From NCBI GenBank assembly GCA_024137785.1, contig JAHRHZ010000085.1:2463456-2524487 (forward strand): DNA of 61,032 nucleotides. Reading direction: 5' to 3'. The notes beneath the pieces were generated by a model that searched no databases, was not told the origin of the DNA, and was given only the letters and a program-made list of their open reading frames with translations. This document shows positions 1 through 61,032 of the stretch, in pieces (positions within the stretch are counted from its first letter, which is position 1; each line of letters starts with the position of its first letter). This DNA is from Ginglymostoma cirratum. Lineage: Eukaryota. A program made the translations under genes and the position numbers.

Positions 1-247
1 TTGACCTGCTGTGTTCATCCAGCCCCACGCTTGTTATCTCGGATTCTCCAGCATCTGCAGTACCTTTTATCTCCCCCTCTCTCCCTATTTATTTCAGAAC
101 CCTCTTCCCCTCCCCCATTTCTGATGAAGGGTTTAGGCCCGAAACATCAAGTTTTCCTGCTCCTATGATGCTGCTTGACCTGCTGTGTTCATCCAGCCCC
201 ATGCTTGTTATCTCGGATTCTCCAGCATCTGCAGTACCTTTTATCTC
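1..247 (+). mobile_element. Penelope-derived pseudo-LTR/SINE-like repeat, partial tandem copies, hammerhead core at 121-148
   Basis: The unit ttgacctgctgtgttcatccagcccc...gtaccttttatctc occurs twice in tandem; near-identical copies at ~7860-8031, ~47090-47227 and, inverted, at 17679, 46697 and 60879. Confidence 0.85.
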
Positions 248-661
248 TGATCCAACTTCCATACAAGCATTGATTAAACAACCTGAATTGCATTCACATA
301 ATTGGGTAATGAAAGCTGAATTGTCTAGTTAAAAGAAATATATGATGTGAAACTGCTTGCAAGCATTTGTGTCACTTCAACACTCACATTACATGTTCAA
401 GTCCATAGCTTTAGTGTGCAAAAGCCTATCTTTTCAGAGCTGAAGGCCGTCCGGTGAATTTGACAGATGAAGTAATATTTCCACAGCTTGAAGACATAAC
501 TAAATATGTGCACTTGTGTTCAACATTTTGAGTTACATCCTAAATCTAACTCGCCTATTAAGCTGTGTTTCTATATGAATTGCATGGTATTTAGTTGGCT
601 AACAGACGCATGCAAACATCACACCTCTCTTGACAATTAATGCCAAATTTATTGTCACCAG

Positions 662-705
662 GTTCAACAGAAAATGTAAGAAATCTCACTCAGCACAAAG
701 ATGAG
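662..705 (+). CDS. Gene A short cytoplasmic exon (xSTENVRNLTQHKDE); upstream V/C1/TM exons lie outside the window
   Basis: Acceptor caccag| at 661 (in-frame alternative aacag| at 670), donor gag|gtaagg at 706; phase 1 to 0 fits the next exon; homologous to 44906-44941 (ctcagcacaaagatgag|gtaagg vs ctcagcgtgaagatgag|gtgagg). Confidence 0.7.
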
Positions 706-818
706 GTAAGGCCTTTTGCCATCGACTTTGCTTTGAATTTCATCTGAATGATTCAGACATTGCAATCAAAATAATAAGCTTTTATCTGTGTGTATGAAGT
801 CAAAAATGTTCCTGTCTT

Positions 819-2870
819 GACCTACCTCAACTCCATTTTCTCCCCTTTGGTCTAGGCACACCCCATCTACATCTGGGACACAAACCATGCTCTTTGGAAA
901 CTTTCAGTTCCCTGGTCCCCAGCGCTTCATCTTCACCATGGATGTGCAATCCCAGTACACATCTATTCCCCAGAAAGACGGCCTAACAGGCCCTCAATCT
1001 TTTCCTCTCCAACAGATCCATTCAGCTTCTCCCCACCAATACACTCCTCCATCTCTCCGAACTAGTCCTCACCCTCAATAACTTTTCCTTCAATTCTTCC
1101 TACTTTCTACAAATCCAGGGGGTTGCCATGGGCACATGCATGGGCCCCAACTATGCCTGCCTGTTTGTCGGTTCTGTCGAATAGAATCCCTACAGTGTGG
1201 AGACAGGCCCTTTGGCCCAACAAATCCACACCAACTCTCAGAGCATACCACTCAGATCCATCCACCTCTCACCCACCTCATCTACACATTCCTCAACACG
1301 ATGGGCTATTTAGCATGGCCAATCCACCTAACCTGCACATCTTTTGACTGTGGGAGGAAACCGGAGCACCCGGATGAAACCCACGCTGACACGGGGAGAA
1401 TGTGCAAACTCCACACAGACAGTCGGGCAAGGGTGGAATCAAACCTGGGTTCCTGGAGCTATGAGGCAATGGTGCTAACCACTGAACCACCATGCTGACC
1501 CTGTTCAGTACGGACACTGGTACTGTTCTCCAATGCTTCCGCAGTTACAGCGATGGCAGCATCGGGTCTGCATTCTGCACCCAGGCTGAACTGGAGTAGT
1601 TCATTGACTTCACTAACAACTTCTACCCTGCCCTCACATTCACTTGGTCTTTCTCAGACACCTCCCTTCCCTTTTGTGAGCTCTCCGATTCCATTTCTGG
1701 CAACAGTTTATGGACAAACATCTACTGTCAAAGCACAGATTCTCATACCTTGCTGGATGACACCTCCTCCCATCCTATATCCTTCAAAACACCATCCCAT
1801 TTTCCAAATTCCTTCATCTTTGTTACATCTGGTCTGGCAAGGTCAACTCCCAAGCATCCCGAATGTCCGCCTTTTTCAAACAACACATTTTTTCCCCCTC
1901 TGTCTTCCAGATACCCCTCCACCACACCTCGTCCATTCTCGCTCAACAGCCCTTAACCACTGCCCCCATGCCCAAACATAATAAAGAGAGGCTCCCCCCT
2001 TGTCCGTATTTTCCACTCCACCAGCCTTTGCATCCAACGTATCATACTCAAACACTTCTGCCAACTGCAAATAGACCCCACCAACCAGAACATCTTCCAC
2101 CCCCAACCTCTCTCTGCCTTCCGCAAGGAACATTTCCTACACCACTCCTTAGTTCGCGCTACACTCCCCACCAACCACTCTAACCTGCCCGTTACCTTGC
2201 CCTGTAACTTTAAATGATGTAACACCTGCCCACACATCACCTCCCTCACCTGTACCCAGGGCTGTAACCAGTCCTTCCAGGTGAGACAGAGCTTTACCTG
2301 CATCTCATCTAACCTAGTCTATTGCATCTGCTGTACCCGTTGTGGTCTTCTCTACATCGATGAGACCCAACATAGACCAGGTGATCATTTTCCCAATCAT
2401 CTTCACCTGGACTGTAACGGCGAGCCTAACCTCCTGGTCACTGTCCATTTCTACTCACAGCCCCTTCCCCTAATCCCCTCAGACATGTCTGTCATTGGCC
2501 TCTCCAGTGTCGCAGTGACTCAGAACAGCAACACCTTATCTTCCACCTGGGCACCCTACAGCCTGGAGGACTCAACATTGACTTCTCCAATTTCAAACTT
2601 CCAGCCCCACCTCCTCCCTTTCATTCCACCCTCTGACCCTCCCTTCCAGCCACCAACCGGATTCATCTCTCCCATCGACCAACCAGGTCACACCTACTAC
2701 CAATGTCCACCTATCACCACCATTCTGCTTCCCTCCTCTCCCCCCTCCATTTTATCTGCAGCTCCCCCTCACCCCACATCCAGTTCTGAAGAAGGGTAAT
2801 ACACAAAATGTTGACTTCTCCTTTCCTCCAGATGCTGCCTGGCTTGCTGTGTTTGTCCAGCCTTCCGTTT
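819..2870 (+). mobile_element. Degenerate Penelope-like retroelement (RT + GIY-YIG endonuclease), interrupted by a SINE
   Basis: RT motifs FIFTMDVQSQYTSIP and GVAMGTCMGPNYACLFVG; GIY-YIG-type FTCISSNLVYCICCTRCGLLYIDET; degenerate hammerhead-type tail at ~2786-2812. Confidence 0.85.
1181..1497 (-). mobile_element. HE1-type tRNA-derived SINE (V-SINE)
   Basis: Minus strand has a tRNA-like head (tggttcagtggttagcacc...), core gactgtctgtgtggagtttgcacattctccccgtgtc and tail gggcctgtctccacactgtagggattcta. Confidence 0.9.
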
Positions 2871-2979
2871 GTTTTCCTTGACAAAACTGCAACTTAGCCT
2901 TTAAGATAAAAAGAACAGAGAGAAAGAAATGATTAAATGTATTACAAATGCAACTCTGATACTTGTCATGAATAATTCC

Positions 2980-3580
2980 ATCATTGTACAGTCACCCACG
3001 TTTCAAGGCTCTCTTTCAACAACATTGTTAATTATCTATTTTTTGTGACATGTTACTAGATGGATACATTTCTCTAGTCTGTTCCTCAACATACTGCTCC
3101 AGAAGACTATCCCTAACACACTTTCAAACTCATCCTTCACAGCTTTAGTGCACATTAGTTTGTTGAGCCTTTGTCTTGATTGATTCCAGCCATGATTGTT
3201 GCAAAAACTATGCACCACACATCACAAATAGGTTTATTTATCTATGCCTCACATTACTAGTAGTGTTTGTGGTTTATAAGCAACGATCAATGTTTCCTGC
3301 TGCTTGCTGTTCCTTAGCTCCACCAGAAAAGATTGCTCATTTTGATATTCCAATCTGAGATCCTTATTCACTGATCCCACCCATTACTACGAGCAAAATA
3401 CTAACATATCTTCTCTTCCTCTGTCCATCCTAAATGACATTGAATATTATTGAAAAATCAGTTGTCCTGATTATCCTGCAGTGATGTGTTTGTCATGTCG
3501 ATTAAATCATAGCCATTCATCTCTATTTAATTGTTTTTAATTTTTTTTCTTGTTGCAAGTAATACATGCATTGAATGGAC
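2980..3580 (-). mobile_element. Very old CR1 ORF2 (endonuclease end) fragment
   Basis: Minus strand reads EMNGYDLIDMTNTSLQDNQD, resembling the CR1 APE start GYDxxAITETWLQ. Confidence 0.5.
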
Positions 3581-4374
3581 TGCCCTTGAATTTGTCATCG
3601 TCAACGTGATTCTAAGCTTTGCTAATGCTTACCTTCATTTCCCCTGGTCTTGCCAGGTTGTGAAATCCTGTGTTTCACTAACTTAGGCGCAGAGGTGCAG
3701 ATCAGAAGAGAACGAAAATTCCTAATAATAAAGCACATTGCACAAAATGTCTGAGAGCACATATGTAAATCAAAATTGATTTCTTGTATTTTGTTCTCTG
3801 AATGAAAGGAATACCATTGTTTATCCATTAAATTGTTTTATTGCTCTGTCTGACCACGTTCCCCATTAATCTGTTGCCCGATGTTTCTATCTTAACAAAA
3901 ATCTTCAGACCGAAATTAACAATTTGCTGGAAAATGTTGGTTCGCATCTTACGTACCTTAAAGATTCTGTGCAATTGAATTGCAAGTTCATCTTCACTAA
4001 AAAAAAACTTCACTGTCCCATTTGTCATTATTCAAATGGTGCTATTAAAATAACTATGGAGATCTAATTATTTTATCATTCTTCAACTCACCAATAAACG
4101 ATTGCTTTTATGAGTCTAATTAGCTCATTAATTTAAGCATTAAGCACAAAATATTAGGGAATGCCAGTTTTAAACTAATTAATGCACCAATCAAAAATCG
4201 CGTAGAAGTTTAGCTATTACACGCAGTTTGAATTTGTACTTTTACTTCCAAATGAGGAAACATGCATTTAATAAAATTTATTTATCTTTGTAAAGGAAAT
4301 TCAGGCCAATTCCGTTTAGAAAGTACAAAACACCTTCAACTTGTTATAGGATGTAATGTTGAATGATTTCCATA

Positions 4375-4722
4375 TGAATATGAATGTGGATAGCAAGAAG
4401 CTTTTTCCCAGATTGGGGGATTCAATTACTAGGGGTCACAATTTCAAGGTGAGAAGGAAAAGTTTTAGGGAGATATGCATGGAAAGTTCTTTACGCAGAA
4501 GGTGGTGGGTGCCTGGAACGCGTTGCCAGTGGAGGTGGTAGAGGTGGGCATGATTGCATCATTTAAGATGTAGCTAGACCGATACATGAATGGGCAGGGG
4601 GCAGAGGGACACAGATTCTTGGAAAATAGGTGACAGGTTTAGAAAGAGGATCTGGATCGGTGCAGGCTTGGAGGGCCGAAGGGCCTGTTCCTGTGCTGTA
4701 ATTTTTCTTTGTTCTTTGTTCT
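4375..4722 (+). mobile_element. CR1 LINE 3' fragment
   Basis: LFPRLGDSITRGHNFKVR...; 3' end gggccgaagggcctgttcctgtgctgta followed by a (ttctttg)n tail. Confidence 0.85.
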
Positions 4723-5049
4723 TTTGAATGTTGAAATTGATAATGTTGAATTAATGCAATCATTTTTTGCTCAGGAAACTGAATTTAGCAGGGTTCCTCT
4801 TCTAAGTTTTAACACACTCAAACATGAAGTTTCATAGTTTATGAGCAGGGTTGCATCAGCAACTGAGGAAGCTTTCATTTATGTCGAGTGGAGAGAAGGG
4901 GACTGGATGAAAAAGCTTTAAGCTATTAAGAATATAACAAAGAGGTAGCAGACTCATGGAGACAAAGTAATTACCATTGATTACTGTGGAAAACTGATTC
5001 CTGGCTCCAGAAAATAGAAATTAATGAATGTTAAACCTTAACTTTCCAG

Positions 5050-5160
5050 AGAAAACAAGAAACAGCTGAAGACAGATTAATTTATGCTCATCTTGAACTG
5101 GTCCATTCAAAGGATGCTAAAATTCCTCAGCCACAGGATGAAAAAACAGTGTATGCAGAG
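5050..5160 (+). CDS. Gene A cytoplasmic exon RKQETAEDRLIYAHLELVHSKDAKIPQPQDEKTVYAE (ITIM LIYAHL plus TVYAE)
   Basis: Acceptor tttccag|, donor gag|gtatct, phase 0-0, 111 nt, open frame; paralogous exon at 47399-47507. Confidence 0.85.
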
Positions 5161-5299
5161 GTATCTCTCTGTTCATATGTCTGAATAAAGTAACCATTTT
5201 CTTAATTACAATCATTTGGTTTTGAGATAACATTGAAGAATTCTAAACTTTTAGTGAAATTTGAAACAATAATGAATTACTTTCACTGTTGTTTTACAG

Positions 5300-5428
5300 A
5301 CCAAACATAGCACGAACAAATGCCAGCTGACTTACGCTGCTCTGAATTTGAATGGTCCCAGGTTAACAATGAAGCCAGAACACACAGCTGCAACTCCATT
5401 GTATGCCGCAGTGAAAGCCAGCAGCTAA
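5300..5428 (+). CDS. Gene A terminal coding exon TKHSTNKCQLTYAALNLNGPRLTMKPEHTAATPLYAAVKASS* (ITIM LTYAAL plus PLYAAV)
   Basis: Acceptor ttttacag|, 129 nt to TAA; same length and aligned motifs as 47650-47778. Confidence 0.85.
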   Translation, partial: TKHSTNKCQLTYAALNLNGPRLTMKPEHTAATPLYAAVKASS

Positions 5429-6054
5429 ATTTAATGATACTCAGACAAAAATCAAGTGATCTTGGTATCATGGGTGTTTTCTATCCTTTTCCGTCTTGTG
5501 CAGTCCTTTTTGTGTTCTTTGATTGGTTTCAAAAAATAGTAGTTGATGTTTTTTCCTTCTTTAATGTCTCATGAACCAACTCTATTTTGCCTTCAAACTT
5601 GCTGTACTGTTTGAGATAGCAGCTGGCTTCATTCTAACTATTAAACTCATCATTCTCTTGCACTTGCCACGATGTTACACGTAATAAGTATCATTGTTTT
5701 CTGATAGCTTTCTGAAAACTCTTATACCACCATTGTTTTCACCATTTCACTATTAGTTACATTGTGAAAATACTGATATTTTGATCCTTTTTTTTCAGTG
5801 TAGGATGGTTCTAACTGTGCCAAATATATATCAGTTTTTCATTGCTTTATTCTTTTTAATTTGTTCATGTTTTATTGCATTTTTTGATTTAAATTGGTTG
5901 TTTGATTCACGATAATTCAAGCAATAGTTCTGTTTTTATTAGTCCTGTGTCATTCCACTTTAACCATGTTCTGTAAAAATATTTATGCCTTTCGTTTTCC
6001 TTTTGTGAAGCCAAATAGGCCCAAGTGATAATTAGCTACAATACTTTGTTTTAA

Positions 6055-6437
6055 TTTGTTCATTGGATAAAGGCATCATTGGCTGGTCCAGCATTAGTTG
6101 TCCGTTCCTAATTGCACTTTAATTGAGTGGTTTACGAGGACAGTTCAGAGATCCATTCAGAGCCAACCGCTTGACTTTGGGTCTTGAATCACATTCAGGT
6201 CAGAGCAAGTAAGGATAGCACATTTCCTTCTGTAATGGGCATTAATGATCCCAATTTTTTTTACAAAAGTCGTGATTGATACATGGTCACAATTAGACTA
6301 ACTTTCAATTCCAAGTTCTCAAATTGCATTCAGGTTTTCCCTTCTGCCATGGAGGAATTTTAACTCATGTTCTCAGAAAATTGGTCTGGGTCACTGAATT
6401 ACCAGACCATTGACATGACCACGATGTTAAAGCCTCC
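6055..6437 (-). mobile_element. Degenerate SINE/LINE-end composite repeat
   Basis: Contains the ggctggtccagcatt LINE-end motif repeated elsewhere in the window and a decayed tRNA-like head on the minus strand. Confidence 0.45.
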
Positions 6438-7675
6438 TTGATTTCATTAATTTGCAATATTTTCTGCTCAAACATGACTCTTCAAGTGCAGATAGCAAAT
6501 AGAAATGCTCAATCCATCCAATGTTTATACCAATGTTTCAACCTTGATAACCCACCTTTTCAACAACATACATTCCTGCAAAACGTCTTCCAGCATCTCA
6601 GAAATATCCGCATTGACAAGTCAAGAGCATTTAATGTTTATAATCTTCATTTTCATTTTGCATTTCTGGAGTCCAGCAGTTACTCCAGTGTCATACTACC
6701 ATCAGACATAATCTGAGGGATGGTCTGTTGATTGTTTCACTGCAAACAAAGCTAATGTCAAGCTTGATATTATTCGGATAAATTGATCAGGTATTTGTTT
6801 CCACTCAAGTTATTCTTTATTCAGTGCTACCCTTTACCTGTTGGATTTACATGTATAATGTTTAGTGTGAGCTTGAGTTACTGGTTTTGTGTTACTATCT
6901 AGCTTCCCCCCACCTACCCTGCAACCGCTGTATCTGATGTTAATAATTAACTTGTAATTATTTTGTTACCAGGCAATTGCTTTTCTAAAACAATTTACAA
7001 AGCACAGCTCTGAAGGGTTTGGATTCTGTGCACTCATGGACTTTTGCTTGTCTAAGATTTCTTGCAAACTACCATGGTTAATAATGGGGTGTCAAACATT
7101 TGTTAGAGAGTTGTGGAAGTTGGTTTGCTTAACACTAAGGGAAATATAACATTTAAGAGAGGGAGTTTTGAATAGTGAAGTCCTGTGAAGTTCTTTGAAA
7201 AGGATGGATGTATTGTGAAATGTTCAGAAGCAGGGACTGATAGATGAAGTGAATGAGATTACCTTGAAGTGTAGAGTTATTATCAGCCCAGAAACAGAAG
7301 TGTTGGGATAACCAAAAAATCTGACTTGCATTAGTTCAGAGAAGCTCAGGTATGTGTTAGCTCCAGGAAGAAGCAATCATTTTTCCAGTCCAAAATTTGT
7401 TTAGTCAATTAGCTTAAACCTATCATCAGAACGTTATTTGAAAGATGTCTTGAGAACTGCACTGGCATTATGTTTTGGATATTACCTAAAAGCTAATTTT
7501 ATCCTTATCAATTTATAGAGGTGTGTTTTGTGATTAATGGATAATACATTTTACTGTGCGCTTATAGACTTTGAATTTGTATGGAAGTTTATAGTTTTGT
7601 TTATTCTATTATATCTTTGCTCATTTGTAATGCATTTGCTTTGTTGATAAAGCAAAACCTGCAGTACAGTGTGCT

Positions 7676-8031
7676 AGATAACAAGCATGGGGCTAGATGA
7701 ACACAGCAGCATCATAGGAGCAGGAAAACTTGACGTTTCGGGCCTAAACCCTTCATCAGAAATGGGGGAGGGGAAGAGGGTGGCTCCCTCCCCGCCTCTT
7801 CAACTTGTCTGCCTCCTCTCCACCTATCCTCTCCTCTATCCATCCTCTATCCACCTCCCCCTCTCTCCCTATTTATTTCAGAACCCTCTTCCCCTCCCCC
7901 ATTTCTGATGAAGGGTTTAGGCCCGAAAGGTCAAGTTTTCCTGCTCCTATGATGCTGCTTGACCTGCTGTGTTCATCCAGCCCCATGCTTGTTATCTCGG
8001 ATTCTCCAGCATCTGCAGTACCTTTTATCTC
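7676..8031. mobile_element. Penelope-derived insertion, inverted partial copy + direct copy, 14 bp TSD
   Basis: cagtacagtgtgct at 7662-7675 and 8032-8045; hammerhead cores at 7732-7759 (-) and 7905-7932 (+). Confidence 0.9.
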
Positions 8032-8871
8032 CAGTACAGTGTGCTTTTGTTTTCATAAGATAACACTGTTTAAACCAAACAAATAAAACCATGATCTATC
8101 AACCACACTCCTAACTGGTTTCTGATTTATCTGGTTATAAAACAACATCAGCTGGGATCATCACTGCTACTATAGCAATTTTCCAATCTCAGTATATACA
8201 TCATGTACCCTTAATCTACTGCAGTTATCATTTCTCACAGTTTGGTATTGATGAGGGTGTCCATTGTCATATCTGCTTCCAATCAGTACTCTGGACTCTG
8301 TACTCTTAACTCACTCATAGAAGTATCCTGACTATCAGTTATTTATCTTTGCAGATATAATTTAACAAATTCAGTTTCTGATAACGCATTGTTTTATTTT
8401 TAAAACATCGGAATTGTTTCACCTGTGTTCTGTGTTAAGATGTACATGCCCAAGGAAGTTGTCGTATTTTCTTGAATAAAAATGACTCTTGATGTCTCTG
8501 CATGAGAAAAATATAATGGGGTATTGATAGAAGTGAAATGAGAGAAATGAGTGGATTTACATTAGAAGCAACCATGCTAGTATATGTCTGAATAAGACTT
8601 TAAAAATATCAATTGATTATTTTCAAAAGTGATGGCGCAATTAATGTAGCTTCCCCATGGAGTACAACTTAAAAGGTGACATCTCAGCCAGAATTTAGTG
8701 AAATATTTTTTATTCTGGACCATATTACAAAGCATATTGCACCAATCTAATCTATTGTTATTTTTTTGTGAGGTATTTCACTTATATATAAATACATGTT
8801 ATGATCTCAGAACAGGTATGCTCAAATGCATCCAGTAAGCTGTAATATTAATATTGAAGTAAACATAGGAG

Positions 8872-9095
8872 CACTAGTAGGCCATTCAGCCTTTCGAGGC
8901 TGCTCCATCATTTACTATGACCATCCAAGGTGGTGCCCTGTTCCCGCTTTCTCCTGGTACCCTTTGGCTCATTTAGCAGAAAGAACTATGTCTAACTCCT
9001 TCTTGAAAACATTAAATGCTTTAGTCTCAACCACTTTCTGTGACAGAGAATTCCAGAAGCTCACAACTTCCTGTGTGAAGAAATTTCTTCTCATT
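8872..9095 (-). mobile_element. CR1 LINE 3' fragment
   Basis: Matches the reverse-strand CR1 3' ends at 19414 and 38771. Confidence 0.75.
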
Positions 9096-9399
9096 GCAGG
9101 AATGTGTAATGGGACGTTTGAAAAATCATATTTTTTAACACAGTTAAACAGTTTCTGGAAGTGAATGTGTAAATAGAAAGGCAGGATTTTGCTCTTTATT
9201 AAATGTGGTGAAATGTTTGAATCAAATGAATAACTTGTGCAAGGACAAACGATTTTGATGAAATCTCAGTTGCAAAACTGTGCATAGTTTTGATTTCACT
9301 GCCTAATGTAGGATATATCTTTGGTAGCAAAGATGCAATACCATGAAGTCTGTGATGAGAAGATCATCTAATGCGTACAACCAATCAAAAATGGGCCAC

Positions 9400-10620
9400 A
9401 TGTTGGAAAATGATTAGAGCCTTGGTTCAAACATGGACAAGAGAGCTGCATCCCAAAGGTGAGATGAGAGTTACAGCACTTGACACCAAGGCCACGTTCC
9501 ACTGAGGATGGCATCAAGGAGCCCGAGCGACATTGGAATTGCAAGGATCAACTCTTTGGTGTTTGGAGTCATACACAGCACAGAGGAAGATAGTTGTGAA
9601 TGCTGGTGTTCAATCATCTCAGCTCCAGGACGTCTCATCACGAGTTCCTCAGGATAGCAACATCGGCCAAACCATCTTCAGCTGATCATCAATGATTTTC
9701 CCTACATCAAAAGGCCAGAGGTGGGGCCAATTGCCACTGATTGCAAAATGTTCAGCACCATTCACAACTTCTCAAATGTCGAACCTCTCCATGTTCAAAT
9801 GCAACAAGATCTGGACAATATGCAGGATTGGGCTGACAAGTGGGAAGTAATGCTCGTACCATGCAAATGTCAGGCATTGACTATCTCCAATGAGAGAAAA
9901 TCTAACCATAGCCCCATCACTTTAAATGGCATTATCATTACTGATCCCTCCCCACACTGCTAGTATAAACATCATTGGGGTTACCATTGACCAGAAACTC
10001 AGCTGGATGTGCCACATAAATACAATTGCTACAAGAGCCGGTCAGGTGCTTAGAATACTGCGGCAAGTAACTCACCTCTTGACTCCCCAAAGTCTGTTCA
10101 CCATGTACGAGGCAAAGTCAGGAGTTTGATGGAAATCTCCCCAGTTGCATGGAAAGGCATAGCTCCAGAAACACTCAAAAAAACTTTGCACTATCCAAGA
10201 CAAAGCCGCCCTTGATTGGCAACACATTTACAAGCATCCATTCTCTCCACCACAGACGTTCAGTAGCAGCAGTGTGTATTATTGACAAGTTGGAATTCAG
10301 AAATTTGCAAAAGATCCCCAGACAGCGCCTTCCAAACCCATGACCACTTCCATCTTGAAGGAGAAAGGCAGCAGATATATGGGAACACCACCACCTACAA
10401 GATCCCCTCCAAGCTACTCACCATCCTGTCTGGGAAACATATCACCATTCTTTCACTGTCGTTGGATCTAAATCCTTGAATTCCCTCATTGAGGGCATTG
10501 TGGGTCAATCTACAGCACCGGGACTGCAGTGGCTTAAGAAGGCAACACACCAACACATTCTCAAGGACAGCAATGAAAGAGTAATAAATGCTGGCCAGCC
10601 AGCAATGCCAACATCCCATG
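9400..10620 (+). mobile_element. Degenerate non-LTR LINE (L2/CR1 group) RT and 3' end
   Basis: Decayed RT motifs (ALDTKATFH, GVPQDS, IATDCKMF for FADD, QQDLDNMQDWADKW, IIGVTIDQKLSW); 3' end aataaatgctggccagccagc. Confidence 0.8.
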
Positions 10621-10825
10621 ACAGAATATACAAAAATGTTTGTAGAATAGTTAGGTGGTTGTTTTTGACCAACACAGACCGTGATGGGCTGAAGGCCCTT
10701 TTTCAGCTTTTCATCTTAATGAGTCTATGAGGCTGTGACTGTAAAAGCCCATAGAAAATTGGAAACCCTGGATAATGTAAGCCACGAAGACGAAGAACAG
10801 ACAGCATTAATAATGTTCCAGAAAA

Positions 10826-12150
10826 GGAGTCAGCTCAGAATCTCAGTTGAAGGGACTTCAGTTTAAAATTCCAGACCTTAAATCTTCGGTTAAAATCTTG
10901 AACGTGATACTTGACGCTGAGAATATCTAGGTATATTTCTGTGAACAATCAAGACAGAGGCTATCACGCTGTCATAGCCAGGAATTGAAATTAGCAGTTC
11001 AGTCAAGATGATAGGTGTTTGAGGGAGGAAAGCTCTTTCTGGTGTTGCAGCATAGTAAAGTGATTGGATGATATTGATAATGTGCGTTTCTAAACTGTTT
11101 AAAATGCAATACATGTAAATATCCTGGATTACTCTATTTTCTCTTCATACAGAATAGACGAATCATAGAATCCAGACACCATGGACATAGGCCATATGAC
11201 CCATTGGGTCCACAGTGAGCCTCTGAAGAGCATTCCACCTAGACTCAACCCCTCACCCTGTCCCTGTAGCTCTGCATTTATCATGGTTTACCCACCTAGC
11301 CTGCACATCCCTGGACACTATGGACAATTTGCATGGTCAATCCATCTCAGCTGCATGTCTTTGAACTTTGGGAGGAAACTGGAGGGCCTGGAGGAAACTC
11401 ATGCAGACACAGGGAGAATGTGCAAACTCCACACAGACAGTCGCCGGAGGGTGGAATCGACCCCAGGTCCCTGATGCTGTGAGGTAACAGTGCTAACCAC
11501 TGAGCCAGCATGCCACCCTTATGTGTAATCTTGTATATAATAAGACACTTTTAAACATTTTGATAAGATATGTTGGCATCATTTCATTTTGGGCGTGTGT
11601 TTCAGTGAAAGGATACCTCATAAAAATAACACACAACATATTTTATGTGAAAACTCTGTCATCAGATGTGTGTATCAATGGCTGGAACAGCACTTACTAC
11701 CCATCCCAAGTTGCTCTTAAGACATTGAGCTGCCTTCTTGAACCACTGCAATCCATGTGTTGTAGGCTGACCGATAATGCTGTCGCAGAGGGAATTTGAG
11801 GATTTTGACCCAGTGACAGTGAAGGAATGCTAATATATTTCCAAGTCAGGATAGTGAGTGGATGGAAGGGGACCTTGCAGCTCGTGGTGTTCCCGTGTAT
11901 CTGCTGCCATTGACCTTTGAGACAGAAGTGGTTATGTGTTTCAAAGGTGAAGTCTGAAGAGTTTAAGTGGATTTCTACAGTTCATCTTGTGGATGAAACA
12001 CTCTGATGTCACTAAGCATCAGTACTGGAGGGCGTAGATATTTGTGGGTTGCCAAACAAGTGGGTTGCTCTGTTCTGGGGTGGGTTATGGAGCTGCACCC
12101 ATCCAAGCTACTGGGGAGTATTCCATCACACTCTTGACTTGTGTCTTGTT
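10826..12150 (+). repeat. Copy 1 of an old local segmental duplication
   Basis: Collinear with 14360-15690 across unique sequence, SINE and LINE (e.g. gtgcgtttctaaactgtttaaaatgc in both). Confidence 0.85.
11160..11518 (-). mobile_element. HE1-type SINE
   Basis: Core gggagaatgtgcaaactccacacagacagtcg. Confidence 0.85.
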
Positions 12151-13894
12151 GATGGTAAATGGTCTTTGTTGAGTCATGAGGGGAGACAATGGCCTAGTGG
12201 TATTTTCACTGGACTGTTTGTCCAGAGACCTAGATAATGTTCTGGACACCTGGATTCAATTCCCACCATGGAAAATAAGAAATGAAGAACCACTATCATG
12301 ACTGGATAAGGCAGGATTGCAGAGCTTAGATTTGATCCATTGGTTGTGAGATTGCTTAGATCTGTCTATCACTTGCTGCTTATCATGTTTGGCACACAAG
12401 TAGTCATGTTTGGTAGCCTCACCAGCTTGATAAGTCATTTTTGTCTTTACCTAGTGCTGGTCCCAGCATGCCATCCTGCACTCTCCATTGAACAAAGGTT
12501 GATCCCCTGGCTTGATGGTAATGGTTGTGTGAAGCTATGCCAGGCCATGAGCTTGTAGATTGTGTTGGAGTACAATTCTGCTGCTGCTGCTGATGGCCCA
12601 CAGTATCTCGCGGACATCCAGTGTTGAGGTGTTAGATCTGTTCGAATGACCCTGTCACACAGTAATAGTGCCACACAACACAATGAAGGCTATTCTCAAT
12701 GTGAAGGCAGGACTTTGTCTCCACAACAACTGTTTAGTGGTCACTCTGCTGATCATGTCTTGAACAGATGAATCTGTGATGAACAAATTGGTAAGGGTGA
12801 GATCAACAATGCATTTTCCTCTTGTTGGTTTTGTCATAACCTGCAGTAGACCCAGTCTAACTGCAATGTCCTTTTGGAATCAACAACTCAATCTGTCGTG
12901 CTGCTGTGACTAATCTTTGTGGTGGATATTGAAACCGCCACCCAGAGTACATTCTGCACCCAAGTGTTTGTCAAAAGTCTGGCCAACATGGAGCACTGTT
13001 TCAACAGTCGAGGGAGATTTCCTTGCCCAGGTTTGATCTGATGCATTGACACATCATGGGTATCTGGAGTCAATGTTAAGGACTCCCTGCCACTGTACAC
13101 CACTGTGCTTCCACCTCAGCTGTACCTGTCCTGGCTGTGAGATTGTGATGGTGGTATCTGGGACATTGTCTGTAAGGTATGATTCCCTGACTATAACTGT
13201 GTCAGGCTGTTGCTTGACTAGTTTATGTGACAGCTTCCTAAACGTTTTGCACTCATCCTCAATTTTTTGTGAGGAGGACTTGACAGGACCAGCAGAGCAG
13301 TTTTTGCTGTTGTCATTCCCAGCACCTAGGATGATGCAAAAGATCTCTCTGGTTTCATTTCTTTTTGTGATCTTTTCATGGTTAATACAATTGAGTGGTT
13401 TCTGAGGTCACTCCAGATTCAAACATGCTTCTGTGGGTCTCAGGTAACATGACCACAGCATCTTTCAGCCTGAAAAGGCTTCAGATGGAACTTTGCTGGA
13501 ATTTTTGTTTTTCTATTCATTTGTGGGATGTGGGTGTCACTGGCTAGGCCAGCATTTCCTCCCCATCCCTAGTTGCCTTTGAGAAGATGGTGGTGAGCTG
13601 CCTTCTTGAACCGCTGCAATTCGCTTGCTGTTGGTTGACCCACAATGCTATTAGGGAAAAAATTCCAGGTTTTTGAGCCAGCGACAGTGAAGGAACAGCG
13701 ATATATTTCCAAGTCAGGATGGGGAGTGACTTGGAGGGGAACTTAGAAGCGGTGATGTTTCCATATGTCTGCTGCCCTTGCCCTTCGAGATGGAAGTGGT
13801 TGTGGGTTTGAAAGGTGCTGCCTGAGGATCTTTAGTGAATTTCTCCAGTGCATCTTGTAGATAGTACACACTGCTGCAACTGAACGTCAGTGGT
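11665..13894 (-). mobile_element. Fragments of the same L2/CR1-group LINE family as 9400-10620
   Basis: Reverse complement of the LINE 3' end (gagctgccttcttgaaccactgca) at ~11727 and ~13595, plus internal ORF2 pieces. Confidence 0.7.
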
Positions 13895-14358
13895 TGTGGA
13901 AGAATAATTAAAGTGTCAAGAGCAATTAGATGAAGCATGTAGCTATGGCTTAGAATTAGAGGTTGGAATGATGGGAAAATGGGTCAAGTAAGAGATATGT
14001 GACACGCTGTTGCATATCTGTAGAATACTTAGAACCTATTGATTCAATCTTGACCCAAAGCTTAAGACACGTTCCGCTTAAAGATAACTTATCAGCAACC
14101 ATAAGTTGTGGAGCCTTGACGTATTTCATGTCATATGACCTGCCTTAAGGAGATGTGATAAACTGTGTACATGCTTATCTGCTTGTAACAACAGTCTCAA
14201 TCTATAACGGCAGGTATAAGTATTGCCTCGTTTTTGTACTGATCGGAGACCACGGACCTGACCTTTTGTCAGCATTGGCTGCCCATGATATCACGAATAA
14301 AACCTCTTTCCCTCGAAGTCTGAAGCTCCAGTGTGTGACTAAATTAAAATCTTCGACA
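13895..14358 (+). mobile_element. Solo LTR
   Basis: TG...CA ends with imperfect inverted termini TGTGGAAGA...TCTTCGACA, TATA-like gtataag at ~14214, AATAAA at ~14296; no clean TSD. Confidence 0.65.
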
Positions 14359-14359
14359 A

Positions 14360-15690
14360 GGAGTTAGTTCAGAACAACTAGGAAAAAGCTTACCTGAGTT
14401 TGAGGGATTTAAGTTCGAAATTCCAGACCCTAAATCTTTGGTTAGAACGTAGAAGGTGATACTTAAAGCTGAGAATATCGAAGTATTTTTGTGTGAATAA
14501 TCAAGAGAGAGAAGCTGTCAAACTGTCATGACCAGGAATTGAAATAAGCAGTTAAGTCAAACATATAGATGCGAGAGGGAAGAAAACACTTTTTGGTGCT
14601 GCAGCACAGTTAAGCGATAGGTTAATATCTAAAACGTGCGTTTCTAAACTGTTTAAAATGCGATACTTCTAAATAGCTTGGATTATTCTCTTTTCTCTTC
14701 ATATAGAATAGAAGAATCATAGAATCTCTACAGTGTGGAAGCAGACCATATGACCCATGGAGTCCTCACTGAGCCTCTAAAGGGCATCCCTTCCAGACTC
14801 ACCCCCTCACCCTATCTCTGTAACCCTGCATTAACCGTGACTAATCCACCTAGCCTGCAAATCCTTGGACACTATGGGCAATTTAGCATGGCAAATCCAC
14901 CTAAGTTGCACACCTTTGGACTGTGGGGGAAATTGGAGGACCTGGTGGAAACTCATGCAGATGCAGGGAGAATGTACAAACTCCACACAGACAGATGACC
15001 AAGGGTGGAATTGAGCCCAGGCCCCTGATGTTAACCACTGAGCCACCATGCCACCCTTGTGTGTATTCGTGTGTAATAAAGTATTTTAAAATGTTTTTGG
15101 TCAGATGAATCAGCATCATTGTATTCATGTGTTTCAGTGGAAGAATACCTCAGAAAACTCAAGGATAATATATTTTCTGTGAAAACTCAGTTATGGGATG
15201 TGCCTGTCACTGGTTGGACCAGCATTTATTGCCCATCCATAGTTGCCCATGAGAAGCTGAGCTGCCTTCTTGAATCACTGCAGTCCATGTGTTGTAAGAT
15301 GACCCATAAAGTCATTAGGGAGGGAATTTGAGGAGTTTGATCCAGTGGCAGTGAACGAATGGTTATATGTTTCCAAGTCAGGATAGTGAGTGGATTGAAG
15401 GGGACCTTGCAGCTAGTGGTGTTCCCACATATCTGCTGCCATTGTCCTTTGAGACAGATGTTGTTGCGTGTTTCAAAGGTGAAGTCTAAGGAATTTTAGT
15501 GGACCTGTACAGTGCATTTTGTGAATGAAACACACTGATGTTACTGATTATCAGTACTAGAGGGAGTATATACTTGTAGGTTACCAAACGAGTGGGTTGC
15601 TTTGTTCTGGGATGGGGTGTGGAGCTTTTTGAGTGCTCTTGGAGCTGCATTCATCCGGGTAAGTGGGGAGCATTCCATCACAGTCTTGTG
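14360..15690 (+). repeat. Copy 2 of an old local segmental duplication
   Basis: Collinear with 10826-12150. Confidence 0.85.
14710..15057 (-). mobile_element. HE1-type SINE
   Basis: Same core, at the position equivalent to the 11160 copy within the duplication. Confidence 0.85.
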
Positions 15691-17320
15691 CTGTATAGAT
15701 GGTGCAAAGTCTTTGGACACTCGGGAGGTGAGTTACCCCCTGCAGAATTCTGAACTGATGTTATAGTGATTGTATTTAAACGGTAGTCCAGTCAGTTTCT
15801 GGTCAATGATAAACGCCAGGGTGTTGCCCATGAGGGATTCAATGATGGAAATGACATTGAATATTAAGGGATTGTTTCTCACTGGAGATGGCCATTGCCT
15901 AACATTTGTGTGGCGCAAATGTTTCTTACAATTTATTCCCTCGCAGTGGATATTGTAGAAGTCTTACTGAATATAGATGTACACTGCTTCAGTACCTGAG
16001 CAGTGAATGGTATTAACTGTTGTGAAATCATGAATGAATGTTCTCAATTCTCATTTTATCATGGAGGGAAGATCATTAATGAAACAGGCATAGAAGGTTG
16101 GGCCTAAGGCACTACCCTGAGGGTCTCCTGCAGAAGTTCCTAGATGGGGGATGACTGTTGTTCGACCACCACAGCCACCTTACCTTGTGCCATATGTGTC
16201 TCCAATCAATGGAGAGCAATCCCCCGATTCTCATCAATTCCATGTTTACTCAGGTTCCTTGATGCCACTCTCAGTAAAATGTAGCCTTGATGTTAAGGGC
16301 TATCACTCTCACCTCGGACCTGTAATTCAGATCTTTTGCCTATGTTTGAACCAAGTCTGTATGAGGTCAGGAGCTGAGTGGCACTTGGCAAAGTGATAAT
16401 CACTGAACAGGTATTGCTCAGCAGGTGCTACTTGAGAACATTGTTGTTGACACCTTCCATCGCTTTACTGCTGATCGAATGTATGCAGGGGGCAATAATT
16501 GATTAGGTTGAATTTTACCTCTGTTGGTGAATGAAATTACCTGGGCAATTTTCCATGCTATCAGGTATTTGTAGCTATTCTGGAACAGCTTGGTGAGGGG
16601 TGTATCAATTTCTGTAGCACCTGTCTTCAGTGCTATTGCTGGAATGTTCTTAGGGCCGATAGCCTGTGCAGTATACACTGTTTCCAACTGTTTCTTGATA
16701 TTACGAGCAGTGAATCGATTGTGTGAAGACTGGCATCTGTGATGGGGTTCTCTGTAGAAGGCTAAGAAGGGTCACCCACGAGGTACTTCTGATGAAGGCC
16801 GCAGCATATCCTTCAGTCTTATTATTTGCCCTGATGAACTCTGCTCTTTCCTCATTGAGGATGAAGGTACCTGTGGAGCCTCCTCCTCCTGCAGTGAGTT
16901 ATTTAATTGTCCACCACCGTTCATGACTGGATGTGACGGGACTGTAGAGCTGAGATCAGATCCATTGGTTGAGGGATTGTTTAGCTCTGCCTATCGTTTA
17001 ATGTGTATATTGTTTGGCACACATGTAGTCCTGTTTGGTAGCCTCACCTAATTTTTAGGGAGGCCTGGTGCTGCTCCTGGCATGTCCTCCCGTGATCCCC
17101 ATTGAACCAGGTTCAATCCACCTGCGTGGTGGTAATGTTTGAGTGAGGCTGCGCCAGACCATGAGTTTGGAGATTGTGTTGAAGTTCAATCCTGCTGCTG
17201 CTTATGGCCCACAGCGACTCATGGATGCCCAGTCTTGACCTGCTAGATCTGCTCAAATAACCCTATTGCATGATGATGGTGCCACACGACACAATGGAGA
17301 GTATTCTTAACGTGAAGGCT
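15190..17320 (-). mobile_element. Degenerate L2/CR1-group LINE ORF2
   Basis: Minus strand reads AIGPKNIPAIALKTGATEIDTPLTKLFQNSY...WKIAQV (LINE RT N-terminal region). Confidence 0.8.
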
Positions 17321-17680
17321 CTGTTCTTTGTTAAATCAGGGACTTTAATCCCACAAGTGCCATTGTTTGTTATGATTCCAGTGATGTTGTTCTTGAACAT
17401 GTGAGCTCCCAGACTGAAACAGGCTTGATTGATCATAATAATAATAGGGGAAAGGACCGTGGTGTGATCTGGAATAGTAACCTGATTAACAAATAATGTT
17501 TTGGGCACCAAATATTTTGAATCCTGCTGTGGTTCCGATCAAACATGTTTTTGTGAGTTTTGCGTAACATGACCTCAGCAGCTTCCTGCCCAAAAGGTCA
17601 TCGGATGGATCTTAGTAACTGGTATGTAGTTGTTCTTATCAGTGAACCTAACAACAGCAAAGCAATTCTTTGATTTTTGA

Positions 17681-17866
17681 GATAAAAGGTACTGCAGATG
17701 CTGGAGAATCCGAGATAGCAAGCATGGGGCTGGATGAACACAACAGGTCAAGCAGCATCATAGGAGCAGGGAAACTTGACGTTTTGGGCCTAAACCCCAA
17801 CGTCAAGTTTTCCTGTTCCTATGACGCTGCATGACCTGCTCTGTTCATCCAGCCCCATGCTTGTTA
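17681..17866. mobile_element. Penelope-derived inverted (fold-back) insertion with ~14 bp TSD
   Basis: tctttgatttttga at 17667-17680 and 17867-17880; the two arms are reverse complements. Confidence 0.85.
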
Positions 17867-18374
17867 TCTTTGATTTTTGAAGTTGATTTTGAATTCTGTT
17901 AAGAGTTTTGTGGAAGTGGAATGTATGACAGTGGATAAGTAAAAACTTGGGTAATGCTAAACTAAGAAGGATCATTAATAAATTGGAGATGGAAGACAAA
18001 GCAGGATGAAGAAATGATGCAGAATTTCAAATTGCTATTCAATATTTCCAAATGGAAGAAGGGAAACAGAAGTTTTGATGTCAAAACTGGAAGAAAGTAA
18101 GGTACAACAACAAACGAAAACGAAACACTTTTTGGAGAAAGACAAAGCAAAGTGAAAAGACATGAATTAGGAGGAAAACAGTCACAGGGAAAGAGAGGAG
18201 AAAGAAAAAGTCAATAATGAGCAGCGAGATCAATGTGAGTAATGCAAATGTAAATCAATGTACAAAACTTGAAATGAAAAGTAAGAAGAAGAAAAGGCAG
18301 AGGAAGACAAATTATGAAATAAATGCTTGAACTCCACAGGGATAGAGATCATAAGATATAGGAGAAGAAAGAAT

Positions 18375-18715
18375 AGTAGCTCGATGGTTAGCAATGCTTC
18401 TCATGATGCCAGGGTCCCGGGTTTGATTTCAGTCTCAGGTGACTGTCTGTGCGGAGTGTGCACATTCTCTCCATGTTGTGTGTTAGTTTTCATCAGGTGC
18501 TCAAGTTTCCTCCCACAATGCAAAGATGTGCATATTTGGTGCATTGGCCATGCTAAAGTGTCTGTAATGTCCAGAGACAAGTAGGTGATGTGGATTAACC
18601 TTGGTTAAATACAGGGTCATGGGGATAGGGTATGAGTTCGGGTGGGATGTTCCTTGAAAAGTTGGTGCAGACTTGATGGGGCAAAAAGCCTCTTTCTGCA
18701 CTGTAGGCATTCTAT
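18375..18715 (+). mobile_element. HE1-type SINE
   Basis: tRNA-like head, core gactgtctgtgcggagtgtgcacattctct, tail gcactgtaggcattcta. Confidence 0.85.
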
Positions 18716-18729
18716 AATACTAACACCAT

Positions 18730-19235
18730 TTCACCAATAAGTCTGCTTGCTATTCAATGATATCATGTTTGCCTGGTCCAATCTCAGCAGCTGTCAGTGG
18801 TAAAGAAACTCCACTGATTCACTAACCACAAGAGAAGAAATTACTCTTCAACTCTGTCATACATGGGTCAATGCTGAGGTGTGAGATAACGCCCTCTGGT
18901 CCTGGACTCTCTCACAGGGGTAAAAAACCTTTCTGTATATAAGTCGCCGAGCTCCTTACGAATATTATATGGTTTAAGAAGTTTGCCTTTCATTCCTCTA
19001 AACATTCCTCTAATAGGGACCAGCCCATCCTATTCAAGCTCTCCTCATAAGAAGATTCCTCCATGTCAAGATCAACACAGTGAAATTTCTTCAGCCTGCC
19101 TCCAATGTCAGTGCATATTTCCTCAGATAAGTGGACAAAATTGTTCACAGTTATCTATGTGTGGTCTAACTAGTTTTGGAATGACTTCCCTGTTTTTATG
19201 TTCCATTCACTCTGAAATAAAGGACACCATTCCAT
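18730..19235 (-). mobile_element. Old CR1 3' fragment
   Basis: Decayed match to the CR1 3' end seen at 38771-39625. Confidence 0.6.
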
Positions 19236-19413
19236 TTGATAGGGGAGGTGGTGATATAATAGTAATGTCACTGGATTAGTAATCAAGAATCCCAGGCCAA
19301 TGTTCTGGGGACATGGGTTCAAATCCCACCATGGAATGGTGAAATTTGCATACAGTAAAATCTGGAGATAGAACCTAGCCCAATGAGAATGATGTCAATT
19401 GTTGTAAAAACTT

Positions 19414-21240
19414 CATAAGACCGTAATACCAAAAGATACAGAGGCAGAATTAGACCATTCGACCCATTGAGTCTGTTCTGCCATTCAATTGTGGCTGATA
19501 CGTTTCTAAATGCCAATGTTCTGCTTTCTCCGCATAGCCTTTGATCACCTTACCAATCAAGAACCTATCTATCTTTTTCTTAAATGCACTCAATGACTTG
19601 GCCTCCACAGCACTCTGCAGCAATAAGTTCCACAGATTAACCACACTCTACTGGAGAAATACTTACTTATCTCAATTCTAAAGAGTCATCCTTCAAACCA
19701 GCTGCACTGTCGGCTCCTACTCTCTCCTATGAGTGGAAACTACTTCTCTACATCCACTCTATCTAGGTATCTCAGTAGTATGTAAAGTTCAAAAAGATCC
19801 CTTCATCTGTATAAATTCGTTTGAATTTAGACCCAGCATCCTCAACCACTCCTCATATGACAAGCCTTTCATTCCCGGGATCATTCTTGTCAACCACCTC
19901 TGGAACCTGCCTGACACTAACATATCCTTCCTTAGATACATGGCCCAAAACTGCTGAGGATATTCCCACTGTGATCTGACCAAGCCTCATACAGTCTCTA
20001 GTTTTGTGTTTTAGCCGTCTTGAAATGAATGCAAACAGTGCAGTTGACTCCCTAACCACTGACTGAACCTGCAATGTTAACCTTAAGAGAATCCTGAGCT
20101 AGGACTCCCACGTCTCTTTGTGTCTCAGATTTCTGAAACATTTCACCATTTAGAAAACAGCCTGTGCCTCTATTCTTCTCATCAAAGTGCATAACCTCCC
20201 ACTTTCACACATTGTATTCCATCTGCCACTTCTTTGCATGCTCGCCTAGCACATTTATGTCCTTCTGCAGCCTTCCCATTTCCTCAACACTGCCTGTCCT
20301 TCTACCTACCTTTTTGTCTTCTGCAAAAGTACCAACAATTCCCCCTGTTATTTTGTCTATATGATTAACATATAACATGAATAGCTGCGGTCAAAAACAC
20401 TGACCACAGCAGAGGTCCACGAGTCAGTAGCTACCATTCTGAAAAAGCCACCTTTATCCCCACTCTCTGCCTTTTGCCAGTCAGCCCATCTGCTGCCCAT
20501 GCTAGTGTCTTTCCCTAACACCATGGTTTCTTACTTAGCAGCCTCCTGTGCAGTATCTTGTCAAAGGCCTTCTGGAAACCCAAATAGATCAGCTCCACTG
20601 ATTCTCCTTTGTCGAACTTGCTTGTTACCTCCATGAAGAATTCTAACAGATCTGTCAGGCATGAACTCCCCTTGATGAAGCCATGCTGACTCAACCATAT
20701 TTTACCATGCACTCCCAAGTACTCCACAATCTCATCCTAAATAACGGTCTGTAAAATCTTACCAAACAACAGAGTTCAGGCTGACTGGCTTATAGTTTCC
20801 AATCTTCTGCCCCCTTCACTTTTTAAACAGGGGTGCTCCATTAGCCATTTTCCAGTCCTCTGGGACCCTTCCTGGCTCCAGTGATACCTGAAAGATCACT
20901 AACAATGCCTCTACGATCTCCTCAGCTATTTCGTTCGGAACCCTGGTTTGTAGTCCATCTAGTCTACATTCTTCGTCCACCTTCACAGCTTTCAGTTTCC
21001 CCAGCACCTTCTCCTTATTGATCTCCATTACACTTATCTCTGCCACTTCAGTCTGTTGAAGTAATGGTATGCTACTGGGGTGTTCCACTGTGAAGACAGA
21101 GGCAAAGTACCTATTCAGTTCCTCCTCCATTTCTTGCTGCCCAATACTGCTTCTCCAGCCTCATTTTCAAGGAGTCCAAAACACTTCCCATTCTCTTACC
21201 TTTTCAATATCTGAAAAAAATCTTGTAATCTTCTTTTCTA
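19414..21240 (-). mobile_element. 5'-truncated CR1 LINE (RT domain and 3' end)
   Basis: SQHGFIKGSSCLTDLLEFF...LIYLGFQKAFDKILH; EELNRYFASVFTVE...RVPEDWKMAN. Confidence 0.92.
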
Positions 21241-21244
21241 AAAT

Positions 21245-22700
21245 TGCGGGGAGACAGCATGTGAGGCTGCGAGAGGGTACACGTATGGGGGGATTGGAGA
21301 ATGGGGAGAGGGAGCGTTCAGGGTGAGCCAGGTAGTGAAGTTGGCAGGGTGAGAGGAATATTTGTGAGGGAGCAAGACAGGTCAAAGCAGATGGATCTAG
21401 AGACGATAGTGAGAGGAGTGGGGTCAGGGAGGAGGTGAGGCTGATGAGGAAAAGAAATATGAAATAAGAGGGACACATGAGGAAATGATAGCGATAGAAA
21501 GGGAGAGGGGGTGAATGAAGTTTCTAAATGGTGGAGAGAGATAGGAATAGGTTTGAGGGGGAAATTTGTGTGAGGGAGAAAGAGTGGACGAATGGTAGGA
21601 AATGTGAGGGAAGGGATAGAAGGAAGAGGAGAGGGAGTCAGAGACGGGGACAGCAGTAAGAGGGGAAGAGAGTGAGAGGAAGAGTGAGGGATGGGTCAAG
21701 GGAGAGGGGAATGTGAGAAAAGGAAGAGGAGAGAGAAGGGAAAACATAGGTAGGGATAGAGATTGGTTGGAAGTGAAGATGAGATAGAGGGATAGAGTGA
21801 GGGAGGAATGAAAAGGGGGGAGAGTGCAGATGAGGAAGTGTGGCTGGGGTGTGATGGGGAGGTTGAGAGAGCAAATCAGATGAATAGGATGAGGGTGATA
21901 GAGGGGACAAGTGAGGATTAAAGGAGAGTGAGAGGGTGTGGTGAAGCAACGGACAGAGAGAATGCGAGAAACAGAAAGAGGGTGTGGGAGTGGACAGGAA
22001 GACAGAGAGGGCAACGGAGAGAGTACAAGGAGGAACGGAGAGACAGAGTGAGGAGCAGAGAATAAGAGGGATGGAGGAGGAGGAAGAAGTGGCTGAGAGA
22101 AGCAGGCGGAGTAGTTGAGCAAGGATGAGGGTGAGAGTGCGCAGGAATTGAGGAAGAGAGGTTGGAGAGGTGTGGAGAGTCGGCTTGAGACACAGGGACG
22201 AGTGTTGGGTAGGATTAGGGGAGAGACAAAGAGTGAGGTGTTGAGAGAAGACGAAAATGGGAAAGACAGAATGAGAGTCAAGTAGAGATAGAGGGCAGAG
22301 GATAAAGGAAGTGGAGGGAGTGCAGGCGGGAGAGAGCTTAGGGGTGTTGGAAGAGTGCAATGGATGGGGAGAGGAATGTTGGTGACAGAATGAGTGCATA
22401 TTCGGTACAGAGGGAAAGAGGGAGATAAGACGGCAGGAGAGAGGTGTGGAGAGAGGAAGAAAGCACACGATAGCTCAGATTGTGGGAGAGGCACTGACTG
22501 GCGGGGGAGAGATGGTAGGATACAGTGAGAGAGAAAGGGCAAGAAATAGGAGTGCAGAACAGAGAATAGCAAGAATTGGATGGACAGAGTGTGGGGTTAG
22601 TGAAGGTGATATAGGAAGGAAAAAGGGCCTGGGAAGGTGAGAGGATAAGGAGTCAAGGAAGGGAGAGAGAGGCAGGTGAGGGATAGGCAGGAGGAGAGAT
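21245..22700 (+). repeat. Polypurine (G/A-rich) low-complexity tract
   Basis: About 1.45 kb dominated by G and A with no clear period; it produces the spurious minus-strand L/S/P-rich ORFs. Confidence 0.9.
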
Positions 22701-23439
22701 TTGACAGTTTGGGATTGTTCTATATGCAGAGAAGTTGACCAAGAGGGGTTCTCAGAATGTTCAACACTATAAAAGGTCTGGATAGAGTAAATGGGGAAAT
22801 TGTTCCCATCATTGACAGTAAATTGGTTAATTGGAAGTAAATTAGTTTCCTTTTAAGTTGCCATGGAGGGAATAGTCAGGCTTTTAATAAAGATAGATAC
22901 ATGTGGGTAGATAAAAGATGTAGACGAAGACATATCTCTTCAGATGCAACATAAAGAGTGAAACTGGGAGTAAGGATTCGATATTTCAAAGTGTGTCTTG
23001 GGCATCAAAACATTAGACTGGAATCCAATATGGACTTTAATGTGGTCCTCTATGTTACTCCCAGCACTGTGGGTAATATATCCATTGTGAGCAGTTAGAT
23101 TGATTCAAAAAGTCAATACTTTCATGTTTGAAATAAAAGCAAAGAGAAGTGTTTATCAAACAATCTGGAGAATCAGACAAAGTGTCAGTGAAGATGAATA
23201 CATTAAACAAACATGATTATGAATTGAATGATTCTTTAAGGTGACTGTACAGTTAGGCTTAGGTCTATTTTGGAGAAACTCAGATGATGCACAGACAGCG
23301 ATGTATTGCAATGTTCCTCTGACATTACAAAGTGAAACTTGCAGCCATCTTTATGATGCTTTTCAAAAACTTGCTGTGAGACACCCCAGAGCCCACCACC
23401 TACATTTCTAACCTATGTAACAATTGGTCTGTGACAGTT

Positions 23440-23910
23440 AAGAATTCATGCATGCCAAATGGTATATGCAGCAATTGATAGACATGGTCATCAATTTCAC
23501 AGTGAACAGTTCGGGTGTATAATTTTCAGCACAACCATATTTAATTTTTGAGAGGTGTTGAACAATGAAACAACTTACTGGAGTGGGAGTTTCCACAAAT
23601 ATTCTCAATTTCAATGATGTGGGAGCCCAACACATTACTGCAAAAGGTGAGGCTGAATCATTTGCAACAAACTTCAACTATAAGTGCTGAGTGGATGAGC
23701 ATATTGGCCTCCTCCAAATGTCTAAAGCATCACGAATACCTGCCTTCAGCTGATTTGATTCAGTCTACATGATCATACTAATGCTGCAAAGGTTATTGGC
23801 CCTGACAACAGTCCAGCTGTCTCTCTGAAGAAGTGTGCTCCAGATATGGTGGGATGGTAAGCCAAGCTGTTCCTGTCGAGCTACATCACTGGATTCTATC
23901 AGACAATGTG
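23440..23910 (+). mobile_element. L2/CR1-group LINE fragment
   Basis: Reverse-complement match to the LINE at ~16550-17030. Confidence 0.6.
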
Positions 23911-23919
23911 GAGAATTGA

Positions 23920-25660
23920 AACAAATAAAAACAGATTGTGCAGTGACAGGACAATGTGGTGAGGGGTCACCAACAACGTGACATGAACCCAAGGTCACCA
24001 TTGAGACTGTCTTCATGGGTACAGAATTTGGCAATCAATCCACCTTGGAGGGCGTTTAGCTGAAGATTGGAAACTGAATGCTGTTGACAGCTGAAGCGTT
24101 CCCTGATTTTGTATGGTGTCCATTCATCCATTTCTATTGTGTCTGCATGGTCTCGCCAATATACCATACCTCGGGGCATGCTTGTCTGCAGTGTATGGGT
24201 TAGACAGCATTGGCCGAGTCACATGAGGATCTGCCGTGATGTGGTGGGTTGCGTTCCCACATGTGACGAGATGCTCCTGCTCATCAATGACATGTTGAAG
24301 GCTGCAAAGAACATGGCATAGTTTCTCCGCTCCAGGGAAGTACTGGGCGATGAAGGGTACTCTTTTGGTCATATCCTACGTCTGCCTTCTGAGGAGGTTG
24401 TTGCGGTTTTTCACCATGCATGTTGGAATTGGCGATCGAGGAGTTGAGAATCATGTCCCGTTCCTATGAGGGCTTCCTTCAATACCCTCAGGGGTCCGTC
24501 AAATTCCTCCTCATCTGATCAGATCCTGTGTATACATGGGGCTTGTCCCGAGGGAATGCCTTTTTTAATATGTTTAGGGTGGAAGTTAGAGAAGCGCAGC
24601 TTTCTGAGGTTATCTGTGGGCTTGCAGTAGAGTCAGGTACTGAGGTGTCCACGCTTGATGGAAATGCATGTGCCCAAGAATGAAACTGATTATGAAAAGT
24701 AGTCCATGCTCAGACTGATGGTGGGGTGAAACTTGTTGATATCTCTGTGTATTTGTTTCAGTGATTCTTCACCATGAGTCCAAATTTGGATTCGGCCTCT
24801 GATCTTCAGGTAAGCATCCTCTGCAGCACATTTCAGGATACACAATGACGCACACTTAACGAGCAGAGATTGAAAGCCAAGTTCTGTACCCATAAAGACA
24901 GCCTCAACAGTGATTTTGGGTTCATGTTGCCCTCCGGGTTACCCCGCCACACTGTTCTGTATCTGTAAAATCTTCTTTACTGTCATGTCTTGCCATCATT
25001 ACCTCTCTCTTTCTCTCTCTGTCTCAAACACACACACACACACACACACTCTGCCTCACACACACATGAACACATAAATCCATGCGGTGAATCACTTCAT
25101 TCAAAACGTTTGTCTATTTGCTGATGCTTTCTGTTTTGTTCAAAAATGTAATTTATAGTCACAGTCAGTCTGTGTGGCATTTTATAAATTCCTGCTTTCC
25201 GAATGAAATCAGCCTGATTTCAGGTTAGAACACGGAGATGAATTCTGAAGAAGGCCTCACACCTACAATTCAGTGTCTGACTTGAGATGCCACCTTTTGT
25301 ATCTCCACCTGAGTGAAGTTTGGAAAGTTGGGCAGACAAAGATAAAAACCTTTAATTATCTTGGGGCAGTGGCTTGAAACAGATCCTGTAAAGTGTATCT
25401 TAATCAATTGAAACTTGCGTTTCCGGTCCAACAGAGTTCTCCATTGTCCATTTTAAGCTTGTTCACTCCACTCACCACCTGTATGAACCTTTGATCACTC
25501 TGCCTATAAACTCTGTGTCTGTGTGTGCTCTCTCACTGCGCCTGATGAAGGAGCTTTGTTGCGAAAGCTTGTGATTTAAATAAACTTGTTGGACTATAAC
25601 TTGGTGTCATGTGATTTTTGACTGTGTTCTCCCCAGTTAAACACCAGCACCTCCACAAAA
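23920..25660. mobile_element. Penelope-like element of a second family: minus-strand RT fragment + plus-strand pseudo-LTR with (CA)n and hammerhead core
   Basis: IWTHGEESLKQIHRDINKFHPTISLSMDYFS and RVPFIAQYFPGAEKL on minus; ctgatgaaggagc...cgaaagctt at 25542-25570; second partial copy at 60178-60640 (-). Confidence 0.75.
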
Positions 25661-26021
25661 ACAGAGTTACCATTTCAAGTCCGATATGACTGAAGAAACC
25701 ATACCACATTCAAAATCTTCTACCTGTTTCTCTCTCTAGCCTTCTCTGTGTTTTTTTTTTGACCTGCAATGAGTGAGGGCGAGTCCAGATCTAGGGGATA
25801 CTGTTTTCAAATTAGTTGTGGCCTTTTTGGACAGAGAGCAGGATTATATTTTCCTCTGAGGAAGGTTCTCAGGATGTATCCAACCAACCCAATTACAGTC
25901 CTATCAGGATCGTCTCATTCATCTGTAAAAAGATGGCTGGCATCCGCAGAGCTCGCACCGGTCCATCAATAACAAGCTCAATGATGCTCAGTTCAATTTC
26001 TACTCAGTTCTTGATTCATTA

Positions 26022-26520
26022 AAGACTTGGATCAGGTTATACAGGACTTTGGTGAGGCAACATTTTGATTACTGTTGACAGTTGTGGAGAGACATTATTA
26101 AATTAGACAGGCTGCAGAAAAGATTTAAAAGGATGTTACCGGCACAGGAGCGTTTGAGTTATGAAGAGAGATGGGATATTCTGGGACTTTTTTCACTGGA
26201 GCATAGGAGGCTGAGGGCTGACATTATAGATGTTTCTAAAATCATTAGGGGCATAAATAAGGCAAATAGCAAAGGTCTTTTTGCTAAGGTCAAGGAGTTC
26301 AAAACTTGGGGTCCCAGTTTTAAGGTGAGAGGAGAAAGATTTAAAAGGGATGTGAGGGGCCATATGTTTTCACACAGTGTCTGGGTCATGTGTGGAATGA
26401 ACTGCCAGAGAAAGTGATGGATGCGTGTACAATGCAGGCGAGTGGGACTAGTTTAGTTTGGGAAACTTGGTCAGCGTGGACATTTTGGACCAAAGGATCT
26501 GCTTCCATTCTCCATGACTC
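26022..26520 (+). mobile_element. CR1 3' fragment
   Basis: DIIKLDRLQKRFKRMLP...LSYEERWDILGLFSLEHRRLRADII. Confidence 0.85.
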
Positions 26521-26589
26521 TTTGGAAGGAAATTAACTAAGGGTGAGGGAAAGGTGGCTTCTTTTGACATCAAGACTACAAGTGACTGA

Positions 26590-26915
26590 GTTCAGCTGAC
26601 TGGCCAGCATTCCTTTCACATCCATAGTTGCCCTTGAGAAGGATGCGGTGAGTTGCCTTCTTAACAGGATGTTGTCCACCTGCTGTGGTTTGACCCACAA
26701 TGCCATTAGGGAGGGAATTCCTGGATTTTGACCCAGCAACAGTGAAGGAGTGCAATATATTTCCAGGTCAGGATGGTAAGTGGTTTGTATGGGAACTTGA
26801 ACATGAACGTGTTCCCATATATCTGCTGCCCTTTTCCTTCCAGATAGATGTGGTCCTGGGTTTGGAAGGAACTATCTGAGGATCTTTCGTGAATTTCTAC
26901 AGTGCATCTTTTAGA
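26590..26915 (-). mobile_element. L2/CR1-group LINE 3' end
   Basis: Same family as 13515-13890. Confidence 0.7.
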
Positions 26916-27174
26916 AATTGGCAACATGCTGAGTCAAAACTTCACTCAAGCCTTCCATCCTGGATTTGCTGATATATTAAGAACAGAATATGCTTGTGCA
27001 GAGTAGTTCCAGTGAAGACAGCAGACGAAACACCAGCTTGTTTTTTTGTTGCGCTCTCTTTGTTTGGATTTAGGGTTCCAGTTGCACATTGGATTACTTC
27101 ACTCCCAATCCCATTAAATAATTCTACTAGTTTATTTGGTGGTCCCATCACAAGTTACTGATTGGGCGTAATGT

Positions 27175-27480
27175 TGGCACAGAGTTGACTCATAGCACCA
27201 GGGACGCAGGATCGAATCCACCCTCGGGCGACTGTCTGTGTGGAGTTTGCACATTCTCCCCGTGTCTGCCTGGGTTTCCTCCGGGTGCTCCGGTTTCCTC
27301 CCACAGTTTAAAGATGTACAGTTTGGATGGATTGTTAATGCAAAATTACCTGTTGTGTACAGGATAGGTGGGTGAGCCATGGTAACTGTAAGGTGACGGG
27401 GATCGCGTGGGATGCTCGTTGAATGGTCGGTGTGAACTCGATGGGTAAAAGGCCTCTCGCCGCACTGTAAGGATGTGATT
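27175..27480 (+). mobile_element. HE1-type SINE
   Basis: gactgtctgtgtggagtttgcacattctccccgtgtctgc core. Confidence 0.88.
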
Positions 27481-29357
27481 CAAAGGCAGGAGCAATGTAT
27501 ATAGAGTTTGGACGATACCAGGGCTTATTCAAGAATTGATGTAAATTAGTGCATATTCCCATGGACCATTGACTGAGAAGTTGTTCAGAGTGTCTGTGCG
27601 ACCTCGATGGACCGAATGGGCTCTTTCTGCACTGTAGGAATTCAAAGTTGATGTCTCGTCTGAAATGACAATTAACATTCAGTTAAAGTTTATCCGTGAA
27701 AGAACAAACAAAGTTCGCAACTCTTCATAAGGTGCTATTTTTCTGGAAAATTTGAAGTTGATTTATTAGGTAAGCCTCGCAGTGGAGACTCCCCTTCATT
27801 TCCAACATTAGAGTCTGAGGTGAGAAACACACGATGATGCTTCGAAGATAGCTGCTACATTGAAATGGCTGTAGAAAGTATCTCAGTGAATTTGCTGAAA
27901 ATATACACACACCTCATACTCTGACATGAAGTCACTTCGAAACAGAAACGCGTTTTGTTTTTTTTTATGCACAGTGCGTTCGAAAAAGCACTGAACGGAC
28001 GTGTTCGTTCTACTCACTCAGAGAGCAGCCTCTGAGCCAGAGACTTGTTGATTTATTGTGCAATAGGTCCCACTCAGCCGAGCCGACAAGCAAGTGGAAA
28101 CATTCGAGAGTTCACCTCAACTTCCCTCTACTGCTGGTTTCATACTTCTGTTAAGAAGTCCCAAAGACTTTGATTTCACGCTCTCGGTTTTGATCAGTTT
28201 TAGCTTTCAGTTATTTATATTTCGTAACATAAACAATAGCTGCCGCTCTTTACTCTACCACCAGTGGATCAGCTCAAAACGCCGCATTTCTCGAATTTGA
28301 GAACTGATAAAAAAACAGCTCAATTGTTTCAGATCTCGGCTTCAGGGCCACACACATGTTTAACCATTGGTCTTTCTGTACGGCTGCAGACAAACATCTG
28401 TCTGACAATGTGGATAAGTGTCAGTTACTGGCGGGTCACCGGACTCGAAAAGTTAACTCTGATCTTTTCTTCACCGATGCTGCCAGACCTGCTGAGCTTT
28501 TCCAGCAACTTGTATTTTTGTTCGTGTTTTACTCAACAGTGTTATGAACAAACCAACGCATCAATAGCCCGTGAATTTTTAAAAAAAAGTTCTGCCAGGT
28601 TTTTATGTTCTTTCCAGACATTATTATCGGGTTGGCTCTTTGAATGAAACTGACAATACAGCTTTATTGTGATGCTTTCGCGATGTGGACGTTGTTGGCG
28701 AGGCCAGTATTTACTGGAAACACCTAAATGCTCCTGAGAAAGCTGACGCGGGCTGCTTTCTTAATCCGGTGTCGGCAACGTGGCGCAGATAAACCGAGTC
28801 AGCAGCTGGGGGGGAATACAGGAGGGTTTCAGAAGCAGGGCAGGGGATCGCTGTTTGTTGATCCATATCGTTGCTTGGAAGTACATTACTTCTCTGTAAA
28901 CAGTAGAATTCAGGAGTTTCCTGAAATCTTGCTACTTGCCTGAATGGTTACAGCTTCCGCAGAACTGAGAAGGACGGTGAAACTGACAGACAAGACATTC
29001 ATTGTCTTAAAGCTTCAAGAAAGAAACACTGTCTCTGGATTAATTGTCAGGGATTCCCCAAAACAGTGAATAAACAAAATGTTATTCACTATTATTTAAT
29101 TGCACTGGACATGTTAATTGAACTCATCTCAATTTAAATCTAAATGCTACGGTGCCGTCTTGGATTCGATGGATTTCTGAGCGAAATATTCAGTGCGGCG
29201 TCTTCGTGAACTTCAGTGGGTGTCTCCGCCAGGGAAAGTGGGAACTTTTTGTACTACGGCTACCCGAAACATCAGCAAAATTAAGCAAATCCATATCATT
29301 CACGATCCGGTGTCAGCAACTTCATTTAATCAGACAAACTGCTACCTGCAAGAAATA

Positions 29358-30095
29358 AGTCAGATGTCACACGACACCGGGTTACAGTCCAACAGGGTTA
29401 TTTGAAATCACAAGCTTTCGAAGCGCTGCGCTTCACCTGACGAAGGAGCAACAATCCGAAAGCTTCTGATTTCGAATAAACCTGCTGGACGCTAGTGCGG
29501 CCTCACTTGGAATATTGCGTACAGTTCTGGTCGCCCCATTACAGGAAGGATGTGGAAGCATTGGAAAAGGTGCAGAGGAGATTTACCAGGATGTTGCCTG
29601 GTCTGGAGCGAAGGTCTTATGAGGAAAGGCTGAGGGACTTGGGTCTGTTCTCATTGGAGAGAAGAAGGCTAAAAGGGGATTTAATAGAGACATACAAAAT
29701 GATCAGAGGATTAGATAGGGTGGACAGTGAGAGTCTTTTTCCCAGGATGATGACGTCGGCTAGTACGAGGGGGCATAGCTGCAAATTGAGGGGTGACAGA
29801 TTTAAGACAGATGTCAGAGGCAGGTTCTTTACTCAGAGAGTGGTGAGGGCGTGGAATGCCCTGTCTGCCAACGTAGTTAACTCAGCCACATTAGGGGCAT
29901 TTAAACAGTCCTTGGATAAGCATATGGATGATGATGGGATAGTGTAGGGGGATGGGCTTAGATTAGTTCACAGATCGGCGCAACATCGAGGGCCGAAGGG
30001 CCTGTTCTGCGCTGTATTGTTCTATGTTCTATGTTCTATGTTCTATAACCTGATGTCGTGTGACTTCTGACTTTGTCTATCCCATTCCAACACTG
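29358..30095. mobile_element. Fold-back Penelope-derived repeat (second family) with a nested CR1 fragment
   Basis: Arms gtcacacgacacc...caagctttcg and cgaaagctt...gtcgtgtgacttctgac are reverse complements; hammerhead core at 29437-29465. Confidence 0.75.
29493..30044 (+). mobile_element. Young CR1 3' fragment
   Basis: Uninterrupted 150 aa RPHLEYCVQFWSPHYRKDVEALEKVQRRFTRMLPGL...; (ttctatg)n tail. Confidence 0.95.
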
Positions 30096-30243
30096 GAAAT
30101 AAAACGTTGAGTTTTTACAGAATTAAGTCATTGATTCAGTGGCCAGGGAAAATACTCATTAAGTTTATGCACGATTGACGTCAGTTACTTCATAAGTTCT
30201 GTTATTTTTCAAGCCTTAATTAAATTACAAATGCCTTTGAACA

Positions 30244-30545
30244 ATAGAATCCCTACAGTGTAGTACATCGACCTTCCGAAGAGCATCCTACCCGATCCCC
30301 GTTACATCCCCACACCGCAACCCGGCATTCCCGCGGCTAACCCACCTTTACCTGCATATCCCTGGACACTGCGGACAATGGCCAATCCGCCAAACCTGCA
30401 CATCTTTGGACTGCGGGAGGAAATGGTAAAAACCCACTCAGACACGGGAATAATGTGCAAACCCCACACAGATAGTCACCATCTTGAACACGGATCCCTG
30501 GCACTGGGAGGCAGCAGTGCCAGCCACTGAGCCGCGGTGCCACCG
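30244..30545 (-). mobile_element. HE1-type SINE
   Basis: Minus-strand head ggtggcaccgcggctcagtggctggcactgctgcc plus core. Confidence 0.8.
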
Positions 30546-30981
30546 AAACACGTGTTTCCTTTGAAAGGGTCTCAGTGGTCTCCTGTGCCTGAATTGAAAT
30601 TCTGAGAAAAATGTTCTCAAAGAAAGGGTATTATCGTTATGTGGACATGGGTAAAAACAAAGGATGGAGTTTTGTATTGGTCCGGCCGATATTGCATTCA
30701 ACCCTGGTGGGTCATGTGAGTGGATATGGACTCTAGCAGTAGTTTCACCGATGGTGAAACTACTGCTCGAGTCCATATCCACTCACATGACCCACCAGGC
30801 TAGAGTTTGCGAAAACTGTAGTTGTCTATCCGTGTTATCATTTCCGCTCACTGTTCTCACAACAAGATCTTACATGAAAACGCATGCATGTTGCGCACGT
30901 ACTTCATAATGACGCAAGTGGTTAAAATCGATTCATTACTTATGTTCCAATAAACCTTCACCAATTCTCTTTTTCTCTCCA

Positions 30982-31069
30982 ATGTATGTTCTGCCAGATT
31001 TTCGTTGTCGCTATGTTTGTGAATGGATCACTGTGGAACTTATGTTTTTTTTGTGCATTTCGTATCCAG
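30982..31069 (+). CDS. Candidate leader exon of gene B (MYVLPDFRCRYVCEWITVELMFFLCISYP, or starting at ATG 31042)
   Basis: Open frame ending cca g|gtatat (phase 1) fits the V-exon acceptor ttaacag|tt at 31386. Alternative: in-exon ATG at 31353 (MLNHCTYLLLTVAVCTS). Confidence 0.35.
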
Positions 31070-31386
31070 GTATATGTTTGTTCTTGGAGTGTTTGAAAAG
31101 TTCTTTCTCAAGACGGAAAAATAATTGAACTGATATTTGACAGATAATCGGACACTTTCTTCCGTTATGTTTTTCACGTCAGAGTTCCTCGTCCCAAGAA
31201 TCCTCTGGATAAGTGAAAAAAATATTGGCGCGACTTCAGTTCGGGCAGAAATTCAGATATTGGAGCAGAATTCAAAGAGCAAGACATATTAAATTGTTTC
31301 TATATGAGTGTATTGGATTATTTATGTTATTTCATGTTGCAGTTCATCATCCATGTTGAATCATTGTACGTATCTTTTGTTAACAG

Positions 31387-31698
31387 TTGCTGTCTGCACT
31401 TCGGACAACGTTACTCCGGATATTAGGCAAATAAAGACCCTGATAAATACAACAGTCACCCTGCGATGCCCTTTCTCCTTCGAAGTCAACCATTCAAACA
31501 CAAATGTTTTCTGGTTCAGAGAAGGCAGTGAGACGCTTCTAAAGGAAGGCAGCAGAATACTCTTCAATGTAAAGAGAGGGGGAGCCTACCTTCATCTCTT
31601 TAATGTGACTGTTCTGGATGCTGGAACATATTACTGTATCGTCAAAAATCAGCATCAAACGGTCTCTGGGAAACAAGCAACGCAACTTGTTGTTTACG
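31387..31698 (+). CDS. Gene B V-set Ig exon with germline-joined J-like G strand
   Basis: VTLRC, VFWFR, AYLHL, DAGTYYC, SGKQATQLVVY; donor tac g|gttagt, phase 1; no stops. Confidence 0.93.
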
Positions 31699-32396
31699 GT
31701 TAGTGCCACCACAGTAAACGTTAAGTCTTGGTTCCAATGAACAGTGAATGTGAGTTAGCAGTTGCTTTTTCACAAACATATACAATGAGTATATAATCGT
31801 TCACTTTTTCGAAACGACATGTTCGATAGTGTGTTAAAGAACAGCATTACCTGCGACACGACACACTTCAGCAATTGCGCTTTATCAGCAAATGGTATTG
31901 AAATTTGTGTTGTATAGAAAGCTAATGCAAGACTTCCAAATGAAGCACTTTTCACAATTTAAGCATGGTGTAACAGAGTGAATTATCCAGAGGTTATTGA
32001 CAATATTAAGCATTTTAAATGTCACTTTATTTTCAACTTTGAAAAGCCAAGTTCCTATTCCCCTCGTTTGGACGGCGGCCGTCTCGTTTTCTATGATTCA
32101 GTTCCCAAACCGCTGATTGTGAGGAGCGTACATGATGACAACTCAAATATATTTTTATAAATTAATATGCACACAAAATAGTATCCAATTTTGCTGAACA
32201 TACAGGTGATGTATCAATTGCATTAGGAGGTCGCTACGTGATCAAAGTAATAGCAAGCCCTACCAGTATAAATAATGACGATCAATGCAGCTGCCGTACC
32301 CAGAAGTAACAGTGAGTTAGTTCATGAAATAGTTTACGTTTTTTGAGGACAAGTCCAACGTTCACATTTATTTAAATGTTGTTATTTACAAAGCAG

Positions 32397-32702
32397 CTTC
32401 ACCAGCTCCACTAAAAATTGTATTGATACGTTCCGAAGATCCTTCATCTGCTTCTTTCAAGCTGCAATGCAGGACATCTGGCTTTTCTCCGGAAGACTTT
32501 AACCTTACTTGGCGCAGAAACGGTACACAAATCTTCACTGGATTTAGAAATGTACACCAGGCAAAAGGCGAGGGACTTTATGAAGTGGTCAGCTCCTTGG
32601 ACGTGCCAAATATACCAGAAAGTGACACAGTCTACCTGTGTCAAGTATATCATGTTTCGAGCTCATTTCCAGTAAATGCCAGCTGCACTCTTACGAAAGA
32701 AG
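32397..32702 (+). CDS. Gene B C1-set Ig exon
   Basis: LQCRTSGFSPEDFNLTWRRNG...GLYEVVSSL...YLCQVYH (C1 signatures); acceptor aaagcag|, donor gaa g|gtaaga, phase 1-1. Confidence 0.93.
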
Positions 32703-33037
32703 GTAAGATTCTATGACACGTTGTACGTTAATCTTTCAGACACCGTTTGAAAAGATTCACGAAGTAGAAAGTGATTACTACAGTCAATTACCTATGATTA
32801 TGTCAATCCTACAATTTGACGCTGTTGTATGGTTAAAGATTTCCTTTCTTCAGCTTATTCTGAAGGTGTTTAGCATGTTGTCATGTGAGGTACTGCCAAA
32901 AGTGAATATTCGTCATTGAGAGGTCCCATAATTTTAATTAAATACACAATGTTACAATTGATTTCCGAACGTACATTCAATGTTAAATTCCATAACTGGA
33001 TCCGTTAAAGAGTGACAAAGAGATCGAGAGGAAAATA

Positions 33038-35772
33038 TGCGGATTGGCCATGCTAACATTGCCTGTAGTGTTCAGGGATGTGTAGATTAGATGGATTATG
33101 GGAGTTATGTACGGACCTCCTAACAGTGGTCAGGACCAGGGGTGCAAGATGCACCGGGAAATAGATAGGGCATGTCAGAAAGGCAAGGTCACGGTGATCA
33201 TGGGGGACTTCAATATGCAGGTGGACTGGGTGAATAATATTGCCGGTGGATCCAAAGAAAGGGAATTCATGGAATGCCTCCAGGATGGCTTTTTGGAACA
33301 GCTTGTGATGGAGCCCACAAGGGAGCAGGCTATTCTGGACTTAGTGCTATGTAATGAGCCAGACTTTATAAAAGATCTTAAAGTAAGGGAACACTTAGGA
33401 GGCAGCGATCATAATATGGTAGAGTTCAGTCTGTGGTTTGAAAGAGAGAAGACAAAATTGGATGTAATGGTGGTACAATTAAATAAAGGTAATTACAGGG
33501 GCATGAGAGAGGAACTGACGAAAATCGTCAGTTGGAAGCAGAGCCTAGCAGGGAAGACAGTAGAGCAACAATGGCAGGAGTTTCTGGGTGCAATTGAGGA
33601 CACAATACAGAGATTCATCCCAAAGAAAAGAAAGATTACCCGGGGGAGGATTAGACAGCCATGGCTGACAAAGGAAGTCAAGAAATGTATCAAAGAAAAA
33701 GAGACAGCCTAAATAGTGGCCAAGAGCACTGGAAAATCAGAAGATTGGGAAGGGTACAAGAACAAACAGAGGATAACAAAGAGAGAAATAAGGAAGGAGA
33801 GGACCGAATATGAAGGTAGGCTAGCCAGTAATATTAGAAATGATAGTAAAAGTTTCTTTCAATACATAAGAAACAAACGAGAGGCAAAAGTAAACACTGG
33901 CTGCTCCAAATTGATGCTGGAAAGCTAGTGATGGGAGATAAGGAAATAGCTGAAGACCTTAAGAAGTATTTTGCGTCAGTCTTCACAGTGGAAGACATGA
34001 GTAATATCCCAACAATTAAGGATAGTCAGGGGGCAGAGTTGAGTATGGTAGGCTTTACAAAAGAGAAGGTGCTAGAAAAGCTAAAAGGTCTAAAAATTGA
34101 TAAATCTCCTGGCCCCGATGGGCTACATCCTAGAGTTCTGAGGGAGGTGGCTGAGGAAATAACGGAGGCTATTGTGATCTTTCACAAGTCACTGGAGTCA
34201 GGGGAAGTCCCAGATGATTGGAAAATCGCTGTTGTAACCCTCTTGTTTAAGAAAGGATCAAGACAAAAAATGGAAAATTATAGGCCGATTCGCCTAACCT
34301 CGGTTGTTGGTAAAATTCTAGAATCTATCGTTAAGGATGAGATTTCTAAATTCTTGGAAGTGCAGGGTCAGATTAGAACAAGTCAGCATAGATTTAGTAA
34401 GGGGAAGCCGTGTCTGACAAACCTGTTAGAATTCTTTGAAGAGGTAACAAGTAGGTTAGACCAGGGGAACCCAGTAGATGTTATCTATCTAGACTTCCAA
34501 AAGGCCTTTGATCAGGTGCTTCACGGGAGGCTGCTGAGGAAGGTGAGGGCCCATGGTGTTTGAGGTGAGTTACTGGCATGGATCGAGGATTGGCTATCTG
34601 ACAGAAGGCAGAGAGTTGGGATAAAAGGCTCTTTTTCAGAATGGCAACTGGTGACAAGTGGTGTCCCGCAGGGTTCAGTGTTGGGGCTGCAGCTGTTCAC
34701 TTTATACATTAATGATCTGGATGAAGGGACTGGGGGCATTCTGGCAAAGTTTGCCGATGATACGAAGTTGGGTGGACAGGCAGGTAGTACGGAGGAGGTG
34801 GGGAGGCTGCAGAACGATTTAGACAGTTTAGGAGAGTGGTCCAGGAAATGGCTGATGAAATTCAAAGTGAGCAAATGTGAGGTCTTGCACTTTGGAAAAA
34901 AGAATACAGGAATGGGCTATTTTCTGAACGGTGAGAAAATTCATAAAGCCGAAGTACAAAGGGATCTGGGAGTGCTAGTACAGGATTCTCTAAAGGTTAA
35001 CTTGCAGGTTGAGTCCGTGATTAAGAAAGCAAATGGAATGTTGTCATTTATCTCAAGAGGGTTGGAATATAAAAGCAGCAATGTGCTTCTGAGACTTTAT
35101 AAAGCTCTCGTTAGGCCCCATTTAGAATACTGTGTCCAATTTTGGGGCCCACACCTTAGGAAGGACATACTGGCACTGGAGCATGTCCAGCGGAGATTCA
35201 CACGGATGATCCCTGGAATAGTAGGCCTAACATAGGATGAACGGCTGAGGATCCTGGGATTGTATTCATTCGAGTTTAGAAGGTTGAGGGGAGATCTAAT
35301 AGAAACTTACAAGATAATGCATGGCTTAGAAAGGGTGGACGCTGGGAAGTTGTTTCCGTTAGGTGGGGATACTGGGACCCGTGGGCACAGCCTTAGAATT
35401 CGAGGGGGTCAATTTAGAACGGAAATGAGGAGACATTTCTTCAGCCAGAGAGTGGTGGGCCTGTGGACTTCATTGCCACGGAGCGCAATGGAGGCCAGGA
35501 CGTTGAATGTCTTCAAGGCAGAGATTGATAAATTCTTGATCTCGCAAGGAATCAAGGGCTCCAGGGAGAGTGCAGGTAAGTGGAGTTGAAATGCCCATCA
35601 GCCATGATTAAATGGCGGAGTGGACTCGATGGGCCGAATGGTCTTACGTCCACTCCTATGTCTTATGGTCTTCTGGTCTTATTATAGGGGGATGGGTCTG
35701 GATGGGATGCTGTAAGGTTGGTGTGGACTTGTTGGGCCGAAGGGCCTGTTTCCACACTGTAGGGATTCTATG
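33038..35772 (+). mobile_element. HE1 SINE 3' part split by a CR1 insertion (33038-33097 and ~35681-35772)
   Basis: attggccatgctaacattgcc...gattagatggattat resumes as attataggggg...ccacactgtagggattcta after the LINE. Confidence 0.75.
33098..35680 (+). mobile_element. 5'-truncated CR1 LINE ORF2 (end of APE, full RT) with few disablements
   Basis: MGDFN, ILDLVL, SDHN (APE); YLDFQKAFD, GVPQGSVLG, KFADDTKL (RT); a few stops and frameshifts; (tcttatgg)n-like tail. Confidence 0.97.
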
Positions 35773-35999
35773 CTTCTAAAATCAGTTAATAAACGTGGAG
35801 CTGGAAAAACACAGCGGGTCAGAGAGCATCCGAGGAGCACGAAAGTCAATGTTTCAGGCCGAAATGTTGACTTTCCTGCTCCTGCAATGCTGTCGGACCT
35901 GCTGTGCTTTTCGACCTCCACACTTATTGATTCTAGCTTCCAGCCTCTGCCGTCCTTACCGTCAGCGAGCGGAATATCATCAGGTTATACAGCACAGAA

Positions 36000-36440
36000 A
36001 AAGCCCTTTGGTCCATTGGGTGCAGCACACCTATTTACACTAATCACACTTTCCAGCACTTCGCCCAAAGCCTTGAAAGTTATGACATTTTAATTGCTCG
36101 TCCACGTACATTTCTTAAAGCTTTCCCTCCTGCACTACCCTCCCAAGCAGTGCATTTTTGTTGCCCAATACACTCTCGGTGGAAAAATAAATTCTCCATG
36201 TTGCTCTAAACCTCTTGACTTTACCCCTACAAATTATGACTACACGTTACTTACCCTTCAATTAAAGGGAGCAGTTGCTTTACGTCCACCCTGTCCCTGC
36301 CTTCATAACCGTATACACCTCGATCAGGGCTCCCCTCAAACTTCTCTGCTCCAAACAAAACAGTGTGTCCTTCTCCAGAAACTTCACAGCTAAAATGTTC
36401 AAAACCAGGCAGCATCCTGGTGAATCTCCTTTACACCCTC
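36000..36440 (-). mobile_element. Old CR1 3' fragment
   Basis: Decayed reverse-strand CR1 3' end. Confidence 0.6.
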
Positions 36441-38770
36441 CCCAGTGCAATCAAATCTGGGAGGCCTAAAGTATCGAACAGATTATTTTAAGGTCTGATT
36501 GAAATGATTACAAGAAGACTAGTGAACTCATTATATAGCTCATTTATTCGGTTAATACTTCATACGTATATAAATTAAGGGTTGACATTTTACATTATGG
36601 ACAGATATTAAAATGAAATGGTTAATTTAAACTATTCAGATATATGTTTAAAAGCGATTCTCATACTGCCTTTCGGACTCGGCGGGGACTTTGGCGATGG
36701 CGGCACTTGGAGCTCTATCTCAGATTCCACGGCGTCCGTCTCACGAACTCCAGGCCAACGGGGAAAGTCTAATGACTGGGGCAAATTCCCCGATATTATT
36801 ACTGTTTTGAATCTACTGTTACATGCTACAGCACCATTTCATAGAACTTACAATATTTTTCCCGGTATAGCACTGTGCAGAAAAAAAACTGAAAAAATCT
36901 TCCGGATGGCTCCTTTTTAACCGCACGTTATTCTGTTTCCCACCCAGCCAAGGTCACACAGTTACCTCCCAGACAAAGAAGGCCGTTTTTACACTAAACA
37001 TGTCATTTTCCACTTGCCTTCAATTGCTGATTTCCATGTCCAAATACCCTTTCATGATTAACCCTGAATGGTATGGTTTGGAGATGTCTTTTTAAAGCCC
37101 ACACTACACACCTACAAAATAGATTATCAAAACCTTATGCAAGCACGTACATGCTGCTCAATAGCTGCAAGTTCTTTATACATGCGATATAGTTCACAGG
37201 CCATTACACGGTTATGTAAAAACGAGAAATAAACAATTAACAATAATATAAACAATAGGATACCATAACAGTGAGAGTACTGCTGAAGCGTTCGGTGACC
37301 ACCTGTTAAATATAACCCACTAATGATGCATAGTTAGGGCTCCGAAATTGCCTGCTTTGTGAATCAATTGATCGTGGCTGTAAGTCATGGCAATTTCTTG
37401 CTGTAAGAAGCATGGTGTACTGTTGCCAAATGAGAACTAATGTGCTGATGCTTGGCAAGGAAAGCCTGCAATTTCTTAAATATCACATGAAGAGGTGCTA
37501 TTAGCAAACTGCCAAACCTTGTCGCTCAAAAATCAATTTGCCAATTCTCAATGGGCTAATGGTTTGGCCCACACAGTAAGTAGTTTAATACCTTTCTTAT
37601 GTACTTGCCCAGCTTTATCAATTCTATTTTATTCAGTCTCAATACCCATGGAAGTTAATACACCTTTTCCCGCCTCTGATCAACCTAGAATAGTGACGAG
37701 TACGTTTCTCCTGCCTCTCCTCTGTAATGTTGACCGTGTGTACATCGAGCGGCAATGGGAAGATTATTTATTTCCATTAGTTATCTCCATTGTCCTCGTT
37801 AAAATGATATTCGGTTTGGGGCGCAGGTATCATACCAAAGCTGAAGATGGGGTGACTGTATGGCATTTAATGGGGCTGAATTCATAGCCCATCGTAATAA
37901 GCCACAAGATGGTTTACGCCCCATTATCTCTCTAGCTTTTTGACACAGCAGCGAATCACCCCGCATATGAGCCACTGCCAGGCAACATCTCCCTTTGGCG
38001 CTGTGTCCCAAACTCCCAGTAAGAAACCAGTTCAGTGGTGAGGTGTAATTATGTTAAGTGAGGGACATGCCTTCTTCAATAACCTAGCATCGCCACAAAG
38101 TTTGGGCCATTTCTTTAGCAGTGCCAGAGTGGGCCTGCACCTCACTCATTTTATTTCTCACATTGTTTGGAATCATACGCTCTGCCTAGCCCGTTGTATG
38201 CTCAGCAAAACAACACGCTGGCTTGGTCCCTGGATTTTCTGAGGATTAATTTCCCAGTATTTATTTCCGTAGGTGCTGAGTCAAAGTAGCCGTGTCCTCG
38301 GCTGTTGCTTCCTCTGAAGAGCCACGTAGCAATATATCATCAATATAAAGCGCTGTTATATCGCTGGAGAGAGGGAACATCTCCAGATCTTAGCTATTAA
38401 ACCGTGGCAGAGAGTTGGGTTGTGCATGTAGCCCCCGCAATTTACAAACTGAGAGTTCTCCGCCCTCCCGTGTGAAAGCAAATTCCTCATCAAGGAAATG
38501 AAAGTATTAGGTCGGTAGATTCCAGCAAACCATTCAACAGTTCCCAATGACAGTTGCTCCGGTAATGTTACAATGTCTGGGAGAGCCAATGCTAACGCTG
38601 GGGCGTGTTGGTTTAACCGTCAGCTATTGACAGTCATTCTCCAGTTACCACCTGGTTTCTGTATTGACCACACAAGGCGGTTATACAGGAAGACAGCAGG
38701 TCATAGAATCCTTCTTGTCACTGACCCTTCAGTAGTGTCTCTGATCTCCTTGTGCCCTCAATACTGCTTA

Positions 38771-39625
38771 CATAGAACATGAGAACATAAGACCTAGGAG
38801 CAGAAGTAGGCCATCTGGCCGCTCGAGCCTTCCCCGCCATTTAATAAGATCATGGTTGATCTTTTTGAGACTCAGCTCCACTTACCCGCCTACTCACCAT
38901 AACCTTTAATTCCTTTACTGTTCAAAAAATTTATCTAGCCTTGCCTTGAAAACATTCAGCGAAGTAGCTTCAACCACTTCACTGAGCAGGGAGTTCCACA
39001 GATTCACAACCTTTTGGGTGAAGAGGTTCCTCCTGACCTCAGTCCTACATCTGCTTCCCTTTATTTTGAGGCGATGCCCTCTAGTCCGAGCTTCACCTGT
39101 TAGTGGAAACAGCCTCCCTGCCCCCACCTTATCTATTCCCTTCATAATCTTATATGTTTCTTTAAAATCTCCCCTCATTCTTCTGAATTCCAGTGAGTAT
39201 AATCCTAACCCACTCAGTCTTTCCTCATAATCCAACCCTCTCAACTCTGGAATCGACCGAGTGAATCCCCTCTGCAACCCCTCCAGTGCTAGTATATCTC
39301 TTCTCAAGTAAGGAGACCAAAACTGCGCACAGTACTCCAGGTGTGGCCTCATCAGGACTCTATACAGCTGCAGCATAACCTCCCTATTTTTAAACTCCAT
39401 CCCTCTAGCAATGGCGGACAAAACTCCATTTGCCTTTTTAATGACCTGCTGCACCTGCAATCCTACTGTTAGCGATTCATGCACAAGGACACCGAAGTCC
39501 CTCTGCACAGCAGAGTGCTGCTATTTTTTATCATTTAAAACGTAGTCCATTTTCCTGTTATTCCTACCAAAATGGATGACCTCACACTTATCAACATTGT
39601 ATTCCATCTGCCAGACCTTTGCCCA
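38771..39625 (-). mobile_element. CR1 3' fragment inserted into the ERV pro-pol region
   Basis: 197 aa ORF with RPHLEYCAQFWSPYLRRDILALEG. Confidence 0.93.
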
Positions 39626-40318
39626 GTAACAATTGCCGTTAAAAATTCGTGAAGGAATGGCATGTATTGGGGTTCCCACTCAGCTTTCCCAACGACCATA
39701 TTCATACCTCATGCATCAAAAAAAGACTTTCCTACTGGGGTTCATATTTCCATCCCCCTCACAACATCCATCCCTAAAATATCTTCATTTATGCTGCATA
39801 TTAACACAGATACCATCCGCGGTGATCTATTCCCAAATGCCAACCGCACCAGTGCCGACAACCGCCGGTTTTTCCCGTCTCTTAAATCTATTGATAGTCA
39901 TTTTAGTTCCCACATGTCTGGGTCAAATCAAGCAAGACCACAATATGCTGTTTATCTCCATTTTTCCGATGAACTGTGTTATGGATGTATGGCCTCTGGA
40001 CGTCTGAGTTGACTCCCCTTTTAGTCACAGCTCAGTGTCCCTGCCACCTTCCCAGTCTAGGGGATTTTTCACGCTCCACATCTGCTCCAGTTCCTCCAAC
40101 GTGGGGTCCAGAAGGAAATCTGATTTTTTTTTGGGAAGGGCCATCTAAATCAGAATTGGTGTCTCACACCATGGGAGGGGTCGATTACCCGTTGGCCTCT
40201 TACCGGATTACAAATCTTCCAGAGGGAACATAGATCACTGGTGATGATACCATGCATTTTCAGTCTATATCAGACCTGTCTGTGCCTGTCTTCCATACAG
40301 CAGTAAACATCTCATTTT

Positions 40319-40490
40319 ATAGACAAAGGGAACTGCAGGTGCTGGAGAATCTGAGATAACAAGGTGCAGAGCTGGATGAATACAGCAGGCCATTTCTGAA
40401 GCATTTTCTGAAGGGTCGACTCCCGAAACGTCAGCTTTCCTGCGCCTCTGATGCTGCTTTGTTAATCCAGCACGACACCTTGGTATCGCA
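40319..40490. mobile_element. Penelope-derived fold-back repeat inside the ERV
   Basis: gggaactgcaggtgctggagaatc arm plus ctgaagggtcgactcccgaaacgtc arm. Confidence 0.7.
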
Positions 40491-40864
40491 GGAAGGCTGA
40501 CGGGTTATCCAAGCTCCCAGTGCCCTGCTTTCTGACCGAATATTTTTCCCAGATCCTGCAATTCTGTCAGTGGGTAATCCCGGACAACGCGAGCATGCTG
40601 TGGGGAGCCTGCTGGCCGTGGCCCTTAGATGTATTAGTTACTAACGGGCGCGCTAAGGGCCACATTATCACCATTAGAGAGTCCTTCCCCATCGGTCCCC
40701 TCGTACTTCAAATCGGACGAATATCACTCCCAGCGATAGGAGACCAGCTGAAGTTAATAAAAAGGGCACTTCAGCTGGATTCACTTTCCAGTTTGTTTTT
40801 TTTTCCGGCTCGCCCGCTTTTTGCGCTGCAATGTGGCCAATTTGCAGGTTATACAGTTTGACTG

Positions 40865-41140
40865 TCTGTTCTTACCAGTCCGGCAGTTAGACACACCATT
40901 GCCCTGCCCTTCTCACATTCCGATCACTTAATCTGCTCTGTCAACATCCTTTCTCCCTCAGCATTCCCACTCCCCAACCAACGTCCATTGTATAAATGGT
41001 GCCCCCTCCAGACTTCGCCAGCTCTGAGGAAGTGTCGTCTCGCCCCGAAACGTGAGCTTGCTCTCTCTCCATGGAAGCTGCCTGACCCTCTGTGATTCCC
41101 AGTACTTTTTGTTTTTGTTGCAGGCTGCGCTAGTCTGCTT
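40865..41140 (+). mobile_element. Penelope-derived repeat inside the ERV
   Basis: ctctgaggaagtgtcgtctcgccccgaaacgtgagcttgctctctctccatgg; related to the outer element at 46572-47310. Confidence 0.6.
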
Positions 41141-42664
41141 CTACTCGGCTTTATCTGCTCTTTCCTGAGTGGTCCAAGCCGCCCTCGCCAGCGCAGCGGT
41201 CAACGTCCCATTCGCCTACTTTAAATCTCGCACTTCCCGGGGCAGTATACGGGAGTCCGCTCAGCAGGATCCACCCATGTGGGTGACGCCGTTGGTTTGC
41301 TTTGGGAAACCTACTTCCCGCAGACAGCCTTTCATGGCGCCAAGTAATCCCTTGGGATTCTGCTCCTAATCCCTTTCCCAAAACTAAGTGGTCCTGCCAC
41401 AGACAACCGGTCACTAACACACGGAACCAATTATTCCAGGACCATGCCGGGACACAGAATGCTTCCACAGCCAAAGTAGCCTTCATTTTCGTCAACGTTT
41501 TGCTCAGACCCTGCACGTAGCACCAAATGGTTCGGCTGAAAGTACCCAACTGGCTCTTTAAATTCTGGTCACAATGATTACTAGTGTACTTCAGTATGTA
41601 TAACTTTTTGGGTTAAAACGCTTTACATATCTGAATTACAAGTCTGAGTTTACACTACACAGATATATTGAAGCTAACCGGTGACGTTAACTAACTGAGA
41701 TATGTATTAAACATGTAAGTTTCACACCACCTTTCCGCTCCCCGGGGACTTTGGCGATGGCGGGACTTGGAGCTGTATCTCCAATTCCACGGCACCCGTC
41801 TCACGCCCAATAGTGAAAGTAGAAATGAGTGGGGCACAGTCCCAGATATTAAAACTGCTCTGAATAAAATGTTACACGCTGTTTCACGATTCGCTCGTAT
41901 TTTCAGTGCTTTCCCACGAATTCCACTGTGTAAAAACAGGTTAAAAACACTTTCAAATTCGTTCCTTTTTAACTGCATAATATTGTGTTTCCGTCCAAGC
42001 CAAGAGACGCTGTTTTGCAGTAACTTTGTCATTTTCCACTTGTCTTCACTTGCACATTGTCATGTCCAACTACCCAGAACGAATCACTCGAATGTTCTGT
42101 TTTGGAGACATCTTTAACCCCAACACTACACCTGAATGTCGCGCCGCAACCAGAACTACACACAGTACTCCCCTGTGAGCAAACTAAAGGCCCATTGTAA
42201 AACTCCAGTGTAATCTCTCTCCTTTTATAATCTACCCCACTCCAGATGAAAGCATATGCCCTGCATGTTTCTTAACCATCCTATTAACTTGCCCTGCCAC
42301 CTTCAGTGATCTGTAAACAAGAAGTCCAAGATCTGCCTGCTCCTCTGAAATTCCTGGTGTCTTGCCGTTCATTGGGCAGTCCCTTGTGTTGTTATTTCTT
42401 CTAAAGTTCATTGATTATCTTCTAATACATTCAGAAACCAACATAGCCCAAGGTGAATGTCCCCATTAATCATAATAGAAACACAGTTTGGTCGATTTTT
42501 TTTGTATTCATTGAATGTGGTATTTTCTGAGAGGACACTTATTGTCTGTACCTCATTGCCAAGAGAGCAGTTAACAACGATCCAATTTGCAGTTAGTCGC
42601 ATGCAGGACAGTTAACAATGGTAGAATAACTTCCAAAAGGACATTAAGTTAACTACGTGGTGTT

Positions 42665-43805
42665 AGAGTCATAGAGATGAACAGCATGGAAACAGACCTT
42701 CATTCCACCTTATCCATGCCTACCAGATATCCTCAATTAAGCTATTCCATTTACCAACATTTGGTCCATATCCCTCCAAACCCCTTCCGATTCATACATC
42801 CATTCAGATGCCTTTTAAATGTTGTAATCGTACCAGCCTCTACCATTTCCTCTGGAAGTTCATTCCAGACACAGAACACCCCGTAGATCACTTTTAAATT
42901 GTATGCCTGTCACCTTACACCTATGCCCTCTAGTTTTGGAATCCCCTACCCAGGGGAAAAAATTGATTATTCACCCTATCCATGGCCTATGATTTTATAA
43001 ACCTGCATATTTTATAAACCTATATAAAGTCACCTCTCAGCCTCTGACACTCCAGAGAAAATAAGTCTAGACTATTCAGTGTCGCCCAATTGCTCAAACT
43101 CTCCAACTACAGCAACATCCTTGTAAATCTTTTCTGAACCCTTTCAAGTTTAACAACATCTTTCCTACAGTAAGGAGATCAGTGTTTTTAAGACAAACAC
43201 TGTTACAGGTTTTTGTTGAATTCAAATTTCACCATCTAGTTCTAGTTGCTCGACTATAGAAAGGATATTATTAAACGAAATGGAGTGCAGACAAGATTTC
43301 CTAGGATATTATCTGGACTTGAAAATTAAGGAGAAGCTGGATCGGATGGGACTTTTTTTCTCTGGACCGTAGAGACTGAAGGGTGACCTTATAAAGGTCT
43401 GTAAAATCATGAGAGGCAGATTTGAGCAGATAGCCAACAGCTTTTCCCCATGGTAGGGGAGTCTAAGACTAGAGGGAACAGGATTAAAGTAAGACGACAG
43501 AGATACAAAAGAGTCCAGAGGAGCAATTTTTCACAAAGAGGGTGGTGAGTGTCTGGAACAGTCTGCCAGAGATGATGGTGGGGGCGAGTACAATTTTGTC
43601 ATTTAAGAAACATTTGCCCAGGTGCATGGATAGGTTGGGTCGAACATTGAACATAGAAAATTACAACGCAGTACAGCCCCTTCGGGGGTTTGGAGGGATA
43701 TGGACCAAATGTAGGCAAATGGGACAAGAGTAATTGTGAAAACTGGGCGGCATGGACAAGAACGGCGAAGGGCGTGTTTCCGTGCTGTCAACCTCTATAA
43801 CTCTA
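42665..43805. mobile_element. Two CR1 3' fragments (minus 42665-43180, plus 43245-43805)
   Basis: CR1 3' UTR and ORF2-end motifs on both strands (RVVSVWNSLPEM). Confidence 0.75.
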
Positions 43806-44364
43806 TGATATAGATCCACACATACAGTAGCTCCCGTTTATTTCCCCAATTCGTCAGAATGCCACATACTTGATTCAATATGAAACACAGAGTCAGAGCT
43901 GATTGGGTTGTAGCTGCAGAGAGATTCAAATTATTTCAACTGAAGTTTGCCTCCACAGAAAACTCAAGCAAATCTGACGGCAGGTTCCATTATATACTTT
44001 TTCAGACAACAATCTGTCTGCAATTCAATTAAATTCCCAACAAACAATTTAGTATTTTGCCACATAGCTGAGAGAACTGAATGCTTCGTGCAATTAGCAC
44101 TATTTCCGCATTAATTTTAAATGTGCTATTAGTTGAGGTACTTTTGTCATTTACCCATTTCTCTAAGTTCCAGACATTTTGCTTCTGGCTGCAAACGGAT
44201 CAGTTGAACAATGAGACAAGAGAATTGAAATGCTGTGACTTTATGGACTATATTTATCACATGTGTAAGGCAGTACAATTGAAAATGACAGACGTGACAT
44301 TTAAACCTGTGCATTTTCAGTTTCTGTTGCAATTCCTAATTTTGAATTTATATTAACATTACAG

Positions 44365-44478
44365 ATTTTGCCTTTGAAATCAGTGTTCCTATGGCTGCCG
44401 GTTGCGCGGCTCGTGCACTTGCAATTCTGATATTGACCTTGATGATTGCCAAGGGTTTTCTGTTCTTTATCTCCAAAG
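44365..44478 (+). CDS. Gene B transmembrane exon DFAFEISVPMAAGCAARALAILILTLMIAKGFLFFISK
   Basis: Acceptor attacag|, donor aaa g|gtatga, 114 nt, phase 1-1, compatible with the C1 exon; hydrophobic stretch containing Arg and Lys. Confidence 0.82.
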
Positions 44479-44905
44479 GTATGAACAGGATAGAAATGTC
44501 TATCTGAAATTAACTTAATTGCGAGCTGAATTTCTGAACTGGACAATTTAAATAAATATTTTATGTGAAACCTCTTTCAAATCTTGACATTGCTTCTCAT
44601 CAAATATAAAACAAAAAGATTTGAAGTTTCGCTTTGTGAACTATATCAGTGTAGGTCAAAATTGTATTGCTGAAATTCATTGGTGTCAGAAGTTTCTGTA
44701 GCTTCAATCATGAAAACATAAATTCAAAGCATCTGCGTGTAACATGTAGAGCTGTATTGCAAAACTGTGTTTCCTATTGTACCCTGTTTACAAATATTGA
44801 ATAGCAGTCAAATTGCTTTTGGTTTCTTTGGTTTGCCGATGAGTGCAAATATCAGCCTTTTTTGTTGCTGACTAATAACATTTTTATTTCTCTAATGGGG
44901 GAAAG

Positions 44906-44941
44906 AAAACATCAATAAATTGAACTCAGCGTGAAGATGAG
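44906..44941 (+). pseudogene. Gene B short cytoplasmic exon, damaged (+1 nt, weak acceptor); reads ENINKLNSA*
   Basis: Homologous to 671-705 but 36 vs 35 nt; stops in all three frames; donor gag|gtgagg retained. Confidence 0.7.
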
Positions 44942-46571
44942 GTGAGGCAAATTTCCTTCATTCTATTTATTTTAATTTTCAAGGCTAATTGAACAATTTA
45001 AGCTGGGAACACAAATATATATTTCTAACATGTCAAGGTGAGTCTTGAACATTTCATCAGCTCTCAAAAACACAACATCAGCTGAATGAAAACACAATAA
45101 AGAAAATCGAAAGTGGTAGGAAGTTTCATGAACTGTTCCAACTGTTTAAATCATCAAACATAGTTGTGAAATAGCTTTGATTTTTGTTTTCATTCGCATT
45201 TACCAAGTGACAGTGCGCTGAATAATTTTGCCATGTTGATTACAGACATGAAAATCAAAGTTGATTCCATTAGGCTGATGACTGTTTTGAATGGTAGGTT
45301 TCCAGGTGCAAATAGAGATGATTATTCCCTCCTTCTTTTCTGCACTGTTTAAATTCACTCAGCATTAGTCTGAGTTCAGTGATTATGTCTGACTTCTACT
45401 GAGGAACAGTTTGCACAAGTTGGCTTCCTGAGAAAGCTTTTACTGTTGGCTGTCTCTCTGCTAGTGCAGCGTGCTGCAGCACCATGCAATCTTGGAAAAC
45501 AAACAGACGAGCTGTTGTGCTGCAAACTTCTCTGATTTTTAATTTTCGACATGTAGATATCAGTGATATATGAGAGGCACATCCCTATCTGTGGCACCTG
45601 AAAAGGAGCGGGTGGCGCTTATCCAGGAATAACTGATAATAGTTTGGAAAAACTTGAAGTCTTTAGTTGGCTACTACAGAGGGCACAATGCTATTACACA
45701 TATTTTATGCTTGACTACAGTTGAATACAGCGCAGGCCAGCAGTTTTGATCTGTTTAAATGCGTTTTAAAGCAGTTGAAGCCTTTCTATCAATTGAACTG
45801 CTTTATTATCTCAGTTTCAGTCTTGGACCTGAATTTGATCTTTTTTTTAAAAAAATCATTCTCCTTCCTTGAGTATAATACAACAAAAAGTACCCTCATC
45901 TTTCATTGCATCCGGTGCCTGCAACTCCCTCCCTGACAACAATGTTGGAGTGCAGTCAGTCAAGAAAGCTGGTGTGTTGCTGGACTCTAAATAGTAAATG
46001 ATTATTGGCATCAAATACTGGTCTTGCCACTGAGGCTCACATACTATTAAAAATAGTACTTCGGGCAGAATAGACCCACTCACTGCAGGCGCAGCAAAAA
46101 TTAAATTCCTTTCCTGGGGGTCTTCAGAAAATTACTTCAAACTCTTTACTCCATCACTGCACGTCTTTCTGTGAAATGTTGCAGCTGATACTGTTGTAGG
46201 TCACAGAATAAAGTTCTCTGATGGCCAGGTGCGATGCTTTGCCTGTGTTTTAATGTTTTATGAGCAATGGATCAGATGGAAAGATGGAACAAAATTATCT
46301 ATGATTGAGAAATGCTTCACAGAAGACCAAAGAGTCCATTTCAGAACACTGAAATATTGTGGCTTGCGTTTTCGACCAAAGTCACATTTTTACATTGTCA
46401 CTCACCAGACCATATTCCTCCCCAAATAGTTGACATATTTTCTGACTTAAAACATCAATAATTTACTTTAAACATCCTGTCTGGCATCACCCATACCTTG
46501 CAACTCCTTTGACAGTGTGCTGTACCTTTGTCTTCACTTCACACTTTAACACCTTTATTTATTACTGTTTT

Positions 46572-47310
46572 GATGCTGGAATCTGTGCTGAAACAACAAA
46601 TGCTGGAGATCACAGGGGGTCAGACTGCATCCATGGAGAGAGAGCAAGCTAGCAGAGCTGTGATGAAGAGTCATCTAGTCTGGAAACATTGTATCGGAGA
46701 TAAAAGGTACTGCAGATGCTGGAGAATCCGAGATAACAAGCATGGGGGCTGGATGAACACAGCAGGTCAAGCAGCATCATAGGAGCAGGAAAACTTGACG
46801 TTTCGGGCCTAAACCCTTCATCAGAAATGGGGGAGGGGAAGAGTGTTCTGAAATAAATAGGGAGAGAGGGGGAGGTGGATAGAGGATGGATAGAGGAGAG
46901 GATAGGTGGAGAGGAGGCAGCCTATCGACTAACATCATCCCGCCCCCTTGACCTGTCCGTCCTCCCTAGACTGACCTATCTCCTCCCTACCCCCCTACCT
47001 ACACTCACCTTTAATGGCTCCATCCCCGCCTCTTCGACTTGTCTGCCTCCTCTCCACCTATCCTCTCCTCTATCCATCCTCTATCCGCCTCCCCCTCTCT
47101 CCCTATTTATTTCAGAACCCTCTTCCCCTCCCCCATTTCTGATGAAGGGTTTAGGCCCGAAACATCAAGTTTTCCTGCTCCTATGATGCTGCTTGACCTG
47201 CTGTGTTCATCCAGCCCCATGCTTGTTGTCTGGAAACATTACCTTGCTCTCTGTCTCCATGGGAGTTGTGTGACCCGCTTTCATCTCCAGCATTTGTTGT
47301 TTTCAGTACA
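46572..47310. mobile_element. Older Penelope-derived fold-back repeat with a younger one nested at 46691-47227 (13 bp TSD)
   Basis: gtctggaaacatt at 46678-46690 and 47228-47240; hammerhead cores at 46797-46824 (-) and 47139-47166 (+). Confidence 0.88.
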
Positions 47311-47398
47311 ACAAATAATTGTTCATGTTAAGAACATACACTTGTCTCTTTACTCCAAAAACAAAATAACCAAATGATATTAAATCTTGGCTTTCGAG

Positions 47399-47507
47399 AG
47401 AAAAGGTCAGTTGCCTGACGATAAGCTGCAATATGCTGCTCTTGATCAAGTTGGTTCTGAGCCTGGCATAATGTCAAAACAACAGAAAGAAATCACAATC
47501 TATAGAG
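47399..47507 (+). pseudogene. Gene B ITIM exon, damaged: RKGQLPDDKLQYAALDQVGSEPGIMSKQQKEITIY then frameshift
   Basis: Aligns to 5050-5160; acceptor tttcgag instead of tttccag; 109 vs 111 nt (tat-a-gag vs tat-gca-gag). Confidence 0.8.
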
Positions 47508-47649
47508 GTATATTTAAGGTCATATAAGTATATAATAAGTTCATTCATTATAATCAGTTGATCTTGAGATGGCATTTAACCATCTTTGTGTAATTTTCAT
47601 CGAGAATGATTTAAATGAATGGTAATTCAGTGTCAATGTTGTTTTTCAG

Positions 47650-47778
47650 ACAAAAAACTGCATGACAGACACCAGGCCGACTTCCCTTGCTCTGAAATTC
47701 AATGATTCTAGGACATCATCAAAACCCAAATGCCAAGAAAATAGTCCAGTTTATGCAGCGGTAAAAAGCAGCCACTGA
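47650..47778 (+). pseudogene. Gene B terminal exon TKNCMTDTRPTSLALKFNDSRTSSKPKCQENSPVYAAVKSSH* (ITIM Tyr lost; now out of frame)
   Basis: Acceptor ttttcag|; same length as 5300-5428; LTYAAL corresponds to PTSLAL, PLYAAV to PVYAAV. Confidence 0.8.
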
Positions 47779-49059
47779 ACTGGGAAAACAAAAATATGCT
47801 TAAAAGATCGAAGTGCAGAGTGTATCACAGAGATGTTTACACTTCTTATTAATTTTAAGCTGTTATTTTTCTCATATAAAGCCTATCATAATTTTGCAAA
47901 CATTTGGATGAATCTCTTCCCTTGGAGTATTGTCACCTGGATCCAATTCATTTCAGCCTTAAATTTCATGCAACAGGTACGACTAAAAATCGCACTTCAA
48001 TTATTTCTAACTCTCAATGATCTCCTTACTCCCTTTAAATCTGCATGAAGTTTGACATAACAGTCTTTTAGATTATTATTGAGTGTATTTCTCTGTGTTT
48101 ATGTGTCGTGAGATATTCATCATTAATTCTGCTTGAACTGGCAACATGGGGCGATGGTGATATTTACTTTCCCTTTCTCCAGTTCGACATTTTGACCTGG
48201 AAATAGTGGGCTTTACTGTGGCAAATGTTTATCAGGTTTCTGTTGGATAACTGTCCTAATTTTTTTTTTATTTTCAACTGTCTTTTCTCACATGAATTGA
48301 TAACTTCATGCTGCTTTCATTGTGGCAGTAGTATTAATCCTGTTAGTCCTCTTACTGTTACTGTGTCATTGTTTGTGTTGATTTTTCCATATCAAGAAAC
48401 CTAATGAGATCCAAGTGCTAATCTGTCTCATATTTTGATGGTTCATTTTGCTGAGGTAATTTGCTTATGTTAATAATTGGCAGTTTCTTCTTCAAATTTG
48501 GATTCAATGTAGAGTGGCACTGTGCCCAAGACAGTGCAGACTGATGCGCCATCCTTGTTCCCCCATTGATTAGCATTGCACTCTCATTGTAATATGGTAT
48601 CGTAGCTGAAGGTGACATGACTCATGAATGTTTCTGAATATGAAAATGTATTCTTTATTGATGTGGGAATGAAATTAGAGAAAAAAAGTCAATTTACATT
48701 TGAACAAATCTTGTTGATATATGCCTAAGCAATTCTTTCAATACATTTGTATATTCTGTTCTCAGAATTGGCATGTAACTGATACAGACTCCAAATAAAG
48801 TAGAATGCTTCACCAATTATATTTTGAAAAATTCTACAGACTCCATTAATCAGGAAAATATAGCAATCTAATCTATCAATGTTGCTTCATTGTGTATTTG
48901 TGACTGATATGAATGCATTCTGTTACCTATCTATCAAAAGCTTACAAGTACAAAACTATAAAAATGAATTATCAGTCTGAAGAATTTTGAAAGTCTGCTT
49001 GGAAAGTTGTGAATAAGCTCGGTAGAGGCAACACAGATGATGTTGCTTGTTATCACAGA

Positions 49060-49530
49060 TGATGATAAATTCTGTTTGTCTTGTGGGAAATGATTGGACG
49101 GCTGCAAACAGGAACAGGTGGAGATGATTCCTTCAAAGGGAAAATCAAGAACGAGGGATCATTGTTTTAAAAAGAAAATCAGAGTTTGACCATTGAAAAC
49201 AGCGATAGACAATTTTTCTCTCACAGATGTCTGAGTCTTTGGAACACTCTTCATTAAAAGGGAAATAGAAGCAAGGTCGTTGAATATTTTAAAGTCCCAC
49301 GCTGATAGAGTCCAATGGAAGAAAGAGGTGAAAGATTATCAGCAGTGCCGTTTGAATGTAGGTTTGAGGTTTCAGTCAGATTCGTGATGACCTTGCTTGA
49401 AGAACTTTGTTGATTTGGTCTCCCAAATGGACTGCCTTCTCATACCAGTCATTTTATTGAATGTGCAGAATAACAGAGCAGGCTAGAGGAACTGATTGAC
49501 CCGCACTTGCTTCTAATTCCACTGTTCATA
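49060..49530 (+). mobile_element. Old CR1 3' fragment
   Basis: Decayed CR1 ORF2 end (gtctttggaacactctt...gttgaatattttaaag). Confidence 0.55.
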
Positions 49531-51081
49531 TGAAACTCCGCTGTTTTCCTCGTGTGTAAGTAAAAATATCAATAATGGAGAACTGGGGGAAATCATATGT
49601 TGTTTTGGATATTAAACAGCTGAACCATAAAGTTCCACAAAGGAGTTTATGAGGAACTAATAGCACTCAAGTGGGTATAGGGTGAATTTATAGCCATATC
49701 ATGAGCATAGCTTGGTTGTTTTTAAACTAAATTTGTTTGTAATTTTTCAGTTGCAAATATCTTATTGTTTTATGTTCTGTAACATTAATAGTGTTTCTTC
49801 CTGTGTCACATATAATATCAGTGAGCACCATGAACATAAATTCATTCTCTGAGGGTATAAAGTTAGCCAATGGGCAACAAACAGAAAGCAGATTTTTAAA
49901 GAAGGGTCATGTATGGCACTTTAGAGTCTAACTGGTGGGGTAAAGCAAAGTTCTGAGTTTGGACGTCAGCTATTTCAATTTGATGTCAGCTAAAATGGAA
50001 GGGACTTAGGGTAAGGTATTGACACTTGTGCACCATGAAATTACAGGAAACAAAGCAAGTGAATCAGTATTTAAGGCTGTGAATAGGACATCAAACCATG
50101 TAAACCATTTGTGCAAAAGTGTTGGTGTCAGGAGGCAGGCAGGAAGATGTTTATTCAAGCAAAAACCAGTTGATTCAGGGAGAGGGCCAAAGAATCTTCC
50201 CGAATCGGAAGGGAGATCAATGACACACTCTGATTTTTACAGTGAAAATACAGCATTTTACACATGCTCTGTAACAACTATCAAATACAGCGGACTCATG
50301 TCCTTCTTCCTTAATCCATGCACTCAATCCCTTGGACACCTAATCAACGATGGTCATTCCAATGGACAGCACCAGGTTCCCATGATCTTATGGCGTTTAC
50401 CAGACATTGTAATCTCTCGGCATTGGGATCTTCCTAAACGTCCTCTTCATTCACATTCCAAAGCTACTGGCTACACTCCTTCGGATCTGTCTCAGTCTTC
50501 TTATCACTTAAGTTCTATTATTCAGTGTATTACATAATTACCTGAGGCTAAGTCAATTTCACATGTAAATTGAAATGCTTTTCTTCTAATGCTTGTGTTA
50601 TACTTTTAATATATGTTAAAACTACTTTTGTGATTAAGGAATTTTTAACTAGAGTCTATTTAATATTGCACGTAGTTTCAAAATGCAGCTATTTACTCCA
50701 AAGTAACTTTAGCTGTCACTTTTTGCAGCTACTTAGGGAGTTAAAGGAAGTTAATCTAGCCGACTGTTCGGCTGAGACTCACACTTGGTCTTATTTGTTT
50801 CCTGGGACCATCATCCTTTCATTGGAGGCTGGGATTAGTTACTTATCCATCCTTAGGCACCTCCTTATCAGAACTGTCTTGGATGGTCGGTGGTAAGGCT
50901 CTTTTGCTGACCTTGGGATAGTCTTGTTCAAAGGTTCCAGTGTGTTTCAATTAAATACTAGCACATGCTTTCACATTTTGTTTCAATCCTTGTCGGCCAT
51001 TTCGTGCCTTTCAAACATGGGCCGCTTTGGTGCAAGCTGATACAGGTCACTTTGTATAGACAGGGACAGGTCACCCCTATA

Positions 51082-51478
51082 CTTCTTTCGCAATAGTGTA
51101 ACTGACATTTGCTGGAAATGAGCTTGAAATGTGATGCACTAGACAAGTGTAAACTGTGTCACATTCGACTGCCTCTGACACCTCTAAGGTGCTGACAACC
51201 TCGAAGTCTGTTGGTGTTTCCTTGTTTTTCATTTCTAACTGCAGTCAAGACTTTTCTGAAGAAAGGTCTCGGCCCAAAACATCAGCTTTCCTGCTCCTCT
51301 GATGCTGCTTGGCCTGCTGTGTTCATCCAGCTCCACACCTTGTTATCCAAGGATTTTGTATTCTTTTTGTGTGAAGTAAAATAAATGTCTTTTGGGTAAA
51401 ATGCAGAAGTCCTGCGCTGCAGAATGAAAGAAATGTCTTCTCAATGTACTGGCACAATTTTCAGGGCAGTTGGTGAAT
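51082..51478 (-). pseudogene. Locus C C1 exon (paralog of 32397-32702), disrupted
   Basis: DSPTALKIVPVH*EDISFILQRRTSAFYPKDIYFT...[insert]...FEVVSTLEVSEAVECDTVYTCLVHHISSSFPANVSYTIAKE; stop, first Cys to Arg, frameshift, repeat insertion. Confidence 0.9.
51251..51347 (+). mobile_element. Penelope-derived short repeat inserted in the locus C C1 exon
   Basis: ctgaagaaaggtctcggcccaaaacatcagctttcctgctcc...; flanked by caaga / caagga. Confidence 0.85.
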
Positions 51479-52122
51479 CTGCATTGTCAATAACACAATT
51501 GTTTGAAATCTAAAGATCAGAATCCTACTCCAAAGCTTCAACGATTTCATGAAGAAACTATCTGTAAATTTGTGGCATGGTTCCTACATTAGAATTCATT
51601 ACATGCTTGGAGAAAATATTACACTTAACATATTGCGAGCCCCTGCACCCCCAAAGCAATTGATGCACCATTTCCAAATTCATAAAAAATTGGTTTCCAA
51701 CAATTTACATAATAATTAATACAAAAAAAAGGGATCTCGTTCTGCATCCTTCTCATAACAATCGGTTTGGTACTAGATTCCAGATCATAGAAACTGCAAC
51801 AGCCACAGTCCAAATGATCGGGACAGGAATTTCATTTTCAACTAGATACCGGATATTCAAAATGTACAATTCTGCAGGTAATATCTGTATCTTTTCAACT
51901 GTTTCCTGATGCTTAAATGAGGAAAGAAAAATGGGTGGCTTCACAGTTTAACTTATTCTGCAATAGATGCATTTCAGCACAATTTTCTAATGAAGTGCAG
52001 ATGGTAATCTTTATACTGTGGCGTTTTCTACGAGTTTCTCACACTGTTGATAATTTCATTTGAAAGAATTTGAATGTTTATATCAAATGTAGCTAAGACA
52101 CCATGTCTGTCTGTGGTCACAC

Positions 52123-52436
52123 CATCTCCAGTAAATTGCACAGCAGTTTCTTTCCCAACCGTTTGATGCTAATACTTGACGACACGGTAATATGTTCCAG
52201 CATCTCGGACAGCCACATTCAGAAGTTTAAGGTAGGGCTGCTCCTCTAACTACAGTGAATAACTTTCTGCTATCCTCCCTGCTGAAAGTTATTATTACCT
52301 TCTTTCCACCAGTCAGCTGCAACATTCGAATGGTCAATTTCAAAGGAGAAAGGACATAGCATGAGAATTGTTGAACATCTCTGCGCGGCTATACGTCGAA
52401 GATCCGGTTTCACTTCGGCTGAAATGCCCACAGCAG
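52123..52436 (-). pseudogene. Locus C V exon (paralog of 31387-31698), disrupted
   Basis: AVGISAEVKPDLRRI...CPFSFEIDHSNVAADWWKEG..(+1)EDSRKLFTVVRGAA(+1)YLKLLNVAVRDAGTYYRVVKY*HQTVGKETAVQF; expected acceptor AG reads CG. Confidence 0.92.
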
Positions 52437-52816
52437 CGATAGGAAACACACTGAGATTAAACAAGAAGGACGGTGTGTCCAAATAACATCCTTGTTTCAG
52501 GTCATTGATGCAACAGCAATTTAGCATGCCTAATTGACTAATTTTTAAACTATTGTCCTCATTGAACGTCATTTTTACTTCCCTGTAACAAAGTGGCAAA
52601 TGAGCTCTTTGAATACTTAACATGCAAAAAAACCCCACGAAAGTAATAAAATTGCGTCTGAATGGTTTTCCAATCAAGCTTTAAATTTTTGTTGCATCTT
52701 GATTATGGACAGTTAATATGTCGTTCAAAAAATGTGTACCTGCACACACAATGCCTCGCGTCCGGATGTCCTGTTGTGAGTAATGCATCGACAGATCGAC
52801 AGTGAAAATCTGAGAC

Positions 52817-52981
52817 AACACAACATGGAACTGGAGGAACACATCAGGTTCAGGCAGCATCAGACGAGCAGAAAAGAAACGTCAACTTCCCTGCTCCTCT
52901 GACATAACCTGACCTGCTGTTTTCCTCCAGCTCCACACTGTGTTGTCTCTGACTCCGGCATCTGCAGTGGTTCCTATCTCC
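52817..52981. mobile_element. Penelope-derived fold-back repeat, 13 bp TSD
   Basis: gaaaatctgagac at 52804-52816 and 52982-52994. Confidence 0.85.
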
Positions 52982-54239
52982 GAAAATCTGAGACTGTCAG
53001 TTATGCCTGTGAACAGCATTGATTATTAACTGCTCGTCTCTCTCTCTAATTTAAGCACGTGTTTGATTGCTGAATTAAAAGAAACGCAGACCTTTTCAAA
53101 TAAAGTCTGCTGTTGTTTTTGCAACCAGAAACTACAACAGCAAAGACTGCACGAGTGAGGATACAGAAAGTACTTCGGAGATTCTGCCAGGATTTGAAAG
53201 TATGGCCGAGGATCGACGAGATGGCTGAAGTCTTTGTCATTGAAACCGAGAAGGCTGAAGTGGAATTTCATTGGAATATACAAAACTGGCCGGGCCGATG
53301 CACAGTGGATGGAGGAAGAGGCCAATGACTCAGGGGTTACACACTTATAGAGAAACAGATTAATCTGGAGATAGTGAAACTATTTATCCCAGAGTGTTGT
53401 AGCGGTCGAGAACCCATTGCCTGAAAGAATGTTAGAAACACCTTACACTCTGTTTTAACTGGATATGCACTTGAAGTACTGTAATCTGTAGTGTTTCACA
53501 TTTAATCCTGGGGAGTGAGATTGGGTTTGGCTGTTCCTTTTTTGGCCGGCACAGACATGTTGCTTCTCTGTGTTGTAAACTTTTTCTAATTTTGTGAACA
53601 ATCAGGTGACTAGTTATCGTAAATTGAAGGACGTGGGGATTTCGGGTGAAACTACAGCTACAGCCGTATTAAAAAGAAGAAAGTGGGGCTCAATTAATAC
53701 CCTCTGGCTCCTATAGGACTGAAAGGACTGAGCTAGAGTGTCGGATTAACCTGTCTGAAATCGTCTTCCTCATTAATTTTCAGCATAATGTCTTTGACTC
53801 TCAGATACTGTCTGTACAAGTCATTCCCGGTGATTCTTCGGTGTGGACCTTTTTACCAATAACTCCCACTGAACATTGTATGTCTGCTAGACGATAATAA
53901 TAAAGTTAATTATTAGTTGGTACGGATTTGACTCTCTTCCTCTTTGTCCCGAGCCAATAATTGTTGTCAAAGGCGGTAACCAGGCAACACCATTTATGCG
54001 AACAAAAAATGCTGGATCAGGCAGCATCCGCGGAGAGAAAGCAAGTAGATGACACTCCATCAGCTCAGAGTTTATGAATAGTCATATCGACTCTAAACTT
54101 GTTGTTTCTCCATGGATGCTGCATGACCGGCTGCGACCTCCAGCATTTTTGTTTTCAACGCAGATTCCAGCATCTGCAGTAGTTTGATCCAAAACCATTT
54201 ATGTCTTTTATTCATGTGCATTCACTGTCTTTGTTAATA

Positions 54240-54779
54240 CCTGCTAATGGCTGTCCAGATCAGTTTGTTTCCTTCTGACTTGTTATTGTCCATGTGGTGA
54301 AATGATCATTTAAGAGATTGTGGTTGCCGATCAAAAGTGTTGCTTTTTCTTGTGAGATGCCATTCTCCTGAGTTTGTTATCGCTGCTGTCATCTCGGTAA
54401 TGGGAAGTGGAAATGTTCCAGAATACTTTGCAAGTGCACCCCTTGGCTGGAAGAGAAACATTCCCAAATCATGATGTGGATCACCCACCTCAGGAGACAG
54501 ATCCTCTGAATTGGTCCTGAATTCCAGTTACATAACCCCTTCCCAGCAGCACATTGGATAGACATGAACCACATTGTCTGCACCCGTTCAAGAAGATGGC
54601 TCACCATCAGTTTCCCGATAATTTCAACATTACAAAGTAAACATTTCATTTTCTTTGTACCAGCACATTACCAACTCATATTTGCTGTTTGAGATGAAGA
54701 CTCATTGCGGGAGTTGGGCGCAGATTCCTAATACATGTTGTCGACACTGACATCGCAAGAAATATCTTCACAGCACCAT
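54240..54779 (-). pseudogene. Possible highly decayed C1 exon of locus D, with a LINE fragment inside
   Basis: Strong acceptor tttcctttattttcag|; fragments AVKIF, MCWYKEN and LK*SFHH (possible CxVxH); donor-like ag|gtatta; position expected downstream of the V relic. Confidence 0.35.
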
Positions 54780-55729
54780 CTGAAAATAAAGGAAATTAAA
54801 ACTTATCAATTCGGGAAGGTAGTAAATGGGACTTGTGTTTTACAGAATGCATGTTGTTTTCTTTTGCTGAGCTGAACAAAGTCCAGACAAGTTTACAATT
54901 GAATGTCCTTTCGATTATTAATTGTTTTGCGAAATTACTGAGAGTGCAAATCATCTTCATTGTTATAAAAATTGATTAAAAGTATGCTTTACTTTTGATT
55001 GAAATGAATGTTGAAGATGATGATGTCCTTATTGTGGATCAAATACATAATGAAAACATTGGCATTTCAAAGTTTCTTAACTTGCGAATCGCACAAGCTT
55101 TCATGTGTACGAGCAGATACCTTATTAAATTTGAAGAACACAAATCATAATTCCACAAAGTTCATCTCTCTGTAACCAGAATAAACAAAATAGCTCCAAC
55201 AAGAATCAAGTCTCTGTGTTCTGTGGTGGACTCGTGTCAGTCATTCCTGTTGTCACATGCACATTATTGAATTGTACTGAGTAAATACACAAATGTTTGT
55301 ATCACAGACACGCTAACTGTTATTTCGGTAAAGTCACTCGATAAATATAACTACCTTAACATAGGATAGAAAACTAATTAGTTGAATTTTGCAAGTTAAA
55401 CGTGTGCATGGAAAACCATTGGAAAGAGCAGACATGGCTCGGCCAATTTCTGGTCTTCTCCTGATCTGGCTGGCATTTGACACCAGATAACCAGATTAAT
55501 GCAGCTGCCTTCTGCCTGTCTTTACCAACTGACCAGCAAACCATTAATTACAAAAATAATTAAGGATTGACAGCAAATATTGAACTGTCTATTGAAGACC
55601 ACTATATATATATATGTGCGTGTGTGTACAGACACATTAAAGAGAATTTTTCAAAGGACAATTGAGGAATGTGAGAATTTATGAAATAACAGTCATAAAC
55701 ACCTGATTCTATCTTCTTTTCATACTTAT

Positions 55730-56033
55730 TCCACACTGTTACAGTGAATTCTGTATGGTTTCCAAAAACAAGGAAACTGCCTTGATGAGATTCTGTGCAA
55801 CAGGCCACTCCTCCTCGTACACTTTCATACGGATTATCTGAAGAAACCAACTAATTTTCTGTCATCTTGCTCCTTGCAGAGATATTGATCATAATCTTGA
55901 TGCCACCAGTATATGTTCAGACCAAGGGTGCCTTGAATGAAAAGAACCAACTGTTGTCAAGACACATTTGAGCAAACATCTGTCCACAGCTTCACACGGG
56001 GCTGAGTCAATTTGCCCGACAGTTCACTGGAGC
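55730..56033 (-). pseudogene. Locus D decayed VJ-type V exon
   Basis: KLTQPRVKL...NIYWWHQD..YL..EQDDRKL..FLQII...GVACCTESHQGSFLVFGNHTEFTVT across frameshifts and stops; donor reads ataagt instead of gtaagt. Confidence 0.7.
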
Positions 56034-56171
56034 CGACAAGAAGAGAAATTCAACACTGAATTATTGAGATGATCTTAAAGGTCAAATAAAACAGAGAGAG
56101 TCAGGTAATCTGCTTTAAAACTGACACCACATTATGTATTAAATGAAATTTAAATAACTGCAGAATTTTAT

Positions 56172-56226
56172 AAGAATGCAATGCGCAAAAGAAACCGGAA
56201 ATAAGAGCCAGAACAGGAAGGTGCAT
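56172..56226 (-). pseudogene. Locus D leader exon candidate MHLPVLALISGFFCALHS
   Basis: Signal-peptide-like, ~140 nt upstream of the V relic; no intact GT donor. Confidence 0.45.
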
Positions 56227-57080
56227 AACTGCAACACGTGACAACAAACTGAGATAAATGTTCAGCAACTTACCCAACCTGAACTTGCTGATGGGGAAAC
56301 AACACGTAAGTGCTGGTCGTGCCAATGAAATGTAACATATAGCCCACAGAAAAAAAAAAACATGCTTTTGTTTTGTTCCTCCAGACTGGAGAAATGACTT
56401 GGACATGAGCCAGAAAATGCAGCAATTGTATTTACTGCAGGTGGTCTGCACTCCCCTGGCATTTCTTCTTACAAGGAAGCTCTCTAATAAAGTCACAAAT
56501 GCCATCAACGATCCACAGTGCCATTCCTCAAAAGGAATTGTGAACAAGAAGTTTACTACTGGAAGCAGCACTGGGGAAAGTGGAGTCTGACTGTGTGGTT
56601 GACTGTATTGTCAGAGGGTCAATGTGTTTGCAGATGGCAGAATTATGGGAATAGGGAAGGTTTTAATCTCAATAATGGATCAAGGGATCACTTGTGTGTG
56701 TTGTATGTTAAAGAGAAAAGACAAGTGAAACGAGGAAAATAGGAATCAGGGAATTGACGGTCAGGGAATGGCAAGATGGATAGAGTTTCAGAAAGAAAGG
56801 AGCATAGGTGTACACTAACAATCAAAACTTGGAGTTTGATTTGATTCGATTTGATCTATTGTAGTCACATGTACCTAAATACAGTGAAAAGTTTTGTTTA
56901 ACAAGCAGTACAGGCATATCATAGCAAACAAACGCATGCAGATCATTTGGTGCTTAGACAGAGTGAGGCATGCAGGTTACACTACACAGGACGTGCACAA
57001 AGCAATATGAATATTGGCAGGATCAACATTATTTGAAGTAAAATAGGTGTGTTCAACAATCTAATAACAACAGGGAAGAA

Positions 57081-57210
57081 GTTCTGATGAAGGGTCCCAA
57101 CACAAAACGTCAACCTTCCTGTACCTCTGATGCTACCTGACCTGCTGTGTTCCTCCAGCTCCACACTGTGTTGACTCTGACTCCAGCATCTGCAGATCTT
57201 GCTATCTCTG
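57081..57210 (+). mobile_element. Penelope-derived short repeat, 15 bp TSD
   Basis: aacaacagggaagaa at 57066-57080 and 57211-57225; ctgatgaagggtcccaacacaaaacgtc core. Confidence 0.85.
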
Positions 57211-57659
57211 AACAACAGGGAAGAACCTGTTCTTGAACCTGTTGGTGCGTGTATTCACAAAATAAAACAAGAAAAATGACTCCAGATTTGAAAATGCTCA
57301 TAGCATTCTGACTAAAATAAACAAATTGAGACCATGCCTTGATGCAAATAAGCATGATTGATATTTGTCATGGAGACATGACTGTAAGATGACAAATACT
57401 AATTATTTAGGAATCTACAACAGTCAATAAGAACAGGACACCAGGTGATGGAGGATGGTGTCCCACTGTTAGAGTTAGAGTTAAGCATGGTTAAAAATGG
57501 TCATGGTCAAGAAATCAAGACGAAGAATCAGTTTGGGTAGGAAAGACGAACGGTAGCAGAAAGAATCAACAGTGTGATCAGTCTAGAGGATAACTAACAG
57601 GGATCACAATGTGGGACTGAACATTCCAGATGACATATGGAATAAGAAAATAAAGTATT

Positions 57660-59100
57660 ACTGATGCTGGAAATCAAAAACAAAAACAACATTTGTTGTG
57701 TAAGCTCAGCAGGTCTGGCAGCATCAGTGGAGAGAAAGCACAGTTAACAGTTTGGTTCCAGTGACCATTTTTCAGAACTGATTTTAGCTGGGAGAAAGAT
57801 TGGTGCATGTGCTGAAGATGGGTTAGGAGAGGGAGAAGGAGTAAACAATAACTCGAGATGGAATCCAGAGAGAAAATAACAGTTAGACGGTCAAAGAATG
57901 GGTAAAGGTCAGCCATAGAGAATCAATACCTGCTAATATGGACCATTAGTAGCTGACAATCAGTAGCAGTCAGTGTGATGAGACAGCACAGTGTGGAGCT
58001 CGAGGAACAGCCTGGTTTGTGGGGCTTGGAGCAAGGATATGGAGGAAGGTGCTCAAGCCCTAAACTTACTGAATTTGACATTGAGCCCTAAAGGCTGCAG
58101 GGTCATCAAGTGGAAGCACTGCAGCAAGCTCAAGACAGAGATATTCGCCAGGGAGCACAGCGGTGCATTGACGTGGCAGGCAACTGGGAACTCAGGGTCA
58201 CTTTTAGAGACAAAATGTAGGTGTTCCACCATGTCGGCCACCCAGACTGTGTTTTGTCTCGCCAGTATAGAGGAGACGACATAGTGAGCAACGAATACAG
58301 GGGACTAAATTGAGTGAAGTGCAATTAAATCGGTGCTGCTCCTGGAAGGTGTGTTGGGACATTGGAAAGCGAAGGGGGAGGAAATAAATGGGCAGATGTG
58401 ATACATTCTGCGATTGCAGTGTTTGTGTCGGGTGGGGGAAAGCAGTTTCTGGAAGTGTGCCAAGGTGATTCAGAGGGAAAGGTCCCTGCACAAGGCTGAC
58501 AAAGAGGGGAAGGGAATATGTATCTGAAGGTGGGTATCCCACTGGAGGTGGCAGAAATGGTGGCTAATGATGTTTTGGATGTGCATGCCAGTGGGATGGG
58601 AAGTGAGGATCAGGGAGACTTGGGCTTTCTGCAGTGCTCCAGTGAAGCTCAGCACAAGCTGGAAGAAAAACATTTAATTTTCCATTTTGAGACCCTGCTG
58701 TCATCTGGACTCGACATTGAGATCAATAATTTTCAGGTTTCAGCACGATTTCCCATGCCCTTACCCTGCCCCCCACACACCAGGTCTTGTTATCTCATGG
58801 ACTGCTAACGATTGCCAGCTATTAATGGTCCTCATTAGCAGGTATTGATTCTCCCAGGCTGACCTTTACCCACTCCTTTGTCTGTTCAACTGTTGTTCGC
58901 TGTCTCTGGGCACCAAGCCCACCCACTGTTTACTCCTCCTCCCCGCCCCAACCCATCCTCACAATATATACCAACCTTTTCTTCGGTCCGGTCAGTTCTG
59001 AAGAAGGGTCACTGGGCACAAACTGTTCGTTCTGTTTTGTATTCCACAGATGTTACCAGGGCTGCTGAGTTCTTCCAGCAAATTATGCTTTTGTTCTTGA
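57660..59100. mobile_element. Old Penelope-like element remnant with inverted terminal arms
   Basis: Minus GIY-YIG-like FNCTSLNLVPCIRCSLCRLLYTGETK; ~57680-57950 is an inverted match to ~58820-59095. Confidence 0.75.
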
Positions 59101-59239
59101 AACACTGATTGTTTGGGATTAAGGTACACCAATAATTATGGGTAAATTTAATTTCCATATTGACTGAAATAAAATAAGATTGGAGAGAGGATGAACATTT
59201 TGGGCCTATACCAGAGTATCTTTGTAAAAGTGAGATTAT

Positions 59240-60177
59240 ATACGGTTTGTATAAACACGATAATATGGAGACAAAAGGAAGGTGGGTCACATTGTGGACA
59301 GTGCGGAGGGCTGTTCCAGGTTACAAAGGGATATTGATAGAATGCAGAGCTGGGCTGAGAAGTGGCAGAAGTGGAGTTTAACCCAGAAAAGTGTGAGGTG
59401 ATTCATTTTGCAAGGTCGAATTTGAATGCAGAATACGGGGACAATGGCAGAATTCTCGGCTGTGCGGAGGAACAGAGGGATATTGGGGTCCACATCCATA
59501 GATCCCTCGAAGTTGCGACCCAGGTTGATCAGTTGTAAAGGAGGCATATGGGAGGTTGGCTTTCATCAACAGGGGAGCTGAGTTTAAGAGCCGCGAGGTT
59601 ATGCTGCATCTCTATAAAACCCTGGTAAGACGACACTTGGAATATTGTGTTCAGTTCTGGTCACCTCATTTTAGGAAGGATGTGGAAGCTTTAGAGAGGG
59701 TGCAGAGGAGATTTACTATGATGCTGCCTGGACTGGAGGGCAGGTCGTATGAGGAAAGATTGCGGGAGCTCGGGTTTTTATCATTGGAGTGAAGAAGGAT
59801 GAAATGTGACTTGATAGAGGTGAATGAGATGATGAGAGGCATAGACAGAGTGGATAGTTAGAGACTTTTTCCCAGGGTAGAAATGACTATTAGGAGGGGG
59901 CATAATTTTAAGATGATTGGAGGAAGGTATAGGGGAGATGTCAGAGGTAGGCTCTTTACACAGAGAGTGGTGGGCATGTGGAATGCCCTGCCGGCAGTGG
60001 TAGTGAGTTCAGATACTTTAGAGACTTTTAAGCGACTCTTGGATAGGCACATGGAGGATAGTAAAATGTAGGGTATGCAGGGTAGATTGATCTTAGTAGG
60101 ATAACAGATTGGCACAATATTGTGGGCCAAAGGGCCTGTACTGTTCTGTACTGTTCTATGTTCTATGTTCTATGTTC
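59240..60177 (+). mobile_element. CR1 3' fragment
   Basis: LYKTLVRRHLEYCVQFWSPHFRKDVEALERVQRRF; (ttctatg)n tail. Confidence 0.93.
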
Positions 60178-60417
60178 AAGTCAGGCACTGAATTGTAGGT
60201 GTGAGGCCTTGTTCAAATCTGTTTTCAAGTTCTAACCTGAAATCAGGCTGGTTTCATTCGGAAAGCAGGAATTTATAAAATGACACACTGACTGACTGTA
60301 ACTAAAAATTGTGTGTTTTTGTACAAAACAGAATGGACAGCAAATAGCCAAACCTTTTGGATGAATTGATTCACTGCATAGGTTGAAATGTGTGCATGTG
60401 TGTTTATGTCTGTGAGG

Positions 60418-60452
<35 letters not shown>

Positions 60453-60640
60453 GGAGAGTGAGGTAATGATAATGATGGCAAGATATGACGCAGTAAAGAA
60501 GATTTTACAGATAAAGGACAGTGGGGTGGGGTAACCTGGAGCGCAATATGAACCCAAAATCACCGTTGAGGCGTCTTTATGGCTACAGAACTTGGCTATC
60601 AATCGCTGCTCAGTGATTCTGCGTCATTGTGTACCCTGAA
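60178..60640 (-). mobile_element. Penelope pseudo-LTR fragment with (TG)n(AG)n microsatellite
   Basis: Reverse-complement match to ~24810-25285. Confidence 0.8.
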
Positions 60641-60878
60641 GTCAGCATCAGATGATACTTCAAACAAGTGACAGGTATATGGAGATATCAAATTGGCTCC
60701 ATTCTTTTGGGGTGGTCTAGAGTAACAGAGGTGTATCAGAGGTAAGCATAGCAGGTGGATGAGGAATTATGAGGAAAGGTTGATGAGGAGCAGTGACAGG
60801 AGGTATATGAATGAGACAGGAAGATGGGTTGGATGGGGTCAGATGTTTAAGTCTGTTGGGAGTGTTAGATTTCTATAT

Positions 60879-60984
60879 GAGATAAAAGGTACTGCAGATG
60901 CTGGAGAATCCGAGATAACAAGCATGGGGCTGGATGAACACAGCAGGTCAAGCAGCATCATAGGAGCAGGAAAACTTGACGTTT
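60879..60984 (-). mobile_element. Penelope-derived short repeat
   Basis: gagataaaaggtactgcagatgctggagaatccgag..., near-identical to 46697-46803. Confidence 0.9.
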
Positions 60985-61032
60985 CTTCTGGATTTGGTTT
61001 AAACAGAGGCAGATCCAAAGTGATCACAGGGA

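Follow-up and report, generated by a model that had tools for sequence, protein, structure and literature searches.

C1-set domains are rare outside Ig, TCR and MHC. A kinship of the SIRPs with the precursor of the antigen receptors has been proposed, and no SIRP genes are known outside jawed vertebrates (PMC2785349). In elasmobranchs, UrIg and UrIg2 are non-rearranging VJ-C1 genes, each present once and in linkage with either the MHC or the antigen-receptor complex (PMC12227049).

The stretch of DNA analyzed here (the window, 61,032 nt of Ginglymostoma cirratum contig JAHRHZ010000085.1, positions 2,463,456 to 2,524,487; coordinates below are counted from its first base) holds parts of a clustered SIRP-like receptor family, comprising one intact, putatively inhibitory tail (gene A), one compromised, apparently mosaic copy (gene B) and one or two dead copies (loci C and D). 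The original prediction was of four homologous loci; A, B and C are present far above chance where they had been placed, whereas D is only borderline. The best explanation of the window as a whole, and in our estimate a probable one, is a birth-and-death SIRP-like cluster in which A is an inhibitory 3' end, B a mosaic, C dead and D doubtful. The window would then lie inside such a cluster of elasmobranch-wide, non-rearranging SIRP-like receptors. It contributes little functional material itself, since it is mostly broken, and illustrates cluster evolution by duplication, module reshuffling, transposon insertion and decay. A large, expressed SIRP-like V-C1 family in sharks and rays would offer an early-branching reference for the origin of SIRPs, as well as a natural series of inhibitory members and members with the tail lost.

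The receptor family in sharks and rays and its relatives

The family was found across sharks and rays: a search of 1.84 billion proteins with the V exon returned P0028, P0029, P0059 and P0070, and protein searches gave 18 + 9 elasmobranch matches, with rodent SIRP-alpha as the sole non-elasmobranch match (E 1.5e-11). The cluster had been described as hidden, but in other species RefSeq already models relatives, several of them named "SIRP-alpha-like" or "SIRP-beta-1-like", two "NCR3LG1-like" and others "uncharacterized". We found no study of this elasmobranch family in the literature; it is known under automatic database names. Pfam domains, exon joints and relatives support the prediction of an elasmobranch multigene family of Ig receptors that do not rearrange and have the order L-V-C1-TM-tail. 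Within each species its members lie on contigs of one length, which suggests that they are clustered. By plan, members would have a leader, a shortened V/I-type domain whose exon also encodes a J-like G strand, a single C1-set domain, a TM bearing a conserved Lys where it meets the cytoplasm, and a tail in which the order "ITIM, ~22 residues, YAxx" occurs twice. The V domain looks I-set-like, judging from the 57 residues between its Cys and a predicted structure lacking the C'' strand.

Pairs of inhibitory and short-tailed members, as had been expected, do occur. Heterodontus P0029, with an ITIM tail, and P0028, with a short one, share 87% identity and near-identical ectodomains, as in paired receptors, and the V domains of Stegostoma P0153 and P0157 are identical; in P0156, P0070 and P0158 a short tail follows a TM that contains Arg. 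The direct counterpart of the window genes in the zebra shark is P0154 (LOC125459911), which matches the V and C1 of gene B (72% and 86%, respectively) and the tail of gene A (62-71%); zebra-shark P0157 ("SIRP beta-1-like") and P0153 ("PTPNS1-like") match the TM and tail of B (63-80%) and the ectodomain of C. Compared to the zebra-shark models, the modules in the window are recombined and several are broken.

The SIRPs appear to be the nearest known family, in agreement with the original prediction, on the basis of both the ectodomain (hhalign of the family profile vs. SIRP-alpha d1-d2, 98.3%) and the tail (E 5e-5). In a PDB profile search SIRP-alpha was the best V-C1 family (2.7e-19, 72.7 bits), with a score that sums two stretches and is not far above those of Ig light chains and B7-H6. 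As in SIRPs, the N-terminal domain of the family is of V type, does not rearrange and leads straight into a C1-set domain (exon joint 31698|32397 in RNA contigs). The tail bears four "YA" tyrosines, arranged as two pairs with a spacing of ~22-26 residues, and the genes form a multigene cluster with inhibitory and short-tailed members of near-identical ectodomains. Unlike SIRPs, it has one C1 domain and not two (a single C1 exon was found by HMM scan of the window, and all full-length relatives have one C1), the ITIM consensus is matched by Y1 and Y3 of the tail alone, inhibitory members too carry the TM Lys, and the AlphaFold model of P0154 (domain pLDDT 54-81) has no C'' strand. The V domain is ~15 residues shorter than SIRP-alpha d1, with hhalign leaving 15 SIRP-alpha residues unmatched in the C'-D region.

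The V + single C1 + TM architecture is that of B7-H6, and the family could accordingly be read as a B7-H6/NCR3LG1-like or B7-family ligand instead of a SIRP-like receptor, a reading to which the NCR3LG1-like name of two RefSeq members, the additional match of the gene B C1 exon to the butyrophilin Ig-C model (Pfam) and Foldseek, which ranks PD-L1 and B7-H6 first (B7-H6 at ranks 2 and 6, 26-27% identity), all lend something. We nevertheless consider it rather improbable, as B7-H6 scores lower (56 bits) than SIRP-alpha in the profile search, the tail matches the ITIM pair of SIRP-alpha and not B7-H6, and ITIM-paired tails with short-tailed twins are typical of receptors; unlike the B7-H6 and butyrophilin V-C proteins, the family has twins differing only in the tail, as paired receptors do. 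Very improbable is a surviving proto-antigen-receptor lineage, UrIg-like or PRARP-like and nearer Ig/TCR than SIRPs, and for the link of this kind that had been proposed nothing specific was found beyond generic C1 similarity to UrIg2. Although Ig light chains match at ~1e-15 over V and C together and the family consensus has a GxGT J-like motif, the UrIg2 match in the PDB profile search (1.4e-18) covers the C1 domain only (profile positions 143-210), the family V is shortened, and I-set proteins come first in single-sequence PDB searches. UrIg and UrIg2 resemble the family in being non-rearranging elasmobranch genes with a single-exon V that includes the G strand and with C1-set domains, but their VJ domain is a typical one and is accompanied by 3 to 11 C domains (PMC12227049), where the present family combines a shortened V and a lone C1 with ITIM tails and forms a large multigene cluster. 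Unlike rearranging Ig and TCR genes, gene B has no separate V and J segments.

Within the SIRP-like reading, the elasmobranch V-C1 family may, as a tentative and rather doubtful extension, be the sister or ancestral form of SIRPs, characterized by its lone C1, its J-like G strand and a "YA" tyrosine tail built from repeats, with the window catching paired-receptor evolution in the act. The SIRP lineage would then go back to the base of the jawed vertebrates, the window would hold an inhibitory-lineage ectodomain placed upstream of a TM module from a tail-losing lineage, and the tail would have been lost differently in several sharks, by an old frameshift (zebra shark and here) and, in the window, by a newly gained stop codon and the loss of a splice site.

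Gene A and its putative inhibitory tail

Gene A is represented by three intact cytoplasmic exons on the forward strand (662-5428), its ectodomain lying outside the window. Cytoplasmic exon 1 (662..705, 44 nt, phase 1 to 0, AG/GT sites) encodes (G)STENVRNLTQHKDE and matches residues 282-300 of P0154. Exon 2 (5050..5160, + strand, 111 nt, AG/GT sites) carries the canonical ITIM LIYAHL followed by TVYAE and shows 71% identity to the P0154 tail; it is this exon that matches SIRP-alpha residues 472-502, with 42% identity over 31 aa (ED.L.YA.L..VH). The last exon (5300..5428, + strand, 129 nt) carries the ITIM LTYAAL, then PLYAAV and the stop codon, with 62% identity to the P0154 C-terminus and 37 bits in the tail HMM.

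The prediction that A has an inhibitory tail agrees with these three intact exons and their two canonical ITIMs, each followed after ~22 residues by a YAxx motif. The four tyrosine motifs are LIYAHL, TVYAET, LTYAAL and PLYAAV, with a 22-residue spacing within each pair; Y1 and Y3 fit the strict ITIM consensus, whereas Y2 and Y4 are off it. The second motif had been given as TVYAEV and is corrected by the spliced reading, TVYAE|T. The zebra-shark RefSeq model P0154 couples the A-type tail to an ectodomain of the family, and not to an unrelated one. Gene A would supply an inhibitory member's intact 3' end, corresponding to the LOC125459911 tail. From its motifs we infer inhibitory signalling like that of SIRP-alpha, in which ligand binding would lead to tyrosine phosphorylation, recruitment of SHP-1/SHP-2 and damping of activation.

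Gene B and the origin of its parts

The leader exon of gene B (31013..31069, + strand) contains a T8 run (31045-31052) that puts ATG1 out of frame with the V exon; ATG2 at 31042 is in frame (MFFLCISYP|V). The T8 run represents two extra bases; the spliced RNA contigs of expressed paralogues have T6 or TTTTCTG and are in frame. The V-like exon (31387..31698, + strand, phase 1/1, 57 residues Cys to Cys) includes the G strand and runs through ..QLVVY to a GT donor; it scores 31-40 bits with Pfam ig/V-set/I-set and 134.8 bits with the family HMM, and groups with P0154 at 72% identity (tree support 100/98). The C1-set exon (32397..32703, + strand; YLCQVYH motif, with FSP in place of the family FYP) scores 39 bits with Pfam C1-set and 135 bits with the family HMM, with 86% identity to P0154 (tree support 100/99). 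The GT..AG joints 31069|31387 and 31698|32397 are present in RNA contigs from three runs of the same organism, which include several expressed paralogues; contigs exactly matching B also span introns. There is no rearrangement in B, the G strand being contiguous with V in one exon that is spliced to C1. The term "VJ" domain suits the family consensus (GxGT.QL.V), but the motif is degenerate in B (SGKQATQLVV) and the V is short.

The TM exon (44365..44478, + strand, DFAFEISVPMAAGCAARALAILILTLMIAKGFLFFISK) keeps the conserved Lys of the family, scores 47 bits with the TM HMM and is 80% identical to P0157, vs. 54-56% to P0154. It lies 11.7 kb from the C1 exon, with a LINE (33098..35589, + strand, endonuclease and RT ORFs; Pfam Exo_endo_phos_2, RVT_1) and an ERV-like insert in between. 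The small cytoplasmic exon (44898..44941, + strand), which gives weak HMM and tblastn matches, is defective: its acceptor reads TG where AG is expected, and a TGA interrupts the frame (GGKKTSIN*TQREDE). The cytoplasmic exon with LQYAAL (47399..47507, + strand) is 71% identical to P0153 and 63% to P0157; it has 109 nt, two fewer than its counterpart in A, and ends in ..ITIYR. In the last exon (47650..47778, + strand) the frame used gives DKKLHDRHQADFPCSEIQ*, with the stop at 47703-47705, while the old frame is open to 47778, with PTSLAL (Tyr lost) and PVYAAV. The tail lesions are the lost acceptor and TGA in 44898-44941 and the 2-nt loss at the end of 47399-47507; the TM exon and both later tail exons keep their AG/GT sites. 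Since the C-terminus of P0157, DKTKHDRLQTDLPCSEIQ, matches the shifted frame of the last exon, the frameshift is common to B and the zebra-shark protein and therefore old, not random damage. The predicted relationship of A and B through their cytoplasmic exons was recovered by tblastx and blastn, with exons of 44, 111 and 129 nt in A against 44 and 109 nt, followed by the same last exon, in B, agreement of all splice phases, and last introns that are alike (139 vs. 142 nt). B had been described as having an intact ectodomain and TM with a damaged tail; V, C1 and TM are indeed open and the tail is damaged, but the leader is frameshifted.

On the basis of pairwise identities, tblastn, V/C1 trees and the shifted C-terminus common to P0157, B appears, in a reading new here, to be a mosaic of an ectodomain of the LOC125459911 lineage and a TM and tail of the SIRP-beta-1-like lineage. 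Its leader, V and C1 would have come to be followed downstream by a TM and tail module of the P0157 lineage; this module would already have borne the old 2-nt frameshift truncating the tail, and would additionally have lost a splice acceptor and gained a stop in B. Because the leader is also frameshifted, besides the tail damage, B can at most be a receptor without a tail and is more likely a copy in decay.

Of the other histories considered for B, one that we rate as a serious contender, at somewhat below an even chance, takes its TM and tail together with the ectodomain of C as one dead P0157 ortholog, split by an inversion of the block at ~44.3-47.8 kb, the B ectodomain being a separate partial duplicate lacking a TM. 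The grouping of the C V domain with P0153/P0157 (98/95) fits such a broken ortholog, as do the 63-80% identity of the TM and tail to P0157/P0153 and the gene models of Stegostoma, Hemiscyllium (P0155) and Rhincodon (P0162), in which a C-type ectodomain and a B-type TM are joined. Moreover, both C ectodomain exons, the small cytoplasmic exon and tail exon t1 are disabled, with the TM exon alone clean, an HMM scan of the window finds no TM or tail matches on the strand of C, and reversing the block yields a normal 3.3-kb C1-to-TM intron. A normal intron (~3.6 kb) is, however, also obtained by subtracting the LINE and ERV-like insert from the present C1-TM gap of B; a search found no inverted repeats at the supposed breakpoints, the TM exon is the sole one downstream of the B C1 and on the same strand, and the TM exon and both tail exons retain AG/GT sites.

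It seems unlikely, on the other hand, that exon shuffling has made B into a functional receptor without a tail, of decoy or activating type, which would be the short-tailed partner of A, start at ATG2, comprise V, C1 and the Lys-bearing TM, and end just past the membrane. Every expressed paralogue lacks the frameshift in the B leader, FSP replaces FYP in B, its J motif has degenerated, the RNA contigs of the three runs include no spliced one identical to B, and the TM Lys, being present in ITIM-bearing members as well, is no mark of an activating form. In favor of a working receptor, the V, C1 and TM exons have open frames and good splice sites, ATG2 restores the frame, there are naturally short-tailed members (P0028, P0162 and the truncated P0157), two species share the tail frameshift, and the syn:nonsyn differences from an expressed paralogue (11:13) are unlike free decay.

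Loci C and D

Locus C is on the opposite strand and dead, as predicted. Its V exon (52133..52437, - strand; HMM matches of 44.6 + 32.5 bits) has a frameshift, a stop and a Cys to Arg change, and groups with P0153/P0157 (support 98/95); its C1 exon (51083..51476, - strand; 41.8 + 15.1 bits) has a stop, a Cys to Arg change and a lost Trp, and is split by a 98-bp repeat (51254-51351). C is colinear with B through the intron, with 67-72% nucleotide identity. It had been called a recent pseudogene, but with two stops, at least one frameshift, one canonical Cys lost per domain, the C1 Trp lost and a repeat inserted it is not recent. Gene C would be the dead ectodomain of the P0157 lineage.

Locus D (about 55690..56013, - strand) is a possible but marginal V-exon relic, with a single 1.7-bit V-HMM match (55849-56013, "IYWWHQD..QDDRKLV") and an "ESGVYDC" motif in another frame. 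A score as good was reached by 1 of 60 shuffled windows, and no C1 relic adjoins it, so the predicted old relic is borderline; D would be a doubtful older relic. The proposed link of B, C and D through their Ig domains overlooks the apparent mosaic: C belongs with the TM/tail lineage of B, not with its ectodomain lineage.

A family of SIRP-like receptors in sharks and rays

The exons of gene B were searched singly and unjoined, and comparison of its V-like exon with 1.84 billion representative proteins gave an output dominated by giant multi-Ig proteins. End-to-end matches were four short proteins named 'uncharacterized', three from horn shark and one from bamboo shark. One short match, used as query, led to 18 proteins from sharks (Heterodontus, Stegostoma, Hemiscyllium, Heptranchias, Scyliorhinus, Chiloscyllium, Rhincodon, Cetorhinus) and rays (Pristis, Hemitrygon, Mobula), which RefSeq names 'tyrosine-protein phosphatase non-receptor type substrate 1-like' (SIRP-alpha-like), 'signal-regulatory protein beta-1-like', 'NCR3LG1-like' or 'uncharacterized'. 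A profile search added further members, exclusively from elasmobranchs among the 8000 candidates considered. Within each species, members lie on contigs of equal size, which suggests that they form a cluster. The original prediction had called the family hidden, a description that does not hold given that relatives in other species have already been modelled by RefSeq; the evolutionary detail added here comes from the mosaic make-up of B and a conserved frameshift in its tail. No published account of this elasmobranch family was found in the full-text literature searched, which leaves most subscription journals uncovered; related papers deal with UrIg and UrIg2 (PMC12227049, PMC10751288) and with SIRP-alpha structure (PMC2785349).

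Aligned members begin with a leader of 19 residues, followed by a V-like domain, whose G strand has the consensus GxGTGxQLxVYA, and a single C1 domain. Two endings occur. In one, the TM segment has a Lys that is conserved (..IVKG.LFIISKG) and the tail is built from repeats of 'LTYAAL, about 22 residues, YAE/YAAV'; in the other, the TM segment contains Arg and the tail is short. Some members are twins differing mainly in the tail: the horn shark proteins P0029 and P0028 are 87% identical, and the zebra shark models P0153 (PTPNS1-like) and P0157 (SIRP beta-1-like) have identical V domains. Such twins would make 'paired receptor' a fitting label, and together with the elasmobranch relatives they support the predicted SIRP-like multigene family of paired receptors. 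The TM Lys was considered as a DAP12-type activating mark and ruled out, since ITIM-bearing members also carry it.

In two Heterodontus models, P0152 and P0059, a two-exon tyrosine module is tandemly duplicated in the tail, giving eight tyrosine motifs, and one isoform, P0059, skips the C1 domain. A second, more conserved shark subfamily (P0163, P0164, P0167, P0168 and P0169) shares about 30% identity with the main family; among the sharks searched, each species contributes one or two models. Its J motif, GNGTxTRLLV, is canonical, its TM segment carries no charge and its tail contains M.YT..DF and.IYATP. This subfamily, rather than the expanded one, may lie closer to true SIRP-alpha.

Likeness to known receptors

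Among the matches listed, rodent SIRP-alpha is the only one outside elasmobranchs (E 1.5e-11). BLASTP gives a colinear match over the F-G strands of V and the start of C1 (E 8e-9), and hhalign of the family profile with SIRP-alpha d1-d2 gives 98.3% probability, the shark V domain lacking about 15 SIRP residues of the C'-D region. Among the V-C1 proteins matched in a profile search of PDB sequences, SIRP-alpha ranks first (2.7e-19), by a modest margin and with a score summed over two stretches, followed by UrIg2 (1.4e-18, one C1 only) and SIRP-gamma; light chains of Ig reach about 1e-15, and B7-H6 is lower (3e-14). The tail of gene A points the same way: its exon at 5050-5160 aligns with SIRP-alpha 472-502 (EDRLIYAHLELVH-SKDAKIPQPQDEKTVYA vs. 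EDTLTYADLDMVHLSRAQPAPKPEPSFSEYA; E 5e-5 for a single comparison), and in both proteins Ala follows all four tyrosines.

An AlphaFold model of the zebra shark protein P0154 (LOC125459911) has pLDDT values of 80-95 in C1 and 54-81 in V, and no C'' strand. Foldseek scores are nearly equal for PD-L1, for Fab light chains and for B7-H6, which is 26-27% identical, so structure does not tell these families apart. We conclude that the family most resembles the SIRPs and probably works like them. Since it fails two SIRP features, two C1 domains and a full V domain, it is named SIRP-like and not SIRP.

Gene B: ectodomain, leader and transcripts

The window is free of N runs. The V-like exon of B (31387-31698, plus strand) and its C1 exon (32397-32703, plus strand) are both open, with phase 1 at either end and AG/GT sites. 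Pfam recognizes ig, Ig_3, V-set and I-set in the former (31-40 bits) and C1-set in the latter (39 bits; cut-off 21). The two cysteines of the V-like domain are just 57 residues apart. Its G strand, SGKQATQLVV, is contained in the V exon and adjoins the donor, so rearrangement is unnecessary for B; the earlier term 'VJ' needs correcting, as this strand is degenerate relative to the consensus and the V domain is shortened.

The leader exon (31013-31069, plus strand) contains a run of eight T at 31045-31052, where RNA contigs of paralogues have six T or TTTTCTG, versions that yield the in-frame family leader MFVNGSLWNLCFLCISYP|V. Because of its two extra bases, the frame opened by the first candidate start of B (ATG1, 31013) no longer agrees with that of V and runs into a stop within the V exon; the second (ATG2, 31042) is still in frame and gives MFFLCISYP|V (local script). 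The T run may be an assembly error. The spliced leader contigs combine six T or TTTTCTG with further differences and therefore derive from paralogues or alleles, and none of the leader contigs was identified as bearing the run of eight.

One RNA run accounts for 75% of the words sampled from 30950-32750, and three other runs from the same organism contain small shares. Contigs aligned to 30500-33100 carry the GT..AG joint 31069|31387 in one run and 31698|32397 in three, which establishes spliced RNA in the runs and confirms the exon borders of B. The majority of contigs show a difference of 1-10% from the window, and as many as eight distinct contigs cover the C1 exon, indicating that several paralogues are expressed. 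Contigs identical to B come from one run and cover introns too, so a spliced mRNA from B itself is at most putative.

At 32487, the C in B encodes Ser (FSP); contigs of four runs have A there for nearly all depth, giving Tyr and the conserved C1 motif FYP. In P0170 (EukProt g24077.t1), a gene model from another organism, a frameshifted C1 exon resembling that of B (87% identity) is fused to sequence of LINE type; the model matches 32495-32702 and 33508-33651 and may be a decayed counterpart of the B ectodomain in a relative. The gap between the C1 and TM exons of B contains a LINE (33098-35589, plus strand) whose ORFs encode an endonuclease and a reverse transcriptase (Pfam Exo_endo_phos_2, RVT_1).

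Tails, mosaic origin and the remaining loci

The TM exon assigned to B (44365-44478, plus strand) encodes DFAFEISVPMAAGCAARALAILILTLMIAKGFLFFISK and is followed by the cytoplasmic exons assigned to it, at 44898-44941, 47399-47507 and 47650-47705 (plus strand), the old frame of the last one being open to 47778. The A cytoplasmic exons (662-705, 5050-5160 and 5300-5428, plus strand) are open with canonical splice sites and encode (G)STENVRNLTQHKDE, RKQETAEDRLIYAHLELVHSKDAKIPQPQDEKTVYAE and TKHSTNKCQLTYAALNLNGPRLTMKPEHTAATPLYAAVKASS*; a family HMM scan places the A ectodomain and TM exon beyond the window. The two tails share their phases, the 44-nt exon and the same last exon (the middle exon having 111 nt in A vs. 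109 in B), with similar last introns (139 vs. 142 nt) and a likeness detectable in both DNA and protein.

The 2-nt shortfall of the B exon 47399-47507 (..TAT AGA G|gt vs. ..TAT GCA GAG|gt in A) makes the last exon read DKKLHDRHQADFPCSEIQ*, and the C-terminus of P0157 is DKTKHDRLQTDLPCSEIQ*. A shifted tail end common to both places the frameshift before the split of the two species, so that it is a conserved truncated-tail state and not random damage. The small exon 44898-44941 has a TG acceptor and a TGA where relatives carry Pro, lesions present in the window and without counterpart in the P0157 protein. With the extra leader bases and the tail loss, they do not sustain the description of B as intact.

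The mosaic make-up of B, absent from the first reading, is new here. Its V and C1 domains are nearest to P0154, V at 72% identity (tree support 100/98) and C1 at 86% (100/99). Its TM segment and tail are nearest to P0157 and P0153 (TM 80%, tail exons 63-71% and 65%), vs. 36-56% identity to P0154, to which the A tail is nearest (62-71%). The V domain of locus C clusters with P0153/P0157 (tree support 98/95), and a C-type ectodomain is joined to a B-type TM segment in single gene models of zebra shark, epaulette shark (P0155) and whale shark (P0162). Neither a second C1 exon nor a TM exon of B's own lineage was found in the window with family HMMs in six frames.

Two readings of this mosaic remain. 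B may be a shuffled gene, its ectodomain combined with a P0157-type TM segment and tail-less or decaying. Alternatively, two wrecks would be present: a partial A-type 5' duplicate and a P0157-type gene that was cut by an inversion of ~44.3-47.8 kb and so parted from its ectodomain, now locus C; against the inversion, inverted repeats were looked for around 44.3 and 47.8 kb and none was found. An inversion between a 77-nt pair at 46572 and 54098 was rejected, as the reversed segment yields no coherent gene.

Locus C, on the minus strand, is colinear with B over V exon, intron and C1 exon (67-72% nucleotide identity). Its V exon has a frameshift, a stop and an Arg in place of the second Cys; its C1 exon has a stop, a Cys-to-Arg change at the first Cys, a lost Trp and a 98-bp insertion that is a copy of the repeat common in the window (51254-51351). 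C is thus a real pseudogene, and these lesions contradict its description as recent. Family HMMs in six frames found no TM or tail exons on its strand in the window. At locus D (minus strand), the family V HMM scores 1.7 bits at 55849-56013 (IYWWHQD..YL..QDDRKLV vs. family VYWWRDGNKTFLQEDSRKLF), and an ESGVYDC motif follows ~140 nt further on in a different frame. When the window was shuffled 60 times with its composition preserved, this score was reached once, making D a possible V-exon relic with borderline support; the prediction of four homologous loci was largely right, standing for A, B and C.

The short repeat occurs in many copies of 75-99% identity (1-255, 7676-8042, 46686-46920, 47015-47231, 51254-51351, 52876-52983, 57082-57215 and 60871-60985). 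Two copies of this commonest young repeat lie head to head at 46591-47302, forming a ~700-bp foldback in the intron preceding the B tail exon, with arms 46745-46920 and 47043-47218 98% complementary and outer arms 83%. Of three further ORFs, at 38915-39508 (minus strand), 29495-29947 and 26082-26417 (both plus strand), two carry the C-terminal 'HLEYC.QFW' motif of the LINE and have no Pfam matches. Overlapping ORFs of up to 382 aa at 21167-22572 (minus strand), of Ser/Pro/Leu-rich low complexity and strong GC skew, probably represent a simple-repeat region and no gene.

Follow-up and report, generated by a model that had tools for sequence, protein, structure and literature searches.

Two short exons near the start of the window, by which we mean the whole 61,032-nucleotide stretch of Ginglymostoma cirratum DNA analysed here (from contig C85), encode a spliced tail with four tyrosines arranged as two doublets. 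By analogy with known receptors, we consider it probable (roughly 80%) that these exons form the 3' end of an immunoglobulin superfamily (IgSF) receptor gene whose duplicated ITIM plus second-tyrosine tail is likely inhibitory and predicted to recruit SHP-1/SHP-2. They appear to end a V-C1-transmembrane (TM) receptor gene that is one of at least 17 copies in a cluster; its own V, C1 and uncharged TM exons are deduced from paralogues, because the DNA upstream of the window reads N. The parts of the gene that lie in the window are the following:

662..705, + strand: juxtamembrane mini-exon before the tail exons (44 nt, phase 1/0, CCAG/GTAAGG)
5050..5160, + strand: tail exon 1 (111 nt, 37 codons, phase 0/0, acceptor CCAG, donor GT), the first ITIM plus second-Tyr module
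5077..5094, + strand: ITIM 1, LIYAHL (Tyr codon 5083-5085, Ala at +1)
5146..5160, + strand: second Tyr motif, TVYAE, completed after splicing by Thr (non-canonical)
5161..5299, + strand: intron (139 nt, GT..AG)
5300..5428, + strand: coding part of tail exon 2 (42 codons plus TAA, acceptor ACAG), the second module
5327..5344, + strand: ITIM 2, LTYAAL (Tyr codon 5333-5335, Ala at +1)
5396..5413, + strand: terminal Tyr motif, PLYAAV (hydrophobic +3, Pro at -2)
5429..6040, + strand: 3'UTR, reaching at least 6040 with continuous coverage in run X1

The initial annotation had read four tyrosine hexamers in two short exons with the same spacing between tyrosines. All four hexamers lie where it had placed them, in frame on the plus strand; both exons have an open frame and canonical splice sites, and a public run shows them joined; and the tyrosines occupy codons 12 and 35 of each exon, 23 residues apart, which gives a spacing of 23/14/23 along the tail. 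Its description of an ITIM/second-Tyr doublet occurring twice stands as a pattern, with two qualifications. All four tyrosines are followed by Ala at +1, but only two of the four motifs, the first of each exon, are canonical ITIMs ([ILVS]xYxx[LVI]): the second spliced motif, YAET, lacks a hydrophobic residue at +3, and the last motif carries Pro at -2. The spliced tail contains no canonical ITSM (TxYxx[VI]); one arises only if intron 5161-5299 is read through, which yields TVYAEV (Val) and then a stop eight codons on, and this read-through form has no coverage in X1. For a chance control we took the open phase-0 segments of 90-150 nt between YAG and GT on both strands of the window (n=675), among which an ITIM occurred in 18 and an ITIM with a Tyr 21-25 residues further on in 4, three of them from this gene and one from a neighbouring paralogue. 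Pfam matched neither tail exon, as expected for a disordered tail. The mini-exon at 662-705 is also found in 12 paralogues and corresponds to residues 282-300 of the zebra shark model P0017.

Transcript evidence came from four public runs (X1-X4) aligned to positions 4800-6040 of the window. In X1, whose library type is not on record, contigs cover both tail exons and the 3'UTR only, with zero depth in the bins inside the 139-nt intron, and two contigs skip that intron at a GT..AG joint, the 5160/5300 junction that had been predicted. Contig edges on tail exon 1 fall at 5048/5052 (start) and 5158/5160 (end). Because one intron-skipping contig has zero mismatches over 5052-5158, a stretch in which each of 11 other open copies departs from this gene at 7 or more places, we attribute it to this gene or an allele of it. 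X1 contigs at 5848-5973 and 5955-6040 are likewise free of mismatches, and the paralogues differ at 6 or more bases over 5848-5973. The other predicted junction, 705/5050, is present in a paralogue's contig, but the loose end of that contig at the start of tail exon 1 has 0 mismatches to the paralogue's mini-exon and 4 to the one in this window, so that a joint of this type is established for the family and deduced for this copy. From the polyA run X2, about a quarter of which was covered, a single read was recovered at 90-95% likeness. X3 yielded no reads, an outcome that carries no weight either way, and X4 gave two paralogue-like contigs, one of which extends into the upstream intron.

Placed side by side without gaps, tail exons 1 and 2 share 51 of 111 bases and 10 of 37 residues; the base match was reached by 0 of 2000 codon shuffles and the protein score by 60 of 5000 residue shuffles. 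Together with the tyrosines at codons 12 and 35 of both exons, the base match indicates that the two exons are the products of an old exon duplication, as had been suspected from their appearance, and a horn shark relative carries four such modules. The donor GT of tail exon 1 stands at the codon that reads GTG (Val) in tail exon 2. On the simplest reading of the sequences, a terminal exon ending in a TxYAxV-type motif would have been duplicated and the Val codon of the upstream copy would have become a splice donor, which would account for the internal second Tyr reading YAET or YAQT, with no hydrophobic +3 residue, throughout the family. The duplication probably predates the split of chimaeras, sharks and rays, since a Tyr spacing of 22-23/13-14/23 recurs in all three groups.

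The tail exons match 17 places including this one, all on C85 at 2.17-3.67 Mb in a genome of 4.36 Gb, and three more tail loci lie in cluster DNA beyond those 17 matches. A V exon query gave 71 matches, only on C84 and C85, and a C1 exon query 91, all but 5 of them on the same two contigs. Genes of the cluster follow the plan leader-V-C1-TM-mini-exon-tail 1-tail 2, with V encoded whole in one exon; a C1-set domain in a non-rearranging receptor, a trait of the SIRP family, is found in paralogues of this gene. A paralogue about 80 kb downstream on the opposite strand (C85:2.55-2.565 Mb) carries both tail exons and the mini-exon, preceded by an uncharged TM, by C1 and V exons that are open, and by a leader match; its tail is 91-98% identical to that of this gene; Pfam finds ig/V-set and C1-set in it, and C1-set scores above cut-off in two paralogues (E 5e-12 and 9e-10). 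N runs of many sizes occur throughout the cluster DNA examined, and the N stretch upstream of the window could reflect a gap in the assembly. At window positions 1-250 and 7670-8000 a SINE-like repeat occurs in tandem; the first of these tracts lies where the post-TM intron of the paralogues begins. More distant V-C1 genes of the same family are located on C84 (6.74-7.48 Mb and 6-86 kb) and on C85 (9.6-9.9 and 1.76-2.12 Mb). Rfam found nothing in the window or in three flank pieces.

As in paired-receptor families, genes with an uncharged TM and a four-Tyr tail stand beside genes with Arg or His in the TM and damaged tails, and both types occur in other species. One of the latter lies in the window at 31387-47778 on the plus strand, with an open V exon (31387-31698) and C1 exon (about 32396-32703), a TM exon with Arg (about 44365-44479), a mini-exon with a damaged acceptor and a stop, a shifted tail 1, and a tail 2 that has lost its first Tyr; its sequence makes it a candidate activating member. 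Models from zebra, epaulette and horn shark also have Arg at this position of the TM. Another member, at window positions 51083-52455 on the minus strand, is disrupted in its V and C1 exons by stops, frameshifts and an insertion.

Protein searches extended the V-C1-TM plan to sawfish, rays, skate, several sharks and chimaera. The closest relative is the full-length zebra shark model P0017, whose tail is joined in the same way and matches this one at 64 of 93 residues. We counted modules with a simple pattern in the 80 returned proteins that have at most 1000 residues and a TM call, a set that includes non-family proteins and a few false matches: 47 showed no module, 15 showed one and 16 showed two, and four modules were seen in 2, both of them isoforms of one horn shark gene. 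Full-length relatives have a V and a single C1 domain, and short-tailed members with Arg at the outer TM end are common among them. Some relatives retain a GxGTxLxV strand; in the subfamily of this gene the J-like motif has decayed. Four models (P0014, P0018, P0026 and P0027) have doubled or missing Ig domains (V-V-C1, or V only with a full tail), which could result from fused annotations or from alternative splicing, as with short SIRP-alpha. The AlphaFold model of the relative P0006 (pLDDT 60) brought up antibody chains alone in Foldseek and VIA-align (Z about 13, rmsd about 12), matches that fit a V-C1 fold and do not rank SIRP against other families. The chondrichthyan models (P0001-P0025, P0035-P0088) carry automatic names such as 'SHPS-1-like', 'SIRP-beta-1-like' and 'NCR3LG1-like', which disagree within the family; the names come from pipelines, and the models share family and architecture with this gene.

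To the right of the cluster we found an OSGIN-family exon, exons of an SLC38-type transporter, and HYDIN, where the three exons tested align in order with mouse Hydin near residues 4500, 3907 and 3294:

L076:5925-6959, + strand: OSGIN-family exon beside the cluster
L134, L138, L146 (C85 4.24-4.35 Mb), - strand: HYDIN exons, by match to mouse Hydin

HYDIN is a firm marker for the neighbourhood. Mammals have two OSGIN genes. Here there are three copies, the other two, on C149 and C75, showing 48-49% identity to the cluster-side copy; since MLYCD lies on C223 and the further OSGIN copies lie elsewhere, the name OSGIN1 cannot be assigned to the cluster-side gene. An ABM family search for NECAB found nothing. 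The left flank (L091-L107, C85 1.58-1.75 Mb) is almost wholly repeated DNA, with no Pfam match and, in three pieces, no Rfam match; in the right flank, the scan past 3.98 Mb took in 290 of the 478 candidate frames. MHC class I genes lie on contigs other than that of the cluster. Mammalian SIRP genes have NSFL1C, SNPH and PDYN as neighbours. Their counterparts here are found on other contigs: SEP-domain genes on C87 and C52, syntaphilin on C77 and C138, and opioid on C269, with none on C85. As the contigs are pieces of chromosomes, a linkage over a longer distance is conceivable.

The initial annotation had likened the tail to that of SIRP-alpha, and the parallel holds: rodent SIRP-alpha carries the four hexamers quoted for the human protein (ITYADL, TEYASI, LTYADL and SEYASV), spaced 24/17/24 as against 23/14/23 here, and the alpha-type arrangement of four tyrosines in two ITIM/second-Tyr doublets is found in this gene. 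We use 'SIRP-alpha-like' for this likeness of tail and of likely function as predicted from sequence; orthology is a separate claim. It is quite plausible, at somewhat short of an even chance, that the likeness is convergent, a V-C1 family no closer to SIRP than to B7-H6-like proteins or PRARP having built a four-Tyr tail by its own exon duplication. Genes of the family carry anywhere from one to four modules, which argues that the duplication recurs, and ITIM plus Tyr doublets about 23-25 residues apart are common (25 in PD-1 and BTLA, according to the available part of PMC8631942). The best-scoring named bony-vertebrate hits of the profile search are also mostly multi-Ig B7-H6-like proteins. 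Convergence sits less easily with a chimaera tail that resembles SIRP-alpha outside the motifs too, and with an alignment to SIRP-alpha that is colinear through the TM-proximal region and the tail. A convergent origin would leave the inhibitory mechanism unchanged.

Alternatively, and more tentatively, the cluster could be the cartilaginous-fish sister (ohnologue) of the SIRP locus, in which case a V-C1 brake receptor equipped with the double Tyr-doublet tail would predate the end of the vertebrate genome doublings. Human HYDIN lies on 16q and SIRP on 20p13. Room for this reading is left by the paralogy of chromosome 16 and 20 regions at the Fox clusters, described in the available portion of PMC1634998. 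Sharks, rays and chimaeras would have expanded the HYDIN-side copy (human 16q-type region) into a large family of paired receptors whose tail modules are interchangeable, and bony vertebrates would have retained the chromosome-20 copy as SIRP. A SIRP-type self checkpoint would then be as old as the jawed vertebrates and no tetrapod invention.

Direct orthology to SIRP-alpha, which would imply CD47 binding, gain of a second C1 domain in tetrapods and relocation of the locus, seems unlikely to us. The chimaera model P0025 does align with rodent SIRP-alpha through C1, TM and tail with the four tyrosines in register (E 3e-12), and its tail, the best of four tested against SIRP-alpha, beats motif-preserving linker shuffles (7/3000), but the tail of this window (312/3000) and two zebra shark tails (876 and 1213 of 3000) do not. 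SIRP-alpha is the best non-chondrichthyan row among 26 in the protein search, and with the Atlas language-model features of P0017, SHPS-1/SIRP-alpha clusters take the top two ranks (0.95). In PDB sequence searches SIRP-alpha and SIRP-gamma come near the top amid titin and antibody chains, repeated domains inflating the scores. Against orthology, the C1 tree (35 of 51 rows found, those below 30 bits having been dropped) gives a chondrichthyan clade at 98/98 with no resolved sister. SIRP-alpha V gave no score with the family V profile, and in the genome it gave five weak matches, none to a cluster exon. The V tree (26 of 32 rows found) contains no SIRP row, and a stricter first look with whole SIRP-alpha, which matched nothing in the genome, is uninformative. 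Also against orthology, paralogues and relatives carry one C1 domain, where the SIRP plan, as given in the available text of PMC12975943, is one V and two C1-set domains. The neighbours, too, are an OSGIN gene, an SLC38-type gene and HYDIN, with the SEP-domain and syntaphilin genes elsewhere.

Many cluster copies are broken. Among open copies, which include one with a frameshift near the end of tail 1 that was scored open, module 1 retains its first Tyr in all 12 and its second in 8 of 12; in module 2 the figures are 12 of 14 and 11 of 14. Pooled dN/dS is 0.53 for tail 1 and 1.17 for tail 2, values that mix live and dead copies, pseudogenes included, and from which we draw no claim about selection. 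The upstream check for V, C1 and TM exons that had been suggested gave a mixed result: the adjoining DNA reads N, and a V-C1 pair does lie further upstream on the plus strand (C85:2.355-2.357 Mb, L019:1640-3081), but it is broken, V having a frameshift and a SINE-like insertion and C1 lacking both cysteines, and its sequence is closest to paralogues of the Arg/His-TM type, so it probably belongs to another gene. That our gene is a transcribed pseudogene, its tail spliced and its outer exons broken, perhaps being this very pair, is suggested by the frequency of broken copies, the position and strand of the pair and the tail-2 dN/dS near 1, but is quite improbable, as the pair is 83% identical to two Arg/His-type paralogues and 78-80% to genes with tails like this one, the 4.9 kb downstream of it match no paralogue compared, and the tail retains all four tyrosines and all splice sites.

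If the gene is an inhibitory IgSF receptor, as we favour, ligand binding by its V domain would lead Src-family kinases to phosphorylate the tail tyrosines, as in known ITIM receptors; for SIRP-alpha, ligand binding, Src-family phosphorylation and phosphatase recruitment are described in the available portion of PMC12975943. PD-1 and BTLA, with tyrosines 25 residues apart, bind SHP-1/SHP-2 through both SH2 domains, and Ala at ITIM +1 favours SHP-1 in PD-1/BTLA swaps (PMC8631942, available text). Given Ala at +1 of all four tyrosines in this tail and a distance of 23 residues within each pair, one phosphatase is predicted per module, both of its SH2 domains being engaged with the ITIM leading, and SHP-1 would be favoured. 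Paralogues with a TM Arg and a broken or short tail would serve as activating partners in a paired-receptor family. The tail may also illustrate how duplication of a single phase-0 exon can adjust the strength of signalling.

In the literature searched, with most subscription papers outside its reach, we found no description of this family, nor is it treated in the available portions of PMC12227049, PMC10751288, PMC11599192 and PMC12324903. What was already known is its presence as automatic 'SHPS-1-like' and similar models, for which we found no functional description; new here are a spliced member whose tail is intact, the derivation of that tail from an exon module present in one to four copies, and the linkage to HYDIN. 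Paired receptors of the KIR/LILR/SIRP type have no well-described cartilaginous-fish counterpart in the same literature, and the family is a direct candidate for that place because of its size, its rapid turnover and its combination of brake-type with activating-type members. A 2026 survey places the origin of SIRP in Tetrapoda (PMC13262535, available part). A chimaera tail that aligns Tyr for Tyr with SIRP-alpha calls that dating into question and opens the origin of the 'don't eat me' checkpoint to testing.

Among known systems, SIRP-alpha (SHPS-1, CD172a; rodent P0028; PDB 2wng) shares with this family a non-rearranging ectodomain of V and C1-set type, an uncharged TM (here from paralogues) and four tyrosines in two doublets with Ala at +1. 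It differs in that each doublet here has an exon of its own and a gene may hold one to four modules, that the internal second Tyr of the spliced tail has Thr at +3, and that the locus lies beside HYDIN. The SIRP family also has activating partners (PMC12975943, available text). In the activating-type members here an Arg sits towards the outer end of the TM; SIRP-beta instead has a charged TM residue that pairs with DAP12. That residue in SIRP-beta is Lys. B7-H6 (NCR3LG1)-like proteins share the V-C1-TM plan and are among the nearer bony-vertebrate hits, but these hits have intracellular Ig domains where this gene has a Tyr-doublet tail of about 95 residues, and their C1 domains are not part of the chondrichthyan C1 clade; the turtle protein P0159, automatically named SHPS-1, groups with these Ig-tailed proteins, and its name is therefore probably wrong. 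PRARP, NKp30, UrIg and NITR (VJ-C1 or non-rearranging) share the germline-joined V exon. The protein searches brought up no sequence named PRARP. PRARP is a VJ-C1 receptor with an ITIM/ITSM tail and its own synteny, and NITR has a second domain of I-type, in contrast to the C1-set second domain of this family.

Follow-up and report, generated by a model that had tools for sequence, protein, structure and literature searches.

A nurse shark V-C1 gene as a candidate activating-type member of a chondrichthyan germline-joined paired-receptor family

Of the living animals that have antibodies and T cells, the oldest are the sharks, rays, and chimaeras. NKp30 is built on a single-exon VJ, and the arginine in its transmembrane (TM) segment pairs with zeta/gamma adaptors. 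The second domain of the NITRs belongs to the I-set, not to C1, and human SIRP adjoins NSFL1C at 20p13. SIRP has been argued to be a V-C1 link to the antigen receptors (PMC2785349), and the same has been argued for the NITRs (PMC7916673). According to the available part of a further source, UrIg has three or more C1 domains, forms disulfide-linked homodimers, and is linked to MHC or to Ig/TCR genes, and UrIg2 is proposed as the RAG target; SIRP and ITIM go unmentioned in that part of the text (PMC12227049). NKp30, PRARP, UrIg, and tetrapod VJ-C1 genes are listed in another paper (PMC10751288).

Here we describe a gene from the nurse shark Ginglymostoma cirratum that lies in a stretch of 61,032 nucleotides (the window hereafter; GCA_024137785.1, contig JAHRHZ010000085.1, positions 2,463,456 to 2,524,487 of the forward strand), which is shark-like DNA with many LINE repeats. 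With a probability of roughly 0.6, we consider this gene to be an activating-type member of a chondrichthyan family of germline-joined V-C1 paired receptors. Its product is probably a paired receptor of the innate system, and not a light chain, a TCR, or their ancestor; the family is predicted to work like SIRP and NITR, and it falls outside SIRP by domain number and synteny. The window copy is a recent, derived member of this large birth-and-death family of single-pass receptors.

The ectodomain is encoded by two plus-strand exons. The V exon (31387-31698; 312 nt, flanked by AG/GT) encodes the end of the signal peptide and a short V domain with a degenerate J-like G strand and four sequons, and the C1-set exon (32397-32702; 306 nt, AG/GT) carries three sequons and an extra Cys codon, TGC, at 32684. 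Neither contains a stop codon, and their phase-1 joint yields a V-C1 of 205 residues. The C1 acceptor is fixed by a spliced contig of run X2 with the GT..AG joint 31698|32397, and an X2 contig covers the V exon exactly from end to end, with 3 differences; we take runs X1 and X2, each a coded set of contigs, to be RNA because of their exon-exact ends and not from any record of them as RNA. At 31541-31560 of the V exon, three differences are common to X1 and X2 and bring two residue changes (G54D, L58F), possibly an allele. The second exon scored 39.5 bits as C1-set in Pfam (cut-off 21), and V-set, I-set, and generic Ig models scored alike on the first. The C1 sequence hallmarks given in PMC2785349, namely FSP, a Cys-to-Trp spacing of 13 residues, and CxVxH, are all present in the window C1. 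YYC followed by IVKNQHQTVSGKQATQLVVY is found in the V exon.

The exon borders, the X2 joint, and the Pfam match bear out the first-pass annotation in its description of a germline-joined V spliced in phase 1 to a second domain that is a true C1-set, and all seven sequons that it had named (NVT, NTT, NHS, NVT, NLT, NGT, and NAS) were found; its start of the gene, 31353, falls in an intron. RSS had been said to be absent, and our scan of 2 kb likewise found no good one: it returned 2 weak sites (0.95 in shuffled sequence), neither at V/J and none inside V. The J-like strand survives in part: the J-like end is weak and reads SGKQAT, without GxG, in the window copy, while most family members have NG[TS]G[ST]. 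The G-strand GxG, present in most of the family, is lost in the subfamily of the window gene.

Three database homologs, 62-72% identical over V, are V-C1-TM proteins, two of them with tyrosine tails, and the leader, TM, and tail exons were located by searching the window with these three. The splice of the leader exon (30982..31069, plus strand) into the V exon is visible in X2. An alternative leader acceptor in intron 1 at 31183 is also seen in X2. Within the leader, a run of eight T residues (31045-31052, plus strand) is 2 bases longer than in 12/12 aligned paralogs, and the leader measures 57 nt instead of the 55 nt found in 13 of the 14 mapped paralogs. Because of this insertion the family ATG at 31013 no longer reads into V and gives a 34-residue peptide; two other ATGs, at 30982 and 31042, match the frame of V and retain FLCISYPVAVCTS, the hydrophobic signal core. 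An assembly error in the T run is unlikely, as a 149-nt X2 contig is identical to the 8-T form (0 differences). Two other X2 contigs lack the extra bases, and these may represent an allele or paralogs.

An intact TM exon with an arginine in its outer part (AAGCAARALAILILTLMIA) lies at 44365-44478 on the plus strand. We infer from order and spacing that it belongs to the window gene, because no contig was found that joins the window C1 to it (the loose C1-TM ends proved to be paralogs, and a 19.5-kb comparison with the sequencing runs, swamped by repeats, showed no such joint, a gap in cover that carries no weight as evidence). The resulting C1-TM intron of 11.7 kb compares with about 7-12 kb in the closest paralogs; no further V exon was found between the window C1 and this TM exon, and the gene has one C1 exon only. 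Among several repeats in the intron is a LINE with reverse transcriptase frames (33086-35586, plus strand), which we take to be of the CR1-like class. A long purine-rich stretch of low complexity occupies 21000-22850 of the window.

What follows the TM exon on the plus strand is a series of relics. Tail exon 1 (44895-44941) has lost its AG acceptor and contains an in-frame TGA; tail exon 2 (47399-47507) keeps LQYAAL, is 2 bases short, and had no in-frame access by the routes tested; the last tail exon (47650-47778) has lost its first Tyr and keeps PVYAAV out of frame. Each of the four splice routes tested gave a tail of about 6-18 residues with no tyrosine. The window also holds parts of two paralogs. 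The last three exons of an upstream one (662-5428, plus strand; exons 662-705, 5050-5160, and 5300-5428) encode an intact, inhibitory-type tail with four Tyr. The other, a broken V-C1 paralog of another subfamily on the minus strand (51083-52434), contains stops, frameshifts, and a short repeat inside C1, and no TM exon was found downstream of it in the window; we identify it with what the first-pass annotation called locus C.

These lesions bring up the alternative that fares best after the paired-receptor reading, namely that the window copy belongs to this family but has recently become a pseudogene that continues to be transcribed, or is a null allele, which we consider unlikely but take seriously. 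The leader frameshift, the lost acceptor, the TGA, and the 2-base loss in the tail all speak for it, as do a closest V paralog that is itself broken, many broken neighbours, and the exact presence of the 8-T form in an X2 contig. On the other side, open frames and good splice sites are found in each of the V, C1, and TM exons (732 nt), the two in-frame ATGs keep the signal core, loss of the tail is what would be expected of an activating receptor, and the two X2 contigs without the extra bases come perhaps from an intact allele. The word "intact" used in the first reading of this locus therefore applies to V, C1, and TM and not to the whole gene, whose leader has a 2-base insertion and whose first tail exon has neither an acceptor nor freedom from TGA.

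The membrane ends of the paralogs argue for an activating-type member of a paired-receptor family. Our census of TM exons and tails covered 22 TM exons (21 of the 24 found by search plus one extra), which are not independent copies. In none of the 10 copies with Arg does the reading frame continue into the last exon; eight have no ITIM-like motif and two keep one. Of the 12 without Arg, five keep 3-4 Tyr motifs and the other seven have cut or broken tails, which shows that loss of the tail is not confined to the Arg copies. A further neutral TM copy beyond the 22 has four Tyr motifs. Opposite membrane ends occur between close relatives, in L005/L007 (92% identical in V) and L006/L009 (93%), and the genes are clustered; alike ectodomains with opposite signalling ends in one cluster are what defines paired receptors. 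The TM region of the window gene is 73-90% identical to type B loci over 1-2 kb, but its match to type A loci, at 69-76%, is confined to the exon, over about 160-250 bases; in ectodomain, by contrast, the nearest relatives of the window gene have type A ends. A type A-like ectodomain on a type B-like TM region suggests exchange of the TM/tail block. The tyrosines are spaced 23/14/23 in the shark and chimaera tails and 24/17/26 in bat SIRP-alpha, with TYAxL and TEYAxI motifs common to both.

Genome-wide, we obtained 69 matches to V and 84 to C1, of which 69/69 and 81/84, respectively, fall on contigs C84 and C85, the latter being the contig that holds the window. Two queries together mark at least 77 distinct V sites, which form five blocks; the 2-Mb block around the window accounts for 48. 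These counts are lower bounds and include fragments. Decay is common in the family, as only five of 19 nearby paralogs are open in leader, V, and C1 (three could not be judged, and the others are broken). The closest V paralog, L002 (G000:C85:2849223-2852513; 86%), combines a GC leader donor and a broken V with a neutral TM exon and a three-Tyr tail, and it may be the defunct inhibitory counterpart of the window gene. Among 1.84 billion representative proteins, 48 matched at E<=1e-30, and all 19 family proteins checked by name come from sharks, rays, or Callorhinchus. Homologs of the window gene are mostly V-C1. Four family members or isoforms (P0005, P0083, P0092, and P0123) run from V straight to TM without C1. 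Automatic names given to family proteins include SHPS-1-like, tapasin-related, NCR3LG1-like, Ig lambda-like, and MHC II beta-like, and such wrong-looking names, at least five with light chain, MHC II, and tapasin among them, can distort counts of those families. We found no description of this family in the literature accessible to us; provisionally, the family thus appears to be unnamed to date.

The dN/dS ratio was 0.58 for V (7 intact exons) and 0.49 for C1 (9 exons). By region, the BC (CDR1) and FG/G loops are near 1 and the E-F core is at 0.32, which fits relaxed or diversifying tips; with overall values below 1, positive selection on the V loops is not proven.

The family forms one clade in the V (97/97), C1 (100/97), and V+C1 (100/100) trees, which were built from alignments of about 100-200 columns with thinned family rows and partly author-assigned reference labels, and without TCR V, NITR, or named PRARP sequences. 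The C1 tree excludes it from the Ig/TCR/UrIg clade (98/95) and places it, with weak support, next to SIRP (92/75). The V+C1 tree resolves four lineages, with the best split placing the family and B7-H6/tapasin-like rows against SIRP and Ig/UrIg (96/85); in AU tests on V+C1, neither family+SIRP nor family+Ig/UrIg is rejected (p 0.23 each), and family+SIRP gave p 0.10 in the other test. Grouping with light chains is rejected for V (p 0.046) and for V+C1 (p 0.041) but not for C1 alone (p 0.24), so the family does not join an Ig light-chain isotype firmly, one of the outcomes that the first-pass annotation had named as refuting it. Judged by sequence, then, the family appears to be a lineage of its own outside the Ig/TCR/UrIg, SIRP, and B7-H6/tapasin-like groups, with a sister group that is ambiguous among SIRP, B7-H6/tapasin-like, and Ig/UrIg rows.

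That the family is the true shark SIRP, an ortholog of SIRP-alpha/beta relocated to another chromosome, seems to us doubtful, and this reading is compatible with the paired-receptor explanation as far as function is concerned. A chimaera member has SIRP-alpha as its best PDB sequence match, narrowly over UrIg2 in second place and light chains, and SIRP-alpha clusters as its top Atlas matches; together with the four-Tyr tail, the position in the C1 tree, the AU results, and the failure of our searches to surface any other SIRP candidate in the nurse shark genome, this favours orthology. Absence of SIRP from the 50 structural matches listed does not exclude it. Several features speak against it: the family has one C1, its V is 6-12 residues shorter between the cysteines than that of bat SIRP-alpha, its TM charge is an Arg and not a central Lys, and the V+C1 tree joins it to the B7-H6/tapasin-like rows.

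Genomic position also speaks against SIRP orthology. The C84 block of the family lies about 210 kb from an NDRG gene, NDRG4, and not beside an NSFL1C-like gene. Family members and NDRG4 were found on contigs of equal size in Chiloscyllium punctatum (85,023,262) and in Hemitrygon akajei (91,705,794), so that in both species they probably share one chromosome, and we infer that C84 and C85 do likewise. Around a SEP-domain gene on C87, which we presume to be NSFL1C, there was no Ig match within 200 kb, and no C1-set was found on C87/C88 among the 150 scored of 248 candidates; a genome query with bat SIRP-alpha under a stricter filter gave 15 weak matches, none on C87, and absence is not established thereby. 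MHC, NKp30-like, Ig, and B7-H6-like exons lie on contigs other than those of the family. On C2, which also has MHC-like C1 exons, three single-exon VJ with intact GxG (L093, L101, and L106) are NKp30-like by our own reading, and the NKp30-like exons there form their own clade. At L152 and L170 (G000:C61:1.85-2.03 Mb) and L166 (C46), C1 exons and a VJ exon group with no labelled family and might be related to PRARP or to TCR.

In humans, NDRG4 maps to 16q, chromosome 20 carries both NDRG3 and SIRP, and NDRG2 is a neighbour of TCR-alpha/delta at 14q11. Because the family lies beside NDRG4, SIRP goes with NDRG3, and TCR-alpha/delta is by NDRG2 (human positions), a far-reaching reading can be drawn, which we regard as quite improbable: the family would be a fourth germline VJ-C1 lineage, so far undescribed, that arose by whole-genome duplication as a sister to both SIRP and the rearranging receptors in an NDRG paralogon, the gene hit by RAG would have come from a paired innate receptor and not only from the proto-MHC, and the cluster would be the main shark set for innate self/non-self recognition. 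The linkage to NDRG4 offers a way to ask if a single ancestral V-C1 gene was duplicated to give SIRP, this family, and the antigen receptors.

The shape of the ectodomain bears on a reading that we hold to be very improbable, in which the family is a B7-H6-like ligand for NKp30-like receptors and not a receptor for outside ligands. The Cys-Cys distance in V is 56 residues in the window copy and 54-60 in the family, against 65-74 in Ig, UrIg, NKp30-like, and bat SIRP rows. A model of the window V (pLDDT 84) has strands A', B, C, D, E, F, and G and no C''; its top fold matches (NCAM2, titin, Dscam, BTLA, NKp44, and B7 domains) are tied near Z 11-12, and by both PDB sequence and fold its matches are domains of the I-set and B7 type rather than the V of antibodies or TCRs. 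The fold of the whole ectodomain was predicted for the homolog P0001 (72% identical in V, 86% in C1), not for the window product. This model has rmsd 2.3-3.2 A to B7-H6, its top match at 29-30% identity, and 9-10 A to light chains, with Z tied near 14, a pattern that predicts a straight B7-like rod without an elbow. To the structural match may be added that the family adjoins the B7-H6/tapasin-like rows in the V and V+C1 trees and that some members are annotated as NCR3LG1-like. The family is not nested in these rows, however; in the V+C1 tree it stands outside their clade (100/98), possibly as its sister, on a long stem, so that the firm grouping with a known B7 or tapasin ortholog, also named in the first-pass annotation as refuting it, did not appear. 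Family+all B7-H6-like C1 rows was rejected by AU (p 0.028), which we discount since the label spans two groups. Moreover, most members have the J-type GxG that B7-H6-like rows do not, and the paired ITIM/Arg ends fit a signalling receptor. Separate B7-H6-like multi-domain V-C1 genes exist at C62:25.55-25.83 Mb (L158-L163) and C222:31.1 Mb (L164), and these fall together with rows from amphibians and fishes.

NASC does contain the additional Cys, with Tyr at that site in the minus-strand paralog, as had been described. The proposal that it allows disulfide-linked dimers is unsupported by sequence comparison: 45 of 48 family rows have Tyr, His, or Phe in this column, so the Cys replaces a conserved aromatic, and in an alignment by eye it falls five residues before the interchain Cys of the shark light chain L103. 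A secreted light chain is rejected, as the C1 exon ends in a splice donor and the homologs carry TM and tail. The idea of a TCR- or light-chain-like VJ-C1 with the layout of the pre-RAG antigen-receptor ancestor, with which this locus was first put forward, draws on the single-exon V with a J-like end, the true C1, the phase-1 joins, the missing RSS, the AU value for family+Ig/UrIg, and the rank of UrIg2 in PDB, and is hardly tenable in view of a C1 outside the Ig/TCR/UrIg clade, a window copy without GxG or C'', the misplaced Cys, the absence of an elbow in the homolog model, and no contig linkage to MHC or Ig/TCR. Functional resemblance to a TCR or light chain is likewise unsupported in single-pass receptors with ITIM-type or arginine-type ends. 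The V-C1 layout is common to SIRP, UrIg, B7-H6, and tapasin and so by itself singles out nothing; since, moreover, the relatives of the window copy lie closer to Ig/TCR than it does, no special link to the ancestor is supported, and the best V+C1 split, whose alternatives are not rejected, puts SIRP, not this family, next to Ig/UrIg.

If the window gene is an activating-type paired receptor, an alternative ATG would rescue the frame of its leader, and the TM arginine would, by analogy with NKp30, NKp46, and LILRA, recruit an ITAM adaptor, FcR-gamma or CD3-zeta. Carried as a monomer by myeloid or NK-like cells, the receptor would bind a ligand of host or microbial origin with its V tip, and the activating copy would counter inhibitory sisters with alike ectodomains. 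Activating copies may arise when the ectodomain of one subfamily is joined to the TM/tail block of another, the tail being lost later. The single window copy is not special, being derived and perhaps dying; the large and conserved family offers candidates for self/non-self sensing by chondrichthyan myeloid or NK-like cells.

The nearest described relatives of the window gene are RefSeq V-C1-TM genes such as XP_048402855.2, XP_007902825.2, and XP_032892405.1, which belong to the same family; the zebra shark model is 72% identical to the window gene in V and 86% in C1, and the window copy differs from these relatives in being of the Arg, tail-less type and in its leader frameshift. Of the features of light chains and TCR, the C1-set is shared, and the RSS split, F/W-G-x-G, C'', and interchain Cys are absent. 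UrIg and UrIg2 are also non-rearranging shark genes with a single VJ exon followed by C1; they differ in grouping with Ig in trees and in having no paired ITIM/Arg family, and the family described here does not qualify as UrIg. NKp30 differs in having no C1. B7-H6 (NCR3LG1) and tapasin-like genes share the V-C1-TM rod, with the best structural overlay in the homolog model and neighbouring positions in two trees, but nearly all B7-H6-like rows are without the J GxG, and they form a separate clade with loci of their own in this genome. The teleost NITRs resemble the family in their diversified germline V-J, in having both activating and inhibitory forms, and in birth-and-death evolution (PMC7916673). 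SIRP, with its inhibitory SIRP-alpha and activating SIRP-beta1, shares the germline V with a J-like end followed by a true C1, the tandem cluster, the four-Tyr ITIM/ITSM-type tail with near spacing, and the coexistence of inhibitory and short-tailed forms. The family departs from it in lacking the V(J)-C1-C1 ectodomain (one C1 instead of two), in its short V, in an outer TM Arg instead of a central Lys, in being linked to NDRG4 and not to NSFL1C, and in forming a clade of its own, while a four-Tyr tail or a short tail with a charged TM is found in both.

What the first reader, a model, noticed from the sequence alone, without database searches (positions are those of the whole stretch)
44365..47778. 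Apparent inhibitory-to-activating (or decoy) conversion of gene B
Seen: V, C1 and TM exons are intact, but every cytoplasmic exon is damaged - +1 nt and weak acceptor (44906-44941); CAG-to-GAG acceptor and 2 nt deletion (47399-47507, ITIM LQYAAL still legible); ITIM Tyr to Ser (47650-47778). The splice routes examined give short Tyr-free tails (ENINKLNSA*, DKKLHDRHQADFPCSEIQ* or GMNRIEMSI*). The TM has Arg (AAGCAARALAIL) and Lys. Known: activating paired receptors (NKp30, NKp46, LILRA, SIRP-beta1) combine a charged TM residue with a short tail and use FcR-gamma, CD3-zeta or DAP12. Inference: an activating receptor derived from an inhibitory one with the fossil tail still in place. Early pseudogenisation is the alternative.
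Basis: partly seen in the sequence, partly recalled or inferred. Interest (0 to 1): 0.85.

Follow-up and report, generated by a model that had tools for sequence, protein, structure and literature searches.

The report
Shark SIRP-like receptor, Arg-type, tail lost
Gene B is a recombinant copy of a shark immune-receptor family in which an old "activating-type" membrane-and-tail cassette (arginine in the membrane span, shortened tail) sits behind the outer domains of an inhibitory relative; this copy has lost its last inhibitory motif, but we cannot tell whether it still works.

Summary
The sequence observation holds. V (31387-31698), C1 (32397-32702) and TM (44365-44478, Arg codon 44412-14) are open with canonical splice sites. 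The three tail exons cannot give an ITIM tail by any route examined.

Comparison with annotated sharks shows that most of the "damage" is the normal, old state of a receptor lineage:
- Zebra shark XP_048402851 ("SIRP beta-1-like") has Arg in the same TM column, the same 2-nt loss at the end of cyt2, and the same shifted C-terminus.
- An epaulette shark model has the same Arg.
- ITIM-tailed relatives have Gly at that column.

Gene B is also a mosaic. Its V and C1 are sister to an inhibitory zebra shark gene, while its TM and tail belong to the Arg lineage.

This follows the two-step route known from KIR and Ly49. No RNA evidence or ortholog DNA could be obtained, so working gene (about 0.4) and recently dead gene (about 0.45) stay open. 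The scan's first readers noted similar V-C1 paired clusters elsewhere in this genome.

The parts
31013..31069 (+). Leader exon of gene B. The homologous start codon is at 31013 and the T8 run at 31045-31052. The frame slips between the N-terminal half (frame of 31013) and the last codons (frame compatible with the V exon).
   Evidence: The first 11-16 residues from 31013 match family leaders (MF.xxSLW...). The last residues (..ISYP|V) match family leaders only in the other frame. 57 nt to the donor gives phase 0, but the V exon needs phase 1. The only in-phase ATGs are at 30982 and 31042.
31387..31698 (+). V (VJ-like) exon, intact, phase 1 at both ends
   Evidence: open frame, acceptor ...aacag, donor gttagt. 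(Pfam V-set/ig). (sister to zebra shark P0153, support 99/99, 72% identity).
32397..32702 (+). C1-set exon, intact, phase 1 at both ends
   Evidence: (PF07654 C1-set, E 7e-10). (sister to P0153, support 100/100, 86% identity).
32703..44364 (+). C1-TM intron of 11.6 kb, inflated by retroelement insertions. It holds no other family exon.
   Evidence: reverse-transcriptase-like ORFs at 33098-35589 on the + strand and 38915-39508 on the - strand. (no family hit between 32707 and 44319). Scan note s1-879135 (ERV-like element at 36505-42130, not checked here).
44365..44478 (+). TM exon. Arg codon CGT at 44412-44414. The Lys is family-wide. Ends in phase 1.
   Evidence: It is 78% identical to the TM exon products of P0156, P0154 and P0161, and the Arg sits in the same column as in P0156 and P0154; run X2 covers most of the exon without differences.
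44551..44556 (+). AATAAA 73 nt after the TM exon donor: a possible poly(A) signal for an unspliced read-through transcript (tail GMNRIEMSI*)
   Evidence: Its use is inferred, not shown.
44897..44941 (+). cyt1 relic. The homologous acceptor is lost (AAT), there is a +1 nt insertion, and every frame has a stop. A cryptic AG lies before 44906.
   Evidence: The frame that leaves the exon in phase 0 is homologous to P0156's cyt1 but holds a TGA (for the P0156 sequence).
47399..47507 (+). cyt2. Open in frame 0, with LQYAAL and ..TIYR legible. The 2-nt loss at the 3' end is shared with zebra shark P0156. The acceptor has G at -3.
   Evidence: 64% identical to P0156 and 71% to P0152; both B and P0156 end ...TIYR and then continue in the shifted frame.
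47650..47778 (+). cyt3. In the lineage's shifted frame it gives an 18-residue C-terminus with stop TGA at 47703-05. In the abandoned frame 0 it shows Ser (47683-85) for the ITIM Tyr and a kept PVYAAV.
   Evidence: The shifted peptide matches the C-terminus of P0156 at 13 of 18 residues and stops at the same place. Frame 0 is 72% identical to P0152.
662..5428 (+). Gene A tail exons (662-705, 5050-5160, 5300-5428), used as the intact inhibitory comparator. This four-Tyr tail is orthologous in type to zebra shark P0153, not to gene B's tail.
   Evidence: A cyt2 is 73% and cyt3 67% identical to P0153. (similarity to a rodent SIRP-alpha tail, E 5e-5). (58-67% DNA identity to the B tail exons).

Best explanation
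Gene B belongs to an elasmobranch family of SIRP-like V-C1-TM receptors that come in inhibitory and activating-type forms.

**The signalling half.** The TM and tail of gene B carry the family's old 'Arg-type' cassette. This cassette came from an inhibitory four-Tyr tail by two changes:
- A Gly-to-Arg change in the TM.
- A 2-nt loss at the end of cyt2, which shifts cyt3 into a short Tyr-free ending.

Both changes predate the split from the zebra shark lineage, where the cassette is annotated as a gene and still keeps one ITIM.

**The outer half.** V and C1 come from a different, inhibitory lineage of P0153 type. Gene B is therefore a recombinant, most simply formed by unequal crossing-over in the C1-TM intron.

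**What is private to this genome.** cyt1 has died, which puts the remaining ITIM out of reach. Every transcript route therefore gives a tail of 18 residues or fewer without Tyr.

**Most plausible productive route (inferred).** Direct TM-to-cyt3 splicing:
- It keeps the phase.
- It recreates the lineage's conserved C-terminus.
- It puts the stop in the last exon.
- The lost cyt1 acceptor and the weak cyt2 acceptor favour it.

If the protein is made, it would signal through the Arg by pairing with an ITAM adaptor of the FcR-gamma, CD3-zeta or DAP12 kind. That step is inferred from known receptors.

**Odds.** The confidence given is for the identity and history of the cassette. I put the odds that this copy is still a working gene at about 0.4, because the leader has a frame slip.
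For: **Shown.**
- Arg stands in the same TM column in gene B, zebra shark P0156 (XP_048402851.2, named SIRP beta-1-like) and epaulette shark P0154. Gly stands there in ITIM-tailed P0152, P0153, P0029 and P0151.
- P0156 ends cyt2 with ...TIYR and continues in the same shifted cyt3 frame to the same stop as gene B, with 13 of 18 residues identical.
- Within zebra shark, P0156 and ITIM-tailed P0152 are 79% identical overall and have identical V domains, which is a classical receptor pair.
- Horn shark has a second pair, 87% identical: P0028 (Arg one column earlier, short tail) and P0029 (Gly, ITIM tail). Its Arg is in a different column and so looks independent.
- Gene B's V and C1 group with P0153 (support 99/99 and 100/100), while its TM and tail are closest to P0156 and P0152.
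- V, C1 and TM (732 nt) carry no stop or frameshift, and their splice sites are canonical.
- Relative-rate counts show no speed-up in gene B against its annotated orthologues: V 7:9, C1 4:6, TM 3:4.
- A dead family member on the other strand (52455-51083) shows what long decay looks like: several frames and stops within V and C1.
- dN/dS against gene A is 0.37 for cyt2 and 1.0 for cyt3 in frame 0. This fits cyt3 frame 0 having been abandoned early (small numbers).

**From the literature.** The same two-step path is described for KIR and Ly49 (PMC2213150): a charged TM residue first, then ITIM loss; spread of the signalling domain by recombination; dual-motif intermediates.
Against: - **Leader:** the canonical start codon is out of frame with the V exon. 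The in-phase ATG at 30982 has a weak context and gives an atypical leader with acidic residues before the hydrophobic core.
- **Expression:** no RNA evidence. The only possible RNA run (X1) has nothing on the unique parts of 44200-48200. That run is contigs only and it is not certain to be RNA.
- **Poly(A):** there is no AATAAA or ATTAAA within 820 nt after the cyt3 stop.
- **Weak rate test:** cyt2, which cannot be translated in gene B, also shows no speed-up (5:4). The cyt1 death may therefore be recent, and the whole gene could have died with it.
- **Arg position:** hydropathy windows are ambiguous. The best 19-mer starts right after the Arg and holds the family-wide Lys.
- **Conflicting relative:** whale shark P0161 has a short cyt1-frame tail but Gly, so the lineage is not uniform. 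That model is also incomplete.
- **Gene conversion:** conversion from a working neighbour could keep V and C1 intact in a dead gene.
Confidence: 0.6

Rival explanations
1. Gene B is a pseudogene: a recently disabled copy in a birth-and-death cluster. The leader frame slip blocks the normal start. cyt1 decayed after or with it. V, C1 and TM are still open only because little time has passed, shark DNA changes slowly, or gene conversion refreshed them.
For: - There is a leader frame slip in the T8 run.
- cyt1, a 45-nt exon, carries three separate lesions.
- The untranslatable cyt2 shows no rate excess, so intact-looking sequence is no proof of use.
- A pseudogene lies next door.
- No RNA was seen.
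- There is no poly(A) signal after cyt3.
Against: - All lesions lie in parts that an activating-type receptor can spare or bypass. There are none in the 732 nt of V, C1 and TM.
- An in-phase upstream ATG exists at 30982.
- The phases allow a clean TM-to-cyt3 product.
- The T8 length could be an assembly slip. No reads were laid on it.
Confidence: 0.3
2. The V-C1 exons and the TM-tail exons are not one transcription unit. They are leftovers of two neighbouring genes, brought within 11.6 kb of each other by a deletion and retroelement insertions, and are never spliced together.
For: - The two halves belong to different family lineages.
- The intron is long and full of retroelements.
- There is no RNA evidence for the junction.
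Against: - Both halves lie on the same strand in the right order, with matching phase 1 on both sides and good splice sites.
- No other family exon lies between them, and no spare TM exon or V exon lies nearby on the + strand.
- Such recombinants are the usual way activating signalling domains spread (PMC2213150).
Confidence: 0.06
3. The private lesions (cyt1, the leader T8 run) are assembly errors. Gene B really encodes a P0156-like dual receptor with an Arg and one ITIM.
For: - The homopolymer length at 31045-52 is the kind of place where assemblies slip.
- The lesions in cyt1, cyt2 and cyt3 were not covered by the window's own reads in the one DNA run laid.
Against: - cyt1 differs by substitutions as well as an indel: the acceptor CAG has become AAT, and a TGA sits in the homologous frame. 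Assembly errors rarely look like this.
- The unique stretches that X2 does cover agree with the window at every base (records 9-13).
Confidence: 0.04

Closest known systems
Short-tailed activating KIR and activating Ly49 derived from inhibitory homologues (Abi-Rached and Parham 2005, PMC2213150)
   Same: - The same route: a basic residue gained in the TM, then ITIMs removed by changes in tail length and frame, leaving relic ITIM-coding sequence.
- Dual-motif intermediates exist.
- The activating signalling domain is moved onto other ectodomains by recombination.
- Members are often lost to frameshifts.
   Different: - A different Ig architecture (V-C1 here, against D0-D2 C2-type domains or lectin domains).
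- A different vertebrate class.
- The Arg cassette here looks much older, being shared by at least three carpet-shark-type species, than the 13-18 My hominoid short-tailed KIR.
- The adaptor and the ligand are unknown.
SIRP-alpha / SIRP-beta1 paired receptors of mammals
   Same: - An N-terminal V domain followed by a C1-set domain.
- Inhibitory members have a four-Tyr tail with the same motif pattern. Gene A's cyt2 aligns to a rodent SIRP-alpha tail at E 5e-5.
- There is an activating-type partner with a basic TM residue and a short tail.
- NCBI's automatic names for the shark relatives are PTPNS1-like and SIRP beta-1-like.
   Different: - One C1 domain, not two.
- Arg rather than SIRP-beta1's Lys.
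- By sequence the ectodomain is no closer to SIRP-alpha than to B7-H3 or Ig light chains.
- Orthology, CD47 binding and DAP12 use are untested.
KIR2DL4-type dual receptors (TM Arg plus one ITIM)
   Same: The zebra shark orthologue of gene B's cassette (P0156) combines the TM Arg with one LTYAAL ITIM in a shortened tail.
   Different: Gene B itself cannot reach that ITIM. The resemblance is in design only and no homology is implied.
NKp30 (NCR3) and other non-rearranging VJ receptors of sharks (UrIg, UrIg2; PMC12227049, PMC10751288)
   Same: - A germline-joined V exon.
- A C1 domain, as in UrIg.
- A TM Arg and a short tail, as in NKp30.
   Different: - NKp30 has no C1 domain and no ITIM-tailed partner.
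- UrIg and UrIg2 have other domain layouts.
- The papers read do not mention ITIM or SIRP in this context.
- Gene B's V lacks the GxG bulge motif, as does P0153.

Membership tests
Activating member of a paired inhibitory/activating IgSF receptor family | Ectodomain closely related to that of an ITIM-bearing counterpart | tested here: met
   Gene B's V and C1 are sister to ITIM-tailed zebra shark P0153 (72% and 86% identity; support 99/99 and 100/100). The partner in this genome (gene A's ectodomain) lies outside the window and was not seen.
Activating member of a paired inhibitory/activating IgSF receptor family | Basic residue in the TM that inhibitory members lack | tested here: met
   Arg (CGT, 44412-14) is present, and Gly stands in that column in P0152, P0153, P0029 and P0151. 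Caveats: hydropathy does not fix whether the Arg is inside or at the outer edge of the span, and the Lys is family-wide and not diagnostic.
Activating member of a paired inhibitory/activating IgSF receptor family | Short cytoplasmic tail without ITIM | tested here: met
   Every route (cyt1 inclusion, TM to cyt2, TM to cyt3, read-through) ends after 6 to 18 residues beyond the TM exon without a Tyr (for three routes; the TM-to-cyt2 route, EKRSVA then stop, read by hand).
Activating member of a paired inhibitory/activating IgSF receptor family | Association with an ITAM adaptor through the basic residue | not testable with these tools
   No shark adaptor sequence was at hand for complex prediction. 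This needs co-expression with an Arg mutant.
Activating member of a paired inhibitory/activating IgSF receptor family | Expressed as a spliced mRNA with a usable start and signal peptide | tested here: inconclusive
   No RNA run holds the stretch. The canonical ATG is out of phase, and only ATGs 30982 and 31042 are in phase.
SIRP family (SIRP-alpha/beta) | V-C1-C1 ectodomain | tested here: not met
   Only one C1 exon lies between the V and TM exons, and there is no further family exon in the intron. The shark relatives are also V-C1.
SIRP family (SIRP-alpha/beta) | Four-Tyr ITIM tail in inhibitory members | tested here: met
   The tails of gene A, P0152 and P0153 carry four Tyr; two of gene A's sit in canonical ITIMs. 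Gene A's cyt2 aligns to a rodent SIRP-alpha tail at E 5e-5.
SIRP family (SIRP-alpha/beta) | Orthology (synteny) and CD47 binding | not tested
Pseudogene | Disabling lesion in an indispensable part | tested here: inconclusive
   The leader frame slip could disable the gene, but an in-phase upstream ATG exists and the run length is unverified. V, C1 and TM have no lesion.
Pseudogene | Neutral evolution of the coding exons | tested here: inconclusive
   There is no rate excess at protein level against orthologues, but the test also fails to flag the untranslatable cyt2.

The most novel reading that the evidence does not exclude
Sharks have a SIRP-like V-C1 paired-receptor system in which a single Arg-bearing signalling cassette is shared across carpet-shark-type lineages. 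That cassette is shuffled onto different inhibitory ectodomains: P0152-type in zebra shark and P0153-type here. All stages of the inhibitory-to-activating path still exist side by side: a full ITIM tail, Arg plus one ITIM, and Arg with no tail. Horn shark made the same switch independently, one residue away. This would be the deepest-branching and longest-lived example of the two-step switch known from KIR and Ly49. Gene B would be its working end state, made by skipping the two dead exons.
Probability: 0.35. Interest if true: 0.65.

Novelty: new member of a known kind. Interest (0 to 1): 0.45.

Why it matters
Paired inhibitory and activating receptors are thought to arise again and again under pathogen pressure. 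The step-by-step record comes almost entirely from mammals (KIR, Ly49, LILR, SIRP).

Here the same path can be read in cartilaginous fish:
- A charged TM residue comes first, then the tail is lost.
- The signalling domain is spread by recombination.
- Living intermediates exist in related species.

That points to a general rule of receptor evolution since early jawed vertebrates. It also gives a concrete set of shark genes for testing which adaptors (FcR-gamma, CD3-zeta, DAP12) were already used that way.

No paper found in these searches describes this shark family, which so far carries only automatic names. For gene B alone the value is smaller. It is one copy of uncertain status, and the striking 'damage' is mostly inherited design.

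Tried and rejected
**Reads and expression**
- The look-up of sequencing runs on the V-C1 stretch gave no run on record as RNA.
- Read laying on 44200-48200 showed only repeat cover for X1. For X2 it showed thin cover that misses cyt2 and the window's own cyt3.
- Expression and most lesions therefore could not be checked.

**Ortholog DNA**
No ortholog DNA could be fetched and no codon-level dN/dS on V, C1 or TM was possible. Protein-level relative-rate counts were used instead and have little power.

**Protein searches**
- The V-exon search against all representatives is swamped by giant multi-Ig proteins. Only four family representatives appear.
- A third homologue search with P0153 added nothing and found no protein from the window's own species.
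- Searches of solved structures place the ectodomain only generically among V-C1 proteins.

Exons were searched separately by reference.
It was redone from the session's files.

**Ideas considered and dropped**
- Gene A as the direct parent of gene B's tail: rejected, since they are only 58-67% identical in DNA.
- The TM Lys as a sign of activation: rejected, since all members have it.
- The whale shark model's short tail as proof of a shared cyt1 frameshift: not usable. Any shift at the exon start gives the same stop, and that model is incomplete.

**Literature**
- Searches for a description of this shark family found none.
Full report
**What is in the window.**
- The + strand holds the tail of an upstream gene A: cyt exons at 662-705, 5050-5160 and 5300-5428.
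- It also holds one further gene, B:
  - leader near 31013-31069;
  - V at 31387-31698;
  - C1 at 32397-32702;
  - TM at 44365-44478;
  - three tail exons at 44906-44941, 47399-47507 and 47650-47778.
- A third family member lies on the minus strand (V about 52455-52133, C1 about 51476-51083). It is broken by stops and frame changes.
- No other family exon lies between gene B's C1 and TM. The 11.6-kb intron is filled with retroelement ORFs.
- The window has no N.

**Check of the observation.**
- V, C1 and TM are open in the phase-1 frame, with AG and GT sites.
- Pfam calls V-set/ig for the V exon and C1-set for the C1 exon.
- The TM has Arg (CGT, 44412-14) and a Lys.
- cyt1 is closed in all frames. 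It has a 1-nt insertion, and AAT stands where gene A has its CAG acceptor.
- cyt2 is open in frame 0 with LQYAAL, but lacks 2 nt at its 3' end and has G at -3 of the acceptor.
- cyt3 is open in frame 0, with Ser where the ITIM Tyr should be.
A fourth route, TM to cyt2, gives EKRSVA then stop (read by hand; not run as a translation).

**What the family is.**
- A search with the V exon and follow-up searches recover a family found only in sharks and rays. NCBI names its members automatically as PTPNS1-like (that is, SIRP-alpha-like), SIRP beta-1-like, or uncharacterized.
- Inhibitory members (zebra shark P0152 and P0153; horn shark P0029 and P0151) have V-C1-TM and a tail with several tyrosines, ITIMs among them (four Tyr in P0152 and P0153). 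Gene A's cyt2 aligns to a rodent SIRP-alpha tail.
- By sequence the ectodomain is a generic V-C1. It matches B7-H3, light chains and SIRP-alpha about equally.
- I found no paper describing the family. The shark VJ-C1 papers I read deal with UrIg and NKp30.

**The key comparison.** Aligning the TM and tails shows:
- **Zebra shark P0156** (XP_048402851.2) has Arg in the same column as gene B. Its cyt2 ends ...TIYR. It then continues in the same shifted cyt3 frame to the same stop, with 13 of 18 residues identical to gene B's shifted reading.
- **Epaulette shark P0154** has the same Arg. Its model then runs on into the next gene.
- **ITIM-tailed members** have Gly in that column.
- **The Lys** is present in all members.

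So the Arg and the 2-nt truncation are old, shared features of an 'Arg-type' signalling cassette. Within that cassette, the cyt3 frame-0 Tyr-to-Ser change is decay in an abandoned frame.

In zebra shark the cassette still has cyt1 and one ITIM (LTYAAL). That makes it a dual-motif receptor. It pairs with P0152, whose V domain is identical.

Horn shark has its own pair, 87% identical: P0028 (Arg one column earlier, short tail) and P0029. The different column points to an independent switch.

**Mosaic structure.**
- Trees of V and of C1 put gene B with zebra shark P0153, an ITIM-tailed gene (support 99/99 and 100/100; 72% and 86% identity).
- The TM, cyt2 and cyt3 of gene B are closest to P0156 and P0152.
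- Gene A's tail is of P0153 type and only 58-67% identical in DNA to gene B's tail.
- Gene B is therefore a recombinant: an inhibitory-lineage ectodomain joined to the Arg cassette. This is inferred from the trees. The breakpoint must lie in the C1-TM intron.

**What is private to this genome.**
- *cyt1.* Three lesions kill it: the lost acceptor, the +1 insertion, and a TGA in the frame homologous to P0156's cyt1. This puts the remaining ITIM out of reach.
  - The first 11-16 residues from ATG 31013 match family leaders.
  - The last residues match only in the other frame.
  - The switch lies in a T8 run (31045-52).
  - The canonical ATG reaches the donor in phase 0, while the V exon needs phase 1.
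  - Only the ATGs at 30982 and 31042 are in phase.
- The T8 run could be a real +2 insertion or a homopolymer slip in the assembly.

**Is the copy in use?**

Evidence for:
- There is no lesion in the 732 nt of V, C1 and TM.
- There is no rate excess against annotated orthologues (V 7:9, C1 4:6, TM 3:4).
- The lesions sit where an activating-type receptor can spare them.
- TM-to-cyt3 splicing keeps the phase, recreates the lineage's C-terminus and puts the stop in the last exon. Routes through cyt1 or cyt2 would leave a stop more than 55 nt before the last junction, so nonsense-mediated decay should remove them (inference).

Evidence against:
- The leader has a frame slip.
- There is no RNA evidence.
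- There is no poly(A) signal within 820 nt after cyt3, though one lies at 44551 after the TM exon.
- The untranslatable cyt2 shows no rate excess either (5:4), so the rate test has little power.
- Hydropathy does not fix whether the Arg lies inside the span.

I put a working gene at about 0.4, a recently dead gene at about 0.45, and other readings at about 0.15.

**Read evidence.**
- Run X2 (DNA, about 5x, contigs) agrees with the window on the unique stretches it covers, apparently including the Arg codon.
- X2 does not cover cyt2. It covers cyt3 only with deeper paralogue contigs, which read TAC (Tyr) at 47684 together with other differences.
- Those contigs come from other family members with an intact ITIM. 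They are not evidence against the window's Ser.

**Comparison with what is known.**
- The pattern matches the model worked out for KIR and Ly49: a charged TM residue first, then ITIM loss; spread of the activating signalling domain by recombination; dual-motif intermediates; frequent loss of activating members (PMC2213150).
- It works like SIRP-beta1 or a short-tailed KIR.
- It is not a SIRP by the domain test, having one C1 instead of two. Orthology was not tested.

**Limits.**
Exons were handled separately by reference.

**Verdict.**
The inhibitory-to-activating-type conversion is real, but it is old and lineage-wide. Gene B is a recombinant carrier of it that has gone one step further.
- Whether gene B is still a working gene is open.
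- It is a new member of a known kind, of moderate interest.

Noticed in passing
window 31013-31069 (T8 run at 31045-31052): Gene B's leader exon changes reading frame inside a run of eight T. The canonical start codon is out of phase with the V exon, and only the ATGs at 30982 and 31042 are in phase. This could be a real +2 insertion or a homopolymer slip in the assembly.
   Followed up: partly
window 51083-52455, minus strand: A third family member (V and C1 only) lies here, broken by several frame changes and a stop. Its V is closest to the P0152/P0156/P0154 type. No TM or tail exon was found for it. It serves as an in-window picture of a long-dead copy.
   Followed up: partly
window 47632-47720 (run X2 contigs): Two deeper contigs (depths about 20 and 27, against about 5 for single-copy DNA) differ from the window at 7 or more places and read TAC (Tyr) at 47684. 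This shows several paralogues with an intact LTYLAL ITIM elsewhere in the genome.
   Followed up: no
window 46745-46920 and 47043-47218: A near-perfect inverted repeat lies in the cyt1-cyt2 intron: 176 nt arms, 98% complementary, 122 nt apart. It is built from a very abundant short repeat that is also present at 1-240 and about 7690-8090. It could form a long hairpin in the pre-mRNA.
   Followed up: partly
window 33098-35589 (+), 38915-39508 (-): Reverse-transcriptase-like ORFs of retroelements lie inside gene B's C1-TM intron. A scan note calls 36505-42130 an ERV-L-like provirus.
   Followed up: no
P0153 (zebra shark XP_048402855.2), residues 1-42: The annotated orthologue of gene B's ectodomain also lacks the family's usual MF..SLW leader and starts with an unrelated 42-residue N-terminus. 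The leader problem might therefore be shared by this ectodomain lineage. This could not be checked without DNA.
   Followed up: no
P0070, P0155, P0157, P0166 (sharks); P0158-P0160 (rays): Other family members use quite different TM exons that also carry Arg (and Asp, His or Asn) and have short tails. So the family has further activating-type forms besides the Arg cassette studied here.
   Followed up: no
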